Shown here: positions 1 to 64,000 of the stretch, one piece after another
How positions within the stretch are numbered: the stretch's first letter is position 1
Layout: every line of letters begins with the position of its first letter
Virus record (IMG/VR): IMGVR_UViG_3300032280_000651
Location: 1 to 64,000 of that record
Source: a virus
Taxonomy: Duplodnaviria > Caudoviricetes
DNA length: 64,000 nt
Strand: one strand, 5' to 3'
The notes under the pieces: generated by a model
Seen by the model: only the letters and a program-made list of their open reading frames with translations
Databases searched by the model: none
Told to the model about the DNA's origin: nothing
Made by a program: the position numbers and the translations under genes

Positions 1-89
1 CAAAAGGTCTAGGAAAGAGTTTAGAAGGAACCGTATATGAGTCCACTGCAGACATTAGAAATAAAAAGATAGAAAAAATATTAAAATAA
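1..89 (+). CDS. 3' end of a hypothetical protein, truncated by the window edge
   Basis: Frame from nt 3 reads KGLGKSLEGTVYESTADIRNKKIEKILK, stop TAA at 87-89. Confidence 0.6.
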   Translation, partial: KGLGKSLEGTVYESTADIRNKKIEKILK

Positions 90-95
90 TATATT

Positions 96-1691
96 ATGAG
101 TTTACAAAGACAAATTACTCGAAAATTAGAAAGAGCCATCGCTAATAAAGATTGGACTTCTTTAGAAGGTATTCAAAAATACCTTACAAAAATCATTACA
201 AAGCCAGACAACCTAATACTTTGTTCTGACGCATATAAATACTCACATCACCGATTTTATGGTACAGAAATGACTAAAATGGTTTCGTATATGGAATCTC
301 GTGGTGGTAAATTTTCTGAAACCTTATTCTATGGTTTGCAAATTTTACTTAAACAATACTTAGAAGGTATCGCTATTACTAAAGAAGAAGTTGATGAAGC
401 AGATGATTACTTAGCTTCTAAATTCGGAGTATTTGGTAGAGAAGATGTATTCGACCGTTCTAAGTTTGATTATATCGTTGATAAATACGATGGTAAACTT
501 CCTATTAGTATTAAAGCCGTTCCAGAGGGAACTGTTGTAAATACAAAAAATGTACTTTTCATTATTGAAAGTTTAGATGAACAATGTGCTTGGTTGACAA
601 ACTTCTTAGAAAGTATCTTACTACAAGTTTGGTATCCAATTACTGTTGCAACTCTTTCAAGAGAAGTTAGAAAAATCGTAACCAATTCATTTTTAGAATG
701 TACTTCTTATGATAATAAAACAATCAATTTCTTAGTTGATTTTGTTTTAAATGACTTTGGTTTCAGAGGTGTATCTTCTGTACAATCAGCGAAAATTGGT
801 GGGTCAGCACATTTAGTCAACTTCTTAGGTTCTGACACTGTAATCGCTTCTAAATTGATTAGAGACGTATATAATACAGATAGAGTATATGGTTTATCAA
901 TTCCAGCAACTGAACACTCTATTATGACACTTAAAGGTGAAGAAGGAGAGTTAGAGTTAATGATGCGAGTTTTAAAAACATTTCCTACTGGATTAGTTGC
1001 CTGTGTATCAGATTCATATAACATTTTTAGAGCTTGTTCTGAGTATTGGGGAACTGAGTTGAGAGATTTAGTTCTTTCAAGACCAGCAACACCTGGAAAT
1101 CAATTAGTTATTAGACCTGACTCTGGTCACGTTTTAAGAACATTAAAAGAAATCTTTGATATATTATTTGACAAGTTTGGTTATACTTTAAATGAAAAAG
1201 GTTACAAAGTACTTCCACCACAAGTTAGAGTAATTCAAGGTGATGGTGTAAATTTAGAATCAATTGGTGAAATATATGCGATGTTAAAAGCAGAGAAAAT
1301 TTCTCCAGAGAACTTAGCACTAGGTATGGGTGGTAAATTACTACAAGCCGATATAAATCGTGATACAAATAACTTTGCAACTAAAGCATGTTTTGCTGTA
1401 GTTGATGGTGAAGAAAGAAATGTAGTTAAATCTCCTACAGAAATGGATGCAGATGGTAACATTATGAAGTCTTTCAAAAAATCTAAACAAGGTCGTTTGA
1501 AACTTGTTAAAAATGATGATGGTTCTTACAGAACTGTTACATCAATGGATGCAGACTTTGATACGGTTAAAGACGAGTTAGTTGAAGTATTTAGAATGGG
1601 AGAAATTATTAAAGAGTGGAACTTTGATGAAATTAGACAAAGAGCAACAGTTTTACAAGAAGAACTTGAAACAGAAGAATTGATTGCATAA
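96..1691 (+). CDS. nadV: Nicotinamide phosphoribosyltransferase (NAMPT)
   Basis: DAYKYSH, DFGFRG, SIPATEHS, VSDSY, IRPDSG, IQGDG and GMGGKLLQ motifs of the NAMPT family. Confidence 0.95.
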   Translation: MSLQRQITRKLERAIANKDWTSLEGIQKYLTKIITKPDNLILCSDAYKYSHHRFYGTEMTKMVSYMESRGGKFSETLFYGLQILLKQYLEGIAITKEEVDEADDYLASKFGVFGREDVFDRSKFDYIVDKYDGKLPISIKAVPEGTVVNTKNVLFIIESLDEQCAWLTNFLESILLQVWYPITVATLSREVRKIVTNSFLECTSYDNKTINFLVDFVLNDFGFRGVSSVQSAKIGGSAHLVNFLGSDTVIASKLIRDVYNTDRVYGLSIPATEHSIMTLKGEEGELELMMRVLKTFPTGLVACVSDSYNIFRACSEYWGTELRDLVLSRPATPGNQLVIRPDSGHVLRTLKEIFDILFDKFGYTLNEKGYKVLPPQVRVIQGDGVNLESIGEIYAMLKAEKISPENLALGMGGKLLQADINRDTNNFATKACFAVVDGEERNVVKSPTEMDADGNIMKSFKKSKQGRLKLVKNDDGSYRTVTSMDADFDTVKDELVEVFRMGEIIKEWNFDEIRQRATVLQEELETEELIA

Positions 1692-1713
1692 TATATAAAA
1701 ATAAAAATATATT

Positions 1714-1881
1714 ATGAACTTAAAATTTCCAATTTGGTCACTAGTACTTGCAATTCTTTGTTATGTACCAATTGCTTGGTTAGATCTAAATATTTGGTAT
1801 GCTTTAGTACCAACTGCATATCTAGCATTTGTATTTATAACAGTATCTTTCTATGCTATAAAAAGAACTTTCTTTAAGTGA
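1714..1881 (+). CDS. Small membrane protein, 55 aa (not in ORF track)
   Basis: MNLKFPIWSLVLAILCYVPIAWLDLNIWYALVPTAYLAFVFITVSFYAIKRTFFK; two hydrophobic segments; TGA overlaps the next start. Confidence 0.65.
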   Translation: MNLKFPIWSLVLAILCYVPIAWLDLNIWYALVPTAYLAFVFITVSFYAIKRTFFK

Positions 1882-2357
1882 TTTTTAAAATTAAAAAGAA
1901 CTCACACTTCTCAGGGTTTAAATTACCACGTTTAACCTTTAGTAGAAAATTAAAAGCAAGTATTACTTTACTTGGAGATTTCTCTTATAAGTGTGATTTT
2001 GTTGAAAATCAAAAAGCAACAAATAAAATAATTGGTTTATCTGATGATTACTTTCATCAGATAAACTCAGTTAGAATAGGATTTAGGTATTTAAACAACA
2101 AAATAGAACTAATGTTATATTATTATAATAATAAAAATCATTACTCTATTAAAATAGGTGAAGTTATATGTAATCAAGAGTTTAAAATTGAAATCGAAAT
2201 TCAAGATCATAAATACTTGGTTAAGTTTAACGATGATATATTTTATGCACCAAGAACATCAAAATGGAATTTTATAAGATATGTCTTATTTCCATACTTT
2301 GGTGGTAAAGAAAAATCAAAATCAGAACTATTATTTAATATAAAATATGAAGTGTAA
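1878..2357 (+). CDS. Hypothetical protein
   Basis: 159 aa ORF overlapping both neighbours. Confidence 0.6.
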   Translation: MIFKIKKNSHFSGFKLPRLTFSRKLKASITLLGDFSYKCDFVENQKATNKIIGLSDDYFHQINSVRIGFRYLNNKIELMLYYYNNKNHYSIKIGEVICNQEFKIEIEIQDHKYLVKFNDDIFYAPRTSKWNFIRYVLFPYFGGKEKSKSELLFNIKYEV

Positions 2358-2676
2358 AGTAGTACATTTTAGAAAAGAACCTTATGATATAATGATAGAT
2401 AGGACAACCAAATGGGGTTGTCCTTTCTCTCATATAAGAGATAGAAAAACAAAAGCCAAGTACCTTGTAAACTCAAGAAAAGAAGCCATTGAAGCTTATA
2501 GAGAATGGATTACAAAAGGTGAAGGTCAGTACTTATTGAATGACTTACATGAGTTAAAAGGTAAAACATTGGGTTGTTGGTGTAAAGATGAAAATGGTAA
2601 AGGTAAATCTTGTCACGGTGATGTTCTAGTAGAACTAGTGAATGATATGTTTAGAACAGATGGGTTTACTATTTAA
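2347..2676 (+). CDS. DUF4326 family protein
   Basis: VVHFRKEPYDIMIDRTTKWGCPF ... LKGKTLGCWC ... CHGDVL signature. Confidence 0.85.
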   Translation: MKCKVVHFRKEPYDIMIDRTTKWGCPFSHIRDRKTKAKYLVNSRKEAIEAYREWITKGEGQYLLNDLHELKGKTLGCWCKDENGKGKSCHGDVLVELVNDMFRTDGFTI

Positions 2677-3187
2677 TAGTAACCATAAAGTAAACTTCTC
2701 TTAATTTCTTTGTATCTAAAGCATTATGTCTTTCTTCAAGAAGTCCTTTAGTTTGATACATTATACCATGCCATCTGTAATCTACAAATTTTATATCTGC
2801 CTTTCTGTGGTAAGGTACAGTTGAACTTGGATCTACTCTTTCTAAGTTATAATTATCTTTTAGAAATTTAAGAAATGGTAGAAATTGATCGATTATATCG
2901 TGCCAAGAAAAAATAGACTGATCTTGTTTTACTAAAGAAATTTGAAAAGGATTTTGTTTTATTACATTATCATTACTGGTAAGTTGACTACCACCATAAA
3001 TCCTTAATTCAAATCCTTCATCTAAAAGATAAGCTAGGTATGTTTCACAGAAATCACGTAGTTCTTCTTTCTTTAAACTAATTTCTTCTGGAGTTAGTGC
3101 TTTAACTCCTGGTAGAAATTTTAGTTCTAAACTTTCATTATGCTCAAGCAGAGAGTGTATAGCACTAAATCTTTTTAAATGCTTCAT
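2669..3187 (-). CDS. Hypothetical protein, paralog of 3184..3669
   Basis: LRDFCETYLAYLLDEGF versus LKDYCEMNLAYLIDEGF; N-terminus MKHLKRF. Confidence 0.7.
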   Translation of the reverse strand: MKHLKRFSAIHSLLEHNESLELKFLPGVKALTPEEISLKKEELRDFCETYLAYLLDEGFELRIYGGSQLTSNDNVIKQNPFQISLVKQDQSIFSWHDIIDQFLPFLKFLKDNYNLERVDPSSTVPYHRKADIKFVDYRWHGIMYQTKGLLEERHNALDTKKLREVYFMVTIK

Positions 3188-3669
3188 AAACTATATTCTT
3201 CTATTTTAAATGTTATTCTAGAAAGATCCCAATATATATTAGTATTATCTAAAGTACTAATCAACTCAGATTTTAAGTCCATATTATTTGACGAAGTGAA
3301 ATTTATATAATTACTAGCTAGTTTATATTTCTTTTGTATTCTTAATATAAATGGTATATAATGATTCTTTACATCATCCCATTTAAAATAAGGAGTGATA
3401 ACACCATGTTGATTTGTAGTTGAACTTTTTCTAAGAATAATATTATAGTAAGCTCCACTATGTGGTTGTACATCAATAAAAAATCCTTCATCTATTAGAT
3501 AAGCTAAATTCATTTCACAATAATCTTTTAACATTGCGGTATCATACTCAGCTTTTACCATTTTATATTGTTTATCATCAATCGGTTTCATATCTAAATT
3601 CTCTTCAGCCCAAGCTAATACTTCTGGATCAAAATCTAAGGATTCATTAAACTTTTTTAAATGTCTCAT
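3184..3669 (-). CDS. Hypothetical protein, paralog of 2669..3187
   Basis: N-terminus MRHLKKFNES; TTTTTATATATA motif just upstream. Confidence 0.7.
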   Translation of the reverse strand: MRHLKKFNESLDFDPEVLAWAEENLDMKPIDDKQYKMVKAEYDTAMLKDYCEMNLAYLIDEGFFIDVQPHSGAYYNIILRKSSTTNQHGVITPYFKWDDVKNHYIPFILRIQKKYKLASNYINFTSSNNMDLKSELISTLDNTNIYWDLSRITFKIEEYSL

Positions 3670-3725
3670 AAACTATATATAAAAACATTTGACTAATAAA
3701 ATCATATAATAAGAAAAAACTTTTT

Positions 3726-4379
3726 ATGGAATTATTCATGTTTGATATAGAAACAGCAGGGCAATATAAAGACTTTACAGAATTTGAAAAAAATGATGAA
3801 CGTGGTTCAAACCTTTTTAAAGGTAAATACCAAAAAATGGGTTGGGAAGAAAAATACGGAAACATATACGAAGCTTATTTAGATAATGCTGGTATTGTAC
3901 CAACTTATGGTAGAATAGTTTGTATCTCATTTGGTTACTTAGATAATGGACAAGAAAGAATTTCAAGTTTCTACGGTGATGATGAAAAAGAAATTGTAGA
4001 GAAATTTAATAATCTACTTAAAAAGATTGAAACAAAATCATTTAATCTTTCAGGTTTCAGAATCGCTTACTTCGATATACCTTGGATTATGCATAAACTA
4101 GCTAAGTATGGTATTAAACCAGCTGATATAATTACGACTTATAATAAGAAACCTTGGGAAATGAGAATCACTGATATGTCAGATGATTGGAAATCTAAAT
4201 TTGCTTGGGCATTCTCATTTGACGAAATGTGTTATGAATTAGGAGTTGAATCACCTAAAGATAATATGAATGGTTCAGAAGTACATATTGCTTACTGGGA
4301 AGGTCGTGTAAATGATGTTAAAACTTATTGTGAGAAAGATGTTAGAGCTTCAATTAAAGTTTCGGAACTAATTTATTAA
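3726..4379 (+). CDS. 3'-5' exonuclease, PolB-exo-like / RNase H-like
   Basis: FDIET, FDIPWI and YCEKDV DEDD motifs. Confidence 0.85.
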   Translation: MELFMFDIETAGQYKDFTEFEKNDERGSNLFKGKYQKMGWEEKYGNIYEAYLDNAGIVPTYGRIVCISFGYLDNGQERISSFYGDDEKEIVEKFNNLLKKIETKSFNLSGFRIAYFDIPWIMHKLAKYGIKPADIITTYNKKPWEMRITDMSDDWKSKFAWAFSFDEMCYELGVESPKDNMNGSEVHIAYWEGRVNDVKTYCEKDVRASIKVSELIY

Positions 4380-4428
4380 ACCTGTAGAAATACAGGTTTT
4401 TTGTTTTATTTTTGTGATATATAGTTTT

Positions 4429-4761
4429 ATGGAGAACCTTATTATCACTTACATTAAGACGAATGGTCAAACATTAGAAATGTGGACTGCAATCGATACT
4501 GAAAAAAATCTTTCAGTAGGACATATCTTTATGAATGTTGAAAAGGATAATCGGATAAAATTCTTAGATGCTTGGGTACACGATGATTACCGTAGAAGAG
4601 GTATTTACAGAAAGTTATGGGAAACTAGATGGGAATTTGTACTAGATAATTATAAAGGATATACTGTATATGCTTGGTGCAAAGACAGTTCACTACCATT
4701 ACTTTTAGAAAAAGAATTCACTCCAGGTGAAATAGTTACTTATGTTGAGAAAAAAATATAA
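4429..4761 (+). CDS. GNAT family N-acetyltransferase
   Basis: AWVHDDYRRRGIYRKL acetyl-CoA binding motif; ATG at 4429 preferred to GTG at 4414. Confidence 0.8.
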   Translation: MENLIITYIKTNGQTLEMWTAIDTEKNLSVGHIFMNVEKDNRIKFLDAWVHDDYRRRGIYRKLWETRWEFVLDNYKGYTVYAWCKDSSLPLLLEKEFTPGEIVTYVEKKI

Positions 4762-4818
4762 ACTATTTTAAAAAAATTAGTATAAGTAGCATGATTAAAT
4801 CCGTGAACTTAATAAATT

Positions 4819-4995
4819 ATGGCAAATAAAGACAGAAACTTTATAATTAGAATATCAGAGAAATTATTGGAAGAGTTTCAAGAATTTTGTGATGATAATT
4901 CAATGAATGCTTCTAAAAGAATTAGAAAGTATATCGAGAATGATGTTGAATCTTGGAAGAAAAGAAAACAACAGCAACAAAATAATCAAAAATAA
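4819..4995 (+). CDS. Ribbon-helix-helix DNA-binding protein, 58 aa (not in ORF track)
   Basis: MANKDRNFIIRISEKLLEEFQEFCDDNSMNASKRIRKYIENDV: beta strand then two helices. Confidence 0.7.
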   Translation: MANKDRNFIIRISEKLLEEFQEFCDDNSMNASKRIRKYIENDVESWKKRKQQQQNNQK

Positions 4996-5116
4996 TTTGG
5001 TAGTTTAAAACTTATGAGTATCTTTGTACTCTATTAAAATAAAAATAAAATATGGGATTTCTATTCGGATTACTACTAGGTTACTTACTTTGGGGAAATA
5101 AAAATAACTAAAATAA

Positions 5117-5347
5117 ATGGAAAAGTTTTTCTTAACAATTATGCACTCTTGGGGTTCAGATACTCCACAAGAAGTATTCTGGGGACTAAATGATTTGATC
5201 ACCTGGGCAAAAACAAAGGGGTTTGATAATAAAGGATTATTTTTTGATGATCCAATTGGTTACAATGTAGATGAAGATAAAGCACAAAAAGATAATGAAC
5301 AGTTAGTAAAAGAACTTTCAGAGTTTTTTGAAAAAAATTTAAAATAA
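5117..5347 (+). CDS. Hypothetical protein
   Basis: 76 aa ORF with AT-rich initiation region. Confidence 0.6.
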   Translation: MEKFFLTIMHSWGSDTPQEVFWGLNDLITWAKTKGFDNKGLFFDDPIGYNVDEDKAQKDNEQLVKELSEFFEKNLK

Positions 5348-5348
5348 A

Positions 5349-5380
5349 TTTGGTACAATAGAAAACTTTTTATACTTTTG
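5349..5380 (+). promoter_or_regulatory. Bacteroidota-type sigma promoter of tRNA operon 1
   Basis: TTTG (5349-5352), 20 nt, TACTTTTG (5373-5380); matches the -33/-7 consensus TTTG/TAnnTTTG. Confidence 0.75.
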
Positions 5381-5391
5381 TACTATAAAAA

Positions 5392-5423
5392 TAACAAAAT
5401 AACAAAATAACAAAATAACAAAA
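5392..5423 (+). repeat. Tandem 8-mer (TAACAAAA)x4
   Basis: Units start at 5392, 5400, 5408 and 5416. Confidence 0.9.
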
Positions 5424-5453
5424 AGGGAGAATAAACTTTTAATATATACAATA

Positions 5454-5555
5454 ATGAAAACAACTAATCTAAATATTAACTTAACGCTGAATGTCTTATG
5501 TCTAAGACAAAGACCGGGTTTTGCTATATTTAGAGCAAATGATTTTAGTTGGTAA
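5454..5555 (+). CDS. Attenuator leader peptide 1 (Leu/Arg), 33 aa
   Basis: MKTTNLNINLTLNVLCLRQRPGFAIFRANDFSW; 5 Leu (CTA, TTA, CTG, TTA, CTA) and 3 Arg (all AGA); lies between promoter and terminator. Confidence 0.8.
   Translation: MKTTNLNINLTLNVLCLRQRPGFAIFRANDFSW
5515..5523 (+). promoter_or_regulatory. Antiterminator strand of attenuator 1
   Basis: CGGGTTTTG is the exact reverse complement of CAAAACCCG (5584-5592), the 5' arm of the terminator. Confidence 0.7.
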
Positions 5556-5584
5556 TAACTGAAAGTATATCTAAATAATATAAC

Positions 5585-5617
5585 AAAACCCGAAATGTAA
5601 AAGTTTCGGGTTTTTTT
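5585..5617 (+). terminator. Intrinsic terminator of attenuator 1
   Basis: AAAACCCGAAA-tgtaaaag-TTTCGGGTTTT plus T-tract, 20 nt before the first tRNA. Confidence 0.85.
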
Positions 5618-5637
5618 ATGTAAAAAAATAAATAATT

Positions 5638-5709
5638 GGCCTCATCGTTCAACGGATAGGACTAAAGCCTTCTAAGCTTTCAATCGGGGTTCGAATCCCT
5701 GTGGGGTCA
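5638..5709 (+). tRNA. tRNA-Arg(UCU)
   Basis: Cloverleaf; anticodon arm aaagc-CTTCTAA-gcttt; GGTTCGAATCC T-arm. Confidence 0.9.
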
Positions 5710-5721
5710 CAAAATAAATAT

Positions 5722-5808
5722 GCGTCTGTGGTGAAATTGGTAGTACACGCAGGTCTTAAAAATCTGTGGTCAGGAATGACCGTGAGGGTTCGACTCCCTC
5801 CAGACGTA
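5722..5808 (+). tRNA. tRNA-Leu(UAA)
   Basis: caggt-CTTAAAA-atctg; long variable arm; GTTCGACTC. Confidence 0.9.
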
Positions 5809-5817
5809 CAAAAATAT

Positions 5818-5898
5818 GCCCCGTTAGTTCCGACTGTCTTCTAAACAGTTAAGGATAATTGGACGCTGAAAATGTAGGTTCGAGTCCTACACGGGGTA
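5818..5898 (+). ncRNA. D-arm-less tRNA-like RNA, anticodon UCU (Arg)
   Basis: 7-bp acceptor, 8-nt linker instead of a D arm, actgt-CTTCTAA-acagt, 24-nt extra region, canonical T arm. Confidence 0.75.
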
Positions 5899-5909
5899 CA
5901 AAATCACTT

Positions 5910-5994
5910 GTCGGAGTGGTGGAATGGTAGACACGCAGGTCTTAAACACCTGTGCTCCGGAAGGGGCGTGAGGGTTCGAGTCCCTCCTCCGATA
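5910..5994 (+). tRNA. tRNA-Leu(UAA), second copy
   Basis: caggt-CTTAAAC-acctg; long variable arm. Confidence 0.9.
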
Positions 5995-6002
5995 CAATAT
6001 AT

Positions 6003-6085
6003 GCCGAGGTGGTGGAATGGTAGACACGCTGGTCTAAGAAGCCAGTGTCCGAAAGGACGTGCGGGTTCGAGTCCCGCTCTCGGTA
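6003..6085 (+). tRNA. tRNA-Leu(AAG)
   Basis: ctggt-CTAAGAA-gccag; variable arm gtcc-gaaa-ggac. Confidence 0.9.
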
Positions 6086-6090
6086 CAAAA

Positions 6091-6173
6091 GCACCAGTGG
6101 TGGAACTGGTATACACGGTGGCCTCAAAAGCTACTATCTATATGATGTGTGGGTTCGACTCCCACCTGGTGTA
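6091..6173 (+). tRNA. tRNA-Leu(CAA)
   Basis: gtggc-CTCAAAA-gctac. Confidence 0.9.
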
Positions 6174-6180
6174 CAAAAAT

Positions 6181-6263
6181 GCGGGTATGGGGGAATGGTA
6201 GACCCGCCAGATTTAGGATCTGGTGTCCGAAAGGACGTGTCGGTTCGAGTCCGACTACCCGTA
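6181..6263 (+). tRNA. tRNA-Leu(UAG)
   Basis: ccaga-TTTAGGA-tctgg; long variable arm. Confidence 0.9.
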
Positions 6264-6277
6264 CAAAAATTAAAAAT

Positions 6278-6502
6278 ATGAAACTAATTAAAGTTGAAGA
6301 TAAGATATATGAAGTGAAACCTTGTTTACATTGTAAGAAGGATGAAGTAGAATATGTCGAACAAGATCTTCCTTTTAATAATGAAGGATGGGCATGTAAT
6401 TATTGTGATTCAACATATGTGATTTTCAATACTGAGATAGCTGAAGATGTTACTCTTAGAGAAGAAAGAGAAGAAAAGTTAAAAAATATAATAAAAGATT
6501 AG
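6278..6502 (+). CDS. Small zinc-ribbon protein
   Basis: CLHC...CNYC; true start ATG 6278, since the ORF-track extension runs through tRNA genes. Confidence 0.7.
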   Translation: MKLIKVEDKIYEVKPCLHCKKDEVEYVEQDLPFNNEGWACNYCDSTYVIFNTEIAEDVTLREEREEKLKNIIKD

Positions 6503-6532
6503 GTAGTAGAACAAAAAAATATGATAATATTT

Positions 6533-6563
6533 TTTGTAGATTAAAAAACTTATAGTATATTTG
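6533..6563 (+). promoter_or_regulatory. Bacteroidota-type promoter of tRNA operon 2
   Basis: TTTG (6533-6536), 19 nt, TATATTTG (6556-6563). Confidence 0.7.
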
Positions 6564-6649
6564 TACTCTGTAATAATACAGAAAGTGTTTTACACTACTA
6601 TAATTAAAGAAAAACAAAAAGGGACAATAAAAATATAATATATAATACA

Positions 6650-6739
6650 ATGAAAACAAATACTATAAATATTAATGTGATTACGATTACGAATTGTGTG
6701 AATAGCACGACTTCGGGTAAGCGATTATGTATAGTATAA
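6650..6739 (+). CDS. Attenuator leader peptide 2 (Thr/Ile/Asn/Val/Cys), 29 aa
   Basis: MKTNTININVITITNCVNSTTSGKRLCIV; codons 3-18 are only T, N, I, V or C. Confidence 0.8.
   Translation: MKTNTININVITITNCVNSTTSGKRLCIV
6712..6718 (+). promoter_or_regulatory. Antiterminator strand of attenuator 2
   Basis: TTCGGGT is complementary to ACCCGAA (6768-6774) in the terminator 5' arm; can instead pair upstream in hairpin 6690-6715. Confidence 0.65.
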
Positions 6740-6763
6740 TGACATATATTATATACAATTTAT

Positions 6764-6800
6764 AAAGACCCGAACTCAAAAAGTTTGGGTCTTTTCTTTT
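6764..6800 (+). terminator. Intrinsic terminator of attenuator 2
   Basis: AAAGACCCGAAC-tcaaaaa-GTTTGGGTCTTT plus TCTTTT, 6 nt before the first tRNA. Confidence 0.85.
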
Positions 6801-6806
6801 ATATAT

Positions 6807-6878
6807 TCTCCTATGGTGAAATGGTTATCACGTCTGACTGTTAATCAGTTATTCCAGGTTCGAGTCCTGGTGGGAGAG
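6807..6878 (+). tRNA. tRNA-Asn(GUU)
   Basis: Loop CTGTTAA; G73. Confidence 0.9.
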
Positions 6879-6885
6879 CAAATAT

Positions 6886-6960
6886 TCCTCCGTAGCTATA
6901 ATGGTTTAGAGCGGCGTTTTGTTAAAGCGATGGTTACAGGTTCGAGTCCTGTCGGAGGAG
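6886..6960 (+). tRNA. tRNA-Asn(GUU), second copy
   Basis: Loop TTGTTAA; G73; 27:43 mismatch. Confidence 0.85.
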
Positions 6961-6969
6961 CAAATATAT

Positions 6970-7050
6970 TGGCACATACCAGCCCAACCTGATAAGTTGG
7001 AGAACTGTAAATGGTTGTTGAAAATGTGGGTTCAAATCCCTCTGTGCCAA
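6970..7050 (+). ncRNA. D-arm-less tRNA-like RNA, anticodon GAU (Ile)
   Basis: 7-bp acceptor, 7-nt linker, ccaac-CTGATAA-gttgg, 25-nt extra region ending TGAAAAT, T arm; same length and layout as 5818..5898. Confidence 0.75.
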
Positions 7051-7063
7051 CAAAAAAATATAT

Positions 7064-7149
7064 GGGACTGTGGTGTAGTTGGTTAAACATCCCACTCTTA
7101 CAAAGTGGAGACGAGAAGTATAACGTAGGTTCGAATCCTACCAGTCCTA
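7064..7149 (+). tRNA. tRNA-Val(UAC) with 16-nt variable region
   Basis: ccact-CTTACAA-agtgg. Confidence 0.85.
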
Positions 7150-7160
7150 CAAAAATACCT

Positions 7161-7235
7161 TGGTCGGTATATCAATTGGTTTAGATTATCACGCTGATAC
7201 CGTGAAGGTTGCGAGTTCGAGTCTCGCCCGACCAA
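7161..7235 (+). tRNA. tRNA-Ile(GAU)
   Basis: tcacg-CTGATAC-cgtga. Confidence 0.9.
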
Positions 7236-7301
7236 CAAAAAATTAAAGGTTCGAAACAGATGGAAGTGTCAATTTTTAATATATATAAATAAAAAACATA
7301 T

Positions 7302-8018
7302 ATGTTAAAAATAGAAAAATTACAATTAGAATTACTAATAGATAAAGGACTCTCTTTAAAAATTATTGCAGAAGAATTAAATATATCATATTCGACTATT
7401 AATAGACTATGTAATAAATATAATTTAAAGTCTAAATTTAATGAGTCAAAAAATGAACTAGTTAATTGTATTGAATGTGATATAGAATTTAATGGAAATA
7501 AAAAAGAAGAAAGAAAGTTTTGTAGTAGATCGTGTTCGGTTACTTATAATAATAGAATTAAAATTTTCACAGATGATACTAAACTAAAAATAAGTAATAC
7601 ATTAAAAAGTAGAAATAAAAAAGTAATTAAAATAAGACTATGTAAAAATTGTGATAATCTAGTTGGATATAAAAAAATAATATGTGATAGTTGTAGAGTA
7701 GATTATTATCAGTATTATAGACCAGCATCAAATTTCAATTTCGATATAAATCTCTACAAAGATAAGTTTGAACTTTCATTAGTTACTAAATATGGTTGGT
7801 ACAGCCCTTCAAATAAAGGTAATAACCTAAACGGTGTGAGTAAAGATCATTTATTTAGTGTTAAAGATGGTTTCGATAATAAAGTTAGTGTAGATCTAAT
7901 AAAACATCCGGCGAATTGTAAATTAATGATACATAAGGATAACCAAGTTAAAAATAGTAAAAGTGTAATAACACTAGAAGAATTGTTAAAAAGAATAGAA
8001 GAATGGAATAAGAAATAA
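7302..8018 (+). CDS. Putative HNH-like homing endonuclease inside tRNA array 2
   Basis: N-terminal HTH, CxxC zinc motifs, C-terminal SKDHLFS...HPANC...HKDNQVK His-Me finger. Confidence 0.65.
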   Translation: MLKIEKLQLELLIDKGLSLKIIAEELNISYSTINRLCNKYNLKSKFNESKNELVNCIECDIEFNGNKKEERKFCSRSCSVTYNNRIKIFTDDTKLKISNTLKSRNKKVIKIRLCKNCDNLVGYKKIICDSCRVDYYQYYRPASNFNFDINLYKDKFELSLVTKYGWYSPSNKGNNLNGVSKDHLFSVKDGFDNKVSVDLIKHPANCKLMIHKDNQVKNSKSVITLEELLKRIEEWNKK

Positions 8019-8020
8019 AT

Positions 8021-8108
8021 GGTATAGTGCCTGAGTGGTCGAAAGGTGCGGTCTGCAAAACCGTAATGATTAATTTCATCATCGTGGGTTCAAATCCTAC
8101 CTATACCT
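8021..8108 (+). tRNA. tRNA-Cys(GCA) with long variable arm
   Basis: gcggt-CTGCAAA-accgt; U73; variable stem atga/tcat. Confidence 0.85.
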
Positions 8109-8112
8109 CAAA

Positions 8113-8199
8113 TGTAGAGACAACAAGGATGATAGGAAAAAGTATTAACTAGTTCGAATCTAGGCCGGGTCTTAACGGACCTGGCATTACAACTCTACA
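8113..8199 (+). ncRNA. Rearranged tRNA-like RNA (terminal stem, T-arm, closed 8-bp hairpin)
   Basis: TGTAGAG/CTCTACA terminal stem; ctag-TTCGAAT-ctag followed directly by gccgggtc-ttaacg-gacctggc. Confidence 0.55.
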
Positions 8200-8203
8200 A
8201 ATT

Positions 8204-8276
8204 GCCGATATAGCTCAATAGGTAGAGTGCCAACTTGGTAGGTTGGAGGTTAAGGGTTCGATTCCCTTTATCGGAT
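8204..8276 (+). tRNA. tRNA-Thr(GGU)
   Basis: ccaac-TTGGTAG-gttgg; G1:A72 mismatch. Confidence 0.85.
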
Positions 8277-8284
8277 CAAATAAT

Positions 8285-8364
8285 GCTGGTGTCGCATAGT
8301 GGCCGATTGCACCTACCTTGTAAGTAGGAATTCCACACCGCAGGTTCGAATCCTGTCACTAGCT
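8285..8364 (+). tRNA. tRNA-Thr(UGU)
   Basis: cctac-CTTGTAA-gtagg; 11-nt variable loop. Confidence 0.85.
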
Positions 8365-8369
8365 CTGAA

Positions 8370-8401
8370 AAAAGACTTCTTTTAATTAAGAAGTCTTTTT
8401 T
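8370..8401 (+). terminator. Terminator closing tRNA operon 2
   Basis: AAAAGACTTCTT/AAGAAGTCTTTT hairpin plus T-tract. Confidence 0.75.
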
Positions 8402-8485
8402 ATTTTAAACTAAATCCGTATCTTTGTATATAAATAAAAAGTAAAATATGTTGATATGGACTAATATACTTTTAATATATAGTAT

Positions 8486-9262
8486 ATGGATACAAATAAA
8501 ATAATTGAACTATCAAAAGATAAAACTCAAAAAGAAATCGCAGAAATATTTAAAGTTTCTTCTTCGACAATAGGAAGAATACTTAAAAAAAATAATATAA
8601 AAACAAATCGTTCAAGACTAAATGAAAGTAAATTATATTTTAATATGAATTATTTTGATGATATTGATACAAATGAGAAAGCATACTGGTTGGGATTTAT
8701 TGCAGCAGATGGTTGTCTTAAATCTAATAAAGTTAGACTTGTTTCAAAAGATGAGGAAGTAATAGTAAAATTTAAAAATGCTATTGAGTCAGAACATAAA
8801 ATTGTAAGATCAATAACTACTGATAAACGTAGTGGAAAAAAATATGAACTATTTATAATTTCAATAACTAATAATATATTCACTAAAAAATTAGAAAAAT
8901 TTATAAATATCGATAAAAGCAATAATTTTAATCTTCCAAAAATAGACAATAGTTTATATCCATTTTTCCTCGCAGGTATGTTTGATGGAGATGGTTCTTT
9001 TTCAATATATGGTTGTAATAAAAATAAAATTAAAGCAAGTTTAATATCTACTAAAGAGTGTTTAGAACAAATAATAAATTTATTAGAGGTAGAGATAAAT
9101 TTAAAGAAAAGACCAACAATAATAAAACATTACACAACATATAGATTTTATCTGTATAAATATAGTACGTATTTTTTAGACTATATCTATAATGAAAAGT
9201 ATAAAACAATATATCTAAGTAGAAAATATAATAAATATTATGAATATAAAAATAGAAAGTAA
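8486..9262 (+). CDS. LAGLIDADG homing endonuclease with N-terminal HTH
   Basis: AYWLGFIAADGC and FLAGMFDGDGS motifs. Confidence 0.85.
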   Translation: MDTNKIIELSKDKTQKEIAEIFKVSSSTIGRILKKNNIKTNRSRLNESKLYFNMNYFDDIDTNEKAYWLGFIAADGCLKSNKVRLVSKDEEVIVKFKNAIESEHKIVRSITTDKRSGKKYELFIISITNNIFTKKLEKFINIDKSNNFNLPKIDNSLYPFFLAGMFDGDGSFSIYGCNKNKIKASLISTKECLEQIINLLEVEINLKKRPTIIKHYTTYRFYLYKYSTYFLDYIYNEKYKTIYLSRKYNKYYEYKNRK

Positions 9263-9698
9263 AAAAAAACGGATATTTGTTGATTTAGATGGAGTTTTGT
9301 GTGATTTTTTTGGAGCATTTAAAGATGTTCGTAGAAAAGACCCTGACTTTAAATTTCCTCAATCACGAATAGGTTTTTTCAAAAATCTTGAACCAATGCC
9401 AGATGCAATTGAGTCTTTTAATAAATTAAAAGAACATTATGACGTTTGGATTTTAACACGTCCTTCATTTAAAAATATCAATTGTTTTAACGAAAAAGCT
9501 GAGTGGGTATTAGAACATTTAGGTTTTGATATATTAGAAAAAACGATTATGTGCGGTGATAAATCTTTAGTGAAAGGTGACTACCTTATTGATGATAATG
9601 GTCAAAATGGGCAACCTGAATTTGAAGGTGAATGGATTGAATTTGCATCAGAAGAATTTCCTGATTGGACTGCAGTTATTGATTACTTAATTAAGTAA
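9240..9698 (+). CDS. 5'(3')-deoxyribonucleotidase (NT5C, HAD fold)
   Basis: IFVDLDGVLCDF, ILTRP, KGDYLIDD. Confidence 0.85.
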   Translation: MNIKIESKKKRIFVDLDGVLCDFFGAFKDVRRKDPDFKFPQSRIGFFKNLEPMPDAIESFNKLKEHYDVWILTRPSFKNINCFNEKAEWVLEHLGFDILEKTIMCGDKSLVKGDYLIDDNGQNGQPEFEGEWIEFASEEFPDWTAVIDYLIK

Positions 9699-9699
9699 A

Positions 9700-10038
9700 T
9701 TATCTAAGCCACCAATCACCACCTTTAATTTCTTCAAAGTCTTTAACATCATATTTATACTTATAAACCCAACACTCAATATCTTTTGATGTGTTTGTTT
9801 TAACTCTTATATACTCATCACCTTCAAAATCATCTAGTTCAGGAAATAATGATGAGTCTATAAGATATATATCACCTAAAACTTCACCAGAACCACTTAC
9901 AAAACCAGGATAGAATTCATTTACTTTATAGATCTTACCTTTGATTGTTGCTCTTCCAAAAAAAACAGGTTTCTTTAGTAGATTTTTCGCACTATCTCTA
10001 AATTGACCATATACAAATAAATATTCTTTCATAATCAA
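9700..10038 (-). CDS. Gamma-glutamylcyclotransferase (AIG2-like)
   Basis: LFVYGQFR and LDDFEG. Confidence 0.8.
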   Translation of the reverse strand: MIMKEYLFVYGQFRDSAKNLLKKPVFFGRATIKGKIYKVNEFYPGFVSGSGEVLGDIYLIDSSLFPELDDFEGDEYIRVKTNTSKDIECWVYKYKYDVKDFEEIKGGDWWLR

Positions 10039-10433
10039 TAATAACCTTTTCCCATAACAGAATGTCTAACACCACCTCTTGGATTTTCTACATCACCAGT
10101 ATATCTTGGAATTAAATGACAATGAAATTGCATTACTGTTTGTCCTGCTGGTTCACCACAATTCATTCCTATATTGTAACCATCTGGTTCATATTGTGAC
10201 TCAACTATCTCCTTTGCTTTATCTAACATTTCAGATAGTTTATTCTTTTTAGATTGACTTAAATCAAAGTAAGTTTCTTCTGGTCCATTTGTTATAATAA
10301 GGATGTGACCTGGACTTGTTGGAAATCCATCAAACATTATAAAGAAGTCACTATCTTGATACAAGACTTTATCGTCTTCTATCATATGTCTTCCGAACTT
10401 AACATCTTCATTTAAACTTGTAAACTTTCTCAT
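10035..10433 (-). CDS. HIT family hydrolase
   Basis: PTSPGHILI and QFHCHLIPRY; likely start MRKFTSLNE at 10433 behind a TATATA motif. Confidence 0.85.
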   Translation of the reverse strand: MRKFTSLNEDVKFGRHMIEDDKVLYQDSDFFIMFDGFPTSPGHILIITNGPEETYFDLSQSKKNKLSEMLDKAKEIVESQYEPDGYNIGMNCGEPAGQTVMQFHCHLIPRYTGDVENPRGGVRHSVMGKGYY

Positions 10434-10443
10434 ATAGTATATA

Positions 10444-11310
10444 TTAAAAATCAGATTTATATTTCCATATAAATCCAGCGTGTGATTTTCTCTTACCGGT
10501 ACAAACATTTATAACATTACTCTTTTGAAATCCCGAATCAACTAAACCATTTAAGTTACTCCACTCTTTTACTATATTACCATCCGTATCAATTTGTAGA
10601 ATAATATCTTTTATCTTACCTTTATTATGCGGTTCTTTCCCAAGTCTTGCAATAGATTGCTTTTGTCTTGTTTCATCAGATACTATTTTACCTCTATTGG
10701 ATTCTGCTAATTTATCTTTATGTTCCTGTGATAAAGGAACACCTCTTAATTTAGCAGTTCTTTTTTCAATCCATTCTTCACTCTGCTTAATACCAGTTTT
10801 AATTTCAATCATTTTATCAATAGACGATTGTTTATGTTTTTTACCATACATGGGATGATTTTTACCTGATAGTATGATATTTTTATTCCAATAATCTTGT
10901 AATCTTAGATGATTTTTATTCTCAACTGCTTTTATACTCATTTTTTCTTTAACATCATCAGTATATACATAACCAGATACACCATCACCACCATCAGTCA
11001 TATTATATAATAAGCCACCTGATTTCTTTCTACCTAAATACTTTATTAATTTAATCTCTAAATCAATAGCTTCTTCTTCACTTTCAAACTCTTTTAATTT
11101 TACTATTAATGGTATATTTTCTTCTAAAATCATTTTATTTAACTTATTATAAAAATAATATTTATATCTTTTCCTATCATTAAGATGTGTAAACATTCTA
11201 TTGTTTTGACCCTTACCAATATAAATAGGTCTATGTGTAAAAATAATATCACCAAAAGATATATTTTCTTCCATTTTTGAATCTAAATAACCATATACAT
11301 AATATTTCAT
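10444..11310 (-). CDS. GIY-YIG-type homing endonuclease with NUMOD3/NUMOD1 motifs
   Basis: YYVY...IYIGKG..NR; HPMYGKKH; AGFIWKY C-terminus. Confidence 0.8.
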   Translation of the reverse strand: MKYYVYGYLDSKMEENISFGDIIFTHRPIYIGKGQNNRMFTHLNDRKRYKYYFYNKLNKMILEENIPLIVKLKEFESEEEAIDLEIKLIKYLGRKKSGGLLYNMTDGGDGVSGYVYTDDVKEKMSIKAVENKNHLRLQDYWNKNIILSGKNHPMYGKKHKQSSIDKMIEIKTGIKQSEEWIEKRTAKLRGVPLSQEHKDKLAESNRGKIVSDETRQKQSIARLGKEPHNKGKIKDIILQIDTDGNIVKEWSNLNGLVDSGFQKSNVINVCTGKRKSHAGFIWKYKSDF

Positions 11311-11360
11311 ATACTATATATAAAATAAAATCAACTACCTTTTAGCATTATCAATAAAAA

Positions 11361-13577
11361 TTACTCAAATAAAGGAAACGAAGGAAGCACGAGACGAGTG
11401 TTCGCATTATCTGCAAAAACTAAATACTTAGAATCGTCTCTAATGATAGCTTGATTAAGTATCTTATCAAATGTAGATTCTGGTATAATGTCTGTGAATA
11501 ATCTTAAATTAGTAGCCCTCATATCAGAACCTAACAATTGAGGATTAGTATTCTCAATTTGGAATTCAATTGGTGTCATATCTTGTTCATCTGAATAAAC
11601 TTTTCTCAAGAAGTTATTGATTAGTTTACCAGCATCTTCTTCAAAATCAACATTACGTTTATAAATAAATTGAGACATTTTTCTATTTCTTTGATCTATA
11701 TTTAAAGTATAACAATACCAAACTTCTTCATCTAACATTAAATCAGAATTAGTTGTATAAGTATCACCATTTAAAGTAACTGTTATTACATCATTTTGTA
11801 AATTAACTTTCCAACCAATTGGATTACCAACAGTAGTATCATCATAATAATTAAAGAAGTTATAAACTTCATCTTGGATATAATTATTGATACTAAACCA
11901 AAGAGTAAATCCAATGTTATCAGATACCTTTAATATAGGATCGGAATTAAGGTAATTTACTGCTGGAGTTCCTGCATCAACTGAATATAAATCATAGTTA
12001 GATTTAGAAATAATAGTAGAAGCATTTTCAATAAGTTCTTTGTTAATCTTAGCCAAATATTCTAGTCTAATTAAATCTTTAGTTAGAACTTTAGTTTGAA
12101 TTTTATTAGCAACTGCTTTTTTATCATCAACATTCTCAACACCAAATAATGAATCAATAGTAGAGTTCTGTGTAAGCATATCCAATTTGTTTTGAATTTC
12201 CACAGTACCTGCTTGTACATTTGCTTTTTGGTTGTATTTTTTCAGAATTAATTTATAATAAACAGACGAGTTATTAAATCCTCTAAATTGAGATACGTGG
12301 TCTACTTGAAACATTCTATTTAATTGACAGAAGTACATAAAGTCTTCTTTACCTGGTCTTCTTTGAACACCAAATACTTGTTTAAATTGTTCTTTTGTAA
12401 TATGTACTTCCATATTATCAAACAAACTTAAATCAAATTGATTCATTGTGATTTGAGAATCTGGAAACTCATTATTATTCACAGATACTTTTATATCACC
12501 TTCACAAACAATGTTATATAATTGATACTCATGCATTGAATAATCTTGTCCTTTTGCATCAGGATCAGTTACAAAGTAAATAACTGAATGTCCGAATAAT
12601 AGTTGTGCATCTGTACTTAATTTATTTAAAAGATTAAGTGCAGTACCTTGATTATATGGATTATAAAGAAGTGCTTGTTGATCTGCAGTTGTTTTTGGAA
12701 ATAAGTTTGTTGCTTCACAACTACCTCCACCATCTGAGTTTAAATTAGTATTAGGTATGAAATTTCCATTTGCATCAAATGTACCAGTTAAATTAGATTG
12801 ACAACATTCTCTTAAACCATATAAATTAGTTTTTTGATAATCTAAAGTAACATTTTGAAAGTTTCCGATAAGATTTATGTCTTGTATTTTTACTGGTGAA
12901 TCAGAAGTGTTTTCGATAGAGTATTCAACCTCAAAAAATCTTGTAGGTGTCAATCTTTTAGTAGAAACATTTTCTTTTGTTAAAACCTCCCAATCAGACC
13001 AAGTTCTAGAGCTATCTTGTGAGTATCTCCATTTTAAAGTTGCACCTTCAACACCGGTCGATGAAATAACTTCTACATCTTCTAACTTAAATACTTTATA
13101 AATAAATGGTGGTTTAATAACTTGAGTACCACCAGGAACTAACTGTACTGCAGAACCATCATCAGTCATAGGTCTATCAATATTTCCCTCAATTTTATAT
13201 TCTAATATTCTAATAGAACCAATAGAGTTATTACCTTTTCTTACCCACTTAATATCTAAATATAAAGGATCTAATGGGTCGATTGTTGGAAAATTATCGA
13301 TATTCTTTTTAAGGTCAAACCAAGTAGTCCATTTATTACCGTCTCTTGATAATCTATAATACTGAGCCAAATATCTGGTATCAGTCATACCTAAAGTATC
13401 GTAAGTAAATTTGGATAATTTGCTAACATTTTGTATATTTGTAAAACTAATGATGTATTCTTCTGCTATACTATTAATATAGGGTGTTGCATCAGGTGCA
13501 GAAGCAGATGCACCGATGTTAAATTTATCAGAAATAACGATAGTTCCACTTAAAGTATTTGTATCTATTGTAAACAT
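11361..13577 (-). CDS. Neck protein, T4 gp14-like core with N- and C-terminal extensions
   Basis: Central LFGHSVIYF...FDLSLFDNMEVHITKEQF...RPGKEDFMYF...NRMFQVDHV resembles gp14; C-terminus LamG-like. Confidence 0.65.
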   Translation of the reverse strand: MFTIDTNTLSGTIVISDKFNIGASASAPDATPYINSIAEEYIISFTNIQNVSKLSKFTYDTLGMTDTRYLAQYYRLSRDGNKWTTWFDLKKNIDNFPTIDPLDPLYLDIKWVRKGNNSIGSIRILEYKIEGNIDRPMTDDGSAVQLVPGGTQVIKPPFIYKVFKLEDVEVISSTGVEGATLKWRYSQDSSRTWSDWEVLTKENVSTKRLTPTRFFEVEYSIENTSDSPVKIQDINLIGNFQNVTLDYQKTNLYGLRECCQSNLTGTFDANGNFIPNTNLNSDGGGSCEATNLFPKTTADQQALLYNPYNQGTALNLLNKLSTDAQLLFGHSVIYFVTDPDAKGQDYSMHEYQLYNIVCEGDIKVSVNNNEFPDSQITMNQFDLSLFDNMEVHITKEQFKQVFGVQRRPGKEDFMYFCQLNRMFQVDHVSQFRGFNNSSVYYKLILKKYNQKANVQAGTVEIQNKLDMLTQNSTIDSLFGVENVDDKKAVANKIQTKVLTKDLIRLEYLAKINKELIENASTIISKSNYDLYSVDAGTPAVNYLNSDPILKVSDNIGFTLWFSINNYIQDEVYNFFNYYDDTTVGNPIGWKVNLQNDVITVTLNGDTYTTNSDLMLDEEVWYCYTLNIDQRNRKMSQFIYKRNVDFEEDAGKLINNFLRKVYSDEQDMTPIEFQIENTNPQLLGSDMRATNLRLFTDIIPESTFDKILNQAIIRDDSKYLVFADNANTRLVLPSFPLFE

Positions 13578-13676
13578 AATTTATATATTAAAAAAATAAT
13601 TCTATAATGTTTGTATATTAAAATAATATGTGTATATTTGCATGTTATTAATTATAATAATAAAAAAATCGCTAAA

Positions 13677-14894
13677 ATGAATATAACAAAAAAATTCTTA
13701 CAACTAACATCTAAAACTTATCCTCACGGTACAGAGAGTGAGCTATTTCACTTGTTACCTAAAAGCTTACAAGAGGATGAATTTGGTAACTTATTTATTA
13801 AAATAGGTGAGAGCGATGCTATGTTTACTTCCCACTTAGATACTGCGACTAAAGCTAACACTAAAGTTAATCATATCTTTGATGGTGACATTATCAAAAC
13901 TGATGGTACTACTATATTAGGTGCTGACGACAAAGCTGGTGTAACAATTATGTTAAATATGATTGAAAACAAAATTCCAGGTTTGTATTACTTTTTCTTA
14001 GGTGAAGAAGTAGGTTGTGTTGGTTCTAGAAAAGTTGCTGATGTACAAAAAGTAGAGAAAATTCCAGGTATCAACAAAGTAATCTCTTTTGACCGTAGAG
14101 CTACAACTTCTATTATTACTTATCAAAGTTCAAAAAGATGTTGTTCAGATGCTTTCGGTGAAGCTCTTGCAAAAGCGTTTAACGATGTAGAATCAACATT
14201 TGATTATAAATTAGATAAAAATGGTGTTTTAACTGACTCTATACAATTCATTGGTATTTATCCAGAGTGTACAAACATTTCTGTTGGTTATTACGATGAA
14301 CACACATTTAGAGAAAGACAAGATATTGCTCACTTAACTAAACTTGCAGAAGCTTGTTTAAAAGTTGATTGGACAAGTTTACCTGTAGAAAGAGATCCTT
14401 CTAAAATCGAATACGATTACTCTTGGAGTGCTTATGGTGACGACTGGGGTTGGGGTGCTGGTGCTTGGGGTGGTTCTTCAAGATACGACACTGGTAACTA
14501 CACAAACGCTTATGCTCCGGTAAACAATGATTACAGTACATCAAGATCAAAATACGGTGCATACAAAGTAAAAACTGAGAAATCTTGGTTTTATGACGAG
14601 ACATTCCAATTCTTATCAATGGTTGAAACTAACGCTACAACTGGTAAAATAGTTAAAGTAGAATTGATTGAAGAAAGAGTTAAATACGAAGCTAAACTAA
14701 TCGAAAGATTATTCAAAGATATTGAATTACACTACACTAAAATGGAGTGGGATGGTTTCAAATGTACAGTATTCTATGAGTCTGAACACAGAACAGAATG
14801 TGATAGAAATGATTTATTAGATTACCTACCAGATTTAGACTATCGTGGTCTAGAAATTTTAGGTGATCCAGAAGATTCTACTTACATGAGCTAA
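13677..14894 (+). CDS. M28/M20-type Zn aminopeptidase
   Basis: SHLDT, LGADDKAG, GEEVG, SFDR and TNISVGYYDEH ligands; TATATTTG promoter upstream. Confidence 0.8.
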   Translation: MNITKKFLQLTSKTYPHGTESELFHLLPKSLQEDEFGNLFIKIGESDAMFTSHLDTATKANTKVNHIFDGDIIKTDGTTILGADDKAGVTIMLNMIENKIPGLYYFFLGEEVGCVGSRKVADVQKVEKIPGINKVISFDRRATTSIITYQSSKRCCSDAFGEALAKAFNDVESTFDYKLDKNGVLTDSIQFIGIYPECTNISVGYYDEHTFRERQDIAHLTKLAEACLKVDWTSLPVERDPSKIEYDYSWSAYGDDWGWGAGAWGGSSRYDTGNYTNAYAPVNNDYSTSRSKYGAYKVKTEKSWFYDETFQFLSMVETNATTGKIVKVELIEERVKYEAKLIERLFKDIELHYTKMEWDGFKCTVFYESEHRTECDRNDLLDYLPDLDYRGLEILGDPEDSTYMS

Positions 14895-14962
14895 TAAAAA
14901 AAAGTCGAGATTTCAAATCTCGACTTTTTTATTTTAATATATAAGAAAATAGAATTACTTAA

Positions 14963-15535
14963 ATGACAAACATATTTGATAGAGAAGTATGGAAAAAATA
15001 TCTACCTAAAAAATTAACTATTATTACAGATAATGGTAATTTTGATTTACTATTTTCGGAAGTATCAATAATTGGTAATATTAATGTTGCACAAATAACA
15101 TATCACCAAAACACATTTAAACATAATGAATTAAATGGTGAACCGGATTATTTAGAATTTGATATTCATTTAGTACAAGATAATGATGGTACAAAAGCTT
15201 TATCTGATCTTAAATTAAATATAGATATTACCTATGGTGATGCAATGGTATCAGAGTTTATTATAAAAATGCCCGGTAATATAGAAATTATACATTACAC
15301 AGGACTAGGCTCTAAATATGATAAAGAAACATTCTTTGGATTTGAAGATCAATCAATAAAAGATTTAGTAAACTTTTTTAATAGACTTGGATTTGAACTA
15401 GAACCTAAAGATTTCACATTTATTGATAAATACCCAGATAGCTATACTCATAAAGAGTCAATTAAATTAATAAGCGATATAAAGTATCTACAAACATATG
15501 AAGGTTTTAGAAAAAAAATAAAAAATAAACTATGA
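14963..15535 (+). CDS. Hypothetical protein
   Basis: 190 aa ORF behind TTTTAATATATA. Confidence 0.65.
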   Translation: MTNIFDREVWKKYLPKKLTIITDNGNFDLLFSEVSIIGNINVAQITYHQNTFKHNELNGEPDYLEFDIHLVQDNDGTKALSDLKLNIDITYGDAMVSEFIIKMPGNIEIIHYTGLGSKYDKETFFGFEDQSIKDLVNFFNRLGFELEPKDFTFIDKYPDSYTHKESIKLISDIKYLQTYEGFRKKIKNKL

Positions 15536-15759
15536 TACCACAAATTGAAATTACAGAAGAACAAATTCAAAAATCCGTATCTGCTGCATTTGACTCTGTC
15601 AATCTAATAAATGAACTAAATGCACAACCTTCTTTAACTGAAGAAGATCAAGATAGATTAAATAGAAATAAAGAACATCTAACAATAATGTTAGATAAAG
15701 ATTGGTTTTTTGCTACTTTAACAGAAGAACAAAAAACTGACATTAACGCTTGTCTATAA
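15532..15759 (+). CDS. Hypothetical protein
   Basis: 75 aa ORF overlapping the previous stop. Confidence 0.6.
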   Translation: MIPQIEITEEQIQKSVSAAFDSVNLINELNAQPSLTEEDQDRLNRNKEHLTIMLDKDWFFATLTEEQKTDINACL

Positions 15760-15777
15760 AAAAAACAAAAAAAAACA

Positions 15778-16200
15778 ATGGCTATAGTAAAATTTGACGA
15801 TTTCAAAAAAGAAGAAGAACAAAGTAAACTTCAAGACTTCAAAAGAGGATTCACTAAAAATAGTGACAATCAACAATTTCCTAAAAATACAAAATCACGT
15901 TTTAATAATAAAACTAGAAAAATAGATGATTTATCTGCTGAAGAAGTTGATGATAAAATTGAAGTTTTAGAAGAATCTAAAATCAATGAATCTAGTATTG
16001 ACTATGATGTATTAGATAAAATGGTTAAACTACCTTGTTATAACAAACTAAGAGAAGATCTTAGAAGTGCTATAAACGAGTTTACAACTAGTTTATCTGA
16101 TAGTTCATCAGAAATTGGATATGACGAAGGTGATACAGATCATGATATGGCTTTTAATGCAGCAATTCAACAAGCAATTGATGAAATAGTTGGTTGGTAG
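15778..16200 (+). CDS. Hypothetical protein
   Basis: N-terminus MAIVKFDDFK. Confidence 0.6.
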   Translation: MAIVKFDDFKKEEEQSKLQDFKRGFTKNSDNQQFPKNTKSRFNNKTRKIDDLSAEEVDDKIEVLEESKINESSIDYDVLDKMVKLPCYNKLREDLRSAINEFTTSLSDSSSEIGYDEGDTDHDMAFNAAIQQAIDEIVGW

Positions 16201-16241
16201 TTTGGAAAAATAATTCTATATTTGCAGAATAATAATATAAG

Positions 16242-16775
16242 ATGATAAAAAAATTTGAAAACTTCAATAAGAAGAAAGTTATAGTATTTCACGGACTAGG
16301 TGGAGAACCTAATTCAGAAAGAACTAACATATTAAGAAACTTTGGATATGAAGTAGTTTATCCACACATTGATTTTGAAATGGAATGGTCTAAAGATAAA
16401 GGTAAATCCTTATTTGAAAGAACTTCAAGATTAGCAGAAGGATGTGATCTAATAATAGGTGTTAGTTTAGGTGGTTATCTAGCAAGTTTAATTGGTAATT
16501 ATTTAGGTATTGATTGTATCTTAATAAATCCCGCACTAGACAGAAACAAAACAAGATTAGATATAAAAAATCTAGATTGTCCACACCTATCTAATAAATG
16601 TAATATGGAAGTATTCATCGGAGATAAAGATACTTTAATACCAAAAGAATATACATTAGATTATATTAAAGATAATAATATTAATTGTAAAATTCATCAT
16701 ATCATTGGTATGGAACACAGATGCTCACTAAATAACTTTTTAGAGATTTTAAATCAAAGTAGTTTGGTAGTTTAG
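16242..16775 (+). CDS. Alpha/beta hydrolase (YqiA-like esterase)
   Basis: FHGLGG, GVSLGG nucleophile elbow, LINPAL, D...H. Confidence 0.8.
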   Translation: MIKKFENFNKKKVIVFHGLGGEPNSERTNILRNFGYEVVYPHIDFEMEWSKDKGKSLFERTSRLAEGCDLIIGVSLGGYLASLIGNYLGIDCILINPALDRNKTRLDIKNLDCPHLSNKCNMEVFIGDKDTLIPKEYTLDYIKDNNINCKIHHIIGMEHRCSLNNFLEILNQSSLVV

Positions 16776-16865
16776 AAAAAAGTAGTATCTTTGTAAAACA
16801 AATGAGATAAAACTCAAATAAAAATAAAAAAAGTTTGGTAAAATGAAAACTTTGTATTACTTTTG
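16763..16865 (+). promoter_or_regulatory. Two tandem Bacteroidota-type promoters of tRNA operon 3
   Basis: TTTG 16763 + 19 nt + TATCTTTG 16786; TTTG 16834 + 20 nt + TACTTTTG 16858. Confidence 0.7.
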
Positions 16866-16921
16866 TAGTATAAAATCAAAGAAAAACAAAAAGGAACAAT
16901 AAAAGTTTAATATATAGTAAT

Positions 16922-17020
16922 ATGAAAAATGTAAATGTAAATATCGTAGTTATGCCGCAGCCGATGCAGGATCAGGATCGTTTCACGAACCAGACTAACT
17001 ATGTATTTATATCACATTAA
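16922..17020 (+). CDS. Attenuator leader peptide 3 (Met/Pro/Gln/Asp), 32 aa
   Basis: MKNVNVNIVVMPQPMQDQDRFTNQTNYVFISH; codons 11-19 are only M, P, Q or D. Confidence 0.8.
   Translation: MKNVNVNIVVMPQPMQDQDRFTNQTNYVFISH
16992..16999 (+). promoter_or_regulatory. Antiterminator strand of attenuator 3
   Basis: AGACTAAC is complementary to GTTAGTCT (17050-17057) in the terminator 5' arm. Confidence 0.65.
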
Positions 17021-17043
17021 GAAATTACGTGTATAAAAATTAC

Positions 17044-17078
17044 AAATCCGTTAGTCTTTGAGACTAACGGATTTTTTT
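17044..17078 (+). terminator. Intrinsic terminator of attenuator 3
   Basis: AAATCCGTTAGTCT-ttg-AGACTAACGGATTT plus T-tract. Confidence 0.9.
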
Positions 17079-17097
17079 ATGGAATAAAATTAAATAT

Positions 17098-17169
17098 TGG
17101 AGTATCGTATAATGGTAATTATTCAGGGTGTTGGCCCCTGCGATTTGGGTTCGAATCCTAATACTCTAA
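17098..17169 (+). tRNA. tRNA-Gln(UUG) with G33
   Basis: caggg-TGTTGGC-ccctg. Confidence 0.75.
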
Positions 17170-17175
17170 CAAATA

Positions 17176-17261
17176 CTAGGCATTGGGCAGAGGCTATACC
17201 CACCTGATTTGGGATCAGGATTCTTAACAGATAATCGTCAGTTCGAATCTGACTGCTTAGA
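17176..17261 (+). tRNA. tRNA-Pro(UGG) with 17-nt variable region
   Basis: cctga-TTTGGGA-tcagg. Confidence 0.8.
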
Positions 17262-17268
17262 CAAAAAT

Positions 17269-17357
17269 AGTCGTGTGGTGGCAAAGGTTGCCGACCTGCC
17301 TGTCACGCAGGGTTGTCTTCGGACATTGATATGCCGGTTCGAGTCCGGTCACGACTG
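17269..17357 (+). tRNA. tRNA-Asp(GUC) with long variable arm
   Basis: cctgc-CTGTCAC-gcagg; G73; variable hairpin tgtc-TTCG-gaca. Confidence 0.8.
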
Positions 17358-17365
17358 CAATATAC

Positions 17366-17439
17366 TGGAGTATCGTATAATGGCATAATTACACTGCGTT
17401 TTGACCGCAGCAACATAGGTTCGATTCCTATTACTCCAA
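17366..17439 (+). tRNA. tRNA-Gln(UUG)
   Basis: ctgcg-TTTTGAC-cgcag. Confidence 0.85.
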
Positions 17440-17448
17440 CAAAAATAA

Positions 17449-17522
17449 CGCGTAACGATCCACAGAGAGAGGTTACCCGACTTGGTATCGGGGTTATTGT
17501 CAGTTCGAGTCTGACTTACGCG
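17449..17522 (+). tRNA. tRNA-Pro(UGG), divergent D arm and U37
   Basis: cccga-CTTGGTA-tcggg; gtcag-TTCGAGT-ctgac. Confidence 0.7.
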
Positions 17523-17528
17523 ACGAAA

Positions 17529-17601
17529 TAGTGCTGTAGCTCAGTGGAAGAGTGTCTGGTTGTCGCCCAGAAGGTCGCGGGTTCAATCCCCGTCAGTACT
17601 G
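17529..17601 (+). tRNA. tRNA-Asp(GUC)
   Basis: tctgg-TTGTCGC-ccaga; G73. Confidence 0.85.
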
Positions 17602-17663
17602 CAATTTCGATTCCGATAGGGACCGATAATTATTTAATATATATAATAAAATAATTATTTATT

Positions 17664-18473
17664 ATGTATGAAAAAGTTTGTAAGTGGTGTGGTAATTTAA
17701 TCTCTGTTGAAAAACAACAATCATTTGCATCACATGTCGCTGGATGTATTATGAATCCAAAAGTAGAAGAACGATATAAAAAGAATAGTGAGCGATTCAA
17801 GGGTGTTCTAAAGGTTGAACGAATCGAAATATCTAAAGAGTGTCCTAAATGTAAAGAAATTTTTAAAGTAATTGCAACTGAATCAGAAATTAGACGTAAT
17901 AAGGTCAGATTATTTTGTTCTAGAAAGTGTTCCAATACAAGAATACATTCAGAGAAAACTAAAGAAAAAATGTCATCGGCATCAATTGGTATTATTCCTT
18001 ATAATAAAGGAGTTAAAAAAATTAAAAAATTTACTTGTCTTAAATGTGGTAAAGAAGGTATTATAAAAAGATATAACAATAAACAGAAGTATCATTCAGA
18101 ATGTTGGAGATTATCATCTGGTGGTATAAGACAGGGAAGTAGTAGAGGTAAAAGTGGTTGGTATAAAGGTTACTGGTGTGATAGTAGTTATGAACTAGCA
18201 TATCTTATTTACAATTTAGATAATTCTATTTTGATTGAAAGAAATAAAAATGGTTTTGAATATACTCATAATGATGAAAAACATTTATTCTATCCTGATT
18301 TCATAATAGGAGGTAAATATATTGAGATAAAGAATTATAAATCGGAACTTACTGATAGTAAAATATCACAATTTCCATATGAAATAGAAATATATTATAA
18401 AGAAGAAATGAAACCATTCATAGAATATGTAAAAAATAAATATGGTAAGGATTTTATAAAATTATATGAATAA
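17664..18473 (+). CDS. Putative zinc-finger PD-(D/E)xK homing endonuclease inside tRNA array 3
   Basis: CxxC repeats; CDSSYELAY...YPDF...YIEIK. Confidence 0.65.
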   Translation: MYEKVCKWCGNLISVEKQQSFASHVAGCIMNPKVEERYKKNSERFKGVLKVERIEISKECPKCKEIFKVIATESEIRRNKVRLFCSRKCSNTRIHSEKTKEKMSSASIGIIPYNKGVKKIKKFTCLKCGKEGIIKRYNNKQKYHSECWRLSSGGIRQGSSRGKSGWYKGYWCDSSYELAYLIYNLDNSILIERNKNGFEYTHNDEKHLFYPDFIIGGKYIEIKNYKSELTDSKISQFPYEIEIYYKEEMKPFIEYVKNKYGKDFIKLYE

Positions 18474-18474
18474 T

Positions 18475-18544
18475 ACCGAGTGATCTTGGGGATCAGAGAC
18501 GGTTCATATCTGACTCTAGAAGGGTTCGATCCCCTTGCTCGGTA
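18475..18544 (+). tRNA. tRNA with CAU anticodon (Met)
   Basis: Loop TTCATAT; short D arm gatc/gatc; mismatch in anticodon stem. Confidence 0.7.
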
Positions 18545-18550
18545 CAAATT

Positions 18551-18683
18551 GGTAGTGTTAGCACTAAAGTCAGAGATTTAATCGGATGACGGGATTATAT
18601 GATAATGTGAGTTATGTAATTCTAGGAATGGGTGCACCTTGAGGAGGAAATCACATTTGCTGGTTCGAGTCCAGCCACTACCG
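18551..18683 (+). ncRNA. 133-nt tRNA-like RNA with expanded interior
   Basis: ggtagtg/cactacc acceptor plus gctgg-TTCGAGT-ccagc T arm; interior stems gtca/tgac and aatgtga/tcacatt; no 7-nt anticodon loop. Confidence 0.6.
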
Positions 18684-18689
18684 CAAAAT

Positions 18690-18761
18690 GGCGTTGTATC
18701 TCAGAGGCAGAGAAGTCGGCTCATATCCGAACGGTCGGGATCTCGGAATTCCCCAACGCTA
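18690..18761 (+). tRNA. tRNA with CAU anticodon (Met), atypical T loop
   Basis: tcgg-CTCATAT-ccga; T loop CTCGGAA. Confidence 0.7.
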
Positions 18762-18796
18762 CTAACAAATAAGATTTCATTTTTAATATATAAATA

Positions 18797-19417
18797 ATGA
18801 GTGATTTATTTAAGAAAGGTAAAGATTTAATTGATAAAGATATTGTCAAAGTTGAAATATCATTTATTAATTTTGAAGGAAAAGAAGATACAGGTATCTT
18901 AGAAGTTCATAAAGATGTTAAAGATGAAGTAGTTAAAATATTTAACGAAGTAAAAGAAATCAATTTTCCAATATTTAAAATGGAAACCGTTGATAAATAT
19001 GACTTTGATGATGAGAAATCAGTTGTTGCAAACAACTCGTCGGCTTATAACTTTAGATTTGTTAGTGGTACAACAAAATTAAGTGACCACGCAATTGGAC
19101 TAGCAATTGATATAAATCCCAAACAAAATCCTTGGGTACACCCATCAGCACTAAATAAATTTCCTTATGTTCCAGGTGAAAAAGGAACTATTGAAAAAGG
19201 TGACAAAGTAGTGACAATATTTGAAAAGTATGGTTGGTCTTGGGGAGGTAATTGGAGAAATCCAGATTATCAACACTTTTTTAAAGGTGGTGATGTAAAT
19301 AAAAGAGTAAAGAATAAATTATATGATGATTTAGGTATAGATAATCCTTACTTACAGAATCAACCTAAAGGTAGAATAGATAGATTTAAAGATTTTGTTA
19401 AAAGAATTATAAAATAA
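18797..19417 (+). CDS. M15 family metallopeptidase (peptidoglycan peptidase)
   Basis: NFR...SDHAIGLAIDINP...WGGNW...DYQHF. Confidence 0.85.
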   Translation: MSDLFKKGKDLIDKDIVKVEISFINFEGKEDTGILEVHKDVKDEVVKIFNEVKEINFPIFKMETVDKYDFDDEKSVVANNSSAYNFRFVSGTTKLSDHAIGLAIDINPKQNPWVHPSALNKFPYVPGEKGTIEKGDKVVTIFEKYGWSWGGNWRNPDYQHFFKGGDVNKRVKNKLYDDLGIDNPYLQNQPKGRIDRFKDFVKRIIK

Positions 19418-19446
19418 AAAACCTCTCAAATGAGAGGTTTTATCTG

Positions 19447-19641
19447 TTAGTTTTCTAATACTTTATCAATATTAGCATCTCTAACTTTAGCTTTTACAAT
19501 ACTTGGACTTTCCATATCCTCATCTGTAATTCCTAATTGAGTTTTGATGATATTTAATAAATATCTCTCATTTTGACGATAGTAATTTGGTGCTTCTGAC
19601 ATAGCTTCTGACATCATTCCACCACTAAGATTCTTATTCAT
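19447..19641 (-). CDS. Hypothetical protein
   Basis: 64 aa; C-terminal VRDANIDKVL. Confidence 0.55.
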   Translation of the reverse strand: MNKNLSGGMMSEAMSEAPNYYRQNERYLLNIIKTQLGITDEDMESPSIVKAKVRDANIDKVLEN

Positions 19642-19693
19642 AGTAATTAATTATTTTTTAATTATATATAGAAACATAAAATAAGTTTAACCA

Positions 19694-19945
19694 ATGAAAA
19701 AACTAATAGTAAAATCCGCAACTCAACTTTGGACAGTTCTTAAAAACAAAGAAGAAATCTTTGAGAATAATAAAGAGCTAGCAAGATTTATATTTGTCAC
19801 AGAAAAATTCATAAAAGGATGTCAATGTGGTTCAGATAATAAAACTTTAATGGATAATCAATACAACTATATTTCTACAAACGAAGAAATTATAACTATT
19901 CTAAAAAATGAATTAGGTTATGAAGAAATTATCTTTGAAAAATAA
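19694..19945 (+). CDS. Hypothetical protein
   Basis: 83 aa ORF. Confidence 0.55.
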   Translation: MKKLIVKSATQLWTVLKNKEEIFENNKELARFIFVTEKFIKGCQCGSDNKTLMDNQYNYISTNEEIITILKNELGYEEIIFEK

Positions 19946-19982
19946 AATACATTTCGTATCTTTGTAATTAAATATATACATT

Positions 19983-20438
19983 ATGGCGAATCGTGTATAT
20001 AAGATAAGATATTCAAAATCCTCATTAGAACTAAATGAAGACTACGACTGTTTATCAGATTACGAAAAAGAAGTTATCTCTGAGTTAGATGCAGAAGGTT
20101 TCTTTGACTATGAAGATAATCATATCTATTGTTGCTATGTTATATCTACACCAATCGAAGTAGCTAAATATAGTAAAATACTTACTAATAATTTAATTGC
20201 TCACGAATGTTTAGATTTATCAGAAGATATAATTTACAATAGAATAGACGTTGAGTATGAATTAGAAGATAAATTGGATGAAAAGAATCTTTTTAAATAT
20301 GATTTCTTTTTAGAAGATATAAATTCTTGGATTTATAATAACTTAGAAATCGACATTGTTCTCGATAGAATAACAGATGTCGGTATAGATTCCCTAAAAC
20401 AAATAGAAAAAGACTTTTTAAAACATTACTCAATATGA
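19983..20438 (+). CDS. Hypothetical protein
   Basis: 151 aa acidic ORF behind TATCTTTG. Confidence 0.6.
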   Translation: MANRVYKIRYSKSSLELNEDYDCLSDYEKEVISELDAEGFFDYEDNHIYCCYVISTPIEVAKYSKILTNNLIAHECLDLSEDIIYNRIDVEYELEDKLDEKNLFKYDFFLEDINSWIYNNLEIDIVLDRITDVGIDSLKQIEKDFLKHYSI

Positions 20439-20848
20439 ACATATTTTTAGATGATATCCGAGTTCCATCAATGTCTCACAATGTAGGCAAGGGTCTTGGT
20501 GTGGATTATTCTGATAAAGATAAATGGGTAATTGTTAGAGATTATTTCGACTTTGTTGATTTAGTTGATAAATATTTTGATGATATTGATTTAATTTCTT
20601 TTGACCATGATTTAGCTTGTTATAAAGATGATGTTGAATACACAGGTAAGTCGGCAGTAGATTATTTAATCAATTATTGTTTAGATCATAATAAAGAATT
20701 TCCAGATTGGTATGCTCATACCGACAACACTTCTGGAAAAAGAAATATAATAGGAGCAGTGCTAAACTTTTTAAATAAAGTTGAAGGAAAAAACATTACT
20801 AACTTTAGATACTATAATAATGGTATCGTTAATAATTCACCAGTATGA
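20435..20848 (+). CDS. Cyclic-phosphate processing receiver-domain protein
   Basis: IFLDDIRVP and ISFDHDL motifs. Confidence 0.7.
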   Translation: MNIFLDDIRVPSMSHNVGKGLGVDYSDKDKWVIVRDYFDFVDLVDKYFDDIDLISFDHDLACYKDDVEYTGKSAVDYLINYCLDHNKEFPDWYAHTDNTSGKRNIIGAVLNFLNKVEGKNITNFRYYNNGIVNNSPV

Positions 20849-21147
20849 CATTTTTAGATACACATCTAATTATTAAAATTAGAGACAAAATCAAATCTAT
20901 GGATTTCTCAGGATTCGTATGGCTTGACAAACCTATCTATGATAAAAATTGTGTTATTGATAGAATTAAAATGGAACCATATCAGTGTGAGGAAGTTCTA
21001 CCACTTAGTTGGTATGCTTTAAGTAAACAAACAAGATTTAAAATTTACAAAGCTTTATGTAACAATGAAGTTTATGTTAAGCAAAAATTAAATGATGATT
21101 ATTATATAAACATCAAACCAAAATACAAACAAAATGAACTTAAATAG
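20845..21147 (+). CDS. Hypothetical protein
   Basis: Overlapping operonic ORF. Confidence 0.55.
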   Translation: MTFLDTHLIIKIRDKIKSMDFSGFVWLDKPIYDKNCVIDRIKMEPYQCEEVLPLSWYALSKQTRFKIYKALCNNEVYVKQKLNDDYYINIKPKYKQNELK

Positions 21148-21856
21148 TATAGATTTACATTATCGTTGTGTTGATATAGACTATCACACAGAATACGACT
21201 GTAGTAATAACGGCTGTGATGATGAAGGAATTTGTCGTTGTGGTGTGATTTATGACTCAGAAGTTACTCATGTTGATGTTAGTAAAATGGTAAATCTAAT
21301 TTATGATGAAATGTTTGACAATAGTACTTTATCTGGTAAAAGAGAAGATAAATTAAATCAATTACTTTATGGTATAGGTGAAGATATAAACCGTTATACT
21401 ATTGATAGAGTATTAAGAAAATATAAAATATGGGATCCTTATTATTATCAAATTGAAGTATGTGGTGGTTATTACGGACAAGAAATTGATGGAGTTTTTA
21501 TAAGTAGCAACATTGCTTCTAAAATAGAACAAGAACTAGAAATAGCTTTCTCTATCGATGATTTAACAGGACGTGTCGAGTACTTATTAGGATTAGAGTA
21601 TGGTTCAGTATTACCAGACTTAGCACATTGTCAATATGAAATAATTGAAATAGATAAAACGGAAATAAACTTTGGTTCTATTTCACATCATAGTAAAGTA
21701 AAGAAAAAAGATTTAGAGTTCTATAGTGATAAAAACTATAAAGGAATTAGAGGTGTAGTCACATTTACTAATGGAAAATATCGACTAATCGATGGTTATC
21801 ATAGAGTTCATACAACAGCAGGACATAAAGTAAAAGTTTTAAATGCGATAAAATAA
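21134..21856 (+). CDS. Hypothetical protein with ParB/Srx-like C-terminal motif
   Basis: YRLIDGYHRV. Confidence 0.55.
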   Translation: MNLNSIDLHYRCVDIDYHTEYDCSNNGCDDEGICRCGVIYDSEVTHVDVSKMVNLIYDEMFDNSTLSGKREDKLNQLLYGIGEDINRYTIDRVLRKYKIWDPYYYQIEVCGGYYGQEIDGVFISSNIASKIEQELEIAFSIDDLTGRVEYLLGLEYGSVLPDLAHCQYEIIEIDKTEINFGSISHHSKVKKKDLEFYSDKNYKGIRGVVTFTNGKYRLIDGYHRVHTTAGHKVKVLNAIK

Positions 21857-21880
21857 AAAGACTCCAATTGGAGTCTTTTT

Positions 21881-23749
21881 TTATTCTTCTATCATAAATT
21901 CATTTATAAATGACTTTCTTTTCTCCATTTCTTCATCTGAAAAAGTATCGGAATCAGCTTCGGTCTCAATCTTTTTAAATAATTCATCTAATGTTATAAT
22001 TGGAGTATCTCTAAATAATGATACATTATTCTCATAAGATCTTATTTCTTTATAATAATCAAACCAATCAGTCTTACGGCTATTTGGTACATCATCAACT
22101 TCTGTAGTAGTCTCTAATTCATAATCAAATAACTTAGCGTCTTCTTTAGTTAAATAGAAATGATCTTTCTCATTATCAGTTTTTATTAAGAATGTTTCAA
22201 TAGAAAATATATCTAAAATATACTCTTCTTTATAATCTAGTGTAAGTAAGTCTTTATGAACTGCATCTGTATTTGACCAATCAGAGTATTTATCAGATAA
22301 CTTTTCAAACCATTCTTTTTTCATTAAATATTTAACCATAATAATATCTCTTGCATCTCTATGGAATGGTTCATAAACCGTGTAGTTATATTCTTCTGGT
22401 TCGGCAGTATCTTCATCAATTCTTACAATAGTATCAACTGTAGTTCCTTCTAAGAAGTATTCATTGTTATATTCTGACCAAACTGCATCCTCAACATGAC
22501 AATAAGTATTTTCATATTCTAAATAAACAATATCATCATAACTTTCAGGATAATAACCTCTTCTTCTATCAGAACCAACCGTAACTTCTACATTATCATG
22601 ATCATAAATCCAATCCTGTAAAGGTCTTGAGAAAACCGCTTCTGATCTATCAATCTCGGTATCATACCAATCTGAGTAAACTGCATCTCTTACTTCTTCA
22701 TAACCTCCAGAAGTACTTGATAAAATATAACATCCAATTGCTTCCTCACCATTTTCATAATCATTATAAAGTGTTCCTGTACTAGGATCATATCTTCTAA
22801 ACGTATCTACATAAGGAAATTCCCTATAGTTCTTTTTCTTAACTTTAACAGTCATATTTGTAGCTTTAGACTCATCATTGTAAGTTACTGCAGCTAAATT
22901 AGTATGATTATTATATGTTTTATAAGACCAACCTTTTTCTTTAGCATAAGTTCTAAACTTTTCTACATCAGATTCTTTTATAGTATATTGTCTATCTAAG
23001 AAGTATTCTGCATCATTATCTGATGTCTCGATTTTCCAAATTAAAGCTCTACCAATTACCATATCGTCTTCTAATAAAACTAACATTCTACAAACTTCTG
23101 TATTTTCCATATAGATTTGAAAAGTTTCTTTATTTTGTTTGGCCATACAAGAACTACCTAAAGTACCTGACATTGTTTTATAATTTTTATGATCGTAATA
23201 ATCACCAATTTCTTCTCCAGAAACCTCAATAAATCTTTCTCCTGATTGTTCTAGAGCAGCTTTGAACTTATTTACAAAATCTTCAACTTCTTTAGCAGAA
23301 AATTCAGAGGTTAAAATATTATTTACAAAACGACCTAATTTAACTGGATTTCTACCTTTCTTATAAGGATCACCATCACCTATCTCACCTCGACCATTTA
23401 AAGGAGAATAACTTCTAATCGGATAATCTTGCATGTGTAATTTCCAAATATCATTACCAATCTCTTCATCATTATCCAATATTCTACCCATTTCATCTTC
23501 TGGTATCTGGAACTTAGCTGCTAAAATCTTTTTAGAGTTTTTCATTGTTGTAAATGAAACATAACCTTCTTTATCCAAATTGACAAATGTTATATCTGGT
23601 TTTATATTATCTCTTTCTATATCTAATAATTTCCTTGCAATAGGTTCACTTTTTAATTTACTTAATGCCCTTCTAAACGGTGGTGCAAAGTGAATTACTG
23701 ACTCAGTTAGTAATTTCTCTAAAATAAAATCATCATATTTGTTTAACAT
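21881..23749 (-). CDS. Large hypothetical protein
   Basis: 622 aa; GTLGSSCM...IGRALIW block; N-terminus MLNKYDDF. Confidence 0.7.
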   Translation of the reverse strand: MLNKYDDFILEKLLTESVIHFAPPFRRALSKLKSEPIARKLLDIERDNIKPDITFVNLDKEGYVSFTTMKNSKKILAAKFQIPEDEMGRILDNDEEIGNDIWKLHMQDYPIRSYSPLNGRGEIGDGDPYKKGRNPVKLGRFVNNILTSEFSAKEVEDFVNKFKAALEQSGERFIEVSGEEIGDYYDHKNYKTMSGTLGSSCMAKQNKETFQIYMENTEVCRMLVLLEDDMVIGRALIWKIETSDNDAEYFLDRQYTIKESDVEKFRTYAKEKGWSYKTYNNHTNLAAVTYNDESKATNMTVKVKKKNYREFPYVDTFRRYDPSTGTLYNDYENGEEAIGCYILSSTSGGYEEVRDAVYSDWYDTEIDRSEAVFSRPLQDWIYDHDNVEVTVGSDRRRGYYPESYDDIVYLEYENTYCHVEDAVWSEYNNEYFLEGTTVDTIVRIDEDTAEPEEYNYTVYEPFHRDARDIIMVKYLMKKEWFEKLSDKYSDWSNTDAVHKDLLTLDYKEEYILDIFSIETFLIKTDNEKDHFYLTKEDAKLFDYELETTTEVDDVPNSRKTDWFDYYKEIRSYENNVSLFRDTPIITLDELFKKIETEADSDTFSDEEMEKRKSFINEFMIEE

Positions 23750-23822
23750 ATTATTTAAAAACTTTTACTTTTTCTTATATATAAAATTTGTTAACTCGAA
23801 TTTTATTTGTACATTTGTAACT

Positions 23823-24299
23823 ATGAAAGCAAAATCACCATTCGTTATATTATTATCTGGCATACCAATGTCTGGTAAATCTACTTGGGTAAGAGAAAAC
23901 TACCCAGACACTCTAACTATTTCTAGAGACGAGCTTGTTATGGAAGTTGCTGGTACAAGAGATTATAACCTAGCCTTTAAAACTGTAAATCAAAAAGCAG
24001 TTGATAAACTATTGGTTAAAAGAATAACTGATGCAGCTACTCAAAAAGTAGATGTTATCATCGATATGACAAATGTATCAACAAAAGTTAGAGCTAAAAA
24101 TCTTTCTTACTTTTCTGACGACTACTACAAAGTAGCAGTGGTTTTACCAATCTTAGATTCAGCAGAATACAAAAGAAGAAACGAGTTTAGATCAATGAAC
24201 GAAAACAAATTCATTCCACCATTTGTAATTAAATCAATGATGGACTCTTTTGTTGTACCAACAGAAGCAGAAGGATTTGATAAAATAATTTTAGTGTAA
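23823..24299 (+). CDS. P-loop kinase (AAA_33 / polynucleotide-kinase-like)
   Basis: SGIPMSGKSTW, ISRDE, IIDMTN; ATG at 23823 behind TACATTTG. Confidence 0.75.
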   Translation: MKAKSPFVILLSGIPMSGKSTWVRENYPDTLTISRDELVMEVAGTRDYNLAFKTVNQKAVDKLLVKRITDAATQKVDVIIDMTNVSTKVRAKNLSYFSDDYYKVAVVLPILDSAEYKRRNEFRSMNENKFIPPFVIKSMMDSFVVPTEAEGFDKIILV

Positions 24300-24667
24300 T
24301 GGCAAGAATGATTAAAAAATATGATCTGGGTCAATCCAGAGACCTTTATAAACAAATGAAGGAACAAATCAAGGAAAAAGAAAAAAACAAAAATATGGAT
24401 ATAATAAACATTCTAGTAGATGCAGTTGTTGCATCAGGGAAGAAATTTAATGAGATACCTAAAGAAAGTATCTTTGCTTACCTTGATAAGGCGGGTATAG
24501 GGAAGTCTAAATGGCAGAGTACCTATGATACTTTAGCAAGTAACTTCAAAGAAACTGTTCCGATTGTTAAAAAAATTGAACAATCACATACACAATCTAA
24601 GACTGATTTAAAACAAAGACAACCAAGGAAAAGTATTTTCTCAGAAATTAAAAAAATTACCCCATAA
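24299..24667 (+). CDS. Hypothetical protein
   Basis: 122 aa ORF. Confidence 0.55.
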   Translation: MARMIKKYDLGQSRDLYKQMKEQIKEKEKNKNMDIINILVDAVVASGKKFNEIPKESIFAYLDKAGIGKSKWQSTYDTLASNFKETVPIVKKIEQSHTQSKTDLKQRQPRKSIFSEIKKITP

Positions 24668-24733
24668 TATTTGGATTATCGGGGTAATCACCGTATATTT
24701 GTACTGTAATCAAATAACAACAAATATATCACT

Positions 24734-25072
24734 ATGAACTCTATAGACACTTTAAAATTCGTTGACGGTAACTTTATATCTTCTGACTCTTTCTCTGATA
24801 TGGTATATGAAAATGAAGGTTCTTTCACTGAAAAAGATCAATATATGTTCTTTGAGTATGGTGACACAGAAGTAACCGTTAACTACGAACTTTATGTTGA
24901 TGGTACTATCGAAGAAGAAAGTGGTGACTGGTACACACCAGGTTCTTGTGAAGTTTTTATAACTGACACTGACATAACTATCACCGAAGTATTCGTTGAT
25001 GGTGTTCTAACAAATGTAGATGCTCAAGACTTAACGAAACTTGAGAAATTAATAAAAACACAATTATCATAA
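24734..25072 (+). CDS. Hypothetical protein
   Basis: Preceded by TTTG-20 nt-TATATTTG promoter (24670-24701). Confidence 0.65.
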   Translation: MNSIDTLKFVDGNFISSDSFSDMVYENEGSFTEKDQYMFFEYGDTEVTVNYELYVDGTIEEESGDWYTPGSCEVFITDTDITITEVFVDGVLTNVDAQDLTKLEKLIKTQLS

Positions 25073-25117
25073 TAGAAAAACTCAGATTTATAGTCTGAGT
25101 TTTTTTATATATATGAT

Positions 25118-25969
25118 ATGCAAATTAGAAAACTAGGGGATAATAAACCAAAAATATTAATAATACAAGGCTCACCAAGGGATAAAGACACTTGTTCTGA
25201 TATGAGTTCTAAAAGTCATGATATAGTTGATTACATCAAAGATAAATGGTTACCATTTATTGACTTTCACACAATTGATTTAGCAGTCAACCATTCAAAA
25301 CAACCAATTATTCAACCGTGTAAAGGTTGTGTATCAACTGCAGGTGGTTATCATTGTCATTTTCCTTGCTCTTGTTATTTCAAAGGTGATAAGAAGAAAC
25401 CCGATTTAATGCACGACTTAGATATATATCAATTACTACAAGAATGTGACGCATTTATTATTATATCACCTGTTCACTGGTTTTCTTTAACTTCACAAGT
25501 AAAATCTTTTTTCGATAGATTAGTTTGTGTTAACCAAACACTTGCAGTTGATGATGCCAAAAATCTAATGGGTCCTAAAAATATTAAAAACTCGGAAATT
25601 ACTGGTAAACTTTCAAAGTCCGGTAAATATGAAAATATGTTAAGAAATCACTTAGATGGTAAGGTTGGTGCTTTTTATGTACACGGTGATGATGGTGCTA
25701 ATGATTATGTAAAAAATAACTTACCTGAATCATATGATGTAATATCAGATCCTTTTTCAATTGATCCTAAATCGGCAGTATTACCTTATATTATGCAGAT
25801 GAAATACTCAGGTGTATTTGTACCGGATAATCTAGTACAAGCGTTCCATGTAAATAAGGGTTTAGATTATTATACTGCAAATAAAACCTTTGATAAACAA
25901 AAGGAATTTAAAGAAAGAGCGGATGTTCTTATAGAAAATTTATTAAATTATTTAGATGAAAAAGATTAA
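25118..25969 (+). CDS. Flavodoxin-fold FMN reductase / iron-sulfur flavoprotein
   Basis: IQGSPR, PCKGCVS, SPVHWFSLTSQVKSFFDRL. Confidence 0.75.
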   Translation: MQIRKLGDNKPKILIIQGSPRDKDTCSDMSSKSHDIVDYIKDKWLPFIDFHTIDLAVNHSKQPIIQPCKGCVSTAGGYHCHFPCSCYFKGDKKKPDLMHDLDIYQLLQECDAFIIISPVHWFSLTSQVKSFFDRLVCVNQTLAVDDAKNLMGPKNIKNSEITGKLSKSGKYENMLRNHLDGKVGAFYVHGDDGANDYVKNNLPESYDVISDPFSIDPKSAVLPYIMQMKYSGVFVPDNLVQAFHVNKGLDYYTANKTFDKQKEFKERADVLIENLLNYLDEKD

Positions 25970-26438
25970 AAGATTATTAGAGTTCTTCGATGATGAAGAT
26001 TTTAAATCTGAATACGAGATACCTTATTTAAAAGGTGAAATGCCGGAAGTAATAAGTAAGTTTAAAAGTTATGAGTCTGGTGAAGATATTAGATTTTTAG
26101 ATGTAATGAGATACCAATTCCCAGTACTTAATCACTTTAACTATAAAGTAGTTGAGAAAGGTGAACAAAAGATACATCTTCTTTTTGCTACATCTTTAAA
26201 ACATGTAAATGGTGACGATTATTATGGTTCTATTACGTTTGCTTTCTACAAACAACAATACAATGTAATTACAATCTTTAGAAAATTAAAAGAAAATGAT
26301 AAATCTAAGTGGGATGTTAAAGAGAATAAATTTGATGATATTCAATCAACATTCCCAGTTGTTGAAGATTTTATAAAAAGATGTGAAGATTTTAACATTA
26401 TAGAATCGGATCTTAATTTTAATATACAAAGTAACTAA
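25956..26438 (+). CDS. Hypothetical protein
   Basis: 160 aa ORF. Confidence 0.6.
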   Translation: MKKIKRLLEFFDDEDFKSEYEIPYLKGEMPEVISKFKSYESGEDIRFLDVMRYQFPVLNHFNYKVVEKGEQKIHLLFATSLKHVNGDDYYGSITFAFYKQQYNVITIFRKLKENDKSKWDVKENKFDDIQSTFPVVEDFIKRCEDFNIIESDLNFNIQSN

Positions 26439-26483
26439 ACAAATTCCTAACATTTCTGTATAACATAAAAATTAAATTTTTTT

Positions 26484-26813
26484 ATGTGGGTAAAAATTGA
26501 CAATGAAGTTTTTCATGTCGAAGATATAAGTGTGCAATTATCCATTGCTAAACACGCAACTATTTATCTCGAATTAAATATTGAAAACAATCAACATTAC
26601 TATGCTTTCTTTGTAGATAAGTATGAAAACATCAAACGATTTACAATAGAACACCCTAAGTATATTGCTAAAAACTGTAAGATAAAAACTATTGATATAG
26701 TTTTCAATTCTAAACTAAATCTAAATATATTCTGTGAACATATTGATACAGACATATCTGAAAGAAGAGACTCAATCATTGAACAAATTTTAGAAGAAAA
26801 TAAAAAACTTTAA
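26484..26813 (+). CDS. Hypothetical protein
   Basis: C-terminal RRDSIIEQIL. Confidence 0.6.
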   Translation: MWVKIDNEVFHVEDISVQLSIAKHATIYLELNIENNQHYYAFFVDKYENIKRFTIEHPKYIAKNCKIKTIDIVFNSKLNLNIFCEHIDTDISERRDSIIEQILEENKKL

Positions 26814-26860
26814 CCAATTACCGAATATAAAACTTATTATAAATCTTAATTAAATAAATT

Positions 26861-28963
26861 ATGGAGATAAACAAACAATATCTAACAAAAACTCTTGATG
26901 TTAAAGCTTCTTTAGAGGATGATGACGATGAAGATTACAACAAATTTGGTGGTGCTGGTAAAAAATCCGATACTAAATCTAAAACTCCGGTATTAGATAC
27001 CTATAGTCGTGATTTAACCAAATACGCTGAAGAAGGTAAACTTGATCCTATTGTTGGTAGAGATAAAGAAATTGAAAGAGTTTCTCAAATTCTTTCACGT
27101 AGAAAGAAAAATAATCCTATCTTACTTGGTGAAGCCGGAGTTGGTAAATCTTCTATTGCAGAAGGATTAGCACTTAGAATCGCACAACGTAAAGTTAGTA
27201 GAATTCTTTTTGACAAAAGAGTAGTTATGTTAGATCTAGCTTCTATGGTTGCTGGTACTAAATACCGTGGTCAATTTGAAGAAAGAATCAAAGCACTTAT
27301 GGCAGAAGTTGAAGATGATAAATCAATTATCCTTTTCATTGACGAGATTCACACTATGATTGGTGCAGGTGGTTCAAGTGGTTCTATGGATGCTTCTAAT
27401 ATGTTCAAACCTGCTTTAGCTAGAGGTGAGATACAAATTATCGGTGCAACAACACTTGATGAATATAGAAAACACGTTGAAAAAGATGCTGCTTTAGAAA
27501 GACGTTTTCAAAAAGTCACTATCGAACCTGCTACACCAGAAGAAACTATACAAATCTTAACAAACATAAAAGATAAGTATGAGTCTCACCACAATGTAAC
27601 CTATACTGATGAAGCTATCAAAGCTTGTGTTGATTTAACTGTTAGATATATGTCTGACAGACACTTACCAGATAAAGCTATTGATGCTTTAGATGAAGCT
27701 GGTGCAAGAGTACACATTTCTAACATTGTTGTACCACAAGAAATTACTGACATCGAACAGAAGATTGTGGACATCAAAGAAAAGAAAAATGATGTTATCA
27801 AACGTCAGAAGTATGAAGAAGCTGCTAAATTGAGAGACGTTGAAAAACAATTAAACATTCAATTAGAAACCGCTAAACAAAAGTGGGAAGAAGAAACTTT
27901 GAAAAACAGACAAATAGTAAGTGAAGATAATGTAGCTGAAGTTGTTTCAATGATGACTGGTATTCCAGTTCAGAAAGTAAATCAAAGTGAAAACAAAAAA
28001 CTTGCCAAAATGTATGATAACATTGCAGGTAAAGTTATTGGACAAGATGACGCTGTTAAGAAAATTATAAAATCTATCCAAAGAGGTAGAGTTGGTATGA
28101 AAGATCCAAACAAACCAATCTTTAGTGGTATCTTAATTGGTAACTCTGGAGTTGGTAAAACAGAATTGGCTAAACAATTAGCTAAGTATTTGTTTGAATC
28201 AGAAGATTCTTTAATCAGATTAGATATGTCTGAATATATGGATAAAATCTCATTATCAAGAATTCAAGGTGCTGCACCTGGATATGTTGGATATGATGAT
28301 GCGAATGTATTAGACAAAATCAGAAGAAAACCTTATTCAGTAATTCTTCTTGATGAGATTGAGAAAGCTCACGGAGATATATTCAACCTGTTCTTACAAA
28401 TGTTAGATGAAGGACATATTACAGATTCTCACGGTAGAAAAGTTAGTTTTAAAAACTGTGTAATCTTAATGACTTCAAATGTTGGTACTAAAACAGTTAA
28501 AGAATTTGGGGCAGGAGTTGGTTTCAATACCAAAACTAAAGAATCTAAAAAAGATGAAGACATCAAAGGTATCTTAGAGAAAGAATTGGCAAAGAAATTT
28601 GCTCCTGAATTTATCAACAGATTAGATGAAATCATTTACTTTAAAGATTTAGGTAAAGAAGAGATTATGAAAATCGTTGAGTTAGAGTTGAGAAAAACTT
28701 TAGCAAGAGGTTTAGAGATTGGATTTACTTTAGAAGTTTCTGACTCATTAAAAGAACATTTAGTTGAAATAGGATATGATCCTAAGTTTGGTGCTCGTCC
28801 TTTAAAAAGAGCTATTCAAAGAAGTATCGATGATGCAGTAACTGAGTTTATTATTGAAAGTGAACCAAAAGAAGGTACTACATTAGTACTTGATTATGAC
28901 GCTGAGAAAGAAGAAACAACAGTCAACTTGAAAAAGAGAAAGAAAATTAAAAAAGAAGAGTAA
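26861..28963 (+). CDS. clpC: ClpC-like AAA+ chaperone lacking the Clp_N domain
   Basis: Two Walker A motifs ([16 protein letters not shown]), UVR-type middle domain, GVGF ClpP-docking loop. Confidence 0.9.
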
Positions 28964-28993
28964 TACTCTTCTTTTTTTGTTTACTAGTTATTA

Positions 28994-29518
28994 TTAAATT
29001 GACTTTGCATTATGTGCTAATTTACCTTTGGATTTGTTTTCATAATCATCCCATTGAAATAAAACTTCACCATCAGCCATCTGATATAATGAGGTAGATT
29101 GTCCTCTAGAATCTTTTCCACCTTCAGCACTGTTATAAACATCTAAAGTACAAAATTTGCCAGGATTCTCATTGTAATATATTTTTCTTCTAAAACCATA
29201 AAAGGGAATTCTTAAAATTTCAATACAGTCAGCCGGTGCTATTATACTGAAGCTTTGACAAATTTGACCAGACCACTTCATTATACCATATACTTCTTTA
29301 CAGTTTTCTTCTTTAACCTTCTGAATAGCATCTTCTCTCATCTTATTAGTATCATCTGACGATGATACGTCTTTTGATATGAATTTGAATCCTTTCAACA
29401 TATTTTCAATCTTTTTAGCTTGTTCAACCATTTTAGGACTTTCATCCCTCATTTTGTTATCAGTAGCATAATCTATATCCATTTCTTCAAAAATTTTGAA
29501 TGACTTTAAGTACTTCAT
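28994..29518 (-). CDS. Hypothetical protein
   Basis: N-terminus MKYLKSFKIFE; TATATA motif upstream. Confidence 0.6.
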   Translation of the reverse strand: MKYLKSFKIFEEMDIDYATDNKMRDESPKMVEQAKKIENMLKGFKFISKDVSSSDDTNKMREDAIQKVKEENCKEVYGIMKWSGQICQSFSIIAPADCIEILRIPFYGFRRKIYYNENPGKFCTLDVYNSAEGGKDSRGQSTSLYQMADGEVLFQWDDYENKSKGKLAHNAKSI

Positions 29519-29597
29519 AATAATTTAATTTTTTTTTATAATCTATATATTAAAACAAAAACATCATTTTCTATATAAATAAAAAATAATTTTGTAT

Positions 29598-30518
29598 ATG
29601 CAAAAAGACTCAAAAATATTTATAGCCGGTCACAAAGGTATGGTCGGTTCTGCTATACATAGAAAACTAACCGAACTAGGTTATACTAATATAATAACTG
29701 CTACAAAAGAAGAATTAAATTTAAAAAATCAAGAAGACGTTAGAAACTTTTTCTGGCATCATTCTTTTGAATATGTCTTCTTATGTGCTGCCAAAGTTGG
29801 TGGTATAAAAGCTAACTCTGACTTTAAAGGTGATTTTATCTATGATAATATAATGATACAATCTAACATCATTCACTCAGCTAAGATGTTTGGTGTTAAA
29901 AAATTACTTTTCTTAGGTTCATCTTGTATTTATCCTAAGTTATGTGAACAACCAATCAAAGAAGAATACTTACTTACAGGTTCATTAGAACCAACTAACG
30001 ATGCTTATGCAATTGCAAAGATTGCTGGTATTAAAATGTGTCAAAGTTTTAATGAACAGTATGGTACTAATTTTATTTCAGTTATGCCAACAAATCTTTA
30101 TGGTTATAATGATAACTATGATTTAAAAAACTCTCACGTTCTTCCTGCAATGATTAGAAAGTTTCACGAGGCTAAAATCAATAATGTACCACACGTAGAG
30201 ATATGGGGAGATGGAACTCCAATGAGAGAGTTTTTATTTGTTGACGATTTGGCAGAAGCTTGTTTACACTTAATGGAAAATTACAATGATTCTGAAATAG
30301 TAAACATTGGTACAGGAGAAGATATAACAATTAAAGATTTAGCTTACTTAGTCAAAGAAGTTGTTGGATTTGAAGGAAATATATTCTTTAATACACAGAT
30401 GCCAAATGGAACACCTAGAAAATTATTAGATGTTTCTAAACTAACAAACTTAGGTTGGCAGTACAAAACATCCCTTAGGGAGGGAATAGAAAAAACATAT
30501 AAAGATTATGTCAAATAA
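29598..30518 (+). CDS. fcl: GDP-L-fucose synthase
   Basis: [36 protein letters not shown]. Confidence 0.95.
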
Positions 30519-31539
30519 AAAAGCACTTATAACCGGTATAACAGGACAAGACGGTTCCCATTTAGCAGAACTTCTTTTAGAGAAAGGTTATGAAGTACAC
30601 GGTATTATTAGAAGATGTTCTTCATTTAATACTGATCGTATCGATCATATATACGATAGAATAAAATTACATTATGGAGATTTAACTGATCCACTAGTTA
30701 TGTCAAACTTAATCAGTTCGATTCAACCAGATGAAGTTTATAACTTAGGTGCTCAGTCACACGTTAGAGTTTCATTTGAAATACCTTACTATACAGCACA
30801 AGTTGATGGATTAGGTACACTAGCAGTTTTAGAAGCTGTAAAAAACCACTGTCCTAAAGCAAGAGTATATCAAGCTTCTACTTCTGAATTATATGGTGGT
30901 ATGTCTTATAATATGCCTGTAACCGGATATACAGAAGAATCTGTAATGCATCCACGTTCACCTTATGGATGTGCTAAGATGTATGGTCTTTGGATAACAA
31001 AGAACTATAGAGAATCTTATGGGATGCACATTAGTAATGGAATACTTTTTAATCACGAAGGTGAAAGAAGAGGTGAAACATTTGTTACGAGAAAAGTAAC
31101 AATGGCTTTAGGAGTTATTAAAAATTACTTAGATCATAGAAGATTTGACTTCCCTACGTTAAAATTAGGTAACCTTTATTCTAAAAGAGATTGGGGTTAT
31201 GCTAAGGATTATGTTTATGGTATGTGGTTAATGACACAACAAGACGTACCAGACGATTATGTTTTAGCAACCAATGAAACACACTCAATCAAAGAATTCG
31301 TTAATCTAGCGGCTTTAGAATGTGGAATGGAACTGAAATGGGTTGGCGAAGGAGTAAATGAAAAAGCTTATTATGAAGGCAATGTAATTGTTGAGATTGA
31401 TGAGAGATACTATAGACCAGCAGAAGTTGATGTACTTTTAGGAGACTACACAAAAGCTAAAGAAAAGCTAGGTTGGGAACCAAAGGTCGACTTTGAAAAT
31501 TTAGTTAAAATTATGATGAATCATGATATAAAAAATTAA
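30508..31539 (+). CDS. gmd: GDP-mannose 4,6-dehydratase
   Basis: [33 protein letters not shown]. Confidence 0.95.
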
Positions 31540-31550
31540 CAAACTCCTTA

Positions 31551-32378
31551 ATGAAAAGAAAAATTAAAATTGACTTCTCAGATTTCTGGGGAGGATTTGA
31601 CAAAACAAATAACTACTTCTATAATCTTCTTAAAGATGAATTTGATGTAGTTATTACAGAAAATCCAGATTACCTATTCTTTTCTATTTTTGGTAATAAA
31701 CACTTAAACTATAAATGTAAGAAAATATTCTATACTGGTGAGAACATAGCACCACCTTTACATTATTGTGATTATTCTTTCTCATTTGATTATTTAGATG
31801 ATGAAAGAAATTATAGACTACCACATTATTTATTGTATGATGGTTACTATGAACTACAAAGACCTAAGATCATTGATGAAATTTTAGCTAAACGTAAGTT
31901 TTGTAACTTTGTTGTTTCTAACAATGGTTGTCAAGAAAGAAATAACTTTTATACTGAACTATCTAAATATAAAAAAGTTGATTCTGGTGGTAGATTTGCT
32001 AATAATATAGGATATGCAGTTGATAATAAAGTAAAGTTTCAATCTGAATATAAGTTCTCGATTGCGTTTGAAAACAATGCTTACCGACCTCAACATCCTG
32101 GTTATACAACCGAAAAGATAATGGAACCAATGACGGTCAACTCTATTCCAATCTATTGGGGAAATCCAGATATAGGAAAAGAATTTAATACTAAATCATT
32201 CATCAATGTATATGATTTTGACTCTATTGATAGTGTCATAAATTATATTGAATACCTTGATAATAATGATAAAAAATATCTGGAACTGTTAAACCAACCT
32301 TGGTTTACTGACTATAATATACCAGAAAATAATAAGATTGAAAATATAAAATCATTCTTATATAAAATATTTGAATAA
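31551..32378 (+). CDS. Alpha-1,3-fucosyltransferase (GT10)
   Basis: YKFSIAFEN...YTTEKI...IPIYWG. Confidence 0.9.
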   Translation: MKRKIKIDFSDFWGGFDKTNNYFYNLLKDEFDVVITENPDYLFFSIFGNKHLNYKCKKIFYTGENIAPPLHYCDYSFSFDYLDDERNYRLPHYLLYDGYYELQRPKIIDEILAKRKFCNFVVSNNGCQERNNFYTELSKYKKVDSGGRFANNIGYAVDNKVKFQSEYKFSIAFENNAYRPQHPGYTTEKIMEPMTVNSIPIYWGNPDIGKEFNTKSFINVYDFDSIDSVINYIEYLDNNDKKYLELLNQPWFTDYNIPENNKIENIKSFLYKIFE

Positions 32379-33189
32379 AAAAGTGAAATATACAATAGGA
32401 ATAACAACTTTTGAACATAGATTTGAAAAATACTTTAAACCACTAATTAAACAGATTAAATCTGTAAAACCAGATTTAGAAGTTATAGTTTATATAAATG
32501 CCCAGTACGGTACTGGACTAAATGAAAATTATCGAAAAGACATATTAAAGTTTATTTCAGAGTACGATAATATATATCCACTAATTACACCTCACTTTAA
32601 AGGTTTATCAAAAATGTGGAATAACATAATTATACATTCTTCAAATAACAATGTACTTGTAATGAATGATGATATATCGATAGAACCTACATTCTTCACA
32701 CAAATAGAAGAAGTTTTTAAACAAACAACCTCATCTTTTAGAATAAACAATTCTTTTAGCCACTTTCATGTAAATCGAGAGGAAGTATTTGAAGTTGGAT
32801 TCTTTGACGAACGACTAATAGGTTTAGGTGAAGAAGATGGTGATTGGTGTTTTAGATGGGAAAGAAAATATCAAAAAAATCTACCATCATTAAATACACC
32901 TTTTGTAAAATCTTTCTACTATGTACTAGACGAAAATAATTCAGAAGGTATGGAAAAAGATACTACACATTCTAAATATACACCTTGGAATGCAAGATGG
33001 ATATTTAAAAACAAATATGATCCTGAAAATACTGAATTGGCACTTAAGCAAGGATTTCCTGCAGATGGACGTGGTGGTATGTATGGTAAACCAGTTGCAA
33101 TGAGAGAAGATAGTATTGAACTAGATTTCTATCCTGCTGAAAAATTCTTTTGGGAGCATATACATGAACTAAAAGAATTAAAAAAATAA
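32371..33189 (+). CDS. GT-A fold glycosyltransferase (GT2-like)
   Basis: VMNDD; VGFFDERL...GEEDGD. Confidence 0.75.
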   Translation: MNKKVKYTIGITTFEHRFEKYFKPLIKQIKSVKPDLEVIVYINAQYGTGLNENYRKDILKFISEYDNIYPLITPHFKGLSKMWNNIIIHSSNNNVLVMNDDISIEPTFFTQIEEVFKQTTSSFRINNSFSHFHVNREEVFEVGFFDERLIGLGEEDGDWCFRWERKYQKNLPSLNTPFVKSFYYVLDENNSEGMEKDTTHSKYTPWNARWIFKNKYDPENTELALKQGFPADGRGGMYGKPVAMREDSIELDFYPAEKFFWEHIHELKELKK

Positions 33190-33902
33190 TGAAAAAGAAT
33201 ATAATAGTATTTAGTTTATGGGGTGATCATCCAATGTATTGGAAAGGAGCACTTAGAAACATAGAGCTTGCCAAAATTAATTATCCAAAATTTATATGTA
33301 GATTCTACATAGATAAAAATTGTAATAACGAACTAATTGAATCTATTAAAGGTGATAATGTTGAAGTTATATTAATGGAACCAGAAACATATGAATATTC
33401 TAATATGAGTGTTCGTTTTAATCATAGTGGACTATTTTGGAGATTTCTTCCACTAAAAGAAAAAGATGTTAATGTTATCTTATTTAGAGATTGTGATTCC
33501 AGAATATCTGAAAGAGAAGTTAGTGCAGTAAATGAATGGTTAAGTAGTGATAAAGATTTTCACATAATGAGAGATCATCCTTATCATCCTTGGCCAATAT
33601 TGACTGGAATGTGGGGATGTAGAAACAATAAAATACCAAATATTGATGATTTATTGTTAAAATGGAAGAAACATACTCCAAAGGGAATTTATCAGGCAGA
33701 AGACCAAGATTTCTTAGGACAATTTATATATCCAATAACAATCAATAATTCTGTTGAACATTCTGAGTTTGGTATAAAATTTGGATCAGATACCAAACTT
33801 TTTCCAACAACAAGAAATGATTATGAGTTTGTAGGTGATGTTTTTGATGAAAATGATGTAAGACATCCAGATTATTGGAAGTTAATAAAAAAACATGAAT
33901 AA
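33189..33902 (+). CDS. Putative glycosyltransferase
   Basis: FWRFLP, FRDCDSR, HIMRDHP, DQDFL. Confidence 0.6.
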   Translation: MKKNIIVFSLWGDHPMYWKGALRNIELAKINYPKFICRFYIDKNCNNELIESIKGDNVEVILMEPETYEYSNMSVRFNHSGLFWRFLPLKEKDVNVILFRDCDSRISEREVSAVNEWLSSDKDFHIMRDHPYHPWPILTGMWGCRNNKIPNIDDLLLKWKKHTPKGIYQAEDQDFLGQFIYPITINNSVEHSEFGIKFGSDTKLFPTTRNDYEFVGDVFDENDVRHPDYWKLIKKHE

Positions 33903-33923
33903 TAAAAAAAAATAAATTTACAA

Positions 33924-34928
33924 GTGAAAAAAGTTTTAATAACAGGAGTTGCAGGTCTACTTGGATCTAGGCTAGCAGATTGGATAATAGAAAATAAACC
34001 CGAATATAAAGTTGTTGGTATTGATGATTTAAGTGGTGGATATAAAGAAAATATAAATACCAAAGTTGATTTTTGGAATATAAATATAATTGATTCTAAA
34101 AATAATATTGAAAAGTGTTTTTCTGAAAATAAATTTGATTATGTATTTCATTTTGCAGCATATGCTGCTGAAGGACTATCACCTTTTATAAGAACATATA
34201 ACTATGATAATAATTTAAAAGCTACTGCTAGAATTGTAAATGAATGTATAAAAAATGATATTAAAAGATTAATATTTACCTCTACTCTGGCGGTTTATGG
34301 TCACGGATATGGTGTAGTATTTGATGAAAAACAAATACCAAAACCTATTGACCCTTATGGTGTTGCTAAATACGCATGTGAGATGGATATACAAATTGCC
34401 GGAGAACAACATGGACTAGACTGGTGTATTATTAGGCCTCATAATGTTTATGGTGTAAATCAAAATATTTGGGATAAATATAGAAATGTTTTAGGTATTT
34501 GGATGTATCAATATCTAAATAATGAACCAATGACTATATTTGGTGATGGACTACAAACAAGAGCATTTAGTTTTATTGATGATTCACTGGAACCTTTGTG
34601 GAATTCCGCTGTTTTATCAGATGCATCTAAACAAATTATAAATTTAGGTGGTATTGAGGAGTATTCTATAAATGATGCTAATAAAATTCTTTGTAAAATA
34701 ATTGATAAAGATATAAAAGTTGATTATAAAGAAGGTAGACATGAAGTTAAACATTCAATACCTACCTATCAAAAATCAATCGATATATTGAAATTTCAAC
34801 ATAAAACATCACTAGAAGACGGCCTAAAACTAATGTGGGATTGGGCAAAAAAACAACCAACTAGATCAAGATTTATTTGGGAAAACTATGAACTAGATAA
34901 TGGTATTTACTCTTTCTGGAAAAATTAA
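33924..34928 (+). CDS. NAD-dependent epimerase/dehydratase
   Basis: ITGVAGLLG; YGVAK. Confidence 0.9.
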   Translation: MKKVLITGVAGLLGSRLADWIIENKPEYKVVGIDDLSGGYKENINTKVDFWNINIIDSKNNIEKCFSENKFDYVFHFAAYAAEGLSPFIRTYNYDNNLKATARIVNECIKNDIKRLIFTSTLAVYGHGYGVVFDEKQIPKPIDPYGVAKYACEMDIQIAGEQHGLDWCIIRPHNVYGVNQNIWDKYRNVLGIWMYQYLNNEPMTIFGDGLQTRAFSFIDDSLEPLWNSAVLSDASKQIINLGGIEEYSINDANKILCKIIDKDIKVDYKEGRHEVKHSIPTYQKSIDILKFQHKTSLEDGLKLMWDWAKKQPTRSRFIWENYELDNGIYSFWKN

Positions 34929-34984
34929 GACATCCAGACTACTGGAAAATAATAAAAAATATAAATAAAAAATAACAAATAAGA

Positions 34985-35758
34985 ATGGAAAATGATAAAC
35001 TTTCAATTGGTCTTATGACATCAACCAACCTTAGTAATAGATACAATGTTTGTAAATCAACATGGATTAAAGATTTTGACAACACATATCTATTTGGTGG
35101 GTATATAAAAGACCCAAACCTAATAATGATAGAGTCGGCCGGAGAAGATTGGGAAAGCTGTTTTCTTAAACAGCAATTAGGTTTAAAATATATGTATGAA
35201 CAAAACCCAAATAATGATTGGTATAACATAAGTGGATGTGACAACGTTTTATATAAATCAAATATAGTTAAATATCTATCAAATTTTAATCCAGATGAGG
35301 ATTTACTAATTGGTCAAGCAGGTGACGTATGGGTAGATATACCACATCTATATAAACCAGATAACTTAAATTTGAATAATAAATATTATAGGTCTAAAAC
35401 AGTCGGTAATGTGAATGGGTGTGTTTCATTTCAGATGTTATGTGGTGGAGCTACTTTTTTTATAAGCCGATCACTAATGTCAAAGCTATATCAACATATA
35501 GAAAAATTCAATATAGAGTGGAAAAGTATATCTGGTCACTATTATGGGTCAGCAGATCTGGCACTATCATACATGGCGAAGAAGTACTGTGGAGTTGATT
35601 TAACACACTCTAACTATATGTTTAGTCAACCACCGACACACTATGAATTAGAAAGAGATATGTATGATTATGATGTTGTGGAGTGTGGAAAAAATCCATT
35701 ATCATATCACTATATAAAACCAGATGAAATGAAAGAAATATATGATAGATATAAATAA
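34985..35758 (+). CDS. Fringe/GT31-like glycosyltransferase
   Basis: GCDN, CGGA, ADL and SYHY in GT31-like spacing. Confidence 0.55.
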   Translation: MENDKLSIGLMTSTNLSNRYNVCKSTWIKDFDNTYLFGGYIKDPNLIMIESAGEDWESCFLKQQLGLKYMYEQNPNNDWYNISGCDNVLYKSNIVKYLSNFNPDEDLLIGQAGDVWVDIPHLYKPDNLNLNNKYYRSKTVGNVNGCVSFQMLCGGATFFISRSLMSKLYQHIEKFNIEWKSISGHYYGSADLALSYMAKKYCGVDLTHSNYMFSQPPTHYELERDMYDYDVVECGKNPLSYHYIKPDEMKEIYDRYK

Positions 35759-36437
35759 TATAGGAGTAGTATTACAGGGACCACTATATAATGATGATTT
35801 CACTAATAAAATTATTGAAAAGTATAGTTGTATTAAAAATAATTGCGTTATATCTACTTGGTCTAATGAAAATTATAGTCTCATACAAAAATTAAATAGT
35901 TGTGGTTTTAAAGTTTTAGTTGATGACCAACCTGAATTTACTGGTAATCACAATTGTAATTTACAAACAAAATCATCTATTAATGGTATTAATTACTTAT
36001 CTGGATTCTCACACATACTAAGAATGAGAACAGACCTGATACCAAATGATGTAATTAAATTCGTTGATGTTTTATCTAAAATAACGAAGGATAAAATAAT
36101 TTTACTTTGTTGGATAGATGGATCTGATATTAATTATTTTGCTGACTTTTTTACTTTTGGACCAATTGATAGTTCTAAAAGATTCTGGAATGTTCAACAA
36201 GATAAATCTGAATCTGAAATGTTTACAGAACAATACCTATGCTACAAATATACTGGAATTAAATATCCAAAATATCTTGATATAAAAGATTTATTCTCAT
36301 TTTCAATAAATGAGTTACACAATGAAAATATTGAGCTCAATTGGATAAAACCTGGTAGAGATTGGGGTGATCATATTAAAAGATATATGTTTAGCACAAA
36401 TAATGATATATTTAAGTTTTATGTTAATGAGCCATAA
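35742..36437 (+). CDS. WavE-like polysaccharide synthesis protein
   Basis: VVLQGP, ISTW, LRMRTD. Confidence 0.55.
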   Translation: MIDINNIGVVLQGPLYNDDFTNKIIEKYSCIKNNCVISTWSNENYSLIQKLNSCGFKVLVDDQPEFTGNHNCNLQTKSSINGINYLSGFSHILRMRTDLIPNDVIKFVDVLSKITKDKIILLCWIDGSDINYFADFFTFGPIDSSKRFWNVQQDKSESEMFTEQYLCYKYTGIKYPKYLDIKDLFSFSINELHNENIELNWIKPGRDWGDHIKRYMFSTNNDIFKFYVNEP

Positions 36438-36481
36438 ACTTATAGTAAATATAAAATATAATATAAAAAAAAACATATAAA

Positions 36482-37585
36482 ATGAATATAGTAATTCCAA
36501 TGGCCGGACTAGGCCAAAGATTTAAAATAGAAGGTTTTACAGAAGAAAAACCATTGATTGAATTAATGGGTAAATCTTTAATAGAACATTCGATTGAATC
36601 ACTTAATATAGAAGGAAACTTTATATTTGTCACTAGAAAATATAGTGATAGTACAAGTAATGATAAACTATCTGAAATATTAAAACGACTTAAACCAAAT
36701 TCAATAGAGATACAACTTACCGATTTTACATCTGGTTCTGTAGAAACTGCATTAGCAGCATCTCACTTAATAAATAATGATGAAGAGCTTATAATAACAA
36801 ATTGTGATCAAAGACTTGAGTGGGATAGTGAGGAATTTATTACTTTTATAAATAACGATAGTATCGATGGATGTGTCGTAACATTTGATTCTGATAATCC
36901 AAAAAATAGCTTTGCAGAAATTGCGGAAGATGGATTTGTTACCAGATTTGTAGAAAAAGAAGCTATATCACGTAATGCACTTATAGGTCTTCACTATTGG
37001 AGAAAAGGATCGGATTTTGTTGAATCAGCTGAGAAACTATTCAAGATTTTTAAATCACAAGGTAAAAAAGAATGTTATATATCCGAGTCATATAATTTTT
37101 TGATCGAGAATAAAAAGAAAATTAAGTGTTATGAAATTCATAATAATGAATTTATATCTTTAGGTACACCATATGATTTGAGTATATTTCAAGCAAAAAT
37201 TAAAGAGTTTTATATTGAAAAACCAAAAACAATATTTTGTGATATTGATGGAACAATATTATCACACTTACATAGATTTAGTGATGTTGCATCACAAGAT
37301 CCGAAAATTTTGGAAAATGTTTTGAATAAATTTAATGAATGGGATTCACAAGGTAATAAAATAATTTTATGTACTGCAAGAAAAGAATCTGCTCGTGAGA
37401 TAACAGAAAGACATTTAAAAGATTTAGGTCTTTGTTGGGATCAACTAATAATGGGTTTAACAAGTGGACCAAGAGTATTGATAAATGATAAGTTAAATAA
37501 AATGGATCCCGATAGATCTATTTCAATAAATCTAACTACCAATGAAGGATTTGGAAAATTAGATTGGAAAAAATATAAATTATAA
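36482..37585 (+). CDS. Sugar nucleotidyltransferase fused to a HAD phosphatase
   Basis: IVIPMAGLGQRF...KPLI; C-terminal FCDIDGTI. Confidence 0.8.
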   Translation: MNIVIPMAGLGQRFKIEGFTEEKPLIELMGKSLIEHSIESLNIEGNFIFVTRKYSDSTSNDKLSEILKRLKPNSIEIQLTDFTSGSVETALAASHLINNDEELIITNCDQRLEWDSEEFITFINNDSIDGCVVTFDSDNPKNSFAEIAEDGFVTRFVEKEAISRNALIGLHYWRKGSDFVESAEKLFKIFKSQGKKECYISESYNFLIENKKKIKCYEIHNNEFISLGTPYDLSIFQAKIKEFYIEKPKTIFCDIDGTILSHLHRFSDVASQDPKILENVLNKFNEWDSQGNKIILCTARKESAREITERHLKDLGLCWDQLIMGLTSGPRVLINDKLNKMDPDRSISINLTTNEGFGKLDWKKYKL

Positions 37586-37586
37586 A

Positions 37587-37913
37587 ATGAAAATATCTAA
37601 AATAGATGATATGATAGGTGGTTGGTTTGTAGGCAATTTTGAACCGTCTGCATTTAAAACTGAAAACTTTGAGGTATCATACAAAAAACATTATAAAGGT
37701 GAGAAATGGGATATTCATTATCATCACACGGTAACAGAAATAAATCTCTTAATTCGAGGTAAACTAAAGATGCAAGGTAAAATTCTTGAGGATGGTGATA
37801 TTTTTTTATTAGAGCCTTATGAGATAGCAGACCCTATATTCTTAGAAGATTGTGATATAATATGCGTAAAAACACCCTCTATGAACGATAAAATAATTTT
37901 AAAAAATGAATGA
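37587..37913 (+). CDS. Cupin-fold protein
   Basis: GWFVGNF; HYHHTVTEINLL. Confidence 0.65.
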   Translation: MKISKIDDMIGGWFVGNFEPSAFKTENFEVSYKKHYKGEKWDIHYHHTVTEINLLIRGKLKMQGKILEDGDIFLLEPYEIADPIFLEDCDIICVKTPSMNDKIILKNE

Positions 37914-38637
37914 TAATCTAAAATCTAGACTACAAAAAAATGGATTAGTTTCAGAAAGAGTTGTATATTTAGTAGATAAATATGATCTTTCTTCAATAAA
38001 TGAAATACTAGATATTGGTTCTTGGCACTTAGGCCAAGCAATAGAGTTATATCAACTTTTTCCAGATGCCAAAGTATCTGCATTTGAACCTGTTCCTGAA
38101 TCATATAATCTTTGTCTACAGAATAGAAATAGTTATGGAATAGATGATTCAAAAATATCTGTATTTAATGTTGCATTATCTGATGTTATTGGAGAAGTTA
38201 AATTCTATGCAGTAGATCCTACGACAAGTTCTAGTCCAAATATAGGTGCGTCATCACTATTGAAATTCATAGATGGATTAAATGGTAGTTTTTTCTCACA
38301 AACCTGGAATCAAAAAGAAATACTAGTGGATTGTCTAACACTTGATAAGTGGTGTAATGACAATCAAAAAGATAGAATTGATTTAATATGGATGGATACT
38401 CAAGGAACTGAATTAAATGTTCTTAAAGGTGCAGAAAAAACTCTCAAAAATGTAAAGGTCATTCTTACTGAAGTTGGTTTAAAACCATATTATGAAGGAC
38501 ATTCTATGAAGAAAGAAATTGATGAATTTTTACTTGAGAGAGGATTTATTGAAATTGACGAATCATTTGAACTTAATGGTTTTGACTATGAAGCAAATAC
38601 AATATATGTAAATGAGAATAATTTCACACAGAGGTAA
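37906..38637 (+). CDS. FkbM family methyltransferase
   Basis: LDIGS, AFEP, MDTQGTE. Confidence 0.85.
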   Translation: MNDNLKSRLQKNGLVSERVVYLVDKYDLSSINEILDIGSWHLGQAIELYQLFPDAKVSAFEPVPESYNLCLQNRNSYGIDDSKISVFNVALSDVIGEVKFYAVDPTTSSSPNIGASSLLKFIDGLNGSFFSQTWNQKEILVDCLTLDKWCNDNQKDRIDLIWMDTQGTELNVLKGAEKTLKNVKVILTEVGLKPYYEGHSMKKEIDEFLLERGFIEIDESFELNGFDYEANTIYVNENNFTQR

Positions 38638-39061
38638 TTTAGATGGACGTAATATTTATCTGGAGAATAGTACTAACTATATTCTAAGAGCCATTGAACT
38701 TGGATTCGATGTTGAGATAGATTTGTGGTATGAGAATAATAAGTTCTACCTAGGACATGATCTACCACAATACGAGATTGATATAGAATGGATAATAAGT
38801 CTAAAGAATAATCTATGGGTTCATTGTAAAAATATTAGTTGTATGGATAAACTATATGACACAGATATAAATTATTTTTGGCATGATAAAGATTTAACTA
38901 CAATTACCAGTAAAGGATATTTCTGGTCACAACCAGATATATTCCTAAAAAATGGAATAACGGTAAATGTAGATTATAAAGAGATAACAGAAGATATTCT
39001 CGGTATATGTTCAGATTACGTAATTGAATTTAAAAAATACTACAATAAAAATAATAAATAA
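38612..39061 (+). CDS. Glycerophosphodiester-phosphodiesterase-like protein
   Basis: ISHRGN, GFDVEIDLW, LGHD, WVHCKN. Confidence 0.7.
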   Translation: MRIISHRGNLDGRNIYLENSTNYILRAIELGFDVEIDLWYENNKFYLGHDLPQYEIDIEWIISLKNNLWVHCKNISCMDKLYDTDINYFWHDKDLTTITSKGYFWSQPDIFLKNGITVNVDYKEITEDILGICSDYVIEFKKYYNKNNK

Positions 39062-39065
39062 ATAA

Positions 39066-40124
39066 ATGAAATATAAAGTATTATTTATACACGCAAATAA
39101 CTCCTTAGCTCTTTTTAAAGAAAAAGTAGAGAAAACCACCACCGATAGACAGGAATCAAATGATTATTTAACTGATGCAATTTATTTAGAATTAAAAGGT
39201 AGAAGTGACTTTGATGTATATGATTGTCCTGCCATGTTACATATGTATTCAGAATCCATAACCGATATAAATAATATAACGGGATTCGGATTTGCACTCA
39301 GAAAAAAGTTGAAAGGTGAACCAAATTCTCTAAACTTAGAGGAAACTATTTCAAAAATAGAAGATAACTTTTTTGACTTAATAATCACCGACTCTAGAAC
39401 AATGAATCAATGGTGGTCTGATAGAGGACTATCACCATTTTATGAACATGCTAAGATACTTAAAGATAATATACTTAGATATTATCCAAAAAATAAAATT
39501 ATACTTTTAGATGGAGAAGATCAACCAGAATCAATCTTATCAGATTTTTATGGTAAATGTTTATACTTTAAAAGAGAGTTGAGATATAATGACGATAATC
39601 TAATCCCAATTGGATATTGTTTTCCTCAACAATATTTTAGAAAATCAACAATTGAAGATAAGATTAGGTCAGTTGCTACTTGTCGACCTTGGGAAAAAAA
39701 CACATATATTTTTAATAATGAGAATGACTTCTATGAGGATTATAGAACTTCTTTCTTCGGATTAACTTGTAAAAAATTAGGATGGGATTGTTTTAGACAT
39801 CACGAAATTATATTCTCATCTTGTTTACCAATATTTCCTGATGTTGATAATTGTCCTGTATATACAATGACTCAGTATCCTAAGGATATATGTAAAAAGA
39901 TTTTAAAAATGGATGTATTAAAGGATATAAATTTCTCCAAGAATTGGATATCATACCCACCAGATTTTGTAGATGGATTATATAAGTATAATCTACCACA
40001 TATTGATGTTGATAGAATTAACATCAACCAATATCAAGAATTACTTGATGAGATTCTAGAATTCTCATTTAATAATAACTCATCAAAAAAAGTTGTTGAT
40101 TATATACTAAATTTTACAAAATAA
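39066..40124 (+). CDS. Putative glycosyltransferase
   Basis: LDGED, YFKRE, GWDCFRHHEI. Confidence 0.55.
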   Translation: MKYKVLFIHANNSLALFKEKVEKTTTDRQESNDYLTDAIYLELKGRSDFDVYDCPAMLHMYSESITDINNITGFGFALRKKLKGEPNSLNLEETISKIEDNFFDLIITDSRTMNQWWSDRGLSPFYEHAKILKDNILRYYPKNKIILLDGEDQPESILSDFYGKCLYFKRELRYNDDNLIPIGYCFPQQYFRKSTIEDKIRSVATCRPWEKNTYIFNNENDFYEDYRTSFFGLTCKKLGWDCFRHHEIIFSSCLPIFPDVDNCPVYTMTQYPKDICKKILKMDVLKDINFSKNWISYPPDFVDGLYKYNLPHIDVDRININQYQELLDEILEFSFNNNSSKKVVDYILNFTK

Positions 40125-40125
40125 A

Positions 40126-40704
40126 ATGAATTTTAAAAACCTAATAAGGAACATTGATAACGGATACTTTATACAGATAGGAGCATATGATGGTGTATCA
40201 AATGATGAATTTGGATTAAAAGATAAACTATTTAATGAATCACATACCACAATATTAGTAGAGCCAATACCCGAATACTTTGATAACCTGGTTGAAAACT
40301 ATAAAACATCAAAATCAAAAGTATATTTTGAAAATATTGCAATAAGTGATAAAAAAGAAATTAAAAAAATACAACTTAACGGTCAAGATACATCCTTTGT
40401 TAGAAAATTTGATAGTGATGTTGACTTACTTGATGTTAATTGTGAGCCATTTAGTTATTTAGTAGATAAATATAAAATTACAAAAGTAGATGCTTTAGTA
40501 ATAGATACAGAAGCATATGAACTAGTAGTAATAGAATCTGTAATCTCAGCTAATATAGATATTGATATTATCAGATATGAATTTGTACACCTTAGTGATA
40601 CCGATTTAGATAAATTAGAAAAGATTCTGATAGAAAATGGATATGACATTTTTCAAGATGAAACAAGTTATGCAGATAAGATTGCAATAAAAAAAATTAA
40701 ATAA
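40126..40704 (+). CDS. FkbM family methyltransferase
   Basis: QIGAYDG, VEP, IDTEAYE. Confidence 0.8.
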   Translation: MNFKNLIRNIDNGYFIQIGAYDGVSNDEFGLKDKLFNESHTTILVEPIPEYFDNLVENYKTSKSKVYFENIAISDKKEIKKIQLNGQDTSFVRKFDSDVDLLDVNCEPFSYLVDKYKITKVDALVIDTEAYELVVIESVISANIDIDIIRYEFVHLSDTDLDKLEKILIENGYDIFQDETSYADKIAIKKIK

Positions 40705-40707
40705 TAA

Positions 40708-41625
40708 ATGGAAACAAAAGATTTCTTATTCTTAAATTATAACTGGGTTAAGAACTCAACTTTTATATTTGAGAGTTTCAGAAAAAAAGGACATGAAATT
40801 GATATTATAGGTGAAGAGGAATTGCGAGATTTCAAGCCTGAATATAAATATAAAAATGTCGTACTATACCTACATGAGGATTGGAGTATTCCTATAACAA
40901 ATCATATAATAGATAATTATTGTCAGGATAGTTTTTTAATACAACATGATGATACCGATTTTGAAAATTTACAAAAATGGTCAAATAGAACACCTGATCT
41001 TTTTATGCAAAGAGAATATACTAATAACACTGACTTAAATAATGTTTACTTTGGATATAATAGAAATGGTATTAGAATAGAACAAAAACCAGTAAAACCA
41101 TTTCATTTTCCTATAGAAAGTATGTATGATGAGTCTTTACAGGATAAGAAGTGGGATATATGTTTCTTGGGAAGACCAACTAATCATAGAAGACAACTTT
41201 TTATAAATAAAATAAATGAACTCGCAAATGGTAAATTAAGTCATTTAAAATGGTTCATTAAATATGAATATGTTCAAACACCAGAACTTTATAAGGAAAT
41301 AATAAATGGATCAAAGATAGGTCTCAACTCACCTGGTAATAGTTATGATAGTTGGAGAAACTGGGAATTGGCATCCGCTAAATCTTGTATTATTCAACCA
41401 AAATTAAAAGTTAAGTCTTGTGATGAAGATTATATGCCATTCAGTGATTATATTGAGTTAAGTGAAGACTATTCTGACTTAGAAGAGAAGATATTATATG
41501 CTTTAGATAATGATCGATATAAAGATATTGCACAAAGAGCATATGATAACTATAATAGTAATCACACACCAGACAAATGTTTTGAGTATTATTATGAGAC
41601 TATAATGAAATATACAAATAAATAA
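40708..41625 (+). CDS. CgeB-like GT-B glycosyltransferase
   Basis: DICFLG; SKIGLN..G...RNWE. Confidence 0.65.
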   Translation: METKDFLFLNYNWVKNSTFIFESFRKKGHEIDIIGEEELRDFKPEYKYKNVVLYLHEDWSIPITNHIIDNYCQDSFLIQHDDTDFENLQKWSNRTPDLFMQREYTNNTDLNNVYFGYNRNGIRIEQKPVKPFHFPIESMYDESLQDKKWDICFLGRPTNHRRQLFINKINELANGKLSHLKWFIKYEYVQTPELYKEIINGSKIGLNSPGNSYDSWRNWELASAKSCIIQPKLKVKSCDEDYMPFSDYIELSEDYSDLEEKILYALDNDRYKDIAQRAYDNYNSNHTPDKCFEYYYETIMKYTNK

Positions 41626-42683
41626 TGAGATTCTTTAATATAGACCTACATATATCAGTTATTGCAGATATTAAAAAAATATTTGGTGATCTAGAACATA
41701 ATGTTGATAGTTGGTCACTTTCTGGTCATAACTGGATATTTAATAGAGAACCATCAAAGGTCGATATAGTAAACCAAAATACTTGGAGAAATCTAGACCA
41801 AGATATGTGTGATAGATTCTATGAAAGATATAAGGACGAATTATCAAAATATGATGGATTTATCTGTACATACCCACCTTCTTTCTCAATGATATATGAA
41901 AAATTTAAAAAACCTATTATAATTCAAGTACCGATAAGATACGAAGTTCCATTTCAAAGAAATTCACAAAAGTGGAATGAATTTAATGAGTATTTAAGAA
42001 ATGGTATAGATAGTGGTATGATTATTGCAGTTGCAAATTCAGAATATGATAAGAGATACTTTGAGTTTTTTGTAAAAAGAGAATGCAAACTAATACCTAG
42101 TATATGTGAATATAGTAATTCTGATTGGAATCCTATTATAGACAAATTTTTATATTCTAGTAGACTCCCTATTAATTTTGGTTCAGATAAAATTGTTGAT
42201 AAATCAAATCTAATTAAGTATGATTGGCAAGATATTGCAAATTATAAAGGTATTATTATAATACCTTATAATTGTTCGACTATGTCTATATTTGAATACT
42301 ATACTTCAAATATTCCAATATTTTGTCCATCAAAAAAATTAATGAAGGAGTTATATTCAAACTATAGTAATTATGTATTATCTGAATTAACTTGGAACCA
42401 AACTTTTGGATATGGACCTGGTTCTATAATAGAATGTGATAGAACAAACGATCCTAACGACTATTCAAATCTAAATATAATGAGTAATTGGATTGATTAT
42501 TCTGACTTTTATAATACAGAATGGATGCCACACATAGTATATTTTGACACTTTTGAAGAGTTACCATCAAAACTAACAATAGATTTAGCAGAAGTTAGTA
42601 AAAACATGAAAGAGTTTAATATAATTAGAAAAGATAAAATATACAAAGAATGGAATAAAATAATAAGTTGCATAAATGAATAA
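41625..42683 (+). CDS. Putative glycosyltransferase
   Basis: IPYNCSTMSIFEYY; located in the glycan cluster. Confidence 0.55.
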   Translation: MRFFNIDLHISVIADIKKIFGDLEHNVDSWSLSGHNWIFNREPSKVDIVNQNTWRNLDQDMCDRFYERYKDELSKYDGFICTYPPSFSMIYEKFKKPIIIQVPIRYEVPFQRNSQKWNEFNEYLRNGIDSGMIIAVANSEYDKRYFEFFVKRECKLIPSICEYSNSDWNPIIDKFLYSSRLPINFGSDKIVDKSNLIKYDWQDIANYKGIIIIPYNCSTMSIFEYYTSNIPIFCPSKKLMKELYSNYSNYVLSELTWNQTFGYGPGSIIECDRTNDPNDYSNLNIMSNWIDYSDFYNTEWMPHIVYFDTFEELPSKLTIDLAEVSKNMKEFNIIRKDKIYKEWNKIISCINE

Positions 42684-43461
42684 TTTAATAATAGGAAATA
42701 CATCACAATTATCATATTACTTTCCTGAGGACTACGAACGAATATCATCTAGAAATATTAACTATGATTATTTACTTAGTAAAGAATGGAATACAATATT
42801 TATATGTTTCGGAGAATCAAGAAAGTTTATTGGTGATATACAACTTCATGATGATATAAACTTCTATCTAACTATAGAAGTAATAAATAAACTAAAAAGT
42901 ATATCTGAACGAATAATTATCTATTCTACTTGTGAACTTTGGAATCAATATGATGGGCAAATAAATTTAAACTTAGACTTCAATTTCTATATAAGTTCAT
43001 ATACACAGTCAAAATATAAATTATCTAAATACATTTTGAATAATGTTGGATATGAAAATGTATTTATTATGTATCCATTCAATTTTAATTCTACCTATCG
43101 TAGTACAGAATTTTTATTTGGTAAAATATTTGATTCTATAATAAATAAGAAGAAAATAGAGATAGGTGATACTTATTTCTATAGAGATATTATACATCCA
43201 AAACATGTTGTTGAAGAATCAATATCTTCAAATGATCATAAAATAATAGGATCTGGAAGATTAACATTTGTTAATGACTTCATAAGAGATTTATATAAAA
43301 GTTATAATTTAAAATTTGAGGACTACGTTACTGAGGAAATTGGTAGTTATAACGAATATAGTAAAAGAAATGAATATTATTTAAAATCTAAGATATGTAA
43401 ATACTCATATGATAATTTATTAAAAGATACAATAAGTGATATTGAAAAAATAAAAAAATAA
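42676..43461 (+). CDS. NAD-dependent epimerase-like protein
   Basis: IIGNTSQLS; YTQSK; RDIIH. Confidence 0.65.
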   Translation: MNNLIIGNTSQLSYYFPEDYERISSRNINYDYLLSKEWNTIFICFGESRKFIGDIQLHDDINFYLTIEVINKLKSISERIIIYSTCELWNQYDGQINLNLDFNFYISSYTQSKYKLSKYILNNVGYENVFIMYPFNFNSTYRSTEFLFGKIFDSIINKKKIEIGDTYFYRDIIHPKHVVEESISSNDHKIIGSGRLTFVNDFIRDLYKSYNLKFEDYVTEEIGSYNEYSKRNEYYLKSKICKYSYDNLLKDTISDIEKIKK

Positions 43462-43462
43462 A

Positions 43463-43646
43463 ATGAGTGGACAAATAAACATTGGAACAGAATTAGGTAA
43501 TATTATCTATGAATAGTTTAGATGACTTAAAATATAAAATTAATAATACTAACTTTAAAGAAGTAAGTGAAAAAATGAGAACTCATAATATAGATAGAAA
43601 AGAATCTATATTAGAGAGCTGGAAAAAAATATTAGAAAATATATGA
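43463..43646 (+). pseudogene. Two overlapping gene fragments (17 aa + 45 aa)
   Basis: MSGQINIGTELGNIIYE* overlapped by MNSLDDL...RKESILESWKKILENI*, which resembles the C-terminus of 41625..42683. Confidence 0.5.
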
Positions 43647-44491
43647 AAATTTTAATAGCAGACGTATTATTGGCAGGAAGACCACACTCTGATTGGAAAG
43701 AAGGTTATGAGTTTTGTTATGCCTTTAGAAATTTAGGACATGAATGTGATGTTTATGGTCCTAATGGAGAAAATTCTGAAGTAGATATACCTAAAGTGGC
43801 CGATAATTATGATTTAATAATTATTACTGAAAACTATCCACAAGCGTCAGGATGGAAATGGTGGGATTGGGGTTCTATAAAAACACCGAAACTATTTTGG
43901 GCGATTGATACACATTTAGTAAACTTTTTACCTTGGTTACAAAATGCTGGTATAAACTATGTAGCCTTTAATAATCCTGATGATTTAGAAAGATATAAAC
44001 TAAATAATTCATTTTGGATGCCATATGGCTCCTCTAAAATACATCACATGGTAAAATATACTGATGAAAAAACTAGAGATCTAGTTTTTATCGGTGGTCT
44101 ACTACCAGAGAGAAAAAGAATATGTGACAAGTTTGGTATAGAATGTTTATCGGCATTTGGTATTGACTATGTTAAAGAAATGCAAGCATCTAAAATTTGT
44201 TTCAATCAATCAATGTCATATGATATAAACTCAAAATATTTTGAAATTATGTCAAGTGGTTCATTTATGTTGACAAATTATAATAAATATTTTCACGAAT
44301 TTTTAGACTTTAATGAGGATGTTGAGAAGATGTTTTATTATAATGATGATGATTTAGGAGAAAAGATAAACTACTATTTAAACAATCCTGAAGAAAGGGA
44401 AGAGATTGCAAAAAGAGTATATGACTTTATTTATGAAAATCATACTTATGAGAATAGAGCTAAACTAATACTTTCAAAATTGATAGTATAA
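43643..44491 (+). CDS. CgeB-like GT-B glycosyltransferase
   Basis: DLVFIG; SKICFN; KYFEIMSSG; HTYENR. Confidence 0.7.
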   Translation: MKILIADVLLAGRPHSDWKEGYEFCYAFRNLGHECDVYGPNGENSEVDIPKVADNYDLIIITENYPQASGWKWWDWGSIKTPKLFWAIDTHLVNFLPWLQNAGINYVAFNNPDDLERYKLNNSFWMPYGSSKIHHMVKYTDEKTRDLVFIGGLLPERKRICDKFGIECLSAFGIDYVKEMQASKICFNQSMSYDINSKYFEIMSSGSFMLTNYNKYFHEFLDFNEDVEKMFYYNDDDLGEKINYYLNNPEEREEIAKRVYDFIYENHTYENRAKLILSKLIV

Positions 44492-44512
44492 AAAATAAAA
44501 ATAAAAATAAAA

Positions 44513-45121
44513 ATGTATAAAAGTCAACAAAATGAAGATGAAGTATTATTTCAAAAATACTTAAACTATGAAAACGGTTTTTTTATAGAACTCGGTGCAA
44601 TGGATGGATTACTTTATTCAAACTCATACTTTTATGAAATGAACTTAAATTGGAAAGGTATTCTTATAGAACCAACGGATCTATATAACTCTCTAATTAT
44701 AAATAGACCCAATTGTTACAACTTTAATTATGCAATATCTGAGATTGAAGGAGAAGTAGAATTTATAGGTGGTGATGCTATCGGTGGAATGACACATACA
44801 ATGGATGATAAACATAGAAAAGGATGGGAGTTAGATAGGAATTCAACTTTTATGGTTAAATCTGTTCCTATATCAAAAATAGTAGACGAACTTAAAGTCG
44901 AAAAAGTTGATCTATTTTCAATAGATGTAGAAGGTGGTGAGTTAGAAGTTTTAAAAACTTTTAATTGGAATATACCGGTTTATATAGTTTTAATTGAGAT
45001 GGCAAAACATGATCTAGTAAAAGATGATGAATGTCGTGAATTTTTAATTAAAAAAGGATTTGGATTTGACATGGAAATAGGTTGTAATGAAGTTTGGATA
45101 AATAAAAATTTTATGAAATGA
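44513..45121 (+). CDS. FkbM family methyltransferase
   Basis: ELGAMDG, IEP, IDVEGGE. Confidence 0.85.
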   Translation: MYKSQQNEDEVLFQKYLNYENGFFIELGAMDGLLYSNSYFYEMNLNWKGILIEPTDLYNSLIINRPNCYNFNYAISEIEGEVEFIGGDAIGGMTHTMDDKHRKGWELDRNSTFMVKSVPISKIVDELKVEKVDLFSIDVEGGELEVLKTFNWNIPVYIVLIEMAKHDLVKDDECREFLIKKGFGFDMEIGCNEVWINKNFMK

Positions 45122-45318
45122 AAAAAATCGGTGCAGGTGGTGAGATTTATGATCAACCTTTAGGAAAATCATACGGTATTGATATAGAAGCTAAAATGAC
45201 ACAAATGTTAGCTGATGAACTATCAAAATCAATAGATACTCAAATACTAAATGAACTTTTTAGTAAAAGAAATAAAAGAAAAATAAAGATTGAAAATATA
45301 CTTAAATCTTTTGTATAA
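45118..45318 (+). CDS. Hypothetical protein
   Basis: 66 aa; C-terminal RKIKIENIL. Confidence 0.55.
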   Translation: MKKIGAGGEIYDQPLGKSYGIDIEAKMTQMLADELSKSIDTQILNELFSKRNKRKIKIENILKSFV

Positions 45319-45901
45319 TCTGTGGAACATTACCTAATTCAAGTACTTTACTTTGATTAAGTAAGAACTCAATATCATAAAAGTTAAAATGGAAGGTTAT
45401 CGTAAATTCTTTTGCGTTAACCTTTTGTTGTGAATAGTTGAAAGTATTATCAGATAAAGATTTTAAAATAATCTCATAAAATCTTATAACATAAATTGCA
45501 TCTCTATGTATATCAACACAAGCAATTGTAAATGGTTCTAGAAAAGCATTCTCTACATCTAAATAATGTTTACTAATAATATCAAACATCAACCAATAAT
45601 TTAAGTCAGAATCAACCGATCTAAATGTAACTGTTAAATCATGTGTAGTTGTTATATCTTGAATATTCTTGGCAGGTTTTAAGAATCTTTCCTTACCTCT
45701 AACTTCAATACGTTTTACTAAATCAAAAGATATACCAGGGAAATTTACACCCTTAATAGTAGAGTTTAAATAATCAATTACATTCTCATATTGAACCCAG
45801 TTCTTCTCAAGAATTGGTGTATAAGTATCTATAACCTCAGGTTTTAAAAAAGCTTGAGGTAGATTGAATATAAACTGACTGGCCTGACTGGATAATCTCA
45901 T
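45302..45901 (-). CDS. Tail tube / baseplate tube-initiator-like protein (T4 gp54/gp19 fold)
   Basis: TIKGVNFPGISF...LTVTFRSVDSDLNYW...FTITFHF. Confidence 0.5.
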   Translation of the reverse strand: MRLSSQASQFIFNLPQAFLKPEVIDTYTPILEKNWVQYENVIDYLNSTIKGVNFPGISFDLVKRIEVRGKERFLKPAKNIQDITTTHDLTVTFRSVDSDLNYWLMFDIISKHYLDVENAFLEPFTIACVDIHRDAIYVIRFYEIILKSLSDNTFNYSQQKVNAKEFTITFHFNFYDIEFLLNQSKVLELGNVPQIIQKI

Positions 45902-45911
45902 ATTTTACTTA

Positions 45912-47786
45912 TTAGTTTGTTGCTCCTGGTTTTGGAGTAGGTACTTGTTCATTTATTAGTTTTCTTGTTACAATCGCAGTTTCCTTAGTTGTGTTAGGAT
46001 CTAATATAATACTTGGATTAACTGTTGCCGCAAATGCCGCTTGATCATTTAAAGCAGATACATTCGATTTACTGTCATATATTTTAAATAATCCTGTATA
46101 GATTACTGACGTGGTAGATTGGCTCTTACCTGTAATATAAAACACATTTACACCAGAATCATATATCTTTTTGATCTCGTTAAATCTATTTTGATTTACT
46201 TTGAATACTACTTGACCAATTGCTAAATTTATATCACCTGATTCCGTAAATAATGGAAATGTAATTTGATTTTGATCATTTTTAATAACAAAACTAATCT
46301 CACTAATACCAGTTAAGTTAAAGTATTCTGGTTTACTATCTGGTCCAGTTGCAATATAAAACTTAACAACATTATCAAATGGATATAAAAGTATTTGAAT
46401 TTTACCAAATCCATAGAACATAGTATTATTAAAAAGTGCATTGTCAGACTTAGCAATAATATTGAATCTATCAACTAATACTGGAAAAGGAACTTTAACA
46501 GTCTCAACTATTACACCACCTTGTGATGTTAGATTATTCATACCTTGTGTATTACCATTACCACCATTTAATCCATTTCCATTTATACCACCTAAAACTA
46601 ATGAACCATTTGTGTTTCCTAAACCACCAATTAATGCAGTATTAATAGATGTTTTAATGTTATAAATCTTAGGATTGGCCACATTTTTAACATTTATCTT
46701 CATCATATTCAATGAATACTTTGATAATTGATCCTGTAGCATACCATAAGAAGCTTTTCTAATAATAGTAGTTTCATCAACTGAATCAATCAATCTCATT
46801 TCAACATCAATGATAGCAGTAGTTGTAGAATATTTTATAATAGGTCTGTATTCAATAGTTTCATTGAAGTTATCTGTTACCGTAATTGTAATAGTTTTTC
46901 CACGAATATTTTGTTCATAAGTTGTAATATCATATTGTACATAGTAATTTCTATCTAAAGTATATGAATCATCTATAAACTTTTTAAATCCAAAAATTGT
47001 ATCATTATAAGTACCATATATCTCAAAGAAATCTCCATTTGATGAATGTTGAATAACTAAACCTAATTTTTCAAATTCTGGAGTTTGTGGTATTGTAGTT
47101 GTATTTGCAGCAGTTAGTAAATAAGTAGTTACACTATTAACTGTTTGTATATTAGTTATAAAGTGAAAATCTATAAATACTGGTGCAGTTGTACTTAAAC
47201 CAACATTATTAGTTAAGTTGTAGTTAACACTATTTTCTTTTGGTGCGCCATTAAGAATTTGTGATGATATTTCACTTAAAGCAGGAATATCAACTGATAT
47301 GTTTTTACCCCATAACTTTTCTTGAAATAATAGTGGTGGTGAAGTAAAGTTCAACAAATATTGTTGACTAATACTTGTCATATCAAAGTAAAAGTTTGAT
47401 AGTTCATAACTCTTAGTATTAGTATAATCATAAGCATAAACTCTTATATGAAATCCTAAATACTCACCAAATATCCAATTTATAGGTACGTGTATTCTTA
47501 AAGTATCATGTCTTAATGGATTACCAGCAGAATAATTTTTAATTTGTAGAAATGAATATTTTGTAGTATCTACTTTACCAAATTTAGTAGATAAACTATC
47601 TAATTTGAATAATTGATTACCAATTATATTACCAGTCATACTGCTTTCACCAGCAATATAGGAATTACCCCTTGATTTAGAATTAACTAAAATATTATAG
47701 GAATCTGCAATAAGATTACCATCATCGTAAATATACTCTAAAAGAATATTTTTATCAAGCTTTATATACTTAGAAATTTTAGACAT
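45912..47786 (-). CDS. Probable virion structural protein
   Basis: 624 aa, beta-rich, TATATA motif upstream, next to the tube-like gene. Confidence 0.55.
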   Translation of the reverse strand: MSKISKYIKLDKNILLEYIYDDGNLIADSYNILVNSKSRGNSYIAGESSMTGNIIGNQLFKLDSLSTKFGKVDTTKYSFLQIKNYSAGNPLRHDTLRIHVPINWIFGEYLGFHIRVYAYDYTNTKSYELSNFYFDMTSISQQYLLNFTSPPLLFQEKLWGKNISVDIPALSEISSQILNGAPKENSVNYNLTNNVGLSTTAPVFIDFHFITNIQTVNSVTTYLLTAANTTTIPQTPEFEKLGLVIQHSSNGDFFEIYGTYNDTIFGFKKFIDDSYTLDRNYYVQYDITTYEQNIRGKTITITVTDNFNETIEYRPIIKYSTTTAIIDVEMRLIDSVDETTIIRKASYGMLQDQLSKYSLNMMKINVKNVANPKIYNIKTSINTALIGGLGNTNGSLVLGGINGNGLNGGNGNTQGMNNLTSQGGVIVETVKVPFPVLVDRFNIIAKSDNALFNNTMFYGFGKIQILLYPFDNVVKFYIATGPDSKPEYFNLTGISEISFVIKNDQNQITFPLFTESGDINLAIGQVVFKVNQNRFNEIKKIYDSGVNVFYITGKSQSTTSVIYTGLFKIYDSKSNVSALNDQAAFAATVNPSIILDPNTTKETAIVTRKLINEQVPTPKPGATN

Positions 47787-47832
47787 TTGTTGTAAAACAA
47801 TTTTAAGATATATATAAAAAAAAAGAACCTTC

Positions 47833-48246
47833 TTATTGAAGGTTCTCTTTAATTAATCTATTCTGAACAGATGTTATTATTTGTTCATCTGTTAAGTCAA
47901 AATGTTTTTCTTTTATTTGTCTATACAGTTCTTGTTCTTCTAAAGCTAGTTTCTCAATCTCTTTATTTAAAGGATCTACAGAACTTTCTAATGCCTTTCC
48001 ATCTTCTTCAACCTCATTTAGAATCTTAACTAACTCTATTAAAAATTGATTAGAATCTTTCTTACCACTCTTATCATTTTTACTTTCTTCAACCTGATGT
48101 TGAAGATCATCTATTTTAGAAATAGTTGCTTCAAGTTTATCAGATACTTCCTGAGCTTTCTTTTGATAAAGTTCCATATTATTTGATAACTTTAAATAAG
48201 TTCTTCTAATTCTTACTGCATTTTGTAAGTAAATCTCATCAACCAT
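47833..48246 (-). CDS. Coiled-coil hypothetical protein
   Basis: Heptad-rich, 137 aa. Confidence 0.6.
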   Translation of the reverse strand: MVDEIYLQNAVRIRRTYLKLSNNMELYQKKAQEVSDKLEATISKIDDLQHQVEESKNDKSGKKDSNQFLIELVKILNEVEEDGKALESSVDPLNKEIEKLALEEQELYRQIKEKHFDLTDEQIITSVQNRLIKENLQ

Positions 48247-49214
48247 TATTTTACCATTTCTTTTTTAACACGTGGCTTACGTGGTGCTCTTGTTTTAGTA
48301 GTCTTAACAGGATCCTCACCTTCTTTTATTACTTGTGATGATGGTGGTGTTGGTTTCTGTGTTACCGAATCCGTTATTTGATCATTTATTGGTTTTGGAA
48401 ATGATTCAACTTTATCCTTACCATAAACCAATGTATTGATTTTACTTTTAATCATACTTCTAATCACTTCTGGATTTTTCAAAAGTTCATTAGTAAATTC
48501 ATCTGCTAAGAAATCAATAATACTTGTCTCATAGGAATCTTCCATCATTTCGATAAAATCTAAACGAGGAATTTTATTTTTAATATCCAAATTGATATTA
48601 AACTCAACAATTCTTTTTACTCCTTTAAACATTTTTATAATAGGATCTTCTACCTCTACTCTTTGAACTGGTTGAACATACTCTCTATTAACTTCTTCTA
48701 ACGGTTCTCTATTTACTTCAACTCTTGTTACTTGCTCTTGAACCGGTTGTTGATATTGAGGAACTTGTGGTAATTCATCTTGTGAATCTTCTCCTAATAT
48801 TTTAGCAAACGCTTCATTTTGTCTTTGTAATGATTCTACTGGTGGACTAACAATACCATACTTAGCAGCTAATGCTGCTTTTTCATCTTCTTCTGTTGTC
48901 ATTGAAACAATAGATTCTTCAACACCTCTTGGTATATCAATTCTTTCAACACCAGCAACATTTACTTCACCAGAATCATCAACGATTTGATCAGTTGGTA
49001 TATTTTTAATCTTTTCTGCTAATATATTATAAGCACCTTGATTATTAAAGAAACTTAATGGATCAATTTCTTCTGTGTATAGTGCTGGATTCATAAGAGC
49101 ATTTACATTTACTTTTTGTTTATTCTCCAAAATTGCAATGTTCTCAAATGAATCAATAACGGTTACTATTTCACCTGTTAAGTTGTTTTTAAAACTTTTA
49201 TTTGCTAAACTCAT
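48246..49214 (-). CDS. Hypothetical protein
   Basis: 322 aa ORF. Confidence 0.65.
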   Translation of the reverse strand: MSLANKSFKNNLTGEIVTVIDSFENIAILENKQKVNVNALMNPALYTEEIDPLSFFNNQGAYNILAEKIKNIPTDQIVDDSGEVNVAGVERIDIPRGVEESIVSMTTEEDEKAALAAKYGIVSPPVESLQRQNEAFAKILGEDSQDELPQVPQYQQPVQEQVTRVEVNREPLEEVNREYVQPVQRVEVEDPIIKMFKGVKRIVEFNINLDIKNKIPRLDFIEMMEDSYETSIIDFLADEFTNELLKNPEVIRSMIKSKINTLVYGKDKVESFPKPINDQITDSVTQKPTPPSSQVIKEGEDPVKTTKTRAPRKPRVKKEMVK

Positions 49215-49340
49215 AGTTTATTTATATTTTTTTTCAGTGTTCCTTAATAGATTATATTAAATAATTATCAAAAGTTCATACTATATTAAATAAAAAATCC
49301 CTAAATTATTAGGGATTTTTATTTATTCTAAGAGTAAATC

Positions 49341-50300
49341 TTACAAGTCACTAAAGAAATCGTCTTCGTCTTCGGTAGCTGTTGCAGTTGAAGTAGTATT
49401 TGTGAAACTATCTTCAAATTCAAAGTCTTCTGAAGCTGGTTTAGCAGCATTAGCACTTGGATAAGAAGCTGAAGCTTTACCAGTTAAGAAATTAGAAATT
49501 TCATTGATTTTAGCTTGTTGCTCTTCTGTTAGTTGTTTTGGTGCAAAGTCTTCTAACTCGTTACCTCTGTCAAGTAAAAATTCTTTTACTTTACCTTGTG
49601 CATTTGGATCAATTTTACCATCTACAATTGGAGCGTTTTTGAAAACTGCTTTATCTTTAAAGTAGATTGGTAAAGAAGTAGCTTCTGGTTTGAACATACT
49701 CATTTTGTAATCTGGGTAAGTTTCGTCTCCTGTTTGAATTTCTTTAACAACCAATACGAAATCTTTACCAGCTGATAAATCAAATACGTTACAAGGAACG
49801 CCAGAGATTTCACCATTTTTCTCAGCAGAGATTTTATCTTTAATAGTTTTACCGTATTGGAAGATTAAGATTTTACCAACTAATTCTGGTTGTTGTTCGT
49901 CTTCAACTACTAAAACATAAGAATAGTATTTTTTAGAGTATTTTAATTGTTTTGATTTTTCAATTAAGATTGCATTTTTAGAGTTTTGCATTGTGTAATA
50001 CAAATCTGTTAAAGGACATTTCTCATTAAAGTTTTTAGGTGAATCAAACCATCCACTTAATTCTTTTTGATTTTTGATGTCCACGTAATGCGTTATCTTT
50101 TCAATCGCGGATTGGCCTATCTTTCCTTCTTGAGTTAAGTTAGGTAAAAATCTTACTACTGATCTCCATCCTTTTTTCTTGTCTTTACATTTTGATAAAT
50201 CTACTCTGTAAATTCCGTCATTGTTTGTTGTTTTTGCTTCATTTAAGAAGTCCATTTTGCTGTCTAGGCCGCCATTAAATAAATCGTCAAGTTCGTTCAT
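49341..50300 (-). CDS. T4 gp32-like single-stranded DNA-binding protein
   Basis: VVRFLP, CPL, GKILIFQYGKTI, GKDFVL, YPDY and acidic tail DDFFSDL. Confidence 0.85.
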   Translation of the reverse strand: MNELDDLFNGGLDSKMDFLNEAKTTNNDGIYRVDLSKCKDKKKGWRSVVRFLPNLTQEGKIGQSAIEKITHYVDIKNQKELSGWFDSPKNFNEKCPLTDLYYTMQNSKNAILIEKSKQLKYSKKYYSYVLVVEDEQQPELVGKILIFQYGKTIKDKISAEKNGEISGVPCNVFDLSAGKDFVLVVKEIQTGDETYPDYKMSMFKPEATSLPIYFKDKAVFKNAPIVDGKIDPNAQGKVKEFLLDRGNELEDFAPKQLTEEQQAKINEISNFLTGKASASYPSANAAKPASEDFEFEDSFTNTTSTATATEDEDDFFSDL

Positions 50301-50389
50301 TGCTTTTAATTTTTTTTTCTATATCGGTTTGACCCGATTACTATTTATATGAAAAAATTAAAAAAAGTTTAAAAAAAAGTTATATTTTA

Positions 50390-50551
50390 TTAGGTTATTT
50401 TTAATTTTTTTTGTATATACTCGTCAATTAGTTTTTCAATAACTTTTGACTTGTCATATAGATTTTCATCTATATGTTTTTCAAAAACCTCGTATAGGTC
50501 CGGATCCATACTAAAATATATTTTAATTTTTCGTTTTCCTTTTTCTTTCAT
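50390..50551 (-). CDS. Ribbon-helix-helix protein, 53 aa (not in ORF track)
   Basis: MKEKGKRKIKIYFSMDPDLYEVFEKHIDENLYDKSKVIEKLIDEY. Confidence 0.65.
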   Translation of the reverse strand: MKEKGKRKIKIYFSMDPDLYEVFEKHIDENLYDKSKVIEKLIDEYIQKKLKIT

Positions 50552-50581
50552 AATTCTTTTATATTTTTAATGTTTGTTTGT

Positions 50582-51169
50582 TTAGTCGGAGTATCTATTT
50601 CCTTTAGATAAATTATCAGTTGCCCATAATGGTTGAAAGTTTGTGTATTTATTTAACTCATATACTTGTTCTTCTGTTTCTGCCCAACTTACTGGTGTCT
50701 TATGATCTAAGTGCCATTCTCCTTGGTTATCCCAGGACATTCCTTCAGTAAATAATCCTTCTATATATGATTTAAACTCTTCAAAAGAACATCCCAAAAT
50801 CTCATTAGTTTTTGACCTTTTTGAAAAACCACCATTATAAAATGATATGTATATTAAGTTTCTAATTTTTACGGTTAAATGAAATAAATTATCATTCTTC
50901 TTCCTATTTGAGAGATAAATATTTCTTTTATCTCTATTCCTTATAGAGTATTCCTTATTTCTAGTTTTAATATATTCTCTATTATTGTTGTAATTTAACT
51001 TATTTCTATCTTTAAGTAATTCCTTATTTTCTTGATAGTATTCTTTCATTTTTTCTTTTCTACTATCATTATAGATCTTATTCATCATTTTATTACAATC
51101 TATACATACCGAATACCTTTTAAATTGAGATAACTCCTTTTCTATTTCACATTTACTACACTTTTTCAT
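50582..51169 (-). CDS. HNH-type endonuclease
   Basis: CSKC; WHLDHKTP...NFQPLWATDNLSKG. Confidence 0.8.
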   Translation of the reverse strand: MKKCSKCEIEKELSQFKRYSVCIDCNKMMNKIYNDSRKEKMKEYYQENKELLKDRNKLNYNNNREYIKTRNKEYSIRNRDKRNIYLSNRKKNDNLFHLTVKIRNLIYISFYNGGFSKRSKTNEILGCSFEEFKSYIEGLFTEGMSWDNQGEWHLDHKTPVSWAETEEQVYELNKYTNFQPLWATDNLSKGNRYSD

Positions 51170-51260
51170 ACTATTATATATTAAATAAGTGTTTCTCCCT
51201 TTTCTACTTTTTCTCCCTTATTTAAAAAATAAAAAGTCGAACAAATGTTCGACTTTATTT

Positions 51261-51743
51261 TTAAAACTTCATATCTAATATGAACTCATAACTGATACCT
51301 CTATCATTGTGAGTTAGTTTTACCGTATGTGAAAACTCAGTATGTGGAAACTCTTCTCCAAATATACTTTCATTTTTAAACTCCATTTCTAAGTGTTTGA
51401 GTCCAGTTTCAATGTCAAGAAAGTCTTCTGTTAAAGAGCCAAATACCTTTGCATAACCACCTAATGTTTTATCTTCTTTACTATAATTACCTATAATTCT
51501 ATATCTACCATAAAATCCAATGTGATCTGCTTTATTTACTTTTGATATAGAAGTTTGTGCATCACGATCAAGTGCGGCCACAAAGTGATCATCTAATAAA
51601 TCCTTAGTATCTTCTAAAATCTCATTGAAAATAGTTTTTAGATACAACATATCATAATCCTTTTTAGGTGGTGTTCTATCATCATCATAACCCCAGAGTT
51701 CTCTTGCACTAAATAGTGCTTCGTTATACTTTCTTAATTTCAT
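51261..51743 (-). CDS. Hypothetical protein
   Basis: N-terminus MKLRKYNE. Confidence 0.6.
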   Translation of the reverse strand: MKLRKYNEALFSARELWGYDDDRTPPKKDYDMLYLKTIFNEILEDTKDLLDDHFVAALDRDAQTSISKVNKADHIGFYGRYRIIGNYSKEDKTLGGYAKVFGSLTEDFLDIETGLKHLEMEFKNESIFGEEFPHTEFSHTVKLTHNDRGISYEFILDMKF

Positions 51744-53035
51744 TACTTTAATCTAATACTTTTTATCCTTTCGGTTTGATACTTAGATATATCTATATTT
51801 TTATGTTGATCTAATAAATCAACAATCTTTTGATACATTTGAATTGTGATGCGACAATCTGTAATAGCATCATGATAACCAGACATATTAATTCCAAGTG
51901 CCGGGCCCACTTTACTCATTGAAGATGAAATCAATCCATTATCTCTTGTTGAAGTTCCAATAAAATCTACCATTTTTTGATAAGTTACATCAGTTTCTGC
52001 TAACTTTTGAAGAAGTGGTAAGAAATATAATTGAATTAACATTTTCGTGTCTAAGACTTCATTATTTATTTTATGACCATATCTACCAGATAACATTTGC
52101 ATATCAAATCCCGCGTTCTGTGCAACTAATAAACAAGGTGAGAACTCATTTATCCAATCGAAAAACTCATCTACGATTTGTCTTTCATCTTTATATTTAT
52201 ATCCACCTGAACCATAATGATTAAAACTTAGAATTCTTCTGTTACCACCATCAGGTTGGTTATATCTTGTCTTTAATTCAGATGTTAGTTTTATCTTCTC
52301 ATCAAAAGAACCAATCTCATTAAATGTATTTGAATTGAAATCGTATTCAGTTGCAAGAGCAGAAACTTGTGTTAGTTGTTCGTGTTTAGGTCCTAATAAG
52401 CCGGTAGTTTCCGTGTCTAAAAATAACCAAGGTAGATTAGACTTACTTTTAAGAAATTTTAACATTTCAGGTATAGTTTTATACCACATTTTATTTTCAT
52501 TTACTTTATATAAACTATCTTCTCCTTTATGAGAATATGTTATTTTATCAATTCCATTTATTTCTAATCTTAAATCTTTACAATACTTATCGCCAGTACC
52601 TTTCTTAATATAACCAATTGTTATATGTGGATTAAATGAATGTCTATTATAGTTATGTATATGTTGACTTAAATAAGTATGTATCTTTTTCAAATAAGGA
52701 TTATCTTCAACTTTTATAACTAATATATCATAGTTATTACCTTCAAATACTTCAATGTTCTTAGTGACTACCGTAATTGGTTCATCTTTCACGACTGCAT
52801 CTAAATGTGGTTTAACCTCATCAAATGTTATTGACTTTTTAATTGGATAAAGTAAAGTTAAGTGAGCTCTCTTTTGAAGACCAAATGGTATCTTACCACC
52901 CTGAACATCATAAATGTCTTCTTCGTTAATAATAGATAATATCTCATCCCAGTTAGAAATTGGAAGTTCTAACATTATACAACCATTTTCATATTCAAAT
53001 GATTCAAAAACATTATATTTTATTATGTGGTTCAT
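51743..53035 (-). CDS. 2H phosphoesterase (Acb1/LigT-like) fused to a DEDDh exonuclease
   Basis: HLT and HIT 2H motifs; then LDTETTG, QNAGFD, HDAITDC. Confidence 0.75.
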   Translation of the reverse strand: MNHIIKYNVFESFEYENGCIMLELPISNWDEILSIINEEDIYDVQGGKIPFGLQKRAHLTLLYPIKKSITFDEVKPHLDAVVKDEPITVVTKNIEVFEGNNYDILVIKVEDNPYLKKIHTYLSQHIHNYNRHSFNPHITIGYIKKGTGDKYCKDLRLEINGIDKITYSHKGEDSLYKVNENKMWYKTIPEMLKFLKSKSNLPWLFLDTETTGLLGPKHEQLTQVSALATEYDFNSNTFNEIGSFDEKIKLTSELKTRYNQPDGGNRRILSFNHYGSGGYKYKDERQIVDEFFDWINEFSPCLLVAQNAGFDMQMLSGRYGHKINNEVLDTKMLIQLYFLPLLQKLAETDVTYQKMVDFIGTSTRDNGLISSSMSKVGPALGINMSGYHDAITDCRITIQMYQKIVDLLDQHKNIDISKYQTERIKSIRLK

Positions 53036-53370
53036 TATTTCTTTACTTTACCTTGTTTCTTTTCATAATCTAAATCAAACTTAACTTTTGGTTTAGGTTC
53101 TGGTGCAAATGGTCCAATAAGATTCTTTAGGTTCCAAGATGGAATAAATTTCTTATTGTGTTTCTCGAAATCTTCATAAGATTCAATCCCAGTATCAATA
53201 GGATTTTGAATATAATCTATATTCGCTCCTTGTTTATTCATATCAGATATTCTGTTACCAATGTCAGTACTTGCAGACACCTTCATAACTTTTTTTAACT
53301 GATCTACCGATTGTTGTCTAGGAAGTGCTTCATTCACTTCATCAAACTCATTAAATTTTAATATTTTCAT
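53035..53370 (-). CDS. Hypothetical protein
   Basis: N-terminus MKILKFNEF; TATATA motif upstream. Confidence 0.6.
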   Translation of the reverse strand: MKILKFNEFDEVNEALPRQQSVDQLKKVMKVSASTDIGNRISDMNKQGANIDYIQNPIDTGIESYEDFEKHNKKFIPSWNLKNLIGPFAPEPKPKVKFDLDYEKKQGKVKK

Positions 53371-53425
53371 AATGTTATATATTAAAATCTATAACTAAAA
53401 AACCCACTCGAAAGTGGGTTGGTTT

Positions 53426-54385
53426 TTAGAAGTCTTCATTAAGATTGTCAAAGTCAATTACTTTGTCAGAAACTTTTTGATAATCACCATTTCTTTTTTC
53501 AAAGAAATTAACTTTGCCTTGTAATGAAAGCATTTCCATAAAGTCAAATGGATTTTCAGAGTTATAAACTTTAGAACAACCTAATTCAACTAACCAGAAG
53601 TCAGCAACGAACTCAATATATTGTGACATAAGTTTTTCATTCATACCAATCAAAGATACTGGTAATGAATCTGAAATAAATTCTTTCTCAATTTCCACCG
53701 CATCACAAATGATTTCTTTAATTCTTTCTTCTGAAACTTTGTTTTGAATATATTTGTTATGTAACAAACAAGCAAATTGACAGTGTAAAGCCTCATCTCT
53801 AGAAATCAACTCATTAGAGAAAGATAATCCAGGCATTAAACCTCTTTTCTTTAACCAGAAAATTGCACAGAATGATCCAGAGAAGAAAATACCTTCTACT
53901 GCAGCAAACGCAATTAATCTTTCTGCAAATGATTCAGAATCTATCCATTTTAAAGCCCATTTAGCTTTCTTTTGAACTGATGGTACAGTATCGATTGCAT
54001 TAAATAAACGGTCTTTCTCATCATTATCTTTAATATAAGTATCAATCAATAAAGAGTAAGTTTCAGAGTGTACATTCTCCATAGCAATTTGAAAACCATA
54101 AAATGATTTTGCTTCTGGATATTGTACTTCTTTTAAGAAGTTTTCTGCTAAGTTTTCATTTACGATACCATCTGATGCCGCAAAGAAAGCTAATACGTTT
54201 TTAATGTAATGTCTTTCATTATCATTTAATTTTTCTTCCCAGTCTGTAATGTCTTGAGATAAATCGATTTCCTCGCTAGTCCAAAATGAATGCTCCTCGG
54301 TTTTATAAAGTTCCCAAATGTCGTGATACTTCAAAGGAAAAATTACAAATCTACCAGGATTCTCTTTTAAAATATGTTCTTCCAT
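53426..54385 (-). CDS. nrdB: Class Ia ribonucleotide reductase beta subunit
   Basis: [34 protein letters not shown]. Confidence 0.95.
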
Positions 54386-54390
54386 AATAA

Positions 54391-55326
54391 TTATTTATTT
54401 ATTTTATTTATATTATATAATTTTTTATTAATTTGTTTGATAAAATCATCCTCCCATATGGTAATTAAATTATATCCCTTACTTCTAAGAAAATCCTCTC
54501 TTCTTATAGTTTTTTTATATAGATCAACAAATGTTTCTTTAGACTTATGATTTATATCACCTTTATATAATTTATTAGGATTTCCATGCCAGTAATCACC
54601 ATAAAACTCATAAATTGTATTTGTTTCCGGTATATAAGCATCAAACTTAAATAGTTTATCATCTATTATAATTCTCTTATTTCTATATTTTTTATCAATT
54701 CCTAAATAATCTAACCAATCGTTTTCTAATTTAGATGAATTACTCCACTGACAATCAGGACAACCTCTACCTCTTAAATGTGAATTTGGAGTTTGTTGAA
54801 AATCTCCATGTTTAGTACAACTTATATTTATTGGAATATGAGCACCTTTATATTCATCGTTATAATTATATTTGTAACTATGTACTTTATTTGCCTGCTC
54901 TACAAACTTACTATTGGACTTATTTTCTTTTTTTGGTGTACAACCTCTACACCCAAATCCTTTTAAATGAGATTGTGGAGTTTGTTGAAAGTCTCCATGT
55001 ATAGGACAAACAATGGTAACTGGAGTTTTATTACTTTTATAGATAACTTTATCATAATTATATTTATTCTGATGTATTCTAGACGCATCAAATATAAAGG
55101 AGTCTATAATTTTTCTACTAGAATCTGACGATTTTATAAATCCACATTTTGGACATCCAATTCCTTGTAAGTGAGAGTATGGTTTTTGTTCAAACTCACC
55201 ATGTAGAGGACATATAATTTTAATTTTTGTTCGAGCATTCTTATATTCTTCAACATAATCATAAAAGTTATTATGTAAAGTATTTGATCTCTTTAAGAAA
55301 TCATCGTTTGTTAGTTTTCTAGCCAT
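54391..55326 (-). CDS. Zinc-ribbon repeat (DUF723-like) protein with Vsr-like nuclease domain
   Basis: Three CPxHGxFxQ...HLxGxGCxxC repeats; EFYGDYWHG. Confidence 0.75.
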
Positions 55327-55344
55327 AGATTATATATAAAAAGT

Positions 55345-55423
55345 GAAAACACCGAGTAGCGAATTCGGTGTTTTCTTAGTCTGCCTCGGTTTGCGAAGTA
55401 ACTATTACGGGTCCTAAGCCGTA
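55345..55423 (-). ncRNA. Candidate structured cis-regulatory RNA plus terminator
   Basis: GC-rich intergenic: TACGG/CCGTA hairpin, TAGTT..CTTCG/CGAGG..GACTA hairpin, GAAAACACCGA/TCGGTGTTTTC hairpin. Confidence 0.4.
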
Positions 55424-55427
55424 TATT

Positions 55428-56303
55428 TTAATAAAAGTGTCCGTATAGTGAATAAAGTTTTCTTTCCAACTTTTTACCTTGTTTATTAATCCAATTATCA
55501 TAGAACTTTATACCTCTTTTTGGTATATAAGTTTTACCATCATCTTCTAAATCTTCTTTATTAAAGAACTTTTTTATCATATGTCCCATAAATTTAAACT
55601 TTCTAAATGGGCCAGATGTTGCAGCATCTAACTCTTTTTTATTTTGTTCAATTATCCAAAAAAATTTATTTATTTGATTTTTTGTAAATTTTCTAAAGTG
55701 TTTTTCACAACTAAATTCTTTCATCATTTCAGCATCTATGAATCCCGGAGTAGATTGTATGATCCATTTAAAATCATCATTGGTGTTCTTACTACCAAAA
55801 TTAGTAAATTTTTTAAGTTTATTTTTAACTTCTTCAAATGTTTCAATTACAGTTGAGTTTATTTCCTCATCATTTGCCATATAAATAATATAGAAAAAAT
55901 CCCTAATATCTTCATCTTTATGAAATGGTAAGGTTTTTAAATAATTAAGATTTTTTATAGAAGCTACTTTACCTATTTTTGTTAATCTAAATGCATGATT
56001 TAACTCATGTTTAAAGGTGGAAATATCTGCACTCGGTGTCAAACTTATCTTAATAAACCATTTACCATTACTAAGTTTTCTAGACTTTGATACATCCAAA
56101 GAACCTGATACATTTGGATTAAGCCTATTTTTCCTAATATTTACTACTAACTCTTGAAAATCAAGATTTGTTTTACCATTATTTATAAAACTAATAACAC
56201 CTTCACCTTTTTCTTTTATTTTTGGAAAAAGTTCTTCAGCTAATTGATCTACATCTTTATTTATGTGTAAAGCTTCGTTAAATGAGTTAAATCTTTTAAT
56301 CAT
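55428..56303 (-). CDS. Hypothetical protein with HExxH motif
   Basis: FKHELNHAF; N-terminus MIKRFNSFNE. Confidence 0.6.
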   Translation of the reverse strand: MIKRFNSFNEALHINKDVDQLAEELFPKIKEKGEGVISFINNGKTNLDFQELVVNIRKNRLNPNVSGSLDVSKSRKLSNGKWFIKISLTPSADISTFKHELNHAFRLTKIGKVASIKNLNYLKTLPFHKDEDIRDFFYIIYMANDEEINSTVIETFEEVKNKLKKFTNFGSKNTNDDFKWIIQSTPGFIDAEMMKEFSCEKHFRKFTKNQINKFFWIIEQNKKELDAATSGPFRKFKFMGHMIKKFFNKEDLEDDGKTYIPKRGIKFYDNWINKQGKKLERKLYSLYGHFY

Positions 56304-56402
56304 AAATTATATATTAAAAAATAAAAATAACAATTCAACTTTTATCAAAAATAACATAAAACATAAGTAAATAATTTATTGTCTAATTAAAAAACCAAAA
56401 CA

Positions 56403-56708
56403 ATGGTAAAACATGAAATTAAAGTAGAGTTGTCTGACTCTACAACAATCCAACAAATTATCGAGAAAGCTTACTTTGAAGAAGGTTTCAAAGGAAAAAT
56501 CTTAGGTAAAAAACACTTCTTAACAATAGACGAAAGTGACGAAATTAATCACACCATTTTTAAAGGACTTAACAATGCAACCGTTAAGATAACCAACGAA
56601 ATTATTGATGGTTCAATGAGATTTATGGTTGACGAAACCGAAGGTGAAGTAAGACTTTATCCTATCTCAATCTATTGTGTTAAAGAAGAAAAATACTCTT
56701 TCTATTAA
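56403..56708 (+). CDS. Hypothetical protein
   Basis: 101 aa ORF. Confidence 0.6.
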   Translation: MVKHEIKVELSDSTTIQQIIEKAYFEEGFKGKILGKKHFLTIDESDEINHTIFKGLNNATVKITNEIIDGSMRFMVDETEGEVRLYPISIYCVKEEKYSFY

Positions 56709-56711
56709 TAT

Positions 56712-57731
56712 ATGAAAAAATTCGACTGGAATGACATTACAATAATACCAGATACACTGAGTACTATTGCATCTCGTAGTGAGATAAATCCATTACAAAA
56801 TGGAAAGCTTCCTATCTTTACTGCACCAATGGATATGGTTATTGACGAAAATAACATATCTACTTTTGAAGATAATTATACCAACATTTGTTTACCAAGA
56901 AATGTTAAATATGATAATCTTAAAAATAATAACTACTTCTATTCTTACGGACTTGATGAAATGATTGAGTTGTTTGAGTCCGGTGAGGAAATGCCTAAGA
57001 AAGTGCTAATCGATGTGGCGAACGGCCATATGTTTAAGCTGTGGGAGATATCCAAAAGAATAAAAGAAAAATTTGGTAACGAAATTGAACTAATGGTTGG
57101 TAACATTGCCAACCCAGAAACTTACAGAAAATACTGTGAGATTGGAGTTGATTGGATTAGAGTTGGTATTGGTGGAGGATCTGCTTGTACTACTTCCGCG
57201 AATGTTTCAATACATTTTCCAATGGCATCATTAGTAAATGAATGTTACGAAATCTCAAAAGAGTTTGACAATCCTACTAAGATCTTAGCAGACGGTGGAT
57301 TTAGAAACTTCTCTGATATAATCAAAGCTTTGGCACTTGGTGCTCATGCCATTATGTTAGGTGGAGTGTTTAACAAATGTTTAGAAAGTTGTTCTGATAA
57401 CTTTTTAAAGGATTCTACCGGTGTATTTCACTTAATAACAGAAGAACAAGCAATCACTAACTTTAGTGAGGGTATTGATGTTTGGAAGTATTATAGAGGA
57501 ATGTCGACAAAAGAAGTTCAAAAAGCTTGGGAAAGAAAAGAACTTAAAACTGGTGAGGGAATTTCTAAATACAATAAAGTAGAATATACTTTAGCTGGAT
57601 GGAAAGAAAACTTTACCGATTATTTAAGATCTGCAATGTCTTACTCAAATAGTAGAACTTTAGAAGAATTTATTGGTAAAGCAAACTGGGTTAAAATATC
57701 ACAGAATGCTTTTAATAGATTCAATAAATAG
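56712..57731 (+). CDS. guaC: GMP reductase (IMPDH/GMPR family)
   Basis: APMD, IDVANGH, VGIGGGSACTT, ADGG, YYRGMST. Confidence 0.85.
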   Translation: MKKFDWNDITIIPDTLSTIASRSEINPLQNGKLPIFTAPMDMVIDENNISTFEDNYTNICLPRNVKYDNLKNNNYFYSYGLDEMIELFESGEEMPKKVLIDVANGHMFKLWEISKRIKEKFGNEIELMVGNIANPETYRKYCEIGVDWIRVGIGGGSACTTSANVSIHFPMASLVNECYEISKEFDNPTKILADGGFRNFSDIIKALALGAHAIMLGGVFNKCLESCSDNFLKDSTGVFHLITEEQAITNFSEGIDVWKYYRGMSTKEVQKAWERKELKTGEGISKYNKVEYTLAGWKENFTDYLRSAMSYSNSRTLEEFIGKANWVKISQNAFNRFNK

Positions 57732-57770
57732 TAAAAAACCACTCATATGAGTGGTTTTCTTATTCTTTAT

Positions 57771-57851
57771 CTAAGAAAAAGTAAAACACATCTCGATATA
57801 ATCAGTGTCTAATTCTTCTGTACTTTCAAAAATTCTTTTTAAATGTTTCAT
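57771..57851 (-). pseudogene. 26-aa truncated remnant with the late N-terminal motif
   Basis: MKHLKRIFESTEELDTDYIEMCFTFS* behind a TATATA motif. Confidence 0.4.
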
Positions 57852-57861
57852 AAATTATATA

Positions 57862-58563
57862 TTAAATATCAATTTCATTTTTATATCTCCATATGAAACC
57901 ACCTGCGGATTTATACTTACCTTTACAACATTTCATTATATTTGATCTTACTATATTTGTCTTTCTCTCAGCATCTCTAATAGATGGATACTCATTAATA
58001 TAATTCATATCTTTATCATATTGAATTATACCTTTACACTTTTGTATTAAAATATCAGTTAATTTCTGTTCCTCTGTTTTAGAGTCCTCATATCTCTTAT
58101 TAGATATCCTTAACTTATTTCTCTCTTCTTCTTTTTGAAATCTCTCTTTTGATTTTATACTAAAATTTTTCTTCGCTTTATCAGTATGTACTAATTTAAA
58201 ATTTCTATTTTTCGCAGACTCGGACATCTTTCTTTTAGTTTCTTCGGACATCTTCTTATTTTTATTACCACCACTTGCGGAGTTGGTTAAATCACAACCA
58301 ATACTTCTATAATAATCTATATAGTATATCTCCTTTAAACAACAATCTTCATAAGATGATATGTTATCTTCAATAGATTCTATTATAGGTTTTAATCCTT
58401 GTGATTTTAATTTCCTTATCCAGTTACATTTGTGAGATTTGCTAGGTTCACTCATATGAGATCCTAGTCGTTGTTTGAGTGTATTAAAGGTCAATCCAAT
58501 GTATCTAATTTCATTAGATACCGGATCAATTAGTTTGTATATTGTATATTTAATTTCTTCCAT
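57862..58563 (-). CDS. GIY-YIG homing endonuclease with NUMOD motifs
   Basis: TIYKL...RYIGLT...RL..H; AGGFIWRY. Confidence 0.85.
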   Translation of the reverse strand: MEEIKYTIYKLIDPVSNEIRYIGLTFNTLKQRLGSHMSEPSKSHKCNWIRKLKSQGLKPIIESIEDNISSYEDCCLKEIYYIDYYRSIGCDLTNSASGGNKNKKMSEETKRKMSESAKNRNFKLVHTDKAKKNFSIKSKERFQKEEERNKLRISNKRYEDSKTEEQKLTDILIQKCKGIIQYDKDMNYINEYPSIRDAERKTNIVRSNIMKCCKGKYKSAGGFIWRYKNEIDI

Positions 58564-58608
58564 ATACTATATATAAAAATTCTAACTCCCCCTAGTAGTC
58601 TAATAGAA

Positions 58609-59388
58609 TTATCTCTTGACCATTATAAAAAAACTTGAATTAGATTGTCCTTTGATTTCTTCCTCAACCTCTTTTACTTCTGCTTGACCTTGTGTAACTA
58701 AATTAGCATGGTTGATTTTTACTGAACCTGGAAGTGTAAAATCATACATTCCTAACATATTTCCTAATTGAACTTTAGTCCAACCAACAACATACTTATA
58801 AAACAAATCATCTTTAAATAAATTTTCTTGTGGGATATTAGCATATCCTTCGATAATTACATCATTTTCAACTTTAGTTAAAATATGTAATCTATGATTT
58901 AGTTGATTGAATGAATATCTAAGTGTGTATTTATTTAATTGGTTCAACATATCAGACATATTATCTAACATTGTTTTATAAACCCCTAACTCTCCAATTG
59001 TTGTAACATAAGAAGATAGGTAAGGTTGATTAGTAACTCCTAAGTTTACTGATAAGTTTGGTGTATTTATACCTAATTGAAAAAGAGACGCTCCTTTAAC
59101 TTCATATAGATAAACAACTGATTGTATTTCACAAGGAACGGTTACATAATTATATTTAGTAAATTCTTCTGCAGTAAAAGCTTCTTTTCTAATAAGGAAA
59201 TACATTTTTTGAACTGCATATTGATACCATCTATAAAAATAAGGAAGTGCCCTAGATTCAATTATTTGACGTATATTTGCATCTGGCATTGTTTTAGGTA
59301 AAGCACACGATACACTTATTTCCGTTTGAATTGTATCAATAAATTCTTCTATTGTTAAACCACCTTGAAAAGGAATATAATCAGCCAT
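58609..59388 (-). CDS. T4 gp13-like neck protein
   Basis: QLGNMLGMYDFTLPGSVKIN...QGQAEVKEVEEEI. Confidence 0.75.
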   Translation of the reverse strand: MADYIPFQGGLTIEEFIDTIQTEISVSCALPKTMPDANIRQIIESRALPYFYRWYQYAVQKMYFLIRKEAFTAEEFTKYNYVTVPCEIQSVVYLYEVKGASLFQLGINTPNLSVNLGVTNQPYLSSYVTTIGELGVYKTMLDNMSDMLNQLNKYTLRYSFNQLNHRLHILTKVENDVIIEGYANIPQENLFKDDLFYKYVVGWTKVQLGNMLGMYDFTLPGSVKINHANLVTQGQAEVKEVEEEIKGQSNSSFFIMVKR

Positions 59389-59460
59389 AAAAATTTTTAA
59401 TATTTATTGTATATATTAAAATTTTATATTATCTTTGTATCACTAAAAAAGATAGAAACT

Positions 59461-59631
59461 ATGGCAACAATTGGTAAAATAACAAAAGAACAAATCATCA
59501 AATCTAGAAAGAAAGCTTCAAGAGAAATGGAGATCGAGGCTAATGCTGGTTGGGTTGCTACTCATAAAGTACATAAATCTCAAAAAGACTATAATAGAAA
59601 ACCTAAACATAGAAATAGAACTGATTTCTAA
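59461..59631 (+). CDS. Small basic protein
   Basis: 56 aa from ATG 59461; TATCTTTG upstream. Confidence 0.6.
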   Translation: MATIGKITKEQIIKSRKKASREMEIEANAGWVATHKVHKSQKDYNRKPKHRNRTDF

Positions 59632-59644
59632 TAAAAAGGCCATA

Positions 59645-59827
59645 TTATTTTAATATGGCTTTTATTTTTTCTTTTCTTTCTAAATTTTTTGATAAACTTA
59701 CTTTTAACTCAAACCATTGACCATTTGAGTACATATTATGTTTACCTGTGGCTAAATCATAATACATGTCACCATCATTAGGATTACTTGGTGGTGAACC
59801 ATACGAATAACTTGTACTCATCAACAT
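59645..59827 (-). CDS. Hypothetical protein
   Basis: 60 aa; C-terminal RKEKIKAIL. Confidence 0.55.
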   Translation of the reverse strand: MLMSTSYSYGSPPSNPNDGDMYYDLATGKHNMYSNGQWFELKVSLSKNLERKEKIKAILK

Positions 59828-60888
59828 TAGAAATTACCTGAACTTTTTAACTTTTCTAAAATGGCTTTCTGATCTAGGTTTATAGATTTCGGTATTCTAA
59901 TCTTAATATTTACTACTAAACTTCCCATACCTTCGTGTATATCTTGAACACCTTTCCCGTGTATTCTTATAATCTTACCGTGTTCTGTACCTGGTTCAAT
60001 TGCTATCATTATATCTCCGTGTGGAGTTTTAACAGGTATATTCGCACCAATAATTGCATCAATGACAGAAATTTCTTGGTCAACTATAATGTTACCACCT
60101 TCTCTTCTAAAGTACATTTCTCTTACTTCATCAAATACAATATACAAATCTCCTGGAAAACCATTTAGTATATGGTTACCAAAACCCGCCATTGTCATTT
60201 GCATTCCGTTTCCAACACCTTTAGGTATTTCAACATCAACTGTTTGTTCTTTTGGTACAGTCGCTTGTCCGTGACAAACATTACATTTATTTGTTATTTG
60301 ATTTCCAGTACCATTACAATCAGGACACATAGATGAATTTCTAATTTGCCCGAATGGAGTATTTTGTACTACTGTTCTATGTCCAGATCCATTACAAGGA
60401 ATACAAGTTCTTACATCAGAACCACCTTTTCCATTACAACCATTACAAGGCTCTTGTCTTTTATATTTTAATTTCTTTGTAGTACCATTGATTATTTCTT
60501 CAATAGTTAAAGAAACCTTTATTCTTAAATCAGATCCTTTAGATTGTCTTTGTTGTTGTCTTTGTCCACCGAATCCACCACCGAATATATCACCAAATTG
60601 GTTAAATATATCGTTCATATTGAATCCGTGACCTTGACCACCTCCAAATCCACCGAATGGATTTCCACCACCATCGGCTGACCCGAATCTATCGTAGTTT
60701 GATTTCTTATCTGGAGTAGAAAGAACATCATAAGCTTCTGCTGCTTCTTTAAATTTAGTTTCCGCTTCGGGATTATCAGGATTTTTATCAGGATGCCATT
60801 TCATAGCCATTTTACGATAAGACTTCTTAATCTCATCTTCTGTTGCATTTCTGTCAACACCTAGTACGTCATAATAATCTTTTGCCAT
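59827..60888 (-). CDS. dnaJ: DnaJ chaperone
   Basis: HPD J domain, G/F region, four CxxCxGxG repeats. Confidence 0.95.
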
Positions 60889-60892
60889 AGTT

Positions 60893-61207
60893 TTATGCTA
60901 ATATTTTTTCTAATTTTATATCTCTATATATTTGTTTGGTTGTGTCTGTTAGTTTAATAGAAGTCCATTTATTATATCTTATAATAAATTCGTTGTCATA
61001 AACTGTTGAAGACATAATCGGCATTTCGTCAATTATATCTTTAAATACATTTTGAGCATCCTCTATTTTCCAATTATCAACATCTGATAATCTCTTACAG
61101 AAATACTCCATAAACGGAGTTGCAGTATCAATAACAGTACCTATATAACTATCAGAATTGAAACCTTGTGGTGCAGATTCTGATATTTGTACATACCAAT
61201 TAATCAT
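60893..61207 (-). CDS. Hypothetical protein
   Basis: C-terminal RDIKLEKIL. Confidence 0.6.
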
Positions 61208-61724
61208 TTATTATATTCTTTAAATTTTTATTTCTTTTTGCGGATTTTATATCTTCATTAAGAGTTTCAGAGTTGTAAGCTTGTTGAAATAATCCTGCAA
61301 TATAATTATCAACTATAAGTTGTAATGTTTCTTGTGTTCTATCTAAATTATCAAACATTTCTAATTTATTTGCAGTTTTTGGTAAAATCAAAACCAAATA
61401 ATCTAAAAAATCATCTATATCAAATAATAATTCGAATAACTCTAATCTCTTCTCTCTTAACATAGAAGGTGGGGTAATATAAACTTTACCCCACACTCTT
61501 CTAATTGATGGCATTATCAAATCTAAAATTTCTTCATCACCATCATATAAAGTTCCTTGAAACTCAAACCCTTCAAATAAGTAAATCTTTTTATCTAAAA
61601 CATAATCTAATACATCACGAAAATCAGAAGAATTCTTAATACCCTGACATAAAGTATCAAGTATTATCTCTCGATAAGATGCATTTTGATTTATATTCAA
61701 AATTGAAGGTTTGGTATCCATCAT
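61200..61724 (-). CDS. Hypothetical protein
   Basis: C-terminal RNKNLKNII. Confidence 0.6.
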   Translation of the reverse strand: MMDTKPSILNINQNASYREIILDTLCQGIKNSSDFRDVLDYVLDKKIYLFEGFEFQGTLYDGDEEILDLIMPSIRRVWGKVYITPPSMLREKRLELFELLFDIDDFLDYLVLILPKTANKLEMFDNLDRTQETLQLIVDNYIAGLFQQAYNSETLNEDIKSAKRNKNLKNIIND

Positions 61725-61727
61725 AAC

Positions 61728-62180
61728 TTATCTTCCTAAAACGATTTTTGGATATCTAAATGGTTTACCATTTAATGAATAACCTTTTGATACTACATCA
61801 ACTACCTTTTGCACATCCGAGGGAATCACAGAAATAACTTCGTGTAAATCCTCATCATAAACTTCAGTTTGTATTGTTTCGATACCTTGTGATTTTAAAA
61901 AAGTATCTAATTTGTGTGCTATTAATAAAACACCTTCATCAACTTTATCCATTGACTTTAAAGCAATACTAATGTCATTATCCATATCAAGTATAGATGA
62001 TAACATTTTTGTTTTTGTATTTAATACTAATTCTTCTTTATCTTTTTGAACTCTTCTTTTGTAGTTTTCAAAATCTGCATAAAGACGTAAGTATTTCTCT
62101 TCTGATTCTTGTAACTTTTGTTCTACTGTTACTTCAACAACAGTTTCCTCTAAAATTTCTTTTTGTTCTTCGTTTTCCAT
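61728..62180 (-). CDS. grpE: GrpE nucleotide exchange factor
   Basis: YLRLYADFENYKRR; LHEVI; KGYSLNGKPFRYPKIV; start ATG 62180. Confidence 0.9.
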   Translation of the reverse strand: MENEEQKEILEETVVEVTVEQKLQESEEKYLRLYADFENYKRRVQKDKEELVLNTKTKMLSSILDMDNDISIALKSMDKVDEGVLLIAHKLDTFLKSQGIETIQTEVYDEDLHEVISVIPSDVQKVVDVVSKGYSLNGKPFRYPKIVLGR

Positions 62181-62181
62181 A

Positions 62182-62679
62182 TTAATAATTAAATTTAAGT
62201 AATTTTTTAACTGCACTCGAATTATAAAACTCATAGATAACATTCTTATCTTCAAGCTCAATAACTTCTAATTTTTCTAACTCTATTTTCATCTCATCAA
62301 TGTATTCAACAAGTTCTTTTAATGAATTAACCCAACCTGCACTAGGTTCCCAATAATCTGGAAACTTATCTAAAAACTTATCAACTGCATAGTCTAAGTT
62401 TTTCTTTCTAACTAGTAAGGTACCATCTTTTTTAGGATTACCAATAGATTTATTACTTAAAAATTCAGTTATATAAGTATTAAACTTATGAATTAAATTT
62501 ATAGTTTCTATTATTTTTAGTAAACCCATTACTAAAGCATCTCTTTCAGATACTTCTATCTCTTCATTTTCTTTAAGTATTCTTTCTGCTTCTTTTTCGG
62601 TACATTGTAGTACGTAATATACATAAGTGTCCCAAAGACATCTCTTTACAATTTCTTCTGGACGTATCATTATTTTCAT
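62182..62679 (-). CDS. Hypothetical protein
   Basis: 165 aa ORF. Confidence 0.6.
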   Translation of the reverse strand: MKIMIRPEEIVKRCLWDTYVYYVLQCTEKEAERILKENEEIEVSERDALVMGLLKIIETINLIHKFNTYITEFLSNKSIGNPKKDGTLLVRKKNLDYAVDKFLDKFPDYWEPSAGWVNSLKELVEYIDEMKIELEKLEVIELEDKNVIYEFYNSSAVKKLLKFNY

Positions 62680-62758
62680 ATATTTTCAATAATTTTATTA
62701 TTATATACGTATTTAGTAAGAAGTTTTTCTTATCTTTGTCAAAAATATAATTTAAAAC

Positions 62759-62950
62759 ATGGAAATAAACGAAAAAGTAGAACTAAACAAGAAAATCAAA
62801 TCTTACGATGGTACTAATTCATTTTTACTATCATTACAGAAACAATTAAAAACAAATACAAAACTAAACAAAGAAGATTTTAAAGGTAGACAAGTAAAAG
62901 TTTTAAGTGATAAACAATACTCTGTTGCAGAAAACTTATTAAAAGACTAA
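62759..62950 (+). CDS. Hypothetical protein
   Basis: 63 aa behind TATCTTTG. Confidence 0.55.
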   Translation: MEINEKVELNKKIKSYDGTNSFLLSLQKQLKTNTKLNKEDFKGRQVKVLSDKQYSVAENLLKD

Positions 62951-63062
62951 AATATGAATAATAAAAATGAGAAGTGAAAACTTCTCATTTTTTTTGTTAA
63001 AACAAATAGGGTTGATTTTTTTTTATATATATTATATCTTAGATAAAAAATAAATATAAAAT

Positions 63063-63527
63063 ATGAAATTGTCAGAAAACTTAGACTTAGGTGAATTAAC
63101 AAGAAGTGAAGCTGCTAAAAGAAATCGTATAAGTAATATGCCAACAGCTGAACACATTGAGAATATGAAAAAGTTAGCAACCAATATTTTTCAACCAATT
63201 AGAGAAAATTTTGGTGTTCCTATTTTTATTAGCTCAGGTTATAGAAGCAAAGCATTAAACTCTAAAATCGGAGGAAGTTCAACAAGCCAACATAGTACAG
63301 GAGAAGCAATTGATATTGATATGGATGGTAGTTCAAGTGGTGTTACTAACAAACAAGTTTTTGATTACATAAAAGATAATTTAGATTTTGATCAACTTAT
63401 ATGGGAATTTGGTAATAAAAATAATCCTGACTGGGTACATGTTTCTTATGAAAGTACTGGTAAACAAAGAAAACAAGTTTTAAGAGCAGTTAGAGTAAAA
63501 GGTGTTACAAAATATGAAAATTATTAA
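63063..63527 (+). CDS. Peptidase M15A (D-Ala-D-Ala-peptidase-like), possible endolysin
   Basis: ISSGYRS, SQHSTGEAIDI, WVHVSY. Confidence 0.85.
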   Translation: MKLSENLDLGELTRSEAAKRNRISNMPTAEHIENMKKLATNIFQPIRENFGVPIFISSGYRSKALNSKIGGSSTSQHSTGEAIDIDMDGSSSGVTNKQVFDYIKDNLDFDQLIWEFGNKNNPDWVHVSYESTGKQRKQVLRAVRVKGVTKYENY

Positions 63528-63659
63528 ATTAAAAACCTCAATTTTATTGAGGTTTTTTTAGTATTATCTAATCTTAAACTTTCAAATAACTCAAAGAAAA
63601 GTTCAAATAAATTTCTACTTATAGAATAATTCATTATCTTTGTAAAAATTAAAAAAGAA

Positions 63660-64000
63660 ATGAAAGTAATTCCAACATATGAAGAAGCAGTTGCATTGAC
63701 ATTGCTACCTAACTCACCATTTTATGAGTCTAGGTCTATTGTTGGTGGATATACTGTATCTACTTTCAACTATAGATTAGCTTCTTGGTCAGACTTCAAC
63801 GCACCAGGTGCGAAAGAAATGAGAGGAATTACTTATGTATTCAACTCTGACGGATCTTTGTTTAAAAGATACTTATTATTAGAGAAATTCTTTAACTTGA
63901 ACCAAGTACCAGATACTATGTATTCAGAAGTTAAAGATTTCAAAATCAAATCTATCTACAACAAAGAAGATGGTTCTGTAGCATCATTTATCAAACTACC
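63660..64000 (+). CDS. T4 Rnl1-like RNA ligase, N-terminal part (runs off the window)
   Basis: EMRGITYVF, LEKFFNL and adenylation motif KEDGS. Confidence 0.8.
   Translation, partial: MKVIPTYEEAVALTLLPNSPFYESRSIVGGYTVSTFNYRLASWSDFNAPGAKEMRGITYVFNSDGSLFKRYLLLEKFFNLNQVPDTMYSEVKDFKIKSIYNKEDGSVASFIKL

Follow-up and report, generated by a model that had tools for sequence, protein, structure and literature searches.

The question raised by this locus, which lies in a window of 64,000 nt (the whole stretch of DNA that was analysed), is whether a phage can make transcription of its tRNA genes depend on how fast the matching codons are decoded. The fragment belongs to a giant phage of Bacteroidota-like hosts, and the 79-kb genome contig contains just three cassettes of the type considered here. 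The original prediction proposed that a promoter, a leader ORF, an intrinsic terminator and a tRNA array occur in this order three times, and all of these elements were found at the positions claimed, on the + strand. In each cassette, a Bacteroidota-type promoter was followed by an ORF of 29-33 codons, a strong intrinsic terminator and a tRNA array starting 13-24 nt beyond it. Judging from sequence comparisons, these three paralogous cassettes are probably multivalent ribosome-dependent attenuators in which slow decoding raises the transcription of tRNAs.

To begin with the promoters, a pattern scan placed a Bacteroidota-type promoter (TTTG-N20-TAnnTTTG) at 5349-5380 in unit 1, another at 6533-6563 in unit 2 and two in tandem at 16763-16793 and 16834-16865 in unit 3. 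The predicted start coordinates of the units (5349, 6533 and 16763) coincided exactly with matches to the promoter pattern, the fourth match being that at 16834. The pattern with a 19-nt spacer (TTTG-N19-TAnnTTTG) had 16 matches on the + strand versus 3.8 expected, and a scan for sigma-70 promoters revealed no enrichment. The leaders start with TTTAATATATA followed after 4-5 nt by ATG, a signature common to at least nine long ORFs of the phage. The start codon of leader 1 is located 5 nt past this motif, as in real phage genes.

A terminator scan detected a hairpin in each of the three units, its stem measuring 12-14 bp and a T-run coming after it: a 12-bp stem in unit 1 (5585-5621, hairpin 5585-5614), a 13-bp stem in unit 2 (6764-6800, hairpin 6764-6794) and a 14-bp stem in unit 3 (17044-17081, hairpin 17044-17074). 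Terminator-like sites were frequent in the region (15 versus 4.3 +/- 2.2 in shuffled sequences). A terminator at 8368-8401 on the + strand closes operon 2. The attenuator terminators end just 13-24 nt upstream of the first tRNA; this gap is too small to hold a promoter, and bypass of the terminators by this route is excluded.

The arrays beyond the terminators differ in content. Array 1 (5638-6264) contains Arg(TCT), Leu(TAA), a TCT tRNA-like gene without a D-arm (5818-5898), Leu(TAA), Leu(AAG), Leu(CAA) and Leu(TAG). Array 2 (6807-8365) contains two Asn tRNAs, a GAT tRNA-like gene that also lacks a D-arm (6970-7050), Val, Ile, a homing-endonuclease-like ORF (7302-8018), Cys, an odd element (8110-8203) and two Thr tRNAs. 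Array 3 (17098-18761) consists of Gln, Pro, Asp, Gln, Pro and Asp tRNAs, a NUMOD3-type ORF (17664-18473), a weak CAT tRNA that was detected only under a permissive ARAGORN setting (18474-18545), a 133-nt tRNA-like RNA (18550-18684) and a further CAT tRNA (18690-18761).

To judge whether the leaders match these arrays, their codons were compared with the downstream tRNAs in a concordance test, and the leaders were additionally scored against the 282 other ORFs of 20-45 aa in the 79-kb genome. Leader 2 (6650-6739, 29 codons) carries at codons 3-18 the predicted run of 16 consecutive Thr, Asn, Ile, Val and Cys codons, including the rare G-ending codons ACG (three times) and GTG (twice). Leader 3 (16922-17020, 32 codons) carries the predicted run MPQPMQDQD, that is, nine consecutive Met, Pro, Gln and Asp codons at positions 11-19 (16952-16978), with the rare codons CCG and CAG. 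These two leaders reached log-likelihood ratios of 15.5 and 17.8, respectively, versus a maximum of 7.5-7.9 in the null set, and each outscored all 282 small ORFs. The expected Leu/Arg(AGA) cluster of leader 1 (5454-5555, 33 codons) stood in part. Five Leu codons (6, 10, 12, 15 and 17) and three Arg codons, all AGA (18, 20 and 27), precede Leu and Arg tRNAs; the other codons between 3 and 20 specify Thr, Asn, Ile, Val, Cys or Gln. However, this enrichment was not significant on its own, as 58 of the 282 small ORFs scored equally high.

Relatives were then used as a source of evidence, the comparison set consisting of six related metagenomic phage contigs and the 635-kb GenBank record LR745206.1. 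Leader ORFs were kept in seven genomes, and further leader classes were found: Lys/Trp/Phe/His, Ser/Arg(CGN), Tyr/Glu/Ile(ATA)/Gly/Ala and poly-Gln before Gln tRNAs. The additional leaders forecast from the window (Phe, His, Lys, Trp, Ser, Tyr, Glu, Gly and Ala) are present in these relatives. When leaders were permuted over arrays, the true pairing ranked first, without ties, among 6 permutations in this genome, 720 in contig G001, 720 in contig G005 and 5,040 in LR745206.1. The resemblance of leaders and arrays could in principle be due to chance, and leader 1 taken alone is no outlier among random small ORFs. At the level of the whole family, chance resemblance was refuted by the unique best pairings in the three further genomes, leaders 2 and 3 also stand above every small ORF of this genome, and the probability left to this explanation is negligible.

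Moreover, the codon content of leaders follows the arrays where the arrays are partitioned differently. In contigs G001-G004, a single mixed leader precedes a single Tyr/Glu/Ile(ATA)/Gly/Ala array. In G005 and LR745206.1, this array is divided into Tyr/Glu and Ile/Gly/Ala arrays, each with a matching leader, and in the same two genomes, the Leu and Asn/Ile/Val/Cys/Thr arrays are merged behind one mixed leader. The poly-Gln leader precedes five Gln tRNAs in G005 and three in LR745206.1. The match extends to isoacceptors: AGA-containing leaders precede Arg(TCT), and CGY/CGA codons in Ser/Arg runs precede Arg(ACG/GCG/TCG); likewise, leaders rich in ATA stand before Ile(TAT) and those rich in ATT before Ile(GAT). 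Initiator-type CAT tRNAs, which cannot be sensed by elongation, lie outside attenuators in the relatives. Substitutions among homologues within the runs mostly keep to, or enter, the amino-acid set of the array.

The presence of cognate codons of the downstream tRNAs would also be expected if the run paired directly with the anticodons of uncharged tRNAs, in the manner of a T-box and without translation. This is very improbable: every run shares its frame with a conserved ATG, which bears the same start signature as real genes, the reading frames remain uninterrupted over 16-38 codons in DNA of 29% G+C, and indels among leader homologues are multiples of three. In addition, a T-box reads a single specifier codon, whereas the runs extend over 9-20 codons, and no T-box or other riboswitch was matched in Rfam at E<=1 between positions 4500 and 20000. 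Reading by a translating ribosome is the preferred explanation.

For a ribosome to control termination, the leader should contain a strand able to compete for the terminator. The predicted segments complementary to the 5' arm of the terminator were identified in all three units, with pairings of 7-8 bp. In unit 1, this strand (region 2, CGGGTTTT) is located at 5515-5522 and pairs with 5585-5592 (8 bp); in unit 2, TTCGGGT at 6712-6718 pairs with 6768-6774 (7 bp); and in unit 3, AGACTAAC at 16992-16999 pairs with 17050-17057 (8 bp). The strand lies at the end of the codon run. The covariation check on the 2:3 helix, which these strands form, revealed three compensatory changes in all: the pairing of unit 1 is changed to TGGGTTTT/AAAACCCA in two relatives, and that of unit 3 shows compensatory changes in two relatives. 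Such events number only three because the relatives are few and partly close. The complementarity was unit-specific, since the duplexes of leaders with their own terminator arms summed to -138.6 kcal versus -97.7 +/- 8.2 kcal when leaders and arms were exchanged between units (p<=1e-5). In LR745206.1, the corresponding values were -78.1 and -54.3 +/- 6.5, and 2 of the 5,040 permutations were equally good (p 4e-4).

The 2:3 helices are short across the units (6-10 bp), and those of the Ser/Arg, Tyr/Glu/Ile/Gly/Ala and Ile/Gly/Ala units were no better than with shuffled leaders. The weakness of several of these helices fits an alternative in which termination is not controlled by ribosomes. The terminators would then act constitutively as insulators or processing signals, or a phage antitermination factor or phage RNA polymerase would override them, and the codon-matched mini-ORFs would have another purpose (a translated peptide or a decoy template). 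The TTTAATATATA motif in the cassette is specific to the phage and may be a phage promoter, which would also suit such an arrangement. Nevertheless, this explanation is improbable, as it does not account for the tracking of array content by leaders across genomes and isoacceptors, for the complementarity of leaders to their own terminator arms with compensatory changes, or for the position of the antiterminator strand precisely where the codon run ends. All computational tests suggested with the original prediction had favourable outcomes, and codon/tRNA concordance, unit-specific leader-terminator complementarity and compensatory changes together support the attenuator interpretation.

The claim that the architecture is that of classical attenuators was borne out for the leader ORF, the control run, the terminator and the 2:3 helix, but the 1:2 protector helix was not consistently supported. 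A 1:2 hairpin appeared in the minimum-free-energy folds of unit 3 and of the poly-Gln unit and was weak or absent in most others. In ribosome-free folds, the antiterminator formed by default in most units, unlike in trp-type logic.

The following mechanism is proposed. Host RNA polymerase would initiate at the Bacteroidota-type promoter, and the short ORF would be transcribed and translated at once; coupling of transcription and translation in Bacteroidota hosts is an assumption of this model. The run of the ORF would present codons read by the tRNAs encoded downstream, and region 2 (7-8 nt), located right after the run, could pair with the 5' arm of the terminator 50-70 nt further on. If decoding were slow because cognate charged tRNA was scarce, damaged or absent, the ribosome would be held upstream of region 2, and the exposed region 2 would capture the emerging terminator arm, so that polymerase would read through into the array. 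If decoding were fast, the ribosome would cover region 2, the ORF extending 8-12 codons beyond it and ending 23-43 nt ahead of the hairpin; the arm would then be free, the terminator would fold and no tRNA would be made. Because the output is the sensed tRNA set, each unit would be a negative-feedback regulator of one tRNA group.

This scheme was compared with folds calculated with a masked ribosome at successive positions. The terminator arm was sequestered (7-9 nt) with the A site in the control run and freed (0-4 nt) after the ribosome had passed the end of the run in 11 of 13 units and in 6 of 7 units, in equilibrium folding, which takes account of neither kinetics nor the ribosome's steric bulk. 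Some stall positions are consistent with the reverse polarity, in which fast translation of the leader would give read-through and stalling would give termination, as in a feed-forward or positive-feedback switch. Stalls at the codons nearest region 2 (Arg codons 18, 20 and 27 of unit 1 and the last four run codons of unit 3) would mask the antiterminator, and equilibrium folds with a ribosome parked at the stop codon leave region 2 free again. In unit 1, a ribosome stalled at these Arg codons would cover region 2 and favour termination, and according to the folds, these codons lie too near the antiterminator strand to be classical control codons. However, most control codons fall in the window in which a stalled ribosome leaves region 2 free. 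The leader stop codons are located 23-43 nt upstream of the hairpin, a distance over which a ribosome would not occlude the terminator directly; in E. coli, a ribosome at 28-nt spacing no longer blocks a terminator (PMC4824070). Positive feedback on tRNA supply also has no obvious use, and the reverse polarity is considered unlikely. We infer instead that the leaders are translated and that read-through is conditional on slow decoding. On the sequence evidence, the giant phage probably transcribes each tRNA set only when the matching codons are decoded slowly.

If this is true, the phage would audit the decoding capacity of the host for each codon family and could refill exactly what is missing. 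The missing tRNAs could stem from codon-usage mismatch, host shut-off or a tRNA-cleaving defence; a role against anticodon-nuclease defence is a matter of speculation. The cassettes would constitute a direct, modular decoding-capacity homeostat carried by a virus and would account for the way in which needless tRNA production is prevented in phages with 40-60 tRNA genes. They would also connect phage tRNAs with codon-usage mismatch and tRNA-targeting immunity in a testable manner. The leaders could be used as a read-out of the tRNAs that the phage "expects" to be limiting and as compact tRNA-supply sensors for Bacteroidota synthetic biology. Because the published 635-kb phage genome LR745206.1 carries the system, unannotated, its study is possible at once.

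Leader-peptide attenuation is textbook knowledge and has been described for amino-acid biosynthesis and for a few synthetase genes. No published description of leader-peptide attenuators before phage tRNA arrays was found in the literature searched. It is likely that giant phages of Bacteroidota-like hosts possess independent, self-closing feedback loops, in each of which a tRNA group is transcribed only upon reported slow decoding of its codons; this would be the first leader-peptide attenuation of tRNA genes, and what the sensor reads would be its own product. The cassettes resemble the enterobacterial multivalent leaders (the thr leader with Thr and Ile and the ilvGMEDA leader with Ile, Leu and Val, as well as trpL, hisL, leuL and pheL) in having a short ORF that contains a series of control codons, an alternative antiterminator helix that overlaps the intrinsic terminator, and several amino acids per leader; the poly-Gln leader of the relatives resembles hisL. 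Nevertheless, the cassettes do not belong to the leader families of Rfam (Thr_leader, Phe_leader and others), the best matches being 24-27 bits (Thr_leader) versus a gathering cut-off of 55. In contrast to the enterobacterial leaders, the phage units lack a Shine-Dalgarno sequence, belong to a Bacteroidota-type expression context and would sense up to seven amino acids per leader. Most of them also have no convincing 1:2 protector helix, and the untranslated default state therefore appears to be read-through.

T-box riboswitches would share with the phage cassettes the sensing of the status of a specific tRNA by a terminator/antiterminator choice and translation-related targets, but they bind uncharged tRNA directly via one specifier codon, without a ribosome. 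The tRNA clusters of T4, T5 and other large phages have been discussed as codon compensation or as a counter to tRNA-cleaving defences (PMC10264068; PMC11464382), and like them, the locus has large tRNA arrays interspersed with homing endonuclease genes. Attenuation by synthetase leaders senses the decoding speed of specific codons, including tRNA defects (bioRxiv 10.64898/2026.09.09.750475). As in the pheM-pheST and trpS2 attenuators, a component of the decoding apparatus would be under leader-peptide control, whereas those attenuators belong to cellular operons that encode a synthetase, and each of their leaders responds to a single amino acid. Unlike the enterobacterial amino-acid operons, the phage cassettes would regulate tRNAs rather than biosynthetic enzymes, and the sensed molecule would be the product itself.

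The three units of leader ORF, intrinsic terminator and tRNA array that made up the original prediction were sought with ARAGORN, a terminator scan and an ORF scan. All of their elements were located in the window, and the feature itself is real. ARAGORN found 19 tRNA genes in three plus-strand arrays, at 5638-6264 (unit 1), 6807-8365 (unit 2) and 17098-17602 (unit 3). Rfam was used for D-arm-less and other odd tRNA-like genes missed by ARAGORN and added three genes, at 5818-5898, 6970-7050 and 18690-18761, the last being a CAT tRNA; a weak CAT tRNA (18474-18545) appeared only in a permissive ARAGORN run. Strong intrinsic terminators were present at 5585-5614, 6764-6794 and 17044-17074, 13-24 nt before the start of the respective array, and the leader ORFs lay upstream of them, at 5454-5555, 6650-6739 and 16922-17020. 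The region contained 15 terminator-like sites, compared with 4.3 ± 2.2 in shuffles. The upstream regions of the three units were paralogous, with a mean column identity of 70% and a long conserved block 5' of the ATG. The source genome (G000), a 79,181-nt virus fragment with 28.7% G+C, held only these three cassettes. It also encoded homing endonucleases and, at 96-1691 and 26861-28963 of the window, two auxiliary genes, for a nicotinamide phosphoribosyltransferase (NAMPT) and a Lon-like ATP-dependent protease, respectively; all of these functions are typical of giant phages.

The codons of each leader were compared with the tRNAs encoded downstream, with the remaining small ORFs of G000 (282 ORFs, 20-45 codons) as the null for the LLR. 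The predicted runs of 16 consecutive Thr/Asn/Ile/Val/Cys codons in leader 2 and 9 consecutive Met/Pro/Gln/Asp codons in leader 3 were confirmed, and these leaders scored above every other small ORF (LLR of 15.5 and 17.8, respectively, vs. a null maximum of 7.5-7.9). The leaders preferred the synonymous codons that the phage uses most rarely (ACG, GTG, CCG, CAG and CTG, with 3%, 4%, 6%, 12% and 1% of usage, respectively). The prediction for leader 1 stood only in part: five Leu and three Arg (AGA) codons were present, but 58 of the 282 small ORFs of G000 scored as high, and the Leu/Arg match of this leader alone was not significant. The idea that leader 1 works by itself as a Leu/Arg sensor was rejected as unproven, its score being within the small-ORF null. 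Because almost all of its other codons were for Asn, Ile, Val, Cys or Thr and the terminator scan found no terminator between array 1 and unit 2, unit 1 may act jointly with unit 2. It may be either the remnant of a merged Leu and Asn/Ile/Val/Cys/Thr unit or a partner in one (compare the related contig G005 and the megaphage LR745206.1). In folds of the transcript with a masked ribosome, stalling at the Arg codons of leader 1 would leave region 2, the antiterminator strand, covered by the ribosome.

A conserved-cassette scan matched six IMG/VR contigs. Five of them carried 39-48 tRNA genes in several arrays, and the arrays of these tRNA-rich contigs were examined. Homologues of all three window leaders were present. 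Leaders for further amino acids, which had been expected before other arrays, were found as well: a Lys/Trp/Phe/His leader preceded Lys, Trp, Phe and His tRNAs, a poly-Ser/Arg leader preceded Arg(ACG) and Ser tRNAs, and a Tyr/Glu/Ile/Gly/Ala leader preceded precisely Tyr, Glu, Ile, Gly and Ala tRNAs. In G005, the most divergent contig, the arrays were partitioned differently and the leader composition changed accordingly. The Tyr/Glu unit was separate from an Ile(ATA)/Gly/Ala unit, Leu and Asn/Ile/Val/Cys/Thr were merged into one unit, and five Gln tRNAs followed a leader that contained six Gln codons in a row. In the related contig G002, the Gln/Pro/Asp leader (L014 1075-1226) had been deprived of its first start by a frameshift three codons in, and a different terminator had taken the place of the original; an internal ATG immediately 5' of the control run was kept, as was complementarity to the apex of the new hairpin.

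Among GenBank phages, blastn with the unit 3 cassette matched LR745206.1, and blastn with the unit 2 cassette gave no match. This 634,780-nt uncultured megaphage, whose GenBank record is without annotation, contained seven leader/array units that together spanned nearly all amino acids; LR745206 has been placed among megaphages of over 630 kb, with a SusC-like gene (PMC9723777). Degenerate back-translated leader patterns run against viral contigs returned nothing beyond the relatives already found and two chance matches (L031 and L032), which were without tRNAs and were rejected.

When leaders and arrays were permuted, the true pairing was the unique best in four genomes, out of 6 permutations in G000, 720 in the related contig G001, 720 in G005 and 5,040 in LR745206.1. 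Isoacceptors were matched as well: Arg(TCT) was accompanied by AGA leaders and Arg(ACG/GCG/TCG) by CGY/CGA leaders, and for Ile, the leaders were ATA-rich where the tRNA was Ile(TAT) and ATT-rich where it was Ile(GAT). Sensing through elongation is not possible for initiator-type CAT tRNAs. In the relatives, such tRNAs, which had no 1:72 pair and had G:C pairs in the anticodon stem, lay outside the attenuators, just upstream of the promoter of the Tyr/Glu leader (L011 1300-1373, L016 1752-1825, L019 1553-1626, L023 1852-1925, L026 1522-1596 and LR745206.1 364870-364942).

The complementarity of leader segments to the 5' arm of the terminator was verified in the three units (5515-5522, 6712-6718 and 16992-16999); in every leader, the strand just 3' of the codon run was complementary to the arm of its own terminator. 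For 12 units, the duplex energy was -138.6 kcal with own pairs vs. -97.7 ± 8.2 kcal with swapped pairs (p ≤ 1e-5), and in LR745206.1, 2 of 5,040 swap permutations were as good as the true pairing. Some of these 2:3 helices were not superior to shuffles. Specificity was judged by swap permutations, and compensatory changes were read straight from the sequences because the MAFFT alignments put the terminator arm one column out of place in two A2 rows and introduced gaps in A3. Three compensatory changes preserved the 2:3 pairing. In the Leu/Arg class, CGGGTTTT/AAAACCCG was replaced by TGGGTTTT/AAAACCCA in two relatives, with the intermediate mismatch present in a third. For the Gln/Pro/Asp class, AGACTAAC/GTTAGTCT was replaced by AAACTAAC/GTTAGTTT in one relative, and the helix was AGGCTA/TAGCCT in G005.

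Transcripts were folded up to the terminator loop, codon by codon, with the ribosome footprint masked (A site -15 to +12). In 11 of 13 and 6 of 7 units of two sets, the terminator arm was sequestered (7-9 nt) with the A site inside the control run and was freed (0-4 nt) after the ribosome left the end of the run. The 1:2 protector helix was present in some units only. The antiterminator was the default fold in most units; therefore, termination would need translation, unlike in trp. The leader stop codon lay 23-43 nt from the hairpin. In E. coli, a terminator is approximately 90% effective 28 nt past the stop codon and less than 10% effective at 5 nt (PMC4824070). Therefore, a ribosome finishing the leader would not mask the terminator.

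A scan for sigma-70 promoters revealed no enrichment (89 found vs. 96 expected), and this pattern was dropped in favour of TTTG-N19-21-TAnnTTTG, the Bacteroidota housekeeping promoter, which had 16 plus-strand matches vs. 3.8 expected. Exact matches occurred at 5349, 6533 and 16763, the start coordinates of the three units, and also at 16834. The 5' UTR of unit 1 contained approximately four tandem copies of an A-rich 8-nt unit (ATAACAAA) at 5389-5420, which were absent from units 2 and 3. The motif TTTAATATATA, enriched 20-fold, was located 4-5 nt before the leader ATGs and preceded at least nine long phage ORFs with the same spacing. Throughout G000, it occurred 9-10 times per strand vs. 0.43 expected, usually 4-5 nt 5' of the ATG of a real ORF (for example, at 5438, 8471, 16906 and 18782 and, on the minus strand, 13592 and 10448). 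This motif may be a phage-specific promoter yielding near-leaderless mRNAs or a start signal. Indirect evidence suggests that the leader ORFs are translated, since their frames remained open despite the AT-rich DNA, indels among homologues were multiples of three, substitutions in the runs stayed within the amino-acid set of the array, and the TTTAATATATA spacing was the same as at phage ORFs.

The arrays contained several unusual elements. The D-arm-less tRNA-like genes at 5818-5898 (anticodon TCT, 40.5 bits against Rfam tRNA) and 6970-7050 (GAT, 34.5 bits) were both 81 nt long, with a few nucleotides in place of the D arm and approximately 22 nt inserted after the anticodon arm; the relatives carried similar genes, e.g., L009 3267-3347. 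Long variable arms in bacterial tRNAs are normally confined to Leu, Ser and Tyr. Here, the Val, Cys, Thr, Pro and Asp tRNAs (7064-7150, 8021-8109, 8285-8365, 17176-17262 and 17269-17358) were 81-90 nt long and had such arms. Between the two CAT tRNAs lay an RNA of 133 nt (18550-18684) whose acceptor stem and T arm were tRNA-like, and an unclassified structured element lay between the Cys and Thr tRNAs (8110-8203). Homing-endonuclease-like ORFs (HTH, LAGLIDADG and NUMOD3) were found within or beside the arrays (7302-8018, 8486-9262 and 17664-18473); the relatives had other insertions at other array positions.

Taken from sequence and folding models, the cassettes are predicted with good confidence to be a family of ribosome-dependent attenuators controlling tRNA arrays. 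An anti-defence role of these arrays is speculative; published work goes no further than showing that tRNA-cleaving defences can be countered by phage tRNAs (PMC10264068, PMC11464382). Full-text literature searches returned no description of tRNA genes under leader-peptide attenuation, and the words attenuat-, leader and terminator were absent from the text of the huge-phage genomes paper. In Rfam, the cassettes belonged to no leader family, nor to the T-box family. Their architecture is shared with the multivalent leader-peptide attenuators (thr, ilvGMEDA and his), and in function they come closest to the pheM-pheST and trpS2 leaders, whose targets are synthetase genes.

Follow-up and report, generated by a model that had tools for sequence, protein, structure and literature searches.

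In a 64,000-nucleotide stretch of phage DNA (the window), the region from 5349 to 6264 on the plus strand probably constitutes a single transcription unit, in which a promoter and a 33-codon leader ORF precede an intrinsic terminator and seven Arg and Leu tRNA genes, and in which, as a joint reading with this layout, the leader probably functions as a ribosome-mediated (leader-peptide) transcription attenuator. That such a leader samples the codons of the Arg and Leu tRNAs encoded behind it had been proposed from a sequence-only reading of the same DNA, and several lines of evidence now support the proposal: conservation of the ORF, its Leu codons and Arg18; a covarying terminator/antiterminator pair; codon-level matching of leaders to arrays across the family; and the lack of room for a promoter before the first tRNA gene.

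Organization of the Arg/Leu unit

The phage is uncultured; it is a relative of the huge Bacteroidota phages, and its host is presumed to be a member of the Bacteroidota. Among 50,697 deposited phage records, DNA comparison gave no near relatives and turned up nothing beyond matches at the tRNA level and two huge uncultured phages, and a PHROG scan of the neighbouring genes yielded no lineage marker.

The unit begins with a putative promoter at 5349–5380 (TTTG, 20 nt, TAnnTTTG), of an arrangement that we take to be the Bacteroidota consensus; it is conserved in homologues of the unit. The pattern TTTG-N17–23-TAnnTTTG occurs 19 times in the contig versus 6.6 times in shuffled sequence, and a stricter form, TT[TA]GGTA, six times versus 0.2; moreover, each of the three units in the contig has one putative promoter copy upstream. 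Within the 5′ untranslated region, a conserved box (5418–5435) is found 18 nt upstream of the ATG of each of the three units, and the motif TAATATATA (5440–5448) is held at a constant distance from the leader ATG; the same motif is found upstream of at least eight ordinary ORF starts in the contig.

The leader ORF spans 5454–5555, and its codons 10–20 are exactly those read previously (TTA ACG CTG AAT GTC TTA TGT CTA AGA CAA AGA). The putative sensor codons, Leu10 (TTA), Leu12 (CTG), Leu15 (TTA), Leu17 (CTA) and Arg18 (AGA), occupy 5481–5507, with further Leu or Arg codons at Leu6, Arg20 and Arg27. Downstream is an intrinsic terminator (5585–5621; −14.5 kcal/mol), consisting of a 12-bp stem (5585–5596/5603–5614) with a 6-nt loop, and a tract of seven U residues (5615–5621). 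Only 23 nt separate the stem from the first tRNA gene at 5638; as this leaves no room for a promoter, the array would be reached only by read-through.

The composition of the array (5638–6264) was also as first described, and was confirmed by ARAGORN and the Rfam tRNA model: Arg(UCU) at 5638–5710, Leu(UAA) at 5722–5809, a UCU tRNA-like gene at 5818–5898, a second Leu(UAA) at 5910–5995, Leu(AAG) at 6003–6086, Leu(CAA) at 6091–6174 and Leu(UAG) at 6181–6264. The genes lack an encoded CCA, and the spacers between them are 5–12 nt long. ARAGORN makes no call for the tRNA-like gene, which scores 40.5 bits against the Rfam tRNA model (cut-off 29); its anticodon loop is CUUCUAA (UCU anticodon), its D arm is cut to 3 nt, leaving it effectively D-arm-less, and it carries a 21-nt variable insert.

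Alternative folds of the leader RNA

The leader RNA is predicted to adopt three conformations, built from segments that we refer to as regions 1, 2 and 3 together with the terminator. Region 1 (5468–5489), the anti-antiterminator, pairs with region 2 through two helices (5468–5476 with 5526–5534, and 5483–5489 with 5515–5520), which appear in both the MFE and the centroid fold of the full leader; as the naked transcript grows from length 5536 to 5584, this 1:2 structure remains its MFE. Region 2 (5515–5534) provides the 5′ strands of the antiterminator, P1 (5515–5523) and P2 (about 5525–5534), whereas region 3 (5570–5592) provides the 3′ strands (5570–5582 for P2 and 5584–5592 for P1) and overlaps the 5′ arm of the terminator. 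The antiterminator is capped by an apical hairpin, P3 (5543–5564), which holds the stop codon (5553–5555) in its loop. A further hairpin, P0 (5493–5514), lies within the sensor codons, with 84% of cells paired in the homologues, and is a possible pause hairpin. Folding shows the predicted terminator, antiterminator and 1:2 pairings to be mutually exclusive. Folding energies are −40.6 kcal/mol (z −5.4) for the full leader and −32.1 kcal/mol (z −6.9) for the antiterminator conformer.

The 9-bp antiterminator helix originally put forward (5515–5523:5584–5592) is an exact complement, and is predicted to compete with the terminator, whose 5′ arm (5585–5596) it overlaps: a complement of at least 9 nt arises in 27 of 20,000 leader shuffles (p about 0.0014), and the helix is seen in the folds of 15/15 homologues. 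This helix, P1, is real, but the proposed extent of the antiterminator was too small, as the structure also includes the second helix (about 5525–5534/5570–5582) and the apical hairpin. The suggested competing hairpin TTTGCT/AGCAAA did not survive: although six base pairs can be drawn (5520–5525/5534–5539), it is missing from the MFE and centroid folds and is not conserved, its 3′ strand being deleted in 8/15 homologues. As modelled, the conserved anti-antiterminator is instead region 1 paired with 5515–5534.

Under the attenuation model, a ribosome slowed at Leu codons 10–17 would cover region 1, the AGA codon of Arg18 being less effective; region 2 would then be free to pair with region 3, the terminator would not form and the tRNA genes would be transcribed. 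With fast decoding, the ribosome would cross region 2 to reach the stop codon in the apical hairpin, such that region 2 would be either covered or, once the ribosome has passed, paired again with region 1; the terminator would form and transcription would stop. An untranslated leader RNA would also terminate, because the 1:2 structure forms first. All of this assumes coupling of transcription and translation in the presumed Bacteroidota host.

The masking effect of the ribosome was modelled by folding the leader with segments around the A-site codon covered. P1 forms with a probability of 1.0 as long as the A-site codon is codon 17 or an earlier one; the value drops to 0.77 at Arg18 and to 0 over codons 20–27. 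When Arg20 occupies the A site, positions 5496–5522 are hidden by the modelled ribosome, and the pairing probability of the antiterminator falls to 0; the earlier concern that a ribosome stalled there may hide the antiterminator strand is thus borne out by the model. Position 20 is Arg in only 6/15 homologues. The overlap of the masked zone with the sensor codons, partial for Arg18 and complete for Arg20, counts against the attenuator. So does the equilibrium behaviour of the naked RNA, for which the antiterminator is the MFE between lengths 5590 and 5608; therefore, default termination rests on a kinetic argument. On the naked-RNA folding path, the barrier from 1:2 to 2:3 is 11 kcal/mol.

Conservation was assessed in 15 distinct homologues drawn from viral and metagenome contigs. 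A first scan of viral sequences for the Arg/Leu unit, using a 16-base core pattern, gave chance matches in 7/13 cases, whereas a longer pattern applied to metagenome contigs gave 17/17 true matches. The leader ORF is present in all 17 of these and in five viral contigs, and Arg(UCU)/Leu tRNAs follow at all 20 of the 22 loci that have enough downstream sequence. Leu10, Leu12, Leu15, Leu17 and Arg18 (AGA) are invariant across the 15 homologues, and the Leu codons change only synonymously, with three synonymous codons seen at Leu17. The start, frame and stop are kept, and an upstream indel preserves the reading frame; the peptide varies in its C-terminal half. P3 is nevertheless retained in the folds of all 15 homologues despite these differences in peptide and sequence.

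The 1:2, antiterminator and terminator states are each predicted for all 15 homologues. In per-sequence folds of 15/15, GGGUUUUG is paired with upstream sequence as long as region 3 is missing, switches to the 5′ arm of the terminator until the 3′ arm has been made, and has its upstream pairing restored in the complete transcript. These per-sequence folds are relied on because indels blur the alignment covariation over P2 and P3. For the 1:2 structure, 100% of cells are paired, with one compensatory and several wobble changes; in P1, the pair 5515:5592 is C:G in seven homologues, U:A in five and C/A in three. Covariation among the close homologues is thin, with a single double change in each of P1 and the 1:2 structure. 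A distant homologue in the 634-kb phage LR745206.1 has a terminator stem, CCCUCAG/CUGAGGG, that differs from the one described here, and at the matching place just after Arg-Pro its leader carries CUGAGGGUU, changed so as to match that stem; its leader shows the same three-state fold. The element is unannotated in this public genome.

These observations bear on two alternative readings. Short ORFs are common in AT-rich DNA, and the leader could be an ordinary small gene that, with its own terminator, lies upstream by chance, the array being expressed without regulation through constitutive leak-through or an unrecognised promoter. We regard this as highly improbable, given the 23 nt between terminator and array, the recurrence of the same layout at every array and its conservation in at least 15 homologues, and the lack of conservation in the C-terminal half of the peptide; furthermore, where the terminator arm changes, its complement in the leader changes too. 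Alternatively, the folds might be real but set by an RNA-binding antiterminator protein from the phage or its host, or by direct tRNA binding in the manner of a T-box, with the ORF left untranslated. A conserved and covarying terminator/antiterminator needs no translation by itself, and there is no Shine–Dalgarno sequence near the leader ATG, but use of this sequence is generally absent from the Bacteroidota, and the ATG stands behind the same TAATATATA motif as ordinary genes. Moreover, the ATG, frame and stop in all homologues, the in-frame indel and the synonymous Leu changes point to translation, and runs of different codons matched to multi-tRNA arrays are a poor fit to a reader with a single specifier. 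Rfam returned no match at E ≤ 1 to the T-box (RF00230) or any other riboswitch family in 5000–18000, and we consider control independent of the ribosome very unlikely.

Matching of leaders to tRNA arrays

Taken alone, the Leu and Arg enrichment of this leader is modest. Leu and Arg make up 8/32 residues (p = 0.025), and the best 11-residue window holds six of them (p = 0.006), both relative to the amino-acid usage of the contig itself. The remark that every Arg codon in the leader is AGA holds for 3/3, but it carries no information, because AGA accounts for 81% of Arg codons in the long ORFs of the contig and three of three would be expected by chance with a probability of about 0.5. Additionally, codons served by the next array (Asn/Thr/Ile/Val/Cys) make up 31% of the leader versus 25% for its own array, and the specificity for Leu and Arg is therefore not clean. 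The rare codons CTG, ACG and GTC fall in paired segments, and may for this reason reflect RNA structure rather than slow decoding.

The codon-level evidence for matching comes from the other units, not from AGA usage in this one. In related contigs, a different leader accompanies each type of array and uses the codons of that array. Leaders with the Arg codons CGC, CGT and CGA precede arrays of Arg(ACG/GCG/UCG), although CGN makes up only about 13% of Arg codons here; similarly, ATA precedes Ile(UAU) and ATT precedes Ile(GAU). Where arrays are split or fused, the leaders are likewise split or fused. The true assignment of leaders to arrays is the best of 720 in G001, of 24 in G004 and of 6 in this contig, and a complement downstream of the sensor codons is found in 7/10 unit types at p < 0.01 (Fisher 7e−9).

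The switch could conceivably report general ribosome speed, or the state of transcription–translation coupling, such that any slowing opens all of the units and the matching is a historical by-product. In keeping with this, Asn/Thr/Ile/Val/Cys codons are as abundant as Leu/Arg codons in the Arg/Leu leader, a T/N/I-rich start is common to all of the leaders and, in the model, a ribosome stalled at any point within region 1 releases region 2. We consider it unlikely, however, as the leader core tracks its array in 10 or more unit types, even to the level of Arg and Ile codons specific to particular isoacceptors, the correct leader-to-array assignment is the best of 720, and the Leu positions of the Arg/Leu unit tolerate synonymous changes only. 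Codon-specific attenuation, by comparison, would constitute negative feedback on decoding capacity, a scarcity of usable Leu- or Arg-tRNA leading to more of the phage Leu and Arg tRNAs, and the unit would belong to a modular set, with a separate codon-matched leader for every tRNA array of the phage lineage. Stalling would also result from amino-acid starvation, a condition in which extra tRNA is of no help, and this counts against the feedback scheme.

Relation to known attenuators and implications

Short translated leaders are well known from leuL of Escherichia coli and Salmonella and from trpL, hisL and pheL, in which 1:2 and 3:4 (terminator) pairings alternate with a 2:3 antiterminator. 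The Arg/Leu unit resembles leuL in its short leader with Leu sensor codons, some of them rare, in its four-segment RNA and in the position of the stop codon between regions 2 and 3. It differs in that its Leu codons are interspersed (10, 12, 15 and 17) rather than consecutive, it has no sequence similarity to leuL, it is borne by a phage with a presumed Bacteroidota host and, above all, the regulated genes encode tRNAs and not biosynthetic enzymes. Searches with the enterobacterial leader families (Leu, Thr, His and Trp) found only Thr_leader, at 24–27 bits versus a cut-off of 55, over the terminator hairpin.

Multivalent attenuators are also established: ilvGMEDA samples Leu, Val and Ile, and thr samples Thr and Ile. 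Several amino acids per leader are likewise a feature here, with Leu and Arg in the present unit, five in unit 2 and three to four in unit 3; unlike in those operons, the sampled codons coincide with the tRNA genes downstream of the terminator, and splitting or fusion of an array alters the sampled set. In pheM-pheST, a leader peptide controls an aminoacyl-tRNA synthetase, whereas T-boxes read uncharged tRNA directly without a ribosome. As in both of these, genes of the translation apparatus would respond to the state of the cognate tRNA pool, although the genes in question are those for tRNAs rather than for a synthetase, and no T-box match is present.

To our knowledge, all described leader-peptide attenuators regulate genes for amino-acid biosynthesis or synthetases, and tRNA gene expression is usually ascribed to promoter strength, growth rate and stringent control; the novelty of the unit would be a leader-peptide attenuator with seven tRNA genes as the regulated genes. 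We found no published description of leader-peptide attenuation for tRNA genes in general or for tRNA arrays of phages, the literature retrieved dealing with amino-acid genes only, and the word stem 'attenuat' is absent from the huge-phage paper PMC7162821. The element can already be found, without annotation, in the public sequence of a 634-kb phage, which makes the claim open to immediate checking by other groups.

If correct, a demand-driven switch that reads the decoding speed of its own codons would represent a new regulatory logic for the translation apparatus, and would explain why the tRNA genes of these phages are sorted into arrays by amino acid. Such leaders would also be compact, natural and isoacceptor-specific sensors of tRNA supply, testable with reporters and reusable in synthetic biology. 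More tentatively, and with less than even confidence on our part, huge Bacteroidota phages might possess a tRNA homeostat that operates genome-wide and codon by codon, with the unit as one of its modules and with arrays transcribed only when ribosomes stall on their own codons. Any change in the tRNA genes of an array, whether by gain, loss, splitting or fusion, would then be followed by rewriting of its leader, and the phage would detect and repair a particular tRNA shortage whatever its cause, be it host codon-usage mismatch, host shut-off or anticodon-nuclease defences that cleave host tRNAs. Overall, the attenuator, if true, bears on how phages with dozens of tRNAs handle host codon mismatch and tRNA-targeting defences.

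Anatomy of unit 1 and its homologues

Within the virus contig (79,181 bp, 28.8% G+C), the first 64 kb of which form the window, unit 1 (U1) is a candidate attenuator delineated by a leader ORF of 33 residues (5454-5555), an intrinsic terminator with a 12-bp stem and a seven-U run (5585-5621) and an Arg/Leu tRNA array starting at 5638, a gap of only 23 nt from the terminator. Codons 10-20 read TTA ACG CTG AAT GTC TTA TGT CTA AGA CAA AGA, as an earlier sequence-only reading had it. In 5638-6264, ARAGORN calls Arg(tct), Leu(taa) twice, Leu(aag), Leu(caa) and Leu(tag), and Rfam adds a tRNA-like gene with a UCU anticodon at 5818-5898 (40.5 bits; cut-off 29) that ARAGORN misses; thus, the seven-member list given in that reading is correct.

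The gene at 5818-5898 and a second tRNA-like gene at 6970-7050 (anticodon GAU by eye; Rfam tRNA 34.5 bits; also missed by ARAGORN) are each 81 nt long, with normal acceptor, anticodon and T arms, a nearly absent D arm and a variable insert of ~21 nt after the anticodon arm; the relative L003 likewise has a UCU copy. None of the tRNA genes in 5638-6264 encodes CCA; each ends at the discriminator base, with a CAAAA-like spacer (5-12 nt) after it, and maturation would, therefore, need both 3' trimming and a CCA-adding enzyme. Additionally, an 8-nt unit (AACAAAAT) occurs four times in tandem in the 5' UTR of U1 (5393-5424), and once or twice in homologues.

Two pattern scans, of IMG/VR contigs and of metagenome contigs, recovered the unit from five IMG/VR contigs, 7-132 kb in length, and from 17/17 metagenome matches. 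Arg(tct) and Leu tRNAs lie downstream in all 20 of the 22 loci with enough downstream sequence, and a few times an ORF of mobile appearance intervenes between the unit and these tRNAs. The fifteen distinct U1 sequences that were aligned all keep the ATG and its frame, even across a 3-nt indel, and Leu10, Leu12, Leu15, Leu17 and Arg18 (AGA) are invariant, with Leu17 encoded by CTA, TTG or TTA; codon 20 varies (Gly, Arg, Glu or Lys), as does the C-terminal third of the peptide from group to group. This is the pattern to be expected if the identity of the Leu codons and Arg18, together with the RNA pairings, were selected, and the peptide as such were not. One group has two additional AGA codons at positions 8-9, well within region 1 of the predicted fold.

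By itself, the enrichment of Leu and Arg in the leader is modest (8/32 residues, p=0.025; six within the best 11 consecutive residues, p=0.006). The Arg codons are indeed all AGA, as had been pointed out, but this carries no weight as evidence, because AGA makes up 81% of Arg codons in the long ORFs of the contig. The proposed 9-bp antiterminator is exact: 5515-5523 complements 5584-5592, part of the terminator 5' arm, and a 9-nt complement is reached in only 27/20,000 shuffles of the leader. Predicted folding energies are -40.6 kcal/mol (z -5.4) for the full leader and -32.1 kcal/mol (z -6.9) for 5490-5600, which takes the form of a three-tier antiterminator. We consider it highly improbable that U1 is an unregulated small gene followed by a leaky terminator.

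The predicted RNA switch

The predicted pairings define four regions: region 1 (5468-5476 and 5483-5489), region 2 (5515-5534), region 3 (5570-5592) and region 4 (5603-5614), with a hairpin, P0 (5493-5514), within the sensor codons and an apical hairpin, P3 (5543-5564), holding the stop codon in its loop. In 15/15 sequences, the segment GGGUUUUG is predicted to pass through three identical successive states: it is paired upstream before region 3 is made, then with the 5' arm of the terminator while the 3' arm is still absent, and it goes back to its upstream pairing when the terminator has been completed. The competitor hairpin suggested earlier at 5520-5539 is absent from these folds, and its 3' strand is lost in 8/15 homologues.

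The close homologues show little covariation: the 1:2 helices have 100% of cells paired with one compensatory change, and the pair 5515:5592 is C:G in seven sequences, U:A in five and mismatched in three. A distant homologue, located in LR745206.1 (an unannotated record of 634,780 bp), supplies the strongest covariation for the switch: there, the terminator stem is CCCUCAG/CUGAGGG and the leader segment CUGAGGGUU, right after Arg-Pro and at the same site as in U1, again provides a 9-nt complement; the same three-state fold is predicted.

We modelled a stalled ribosome by hiding a 27-nt stretch around the codon in the A site, codon by codon, and calculating pair probabilities for a transcript ending at 5600. 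The helix 5515-5523:5584-5592 has a probability of 1.0 with a stall at any codon up to 17, and so the four invariant Leu codons sit where a stall would free region 2. The probability is 0.77 at Arg18, which would make this a borderline sensing position, 0.28 at codon 19 and 0 at codons 20-27; the earlier caveat that a ribosome at Arg20 may itself cover the antiterminator strand is, hence, borne out by the model, and agrees with the poor conservation of Arg20. Three rare codons, CTG, ACG and GTC (1%, 3% and 4% of their families), may be structural, since they coincide with paired segments.

For the naked RNA, the minimum free energy structure is 1:2 at transcript lengths 5536-5584, the antiterminator at 5590-5608 and the terminator from 5614 onward. 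As the antiterminator is thus favoured at 5590-5608, and the passage from 1:2 to 2:3 has to cross an estimated barrier of ~11 kcal/mol (7-18 among homologues), we infer default termination on kinetic grounds and not as an equilibrium result. That a factor other than the ribosome works this fold seems very unlikely.

Leaders and arrays across the family

Units 2 and 3 of the window are built like U1: an Asn/Ile/Val/Thr/Cys-rich leader (6650-6739) is followed by Asn, Val, Ile, Cys and Thr tRNAs, and a leader with the run PQPMQDQD (16922-17020) by Gln, Pro and Asp tRNAs. Related contigs have 39-48 tRNA matches apiece, and each array starting behind a terminator has a matched leader of its own ahead of it: a Lys-rich one for Lys tRNAs, SSSSSSRSS for Arg(acg) and Ser, KSFKWFSHKF for Lys, Trp, Phe and His, and GGYEAGY together with ATA codons for Tyr, Glu, Ile(tat), Gly and Ala. 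In the contig G004, the last of these arrays is divided in two, one part behind a leader with YEGYYYEEE and the other behind three ATA codons and a Gly/Ala run, and the Leu and Asn/Ile/Val/Cys/Thr arrays are fused behind a single mixed leader. The match holds to the codon level: CGC/CGT/CGA precede Arg(acg/gcg/tcg), CGN being only about 13% of Arg codons here, and AGA precedes Arg(tct), just as ATA precedes Ile(tat) and ATT Ile(gat).

Codons read by tRNAs of the neighbouring array are no fewer in the U1 leader than those read by tRNAs of its own array, which is a weakness of the attenuator model and speaks for a general sensor of ribosome speed, a reading that we hold to be unlikely; against such a sensor, in codon-match score, the true leader/array pairing tops all permutations in G001 (720), G004 (24) and this contig (6). 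Complements to the terminator arm are significant in 7/10 unit types (combined p 7e-9) and always lie 3' of the sensor codons.

The locus L048 (LR745206.1, 387700-387880) has a homologous promoter, leader and terminator before a mixed Asn/Arg/Leu/Val/Ile/Thr array. Because its leader resembles the fused leader of G004 and has the NLTLNV core in common with U1, it suggests that units 1 and 2 were derived from the splitting of a fused unit, or the reverse. After the ORF 17664-18473 come two sequences resembling tRNAs, each with a CAT anticodon loop (18475-18545 and 18690-18762), which neither ARAGORN nor Rfam (at gathering score) reports; they may belong to the set sensed by unit 3, as its Pro/Gln/Asp run includes two ATG codons. 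Between tRNA-Cys and tRNA-Thr, 8110-8200 has an acceptor-like stem (GTAGAG/CTCTAC) and an early-placed T-arm-like hairpin; Rfam gives no match at E<=1, and it is possibly a rearranged or decayed tRNA.

Upstream of each unit lies TTTG, about 20 nt, then TAnnTTTG (19 copies in the contig vs 6.6 in shuffles), which matches the Bacteroidota housekeeping promoter consensus. A further motif, (T)TTAATATATA, always on the + strand, occurs 4-26 nt before the ATG in each of the three leaders and in at least eight ordinary ORFs (window 1689, 5440, 6636, 7277, 8473, 14935, 16908, 17635 and 18784; contig 71774 and 78040), and may serve either in translation initiation or as a phage-specific promoter (for transcripts that are leaderless or have very short 5' ends). 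ORFs of 110-290 aa (7302-8018, 17664-18473; loci L031, L035, L036 and L037) break arrays or separate leader terminators from first tRNAs; their insertion sites differ among relatives, several have Cys-rich zinc-finger-like N-termini, and they look like mobile homing-endonuclease-type insertions. PHROG matches of 7302-8018 are only of unknown function; elsewhere they indicate auxiliary genes, for a nicotinamide phosphoribosyltransferase (96-1691), a peptidase (13611-14894) and a Lon-like ATP-dependent protease (26861-28963). Over the latter, the closest deposited relatives, a pair of uncultured-phage records without annotation (634,780 and 642,428 bp), show about 70% identity. PMC7162821 assigns its largest genomes to the Mahaphage clade, with predicted Bacteroidetes hosts; that paper describes genomes with as many as 67 tRNAs, and the word stem 'attenuat' is absent from it.

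Proposed attenuation of tRNA genes

Taken as a model, U1 is probably a classical four-region ribosome-mediated attenuator acting on tRNA genes. Assuming transcription-translation coupling in the host, slow decoding at the Leu codons, and perhaps at AGA18, would lead to read-through and more Leu/Arg tRNA, and fast decoding, or no translation, to termination. U1 displays all the structural features of leader-peptide attenuators that are testable in silico and, by analogy, would work like leuL, the multivalent ilv and thr leaders and pheM-pheST. An Rfam search placed it in none of the curated leader families; a T-box identity was rejected by the same search. U1 differs from these systems in that the genes it would regulate are tRNA genes, and full-text literature searches found no description of such an arrangement.

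Follow-up and report, generated by a model that had tools for sequence, protein, structure and literature searches.

Two elements of 81 nt, present at positions 5818-5898 (anticodon UCU) and 6970-7050 (GAU) of the window, that is, of the whole 64,000-nt stretch of a viral contig analysed here, are probably working elongator tRNA genes, tRNA-Arg(UCU) and tRNA-Ile(GAU), with a rewired core. Judging by their sequences, they are members of a structural class that is widespread in phages. In the fold predicted for this class, the four-way junction of the cloverleaf is replaced by a three-way one, and the place of the D arm is taken by helices fused onto the anticodon stem. To our knowledge, tRNAs of the bacterial type have been thought always to be cloverleaves. 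A literature search, with incomplete coverage, yielded no description of an architecture with a rewired D arm, and the phage family of rewired Arg and Ile tRNAs apparently is undescribed so far.

Layout and detection of the two elements

The common layout, as given in an earlier note on this DNA, was borne out: each element comprises a 7-bp acceptor stem with a discriminator, 7-8 nt at the usual place of the D arm, and a clean anticodon hairpin, followed on the 3' side by a segment with AAUUGG or AAAUGG, by TGAAAAT, and by the T arm. The anticodon loops, CUUCUAA in the UCU element and CUGAUAA in the GAU element, have 7 nt, U33, and a purine at position 37. Both T arms consist of a 5-bp stem and a 7-nt loop agreeing with GUUCRANYC, with one U.U mismatch in the GAU element. 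The base following GG is A in the UCU element (GGA) and U in the GAU element (GGU). For the pattern TGAAAATGNNGGTTCRANTCC, two occurrences were counted in the window, 0.01 being expected.

ARAGORN called neither element. The Rfam tRNA model RF00005 (gathering threshold 29 bits) accepted both, at 34.4-40.5 bits for the UCU element and 34.5 bits for the GAU element, the canonical neighbours scoring 50-64 bits; in the fit, 13-15 positions of the D arm are skipped, and 21-22 nt are placed as an insertion in the variable region. A canonical D arm, with a 3-4 bp stem between position 9 and the anticodon arm, is absent from both, and the loop with GG is found on the 3' side of the anticodon arm. Similarly, instead of a canonical variable region (4-5 nt or a class II hairpin) there are helix strands, a bulge, and a connector, with no hairpin. 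In single-sequence minimum free energy folds the core pairings were inconsistent (for 6970-7050, z = -1.2).

Relatives were collected by pattern scans of viral contigs and by a covariance model (R1). The UCU element, itself a member of the training set, scored 85 bits with this model, and the GAU element, absent from the training set, 56.5 bits, compared to at most 29 bits for canonical tRNAs in the window and 29-37 bits or less for canonical tRNAs overall. Both elements display the family features, that is, helices H1 and H2 around a UAAYUGGN bulge, a UGNAAAU connector, and a 6-bp anticodon stem (Table 1). A related contig carries a copy identical to 6970-7050, as well as a copy of the Arg element that differs from 5818-5898 by compensatory changes. 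A BLAST search of the 3.1-kb array against cultured phages returned generic tRNA matches only.

In the long open reading frames of the window, AGA accounts for 82% of Arg codons, and ATT and ATC together for 57% of Ile codons. The leader ORFs upstream contain 3 Arg codons (all AGA) and 5 Leu codons for the Arg element, and 5 Ile codons for the Ile element.

Table 1. Coordinates of the two candidate rewired tRNA genes, their predicted structural parts, and the canonical tRNAs of the same array
Feature	Position	Strand	Details
Rewired tRNA-Arg(UCU), whole gene (candidate)	5818..5898	+	81 nt; B-type family member
Arg element, acceptor 5' strand	5818..5824	+	pairs with 5891-5897; discriminator A at 5898; no CCA encoded
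Arg element, U8 A9 and 5' strands of H1 and H2	5825..5831	+	U8 A9 invariant
Arg element, H1	5827-5828		pairs with 5865-5866
Arg element, H2	5829-5831		pairs with 5853-5855
Arg element, anticodon arm	5832..5850	+	6-bp stem, 5832-5837 with 5845-5850
Arg element, anticodon loop	5838-5844		CUUCUAA; anticodon UCU at 5840-5842
Arg element, 3' strand	5851..5866	+	2-nt bulge AA at 5851-5852, then H2 3' strand at 5853-5855
Arg element, D-loop-like bulge	5856-5864		UAAUUGGAC; G18G19-like GG and A20-like A; H1 3' strand at 5865-5866
Arg element, connector	5867-5873	+	UGAAAAU
Arg element, T arm		+	canonical; stem 5874-5878 with 5886-5890, loop UUCGAGU
Rewired tRNA-Ile(GAU), whole gene (candidate)	6970..7050	+	81 nt; Ile-type member
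Ile element, acceptor 5' strand	6970-6976	+	pairs with 7043-7049; discriminator A at 7050; U8 at 6977
Ile element, H1 5' strand	6978-6979		pairs with 7017-7018
Ile element, H2 5' strand	6980-6982		pairs with 7005-7007
Ile element, anticodon arm	6984..7000	+	stem 6984-6988 with 6996-7000
Ile element, anticodon loop	6989-6995		CUGAUAA; anticodon GAU at 6991-6993
Ile element, 3' internal loop	7001-7004	+	AGAA
Ile element, H2 3' strand	7005-7007	+	
Ile element, D-loop-like bulge	7008-7016		UAAAUGGUU; U after GG; H1 3' strand at 7017-7018
Ile element, connector	7019-7025		UGAAAAU
Ile element, T arm	7026-7042		U.U mismatch 7027/7041
Canonical tRNA-Arg(UCU), same array (context)	5638..5710	+	ARAGORN; RF00005, 54 bits
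Canonical tRNA-Ile(GAU), same array (context)	7161..7236	+	ARAGORN; RF00005, 60 bits

Covariation and distribution of the family

The search with a covariance model, proposed earlier as a check and run here on viral sequences, recovered homologs with covarying stems: we found about 190 distinct relatives (188 unique covariance-model matches in 200 viral loci), 76-82 nt in length and coming from many environments and hosts. Nearly all of them are situated in phage tRNA arrays, and 270 of the 272 neighbouring tRNAs lie on the same strand. Since the homologs keep the fold via compensatory changes, the view that the architecture is conserved rather than decayed was upheld.

In the MAFFT alignment of 35 Arg members (A1), 94.9% of cells are paired, compared to 62.7% after shuffling, and the covariation score is 0.90, compared to 0.25 for shuffled alignments and at most 0.17 for slid registers. 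For the Ile alignment (A2), 97.9% of cells are paired, and the covariation score is 0.82, compared to 0.21 after shuffling. The acceptor stem covaries in both alignments, with 99% of cells paired. Two-sided changes occur in both H1 and H2 in A1: the pair 10-50 is GC in 22 members, AU in 12 and UA in one, the pair 11-49 is CG in 20, UA in seven and AU in two, and the pair 13-38 is GC in 22 and AU and CG in six each; the window Arg element itself has U12-A39 in place of the usual C-G. The same holds for A2, where the pair 10-51 is CG in 11 members and UA in four, the pair 13-39 is AU and GC in seven each and CG in two, and the pair 14-37 is GC in eight, AU in five and CG in three. The same fold, with H1, H2, and the anticodon stem, was independently obtained by RNAalifold, and every one of the top mutual-information pairs is a helix pair of the model. 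Thus, what had been described as a 7-8 nt linker does occupy the place of the D arm, but it is not an unpaired replacement loop, since it forms H1 and H2 with the segments flanking GG, and these pairings covary.

UAA..GGA is invariant across the 66 B-type members, the connector consensus UGNAAAU persists in searches whose pattern omits it, and G53, U54, U55, C56, A58, and C61 of the T arm are invariant, strong G-C pairs being kept in the T stem at 49-65, 52-62, and 53-61. Mutual information with APC correction, applied to tertiary pairs and triples of the Levitt type, gave nothing beyond the helices, as the core (U8, A9, UAA, GG, UGNAAAU) is invariant and hence carries no tertiary covariation signal. 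H1 comprises just 2 bp, or possibly four if U8 and A9 pair with the UG of the connector as well (U8.G and A9-U, all at invariant positions). RNAalifold predicts this extension, variant connectors gave mixed signals, and, if the extension is modelled correctly, the A and B subtypes would share one structure.

Three other folds were considered and rejected, namely, a canonical cloverleaf whose D arm is weak, a class II hairpin in the variable region, and a permuted gene restored by splicing, as in each case the covariation backs H1 and H2 in the unrearranged order of the sequence. Only 0-2 nt are free to serve as a 22-25 strand.

The family also has cultured carriers, namely, T5-like Vibrio phages, the Microbacterium phages Pumpernickel and Zooman, and an Alishewanella phage, and hence the question of function is directly testable. 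In Vibrio phage vB_VpS_PG07 the element is located at about 39749-39828 of NC_048041, and in Pumpernickel at 100456-100533 of NC_073468. The copies in the Vibrio and Microbacterium phages are unannotated in the curated records, and the copy in the Alishewanella phage is mislabelled as tRNA-Ser. In a scan of bacterial genome contigs, nine of the 120 matches are family members, mostly in tRNA arrays on contigs of metagenome-assembled genomes, the others being canonical tRNAs that fit the pattern by chance. An all-versus-all BLAST of 1403 ORFs within 4 kb of the members at 149 loci revealed no dedicated protein partner; the commonest neighbour cluster, a homing-endonuclease-like DUF559 protein, is found at 44 of the 149 loci at a variable distance. 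Repair and modification genes are scattered among the neighbouring ORFs, and some loci contain tRNA repair genes, for example, an Rnl1-like ligase and a kinase-like AAA_33 protein.

Identity nucleotides and the probable role

Apart from one Lys member, the anticodons belong to Arg (87%) and Ile (13%). The Arg anticodons are UCU (n = 90), ACG (n = 32), UCG (n = 27), CCU (n = 12), GCG (n = 1), and CCG (n = 1); the Ile ones are GAU (n = 13), UAU (n = 10), and CAU (n = 1). The anticodon loops are canonical throughout the family, carrying U33 and, in most cases, A37. After GG, 143 of the 146 Arg members have A, and 26 of the 27 Ile members have U (13 of 14 in scans that left this base unconstrained). 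Bacterial ArgRS has A20 as its main determinant (PMC9976931), and the A of the Arg members, if aligned as proposed here, matches this determinant. The discriminator is A in the Ile members without exception; about a quarter of the Arg members have U, unlike A/G73 listed for arginine identity. CCA is encoded directly after the discriminator in 77 of 150 members. At all 41 non-redundant loci with at least two members these carry different anticodons, and some loci hold full Arg sets. Pumpernickel has 41 annotated tRNAs, including Arg tRNAs with ACG, CCG, and CCU and none with UCU, and its unannotated rewired gene carries UCU, being the only UCU tRNA of that phage; this copy thus appears to fill the missing slot of a near-complete tRNA set.

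The secondary structure shown by the comparative analysis is as follows. The acceptor stem and the T arm are canonical, and U8 and A9 are followed by a composite arm built of H1 (2 bp, possibly 4), the 3-bp H2, and the 6-bp anticodon stem with its 7-nt loop. The returning 3' strand has two bulges, the first of 2 nt and the second of 8-9 nt, UAAYUGGN; the latter has the sequence of a D loop (A14 A15 Y16 U17 G18 G19 N20), and the conserved UGNAAAU connector joins the composite arm to the T stem. As to the mechanism, the GG of the bulge may still dock on the T loop, the base that follows GG may be read as position 20 (A for ArgRS, U in Ile members), and the composite arm, with 11-12 stacked pairs, may keep the distance from the anticodon to CCA near that of an L-shaped tRNA; both the docking and the preserved overall length are conjectures. 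With docking, position-20 reading, and length kept, the RNA would undergo processing and charging, bind EF-Tu, and take part in translation on the host ribosome. In the AT-rich phage, the two elements would decode the dominant Arg codon (AGA) and the main Ile codons (AUU/AUC), acting alongside the canonical copies in the same attenuator-controlled operons.

The adaptor role suggested in the earlier note is indirectly supported by the identity nucleotides, the encoded CCA, the same-strand arrays, the complementary anticodons, and the Pumpernickel UCU slot, whereas its alternative, a decoy, is disfavoured, and we consider it improbable. A mimic of tRNA-Arg or tRNA-Ile that soaks up a host tRNA nuclease, synthetase, or modification enzyme, with no role in translation, would fit the window, where each element indeed has a canonical tRNA with the same anticodon as a neighbour; such redundancy with canonical isoacceptors would also be predicted for a decoy or a specialised role. 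It would further agree with the ability of phage tRNAs to counter tRNA-directed defences (PMC11464382, PMC10264068, PMC12445682) and with the tRNA repair genes at some family loci. However, a canonical same-anticodon partner is present in the arrays of 21.8% of members, about as often as for ordinary tRNAs there (25%), and hence the pairing seen in the window is not a family trait; the remaining 78% lack such a partner in arrays of at least eight tRNAs. The copies at 41 of 41 multi-copy loci hold different, complementary anticodons, the Pumpernickel copy is not redundant, and a decoy for anticodon nucleases would not need a covarying acceptor, an encoded CCA, an amino-acid-specific discriminator, or a position-20-like base.

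Charging with Arg or Ile followed by diversion from the ribosome to a phage enzyme, or use as a primer or recognition element, seems very unlikely. Having an architecture of its own for just two amino acids, the family recalls the non-proteinogenic tRNA isoacceptors, the comparison being with cell-wall tRNA-Gly and with tRNA-dependent DNA hypermodification; tRNA-dependent modification of phage DNA has reportedly been described in one study. But no protein family accompanies the elements, the T stem keeps its strong G-C pairs, and the anticodons cover the entire Arg box and follow codon families, which is relevant to decoding and not to a donor. Least probable is that the elements are decayed pseudogenes, or mere processing punctuation in tRNA operons, and are themselves functionless. 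While standard tRNA finders reject them and curated phage records leave them unannotated, five helices are maintained by compensatory changes in about 190 distinct sequences, which contradicts decay, the loop motifs are invariant, and both the discriminator and the base following GG correlate with the anticodon.

As for why a rewired core would be kept in working tRNAs, our leading guess is escape from a host factor that reads the canonical D arm or core, and plain inheritance within mobile phage tRNA arrays is possible. The most extended account, in our opinion rather doubtful as a whole, is that of an undescribed natural class of functional phage tRNA in which the rewired D arm is part of the anticodon arm, the junction is three-way, and the D loop is a bulge. 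This class would have arisen in tRNA-Arg and spread to Ile and once to Lys by switches of the anticodon and position 20, would work with ordinary bacterial synthetases, EF-Tu, and ribosomes, and would be maintained by escape from tRNA-directed defence nucleases or other factors reading the D arm or core.

If the rewired tRNAs are functional, bacterial translation naturally accepts a three-way-junction tRNA, which bears on tRNA evolution, on the reading of the elbow by ArgRS and IleRS, and on orthogonal tRNA design. In the same case, standard annotation misses or mislabels the Arg and Ile tRNAs of many phages, thus distorting analyses of phage codon compensation.

Comparison with known tRNA forms

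The phage elements share with canonical tRNA-Arg and tRNA-Ile (RF00005) the 7-bp acceptor with a discriminator, the GUUCRANYC T arm, the 7-nt anticodon loop, the GG motif, the A20-like base in Arg members, the location in phage arrays, and the often encoded CCA. They differ in that positions 9 and 26 do not enclose a D hairpin, a D-loop-like bulge lies 3' of the anticodon arm at a three-way junction, the 6-bp anticodon stem is accompanied by two further helices, and the UGNAAAU connector stands where the variable loop would be.

In a review of non-canonical tRNAs, D-arm-less forms are described in mitochondria only, phages and viruses being absent (PMC7609411). Such tRNAs, for example mammalian mt-tRNA-Ser(AGY) and the D-armless tRNA-Ser of nematodes, have been shown in mitochondria to be adaptors, and, like the phage forms, they lack a conventional D hairpin and have an extended anticodon arm (PMC7609411). 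However, they are shortened, have lost the G18G19 and T-loop motifs, and need adapted EF-Tu and enzymes (PMC7609411), whereas the phage forms are longer than normal, retain GG, a TΨC-type T loop, and A20, and would have to work with ordinary bacterial machinery. The window elements, 81 nt in length, with GG and UUCRANU kept, and located on a viral contig, thus differ from the truncated organellar type.

tRNA-Sec with its 8/5 fold, tRNA-Pyl, and allo-tRNAs are likewise functional despite departing from the 7/5 cloverleaf (PMC7609411). Still, all of them have four arms in the normal order, and in none is the D loop moved 3' of the anticodon arm. The anticodon stem of tRNA-Pyl also has 6 bp.

Phage tRNAs that resist defence include the T5 tRNA-Lys acting against PARIS (PMC11464382), a phage tRNA-Thr acting against P2 OLD (PMC12445682), and anticodon-loop variants (PMC10264068). 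Similarly to the elements considered here, they are phage replacements for host isoacceptors, and they can become resistant to nucleases through altered structure, for example, through shortening of the anticodon stem. These are, however, canonical cloverleaves with point or stem-length changes, backed by experimental proof, whereas here the whole core is rewired; the evasion hypothesis for the rewired tRNAs draws on this functional analogy.

The order of segments is also rearranged in the circularly permuted tRNA genes of Cyanidioschyzon merolae, where the mature tRNA is canonical after processing. In the phage forms, in contrast, covariation supports the rearranged order as that of the folded RNA.

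A large family of rewired tRNA genes

The window (GC content 28.7%) covers 64 kb from the start of a viral contig in IMG/VR that is 79 kb long; with a CheckV completeness of approximately 28%, the contig represents part of a large phage genome. The tRNA genes form arrays at 5.6–8.4 kb and 17.1–17.6 kb; the 19 tRNAs called by ARAGORN in the window do not include two elements, rewired tRNA-Arg (element 1) and tRNA-Ile (element 2). Sequence inspection confirmed for both of them the layout described in an earlier note: an acceptor stem of 7 bp, a short segment in place of the D arm, a clean anticodon hairpin (loop CUUCUAA with anticodon UCU in element 1; CUGAUAA with GAU in element 2), followed by an AAUUGG or AAAUGG stretch, TGAAAAT, the T arm, and the discriminator A.

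The connector (UGNAAAU, preceding the T arm) together with the T-arm pattern occurs twice in the window, versus 0.01 expected. Both elements score above the threshold of the Rfam tRNA model (34–40 bits, compared to 50–64 bits for the canonical neighbours), the fit requiring deletion of 13–15 D-arm positions and insertion of 21–22 nt in the variable region.

The exact connector and T-arm motif was found in at least 119 viral loci, and approximately 85% of the matches listed had the whole odd layout. When only GTAANTGGA and the T arm served as anchors in viral contigs, and the 7-nt connector was left unconstrained, it was UGNAAAU in nearly all matches listed (TGAAAAT, 49/92; TGTAAAT, 12/92; TGCAAAT, 11/92). 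A covariance model, R1, built on 35 members, yielded 223 family matches in the first 200 viral loci listed, many of them fitting neither pattern; 188 of these homologues, recovered by the kind of search suggested in the earlier note, are unique. Both elements belong to this large family. Element 1, a training member of R1, scored 85 bits; element 2, outside the training set, 56.5 bits; and every canonical tRNA of the window, at most 29 bits. On a related contig, L100, the copy of element 2 is identical, and the homologue of element 1 differs through compensatory changes.

Features of the window and of other phage loci (window positions unless a locus is named)
Feature	Position	Strand	Remarks
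Leader ORF 1	5454-5555		5 Leu, 3 Arg (AGA)
tRNA-Arg(UCU), canonical	5638-5710
Element 1	5818-5898	+	81 nt
Leader ORF 2	6650-6739		5 Ile, 6 Thr, 5 Asn, 3 Val, 2 Cys
Element 2	6970-7050	+	81 nt
tRNA-Val	7064-7150
tRNA-Ile(GAU), canonical	7161-7236
ORF within tRNA array	7302-8018	+	238 aa, repeated CxxC modules; similar (E 3e-8) to N-terminal part of a DUF559-nuclease, homing-endonuclease-like family
tRNA-Cys	8021-8109
tRNA-Thr	8285-8365
Gln-Pro-Asp block, first copy	17098-17358
tRNA-Pro	17176-17262
tRNA-Asp	17269-17358
Gln-Pro-Asp block, second copy	17366-17602
Rejected family candidate	18610-18683		Weak R1 match, 14.3 bits
ACG member	L067 918-1008	-	91 nt; ~13 extra nt between GG motif and T arm
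Lys-anticodon member	L074 11003-11080	-	CUU; Ile-like body (GGU, discriminator A)
Slicko01 variant	L401 1195-1273 (OQ508956.1 17417-17495)		UCU; shorter connector (UAGAU)

Covariation and the predicted fold

In the MAFFT alignment of 35 Arg members (A1; mean column identity 72%), the proposed structure comprises the acceptor stem, two short helices stacked on the anticodon stem, H1 (positions 10–11 with the 2 nt immediately 5' of the connector) and H2 (positions 12–14 with the 3 nt immediately 5' of UAAYUGG), the 6-bp anticodon stem, and the T stem. Paired cells make up 94.9%, versus 62.7% in shuffles, and the covariation score is 0.90 versus 0.25 in shuffled alignments and at most 0.17 in slid registers. 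Two-sided changes are seen in the pair counts of both H1 (10–50: GC 22, AU 12, UA 1; 11–49: CG 20, UA 7, AU 2) and H2 (13–38: GC 22, AU 6, CG 6), and element 1 has U12–A39 where other members have an invariant C–G. The Ile-type alignment (A2; 17 sequences including element 2) is 97.9% paired, and its covariation score is 0.82 versus 0.21 shuffled. The same fold is independently reached by RNAalifold, which additionally pairs U8 and A9 with the UG at the start of the connector (U8.G, A9–U), these positions being invariant and hence carrying no covariation signal; the column pairs with the highest mutual information are all helix pairs of the model.

Hence the compensatory changes in both alignments bear out the earlier view of a fold rearranged and conserved rather than decayed. 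The "linker" replacing the D arm was correctly described as to its length and place, but it is not unpaired, as its bases pair according to A1 covariation.

The predicted overall shape is a three-way junction at which the acceptor stem and the T arm meet a single long composite arm, which would run from the short H1 through H2 to the anticodon stem, 11–12 bp in total. Two bulges interrupt the 3' strand of this arm: one of 2 nt (A, N) and one of 8–9 nt, UAAYUGGN, the latter resembling a D loop in sequence (A14 A15 Y16 U17 G18 G19 N20). The family has three subtypes: A, with a 7-nt 5' segment and zero nucleotides between GGA and the connector (pairings read by eye); B, including element 1, with two extra, mutually paired nucleotides on each side; and the Ile type, including element 2.

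Anticodons, gene context and putative function

The anticodon was left unconstrained in every search pattern. Among the 188 unique matches, 87% have Arg anticodons (UCU 90, ACG 32, UCG 27, CCU 12, GCG 1, CCG 1), 13% have Ile anticodons (GAU 13, UAU 10, CAU 1), and a single one is Lys (CUU), the anticodon loops being canonical, e.g. CUACGAA with ACG. Arg members nearly always have A directly 3' of GG (143 of 146), and Ile members U (26 of 27; 13 of 14 in scans leaving that base free). As this base tracks the amino acid, and bacterial ArgRS recognises arginine tRNAs chiefly by A20 (PMC9976931), the relocated loop appears to retain an amino-acid-specific identity base. The discriminator is A in all Ile members, and CCA is encoded directly 3' of the discriminator in 77 of 150 members. 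One-nucleotide anticodon paths (UCU to UAU to GAU; CCU to CUU), plus the A-to-U change after GG, suggest a single origin in tRNA-Arg, and the Lys member suggests an alloacceptor switch.

Other tRNAs share the locus with 166 of 181 elements, and 270 of the 272 tRNAs lying within 500 nt have the same orientation as the rewired gene. The earlier observation of a canonical partner with the same anticodon holds for both elements in the window, but not as a family property: in arrays with at least eight canonical tRNAs, such partners accompany 21.8% of rewired genes versus 25% of ordinary tRNAs. Given these similar rates, rewired genes resemble the ordinary members of tRNA sets and are mostly non-redundant. 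Wherever a locus holds at least two rewired genes (41 non-redundant loci), their anticodons differ, and some of these loci carry whole Arg sets, e.g. CCU, GCG, UCG and UCU. Four rewired tRNAs reside on each of three single phage contigs; in two (L023, L040) they span most or all Arg codon boxes, and L074 combines three Arg anticodons with Lys-CUU. The annotation of Microbacterium phage Pumpernickel lists 41 tRNAs, among them Arg ACG (twice), CCG and CCU, with UCU missing; the UCU tRNA is an unannotated intergenic R1 match (69.6 bits). In the window phage, AGA constitutes 82% of Arg codons, and AUU with AUC, 57% of Ile codons.

The decoy role proposed earlier is a poor fit to the anticodons, identity bases, CCA, arrays, low redundancy and complementary multi-copy sets. 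Rather, sequence and context indirectly point to a putative function of family members as working tRNAs. Some phage tRNAs evade the PARIS, retron and OLD nucleases (PMC11464382, PMC11555353, PMC12445682, PMC10264068), and by analogy nuclease resistance of the rewired tRNAs is plausible.

The short leader ORFs precede two tRNA blocks, each ORF being followed by a terminator-like hairpin, and the residues in which their translations are rich correspond to downstream tRNAs. Among ORFs within 4 kb of the rewired tRNA at 149 loci, no conserved protein partner was found; the DUF559 homing-endonuclease-like family occurs in this range, at variable distance, in 44 of them. The Pumpernickel tRNA region (80–115 kb) encodes peptidyl-tRNA hydrolase, an RtcB-like RNA ligase, a Ro-like RNA-binding protein and an ADP-ribosyltransferase; an Rnl1-like ligase, a SpoU methylase and an AAA_33 kinase-like gene were seen at other loci. 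The variable loops of Val, Cys, Thr, Pro and Asp tRNAs are normally short; in the window these tRNAs are 81–90 nt long, with extra regions or hairpins of 13–20 nt between the anticodon and T arms, and several isoacceptors are represented by one ordinary and one unusual copy, as exemplified by the Gln-Pro-Asp block with its two copies.

Distribution and comparison with known tRNAs

Cultured carriers identified by BLAST are T5-like Vibrio phages (e.g. vB_VpS_PG07, 80.7 bits, anticodon ACG) and Microbacterium phages Pumpernickel and Zooman; Maribacter phage Panino matches partially. None of these records has a tRNA annotated at the site; in Zooman and Panino the match overlaps an annotated hypothetical-protein ORF, and other copies lie in unannotated stretches. 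The variant in Alishewanella phage Slicko01 is labelled 'tRNA-Ser' in GenBank despite its anticodon. ARAGORN detects 15 of 181 elements, about half of these calls having a wrong or undetermined identity. The Ile type is present in an uncultured 642-kb megaphage. In bacteria (one representative genome per species), only 9 of 120 pattern matches are family members, mostly within tRNA arrays on MAG contigs; thus, the family is chiefly viral or mobile.

Our full-text literature search, incomplete in coverage, retrieved no prior description of this rewired-D-arm architecture; phages are unmentioned in a 2020 review of natural non-canonical tRNAs (PMC7609411), and a 2024 paper gives the cloverleaf as the form of all known bacterial tRNAs. 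Compared to the cloverleaf, the elements are tRNA-like, exceeding the Rfam tRNA threshold, but lack two of its defining features, a D hairpin at the usual site and a normal variable region. Mitochondrial D-armless tRNAs are shorter, whereas the phage forms are longer, retain GG together with the T loop and position 20, and would have to work with the standard bacterial machinery.

Follow-up and report, generated by a model that had tools for sequence, protein, structure and literature searches.

The stretch of DNA analysed here (the window) comprises 64,000 nucleotides of an uncultivated huge phage of the Caudoviricetes (IMG/VR record IMGVR_UViG_3300032280_000651), whose host is probably a member of the Bacteroidota. 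Three units lie within it, each with the same 5' UTR block, a short ORF, a terminator with a 12-14 bp stem and a tRNA array. The second of them (unit 2) contains the following features:

6533-6563, plus strand: predicted promoter-like site TTTG-N19-TATATTTG of the Bacteroidota sigma-A type (-33 TTTG, -7 TAnnTTTG)
6611-6649, plus strand: conserved A-rich 5' UTR block (ACAAAAAGGGACAATAAA ... TAATATATA), common to the three units of the window
6650-6739, plus strand: leader ORF of 29 codons and a stop codon (ATG at 6650, TAA at 6737-6739), peptide MKTNTININVITITNCVNSTTSGKRLCIV
6656-6703, plus strand: regulatory run, codons 3-18 (T N T I N I N V I T I T N C V N)
6690-6715, plus strand: segment 1:2 hairpin (protector), 10 bp, -9.3 kcal/mol, z -2.7
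6709-6718, plus strand: segment 2, the antiterminator strand, with the core TTCGGGT at 6712-6718
6728-6755, plus strand: AT-rich hairpin that contains the stop codon and lies within the 2:3 loop
6764-6800, plus strand: intrinsic terminator (segments 3:4), 13-bp stem 6764-6776/6782-6794, T run to 6800
6807-6879 and 6886-6961, plus strand: two tRNA-Asn(GUU) genes (ARAGORN, Rfam)
6970-7050, plus strand: D-arm-less Ile(GAU)-like tRNA gene, 34.5 bits, anticodon loop CTGATAA (GAU, Ile)
7064-7150 and 7161-7236, plus strand: tRNA-Val(UAC) and tRNA-Ile(GAU) genes (ARAGORN, Rfam)
7302-8018, plus strand: insertion in the array, an ORF of 238 aa with an HTH at its N-terminus
8021-8109, plus strand: tRNA-Cys(GCA) gene (ARAGORN, Rfam)
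about 8110-8200, plus strand: 90-nt element between the Cys(GCA) and Thr(GGU) genes
8204-8277 and 8285-8365, plus strand: tRNA-Thr(GGU) and tRNA-Thr(UGU) genes (ARAGORN, Rfam)
8368-8401, plus strand: operon-end terminator, 14-bp stem, -15.7 kcal/mol

The order of specificities downstream of the leader (Asn, Asn, Ile-like, Val, Ile, Cys, Thr, Thr) agrees with the Asn/Ile/Val/Cys/Thr array that the first-pass annotation had proposed, according to ARAGORN and Rfam. The 238-aa ORF gave no HNH match and only sub-threshold HTH matches against Pfam; it is missing from the same position in a relative (G002) and is therefore probably a mobile endonuclease-type insertion. The leader ORF ends 24 nt before the terminator, and the terminator ends 6 nt before the first tRNA gene, a gap so short that it leaves no room for a second promoter. 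Upstream, the predicted promoter is of a type which we take to be that of the Bacteroidota, and 25 of 30 units of this kind carry the motif TT[TA]G N17-23 TAnnT[TA]TG at 36-88 nt 5' of their leader ATG. The A-rich UTR block is kept in the promoterless units, so a translation-initiation or UTR element is a likelier role for it than a promoter. No Shine-Dalgarno sequence was found near the leader ATG of unit 2, as expected because the inferred host belongs to the Bacteroidota. The MFE structures also contained a helix joining TAATATATA of the 5' UTR to TATATTATA, which follows the stop codon; on the alignment this helix was only 84% paired, with no covariation and with slid registers pairing almost equally well.

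The composition of the leader follows the tRNA genes behind it. The count of 21 of 29 residues being T, N, I, V or C (T 6, N 5, I 5, V 3, C 2) was confirmed by reading the sequence, and compared with a background of 0.273 for these five residues in the long ORFs of the phage it corresponds to a binomial p of 2e-7. The 79-kb contig has 393 ATG-initiated ORFs of 20-40 aa, of which the leader alone attains this fraction. Within codons 3-18, each of the 16 residues has a matching specificity in the array, whose tRNAs can decode 15 of these codons. The first-pass annotation had counted cognate residues over the 29 residues of the leader; this composition stands, but only these 16 consecutive codons are placed so that a stalled ribosome would free the antiterminator strand, and ribosome-mask folding indicated that a stall at Thr20 or Thr21 would mask segment 2. 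The two ATA codons of the leader lie outside what tRNA-Ile(GAU) can decode by standard wobble. The G-ending codons that had been singled out were all found (three ACG and two GTG), and they are rare in the long ORFs, where ACG makes up 3% of Thr codons and GTG 4% of Val codons. Across all leader types, G-ending codons account for 24% of the regulatory codons, against 10% in the rest of the leaders and 6% genome-wide (p 4e-12); they may raise sensitivity, or may merely supply G+C for the helices.

Further units were detected in six related phage contigs and in a published 635-kb huge phage, giving 11 leader types, and the family of these units is related to Mahaphage-clade huge phages. Across seven contigs, 30 units have a terminator directly 5' of a tRNA gene, and each carries an ORF of 18-37 aa that ends 19-31 nt before that terminator. 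The leaders and arrays correspond in pairs: a Leu/Arg leader precedes Arg(UCU) and Leu genes, PQPMQDQD precedes Gln/Pro/Asp, FKWFSHKF precedes Lys/Trp/Phe/His, SSSSSSRSS precedes Arg(ACG)/Ser, and IAIEAIGGYEAGY precedes Tyr/Glu/Ile(UAU)/Gly/Ala, while a K-rich leader stands before three tRNA-Lys genes and QQQQQQ before five tRNA-Gln genes. A merged Leu plus Asn/Ile/Val/Cys/Thr leader stands before a merged array. The observed match was reached by 0 of 200,000 leader-array permutations, and the six classes ranked 1 of 720. At the codon level the true pairing came first in 6 of 6 genomes, and the array behind leader B can decode 87% of that leader, compared with 0% for each of the two remaining arrays. 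An N/T/I/V-rich N-terminus common to all leaders inflates the apparent match of leader B. The correspondence extends to isoacceptors, with AGA accompanying Arg(UCU), CGT/CGC/CGA accompanying Arg(ACG/GCG/UCG), ATA accompanying Ile(UAU) and ATT accompanying Ile(GAU).

Conservation among closer relatives was assessed with an orthologue search that let 8 of the 12 codons in the NINVITITNCVN block be synonymous. In a second scan of viral_contigs, a back-translated pattern returned the same five contigs, and the set of 19 distinct orthologues required a metagenome scan, of whose 58 matches about half were unrelated ITITNCVN-like strings and were left out. The NINVITITNCVN block (codons 7-18) is identical in DNA across all 19, and where codons 4 and 6 are substituted, the new residues mostly remain within N/T/I/V. 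Homologues with a mere AT-rich composition, the outcome named beforehand as telling against a sensor, did not occur; paralogous and diverged leaders change with their arrays. The global tally of synonymous against non-synonymous changes (21 to 68) is uninformative because class A has indels and the cores were picked after the fact. A blastn search of 5300-8400 against a phage collection matched only tRNA genes.

The helices on which a switch would depend were recovered by folding. The protector hairpin is present in the MFE structure, with CGAA at 6690-6693 pairing with TTCG at 6712-6715 as the first-pass annotation had described, and its helix is 98.4% paired in the 19 orthologues, where three pairs alternate between U-G and U-A by one-sided changes only. 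The proposed antiterminator pairing was also borne out: TTCGGGT (6712-6718) is complementary to ACCCGAA (6768-6774), the segment 3 core in the 5' arm of the terminator, and the duplex of -13.0 kcal/mol was equalled by 0.3% of shuffles (p 0.003). The 2:3 core is invariant among class-B orthologues, and its support therefore comes from paralogue comparison and not from compensatory changes. In 7 of 11 leader types the terminator 5' arm has a perfect complement of 7-9 nt, and in the other four the complement is weak; the perfect complements always lie in codons 18-26, with a sequence and register that vary by type (shuffle p 0.002-0.02 each), and in 9 of the 11 types segment 2 pairs with the regulatory-codon region in the nascent RNA. 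In one diverged variant (L081), synonymous changes and a CCGGGT segment neither confirm nor break the 2:3 pairing. The hairpin at the stop codon has nine core pairs that are 100% paired in the 19 orthologues, and the terminator (-17.5 kcal/mol, z -5.7) is 98.7% paired with one compensatory G-C/A-U pair.

The 1:2, 2:3 and 3:4 logic suggested earlier thus stands in that its helices exist and are conserved, but the part played in it by the protector is uncertain. In an RNA that still lacks segment 4, the 2:3 state is favoured over the 1:2 state by 6 kcal/mol; therefore, the protector alone may not enforce termination and an untranslated leader might read through, unlike the trp attenuator, equilibrium folding being a method that cannot yield the default state without a ribosome. 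When a ribosome was represented as a mask, the 5' terminator arm was paired upstream with the ribosome on the regulatory codons and free with the ribosome on codons 19-28.

These results suggest that unit 2 is most probably a ribosome-mediated (leader-peptide) transcription attenuator gating a phage tRNA operon. Its anatomy, its conservation, the covariation of leader and array, the codon-level match and the alternative helices were established by computation, and from them we infer leader translation, stalling, read-through and the physiological signal. Transcription would start at the Bacteroidota-type promoter near 6563, and a ribosome would translate the 29-codon leader. Were aminoacyl-tRNA for Asn, Ile, Val, Cys or Thr limiting, the ribosome would stall within codons 3-18 and melt or block the 1:2 hairpin, setting free TTCGGGT, which could pair with ACCCGAA once this is made, such that no terminator would form and the polymerase would reach the tRNA genes. 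During fast decoding, the ribosome would cover segment 2 and move onto the stop-codon hairpin, the 2:3 pairing would be blocked, and the 3:4 helix would form and end transcription 6 nt before the first tRNA. The attenuator would in this way act as an OR gate over five specificities. With a leader written in codons that the array reads and a terminator that can be switched, the tRNAs are probably made only when ribosomes lack them, and since the leader is read by the very tRNAs that the operon yields, the circuit would be a negative-feedback gauge of decoding capacity.

Four other explanations were weighed against this attenuator. The best surviving of them, though improbable, is that the leader is a classical attenuator for amino-acid starvation that reports charging, with tRNA output as a by-product of a general starvation programme. 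It gains some weight from the trp and his attenuators, since there the ribosome senses the aminoacyl-tRNA ternary complex, which is set by both tRNA amount and charging; however, the leaders tell apart isoacceptors of the same amino acid (AGA vs CGY, ATA vs ATT), their rare wobble-read codons point to tRNA species and not to amino acids, and a lack of amino acid is not relieved by extra tRNA. Ranking next, and also quite improbable, is a general translation gauge, in which tRNA transcription follows, by way of leader and terminator, the overall activity of ribosomes or transcription-translation coupling, and the composition is incidental. Such a gauge would agree with the N/T/I/V-rich start of all leaders and with the masking model, where ribosome position alone sets the fold, but composition and codon choice vary with each array down to isoacceptors, and QQQQQQ ahead of five tRNA-Gln genes is hardly incidental.

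It is very improbable that the terminator is simply a leaky, constitutive one or an insulator that holds tRNA transcription at a low fixed level, with an ORF present by chance or as a vestige. Strong terminators are indeed common (the 79-kb contig has 21 on its tRNA strand), yet the permutation tests of leader-array pairing, the fixed ORF-terminator spacing of 19-31 nt, the conservation, within the ORF, of a complement to the terminator arm and the codon-level invariance of the regulatory block all argue against this reading. The least probable explanation is T-box-like direct sensing without translation, in which the many leader codons cognate to the downstream tRNAs would pair with uncharged tRNA anticodons; against it, the codons form a single ATG-to-stop frame kept in all units, neither a specifier loop nor a T-box bulge was seen, and no T-box or other Rfam family matched. 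The T-box model gave no match in an E-value scan of 5300-8500, and among the leaders no Rfam family reached threshold, the best leader-family scores being far under their cut-offs (24.4 vs 55 bits for Thr_leader, RF00506, and 20.8 vs 41 for Trp_leader, RF00513). The likeness to T-box riboswitches consists in transcription attenuation that would report the state of a specific tRNA, whereas a T-box binds the tRNA directly and does not need translation.

Returning to leader-peptide attenuation, phage tRNA genes are usually viewed as constitutive codon-usage supplements, and to our knowledge the control of their expression is essentially unknown. An attenuator that yields the very tRNA it senses would be the first case in which decoding speed feeds back directly on tRNA synthesis, and it would extend a textbook mechanism to a new gene class and to Bacteroidota-type phages. 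No description of leader-peptide control of tRNA genes was found in the full-text literature searched, including PMC3082878 and PMC7162821. Beyond unit 2, we tentatively propose, with somewhat less than even confidence, that phage tRNA arrays are closed-loop decoding homeostats that use stalling at the codons their own tRNAs read, with rare and hard wobble codons as the gauge, to replace tRNAs on demand, and that this serves as a general control of tRNA supply and as a counter-defence sensor across several phage lineages. If so, it would be of use where AT-rich codon usage outruns the host pool, or where infection brings degradation of host tRNAs or their cleavage by anticodon nucleases. As a point against the attenuator reading of unit 2, extra tRNA would be no help where the amino acid, not the tRNA, is short. 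In practical terms, a leader that spells out its array provides an annotation rule that also flags non-canonical tRNAs overlooked by gene finders, compact and modular sensors for individual tRNA species would become available to synthetic biology, and when and why phages need their own tRNAs becomes directly testable.

Multivalent leader-peptide attenuators are known from the ilvGMEDA (Ile/Val/Leu) and thr (Thr/Ile) operons of enterobacteria. Unit 2 resembles them in its short ORF with clustered codons for several amino acids, its intrinsic terminator, its exclusive 1:2, 2:3 and 3:4 helices and its OR-gate logic, and differs from them in regulating tRNAs instead of biosynthetic enzymes, in its five specificities, in its isoacceptor-matched codons and in being borne by a phage of a probable Bacteroidota host; neither by sequence nor by Rfam does it belong with them. 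It falls outside the strict definition of an amino-acid operon leader (trpL, hisL, ilvL, thrL), the downstream genes being tRNAs and one inserted HTH ORF. As in E. coli trpL, ribosome position would select the antiterminator or the terminator, and the energies are comparable (in unit 2 about -13 kcal/mol for 2:3 and -17.5 kcal/mol for 3:4), but the stop codon of unit 2 lies six codons past segment 2 within its own hairpin, and as long as segment 4 is missing the 1:2 helix is weaker than 2:3, which makes superattenuation in an untranslated leader doubtful. The pheST leader (pheM) is an attenuator controlling an aminoacyl-tRNA synthetase. By analogy, it shares with unit 2 a leader-peptide attenuation of the translation apparatus through which decoding capacity would feed back; the product there is a synthetase, whereas in unit 2 it is the tRNA itself, which would close the loop directly. 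Attenuator-like sequences have reportedly also been described, in older work, near tRNA-Phe genes of E. coli.

From strong comparative evidence, we infer that unit 2 (the leader ORF, terminator and Asn/Ile/Val/Cys/Thr tRNA array) would operate as a leader-peptide attenuator. The underlying observation of the first-pass annotation was confirmed from the sequence and from tRNA gene calls, and its attenuator reading is supported by the leader-array match, the alternative helices and the conservation of orthologues. The unit comprises the following features:

6650 (ATG) to 6737-6739 (TAA), + strand: leader ORF encoding MKTNTININVITITNCVNSTTSGKRLCIV, read directly from 6300-8600
6728-6755: AT-rich hairpin enclosing the stop codon, core conserved
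6764-6776/6782-6794: terminator, a 13-bp hairpin and, behind it, a T run as far as 6800 (-17.5 kcal/mol, z -5.7)
Array called by ARAGORN: Asn(GUU), Asn(GUU), Val(UAC), Ile(GAU), Cys(GCA), Thr(GGU), Thr(UGU)
6970-7050: tRNA-like gene, seemingly D-arm-less, missed by ARAGORN (anticodon loop GAU, Ile; Rfam tRNA model 34.5 bits)
7302-8018: 238-aa HTH ORF splitting the array, not at this position in the relative G002
8368-8401: operon-closing terminator, 14-bp stem

The leader stop codon lies 24 nt before the terminator hairpin, and 6 nt separate the terminator from the first tRNA gene. A second tRNA-like gene missed by ARAGORN, also seemingly without a D arm, is found at 5818-5898 (anticodon loop UCU, Arg; Rfam tRNA model 40.5 bits); the anticodon loops of both genes fit their host arrays. 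The 90 nt between tRNA-Cys and tRNA-Thr (8110-8200) form an element closed by a terminal stem of 7 bp (TGTAGAG/CTCTACA) and carrying CTAGTTCGAATCTAG, which resembles a T arm; the element has neither an Rfam match nor an assigned anticodon. ORFs of mobile-endonuclease type lie within or beside the tRNA arrays at 7302-8018 (HTH), 8486-9262 (LAGLIDADG) and 17664-18473 (sub-threshold NUMOD3).

Re-reading the sequence gave the same leader counts as those first reported (T 6, N 5, I 5, V 3, C 2; ACG x3, GTG x2). These five amino acids account for 27.3% of residues across the phage's long ORFs and for 21/28 in leader 2 (binomial p 2e-7), a match somewhat inflated by an N/T/I/V-rich N-terminus common to all leaders; among the 393 short ATG ORFs of the contig, leader 2 alone reaches such a fraction. 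Genome-wide, ACG accounts for 3% of Thr codons and GTG for 4% of Val codons. A codon usage comparison extended the earlier remark on the prominence of G-ending codons to the leaders generally: such rare codons form 24% of regulatory codons, against 10% of the remaining leader codons and 6% across the genome (p 4e-12).

Three units of one plan occur in the window (5340-5620, 6510-6800 and 16810-17080). In each, an A-rich UTR block common to all three is followed by a short ORF, and a terminator of 12-14 bp then stands before the array. The window is part of a 79-kb IMG/VR phage contig; a pattern scan returned six related contigs, five of which were taken whole. Across the seven contigs, 30 terminators lie immediately 5' of a tRNA gene, every one preceded by an ORF of 18-37 aa that ends 19-31 nt upstream. 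The new leader types in the related contigs, of which G005 is the most divergent, each fit their own array.

Leaders and the arrays that they precede
Leader 1 (…LNINLTLNVLCLRQR…, all Arg codons AGA): Arg(UCU) and five tRNA-Leu
Leader 3 (…MPQPMQDQD…): Gln, Pro, Asp, Gln, Pro, Asp
FKHTSFSKSFKWFSHKF: Lys/Trp/Phe/His
SSSSSSRSS: Arg(ACG)/Ser
ITIAIEAIGGYEAGY: Tyr/Glu/Ile(UAU)/Gly/Ala
G005, K-rich leader: three tRNA-Lys
G005, SSSRSSNSS: Arg/Ser
G005, QVQPTQQPDQDPD: Pro/Asp/Gln
G005, MRIVISYQQQQQQIDRTD: five tRNA-Gln
G005, one leader merging L, N, T, I, V and C: one array merging Leu with Asn/Ile/Cys/Val/Thr
G005, leader with a G/A/S run and three ATA codons: tRNAs resembling Ile(UAU), Gly(UCC) and Ala(UGC), non-canonical and missed by ARAGORN

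Permuting the leader-array pairing of 11 non-redundant units 200,000 times never reached the observed enrichment, and the true pairing ranked 1 of 720 in the close group with its six classes. Productive-window codons (in leader 2, codons 3-18, at which a stalled ribosome would leave the antiterminator strand free) were counted when standard wobble rules let an array's anticodons read them; by this count, the true pairing came first in 6/6 genomes (1/6, 1/120, 1/720, 1/120, 1/24 and 1/120). The array of unit 2 can read 87% of leader 2, and the window's two other arrays 0%; the ATA codons of this leader are unreadable by Ile(GAU). The match extends to isoacceptors, with AGA accompanying Arg(UCU), CGT/CGC/CGA accompanying Arg(ACG, GCG, UCG), ATA accompanying Ile(UAU) and ATT accompanying Ile(GAU).

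The complementarity behind the proposed pairing of a TTCG-containing strand with 6768-6774 was borne out: TTCGGGT at 6712-6718 (segment 2) is complementary to ACCCGAA in the terminator 5' arm (segment 3), forming a duplex of -13.0 kcal/mol that is equalled by 0.3% of shuffles. A perfect 7-9 nt complement of the terminator 5' arm is present in 7/11 leader types, the complements in the remaining four being weak; its sequence and register vary with the terminator, and its position is always codons 18-26, directly past the sensed codons. When nascent RNA was folded under a 28-nt ribosome mask, the terminator 5' arm of leader 2 was paired upstream with the ribosome on codons 1-17 (P ~0.7) and free with it on codons 19-28 (P ~0), and the remaining units behaved likewise. 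A stall at Thr20 or Thr21 would mask segment 2.

The suggested hairpin at 6690-6715 (the protector, 1:2) is present in the MFE structure, where it buries TTCG of segment 2; in folds of the nascent RNA, the partner of segment 2 is the regulatory-codon region in 9/11 leader types. All three helices of the classical 1:2, 2:3 and 3:4 logic put forward earlier are present. Before segment 4 is made, 1:2 is less stable than 2:3 (-19.4 vs -25.4 kcal/mol). In the complete leader, 1:2 plus 3:4 is preferred (-36.2 vs -28.7); because the order of stability reverses in this way, the outcome of the switch would be kinetic. By these folding energies, the protector hairpin may be insufficient by itself to enforce termination, which would probably be enforced by a ribosome that crosses segment 2 and parks on the stop-codon hairpin. 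If so, an untranslated unit-2 leader would read through, unlike that of the trp attenuator.

Scanning metagenomes for ITITNCVN in back-translated form yielded 19 versions of unit 2, all distinct. The terminator (3:4) was paired in 98.7% of cells, with one G-C/A-U compensatory pair, and the 1:2 hairpin in 98.4%, with three pairs switching U-G/U-A; the 2:3 core was paired in 100% and is invariant, so that variation within the class neither proves nor refutes this pairing. The 36 nt for NINVITITNCVN are invariant in the 19 versions, the pattern having permitted synonymous codons at 8/12 codons, and the peptide tail past segment 2 varies freely (GKRLCIV, GNEICMV, GNELCT). Fixed codons with a free tail are expected of a leader in which codons, not peptide, matter. 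Additionally, TAATATATA (6640-6648, just 5' of the ATG) can pair with TATATTATA (6746-6754, past the stop); both are conserved, with equivalents in units 1 and 3, and this pairing might put an end to re-initiation once a leader is finished. On the alignment, this helix is 84% paired and without covariation, and registers slid along it pair almost equally well.

In 25/30 units, a TT[TA]G-N17-23-TAnnT[TA]TG motif, which we take to be the Bacteroidota sigma-A promoter type, lies 36-88 nt 5' of the ATG. No Shine-Dalgarno sequence was found near the leader ATG, which fits a Bacteroidota host. The five promoterless units (class E units of G001-G004 and a unit of G005 at ~46.6 kb, L021 ~6540-6660) directly follow another array and seem, from this arrangement, to act as internal attenuators within a longer tRNA transcript. 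Among published genomes, the nearest belong to Mahaphage-clade huge phages, for which Bacteroidetes hosts were predicted in a paper that nowhere mentions attenuators or leaders (PMC7162821). In one of them, LR745206.1, an Asn/Arg/Leu/Val/Ile/Thr/Met array is preceded by a terminator and the leader MTTMNLNMTMNLTLNVVNITLCNIRPTEG….

The mechanism proposed for unit 2 is that of classical leader-peptide attenuators, the nearest being the multivalent ilv and thr leaders. Its regulated genes are tRNAs, so it falls outside a strict definition of the amino-acid-operon attenuators. Rfam leader and T-box models gave no match, and a full-text literature search found no account of tRNA genes being controlled through a leader peptide.

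Several further loci were noted. In G005, a promoter, short ORF and terminator precede protein-coding genes at ~12.06-12.21 kb (L019) and ~37.44-37.56 kb (L020 ~17440-17560); one of these two leaders, MKLMVNNRNRETDSV, has an AGG codon, with tRNA-Arg(CCU) 1.3 kb downstream, and is resembled by the leader MKTMTINNRNRLTDII of LR745206.1. ARAGORN called a tRNA with anticodon UUA, possibly an ochre suppressor, at L081:1628-1706, in an array that is a diverged relative of the one in unit 2. A unit-3 orthologue at ~97.0 kb of G003 (L006) is without the N-terminal leader codons, its first ATG giving MKM-stop; the internal MPQPMQDQD frame is kept, the terminator differs, and the sole remaining complement is the 6-nt ACTAAC:GTTAGT against the terminator 5' arm and loop.
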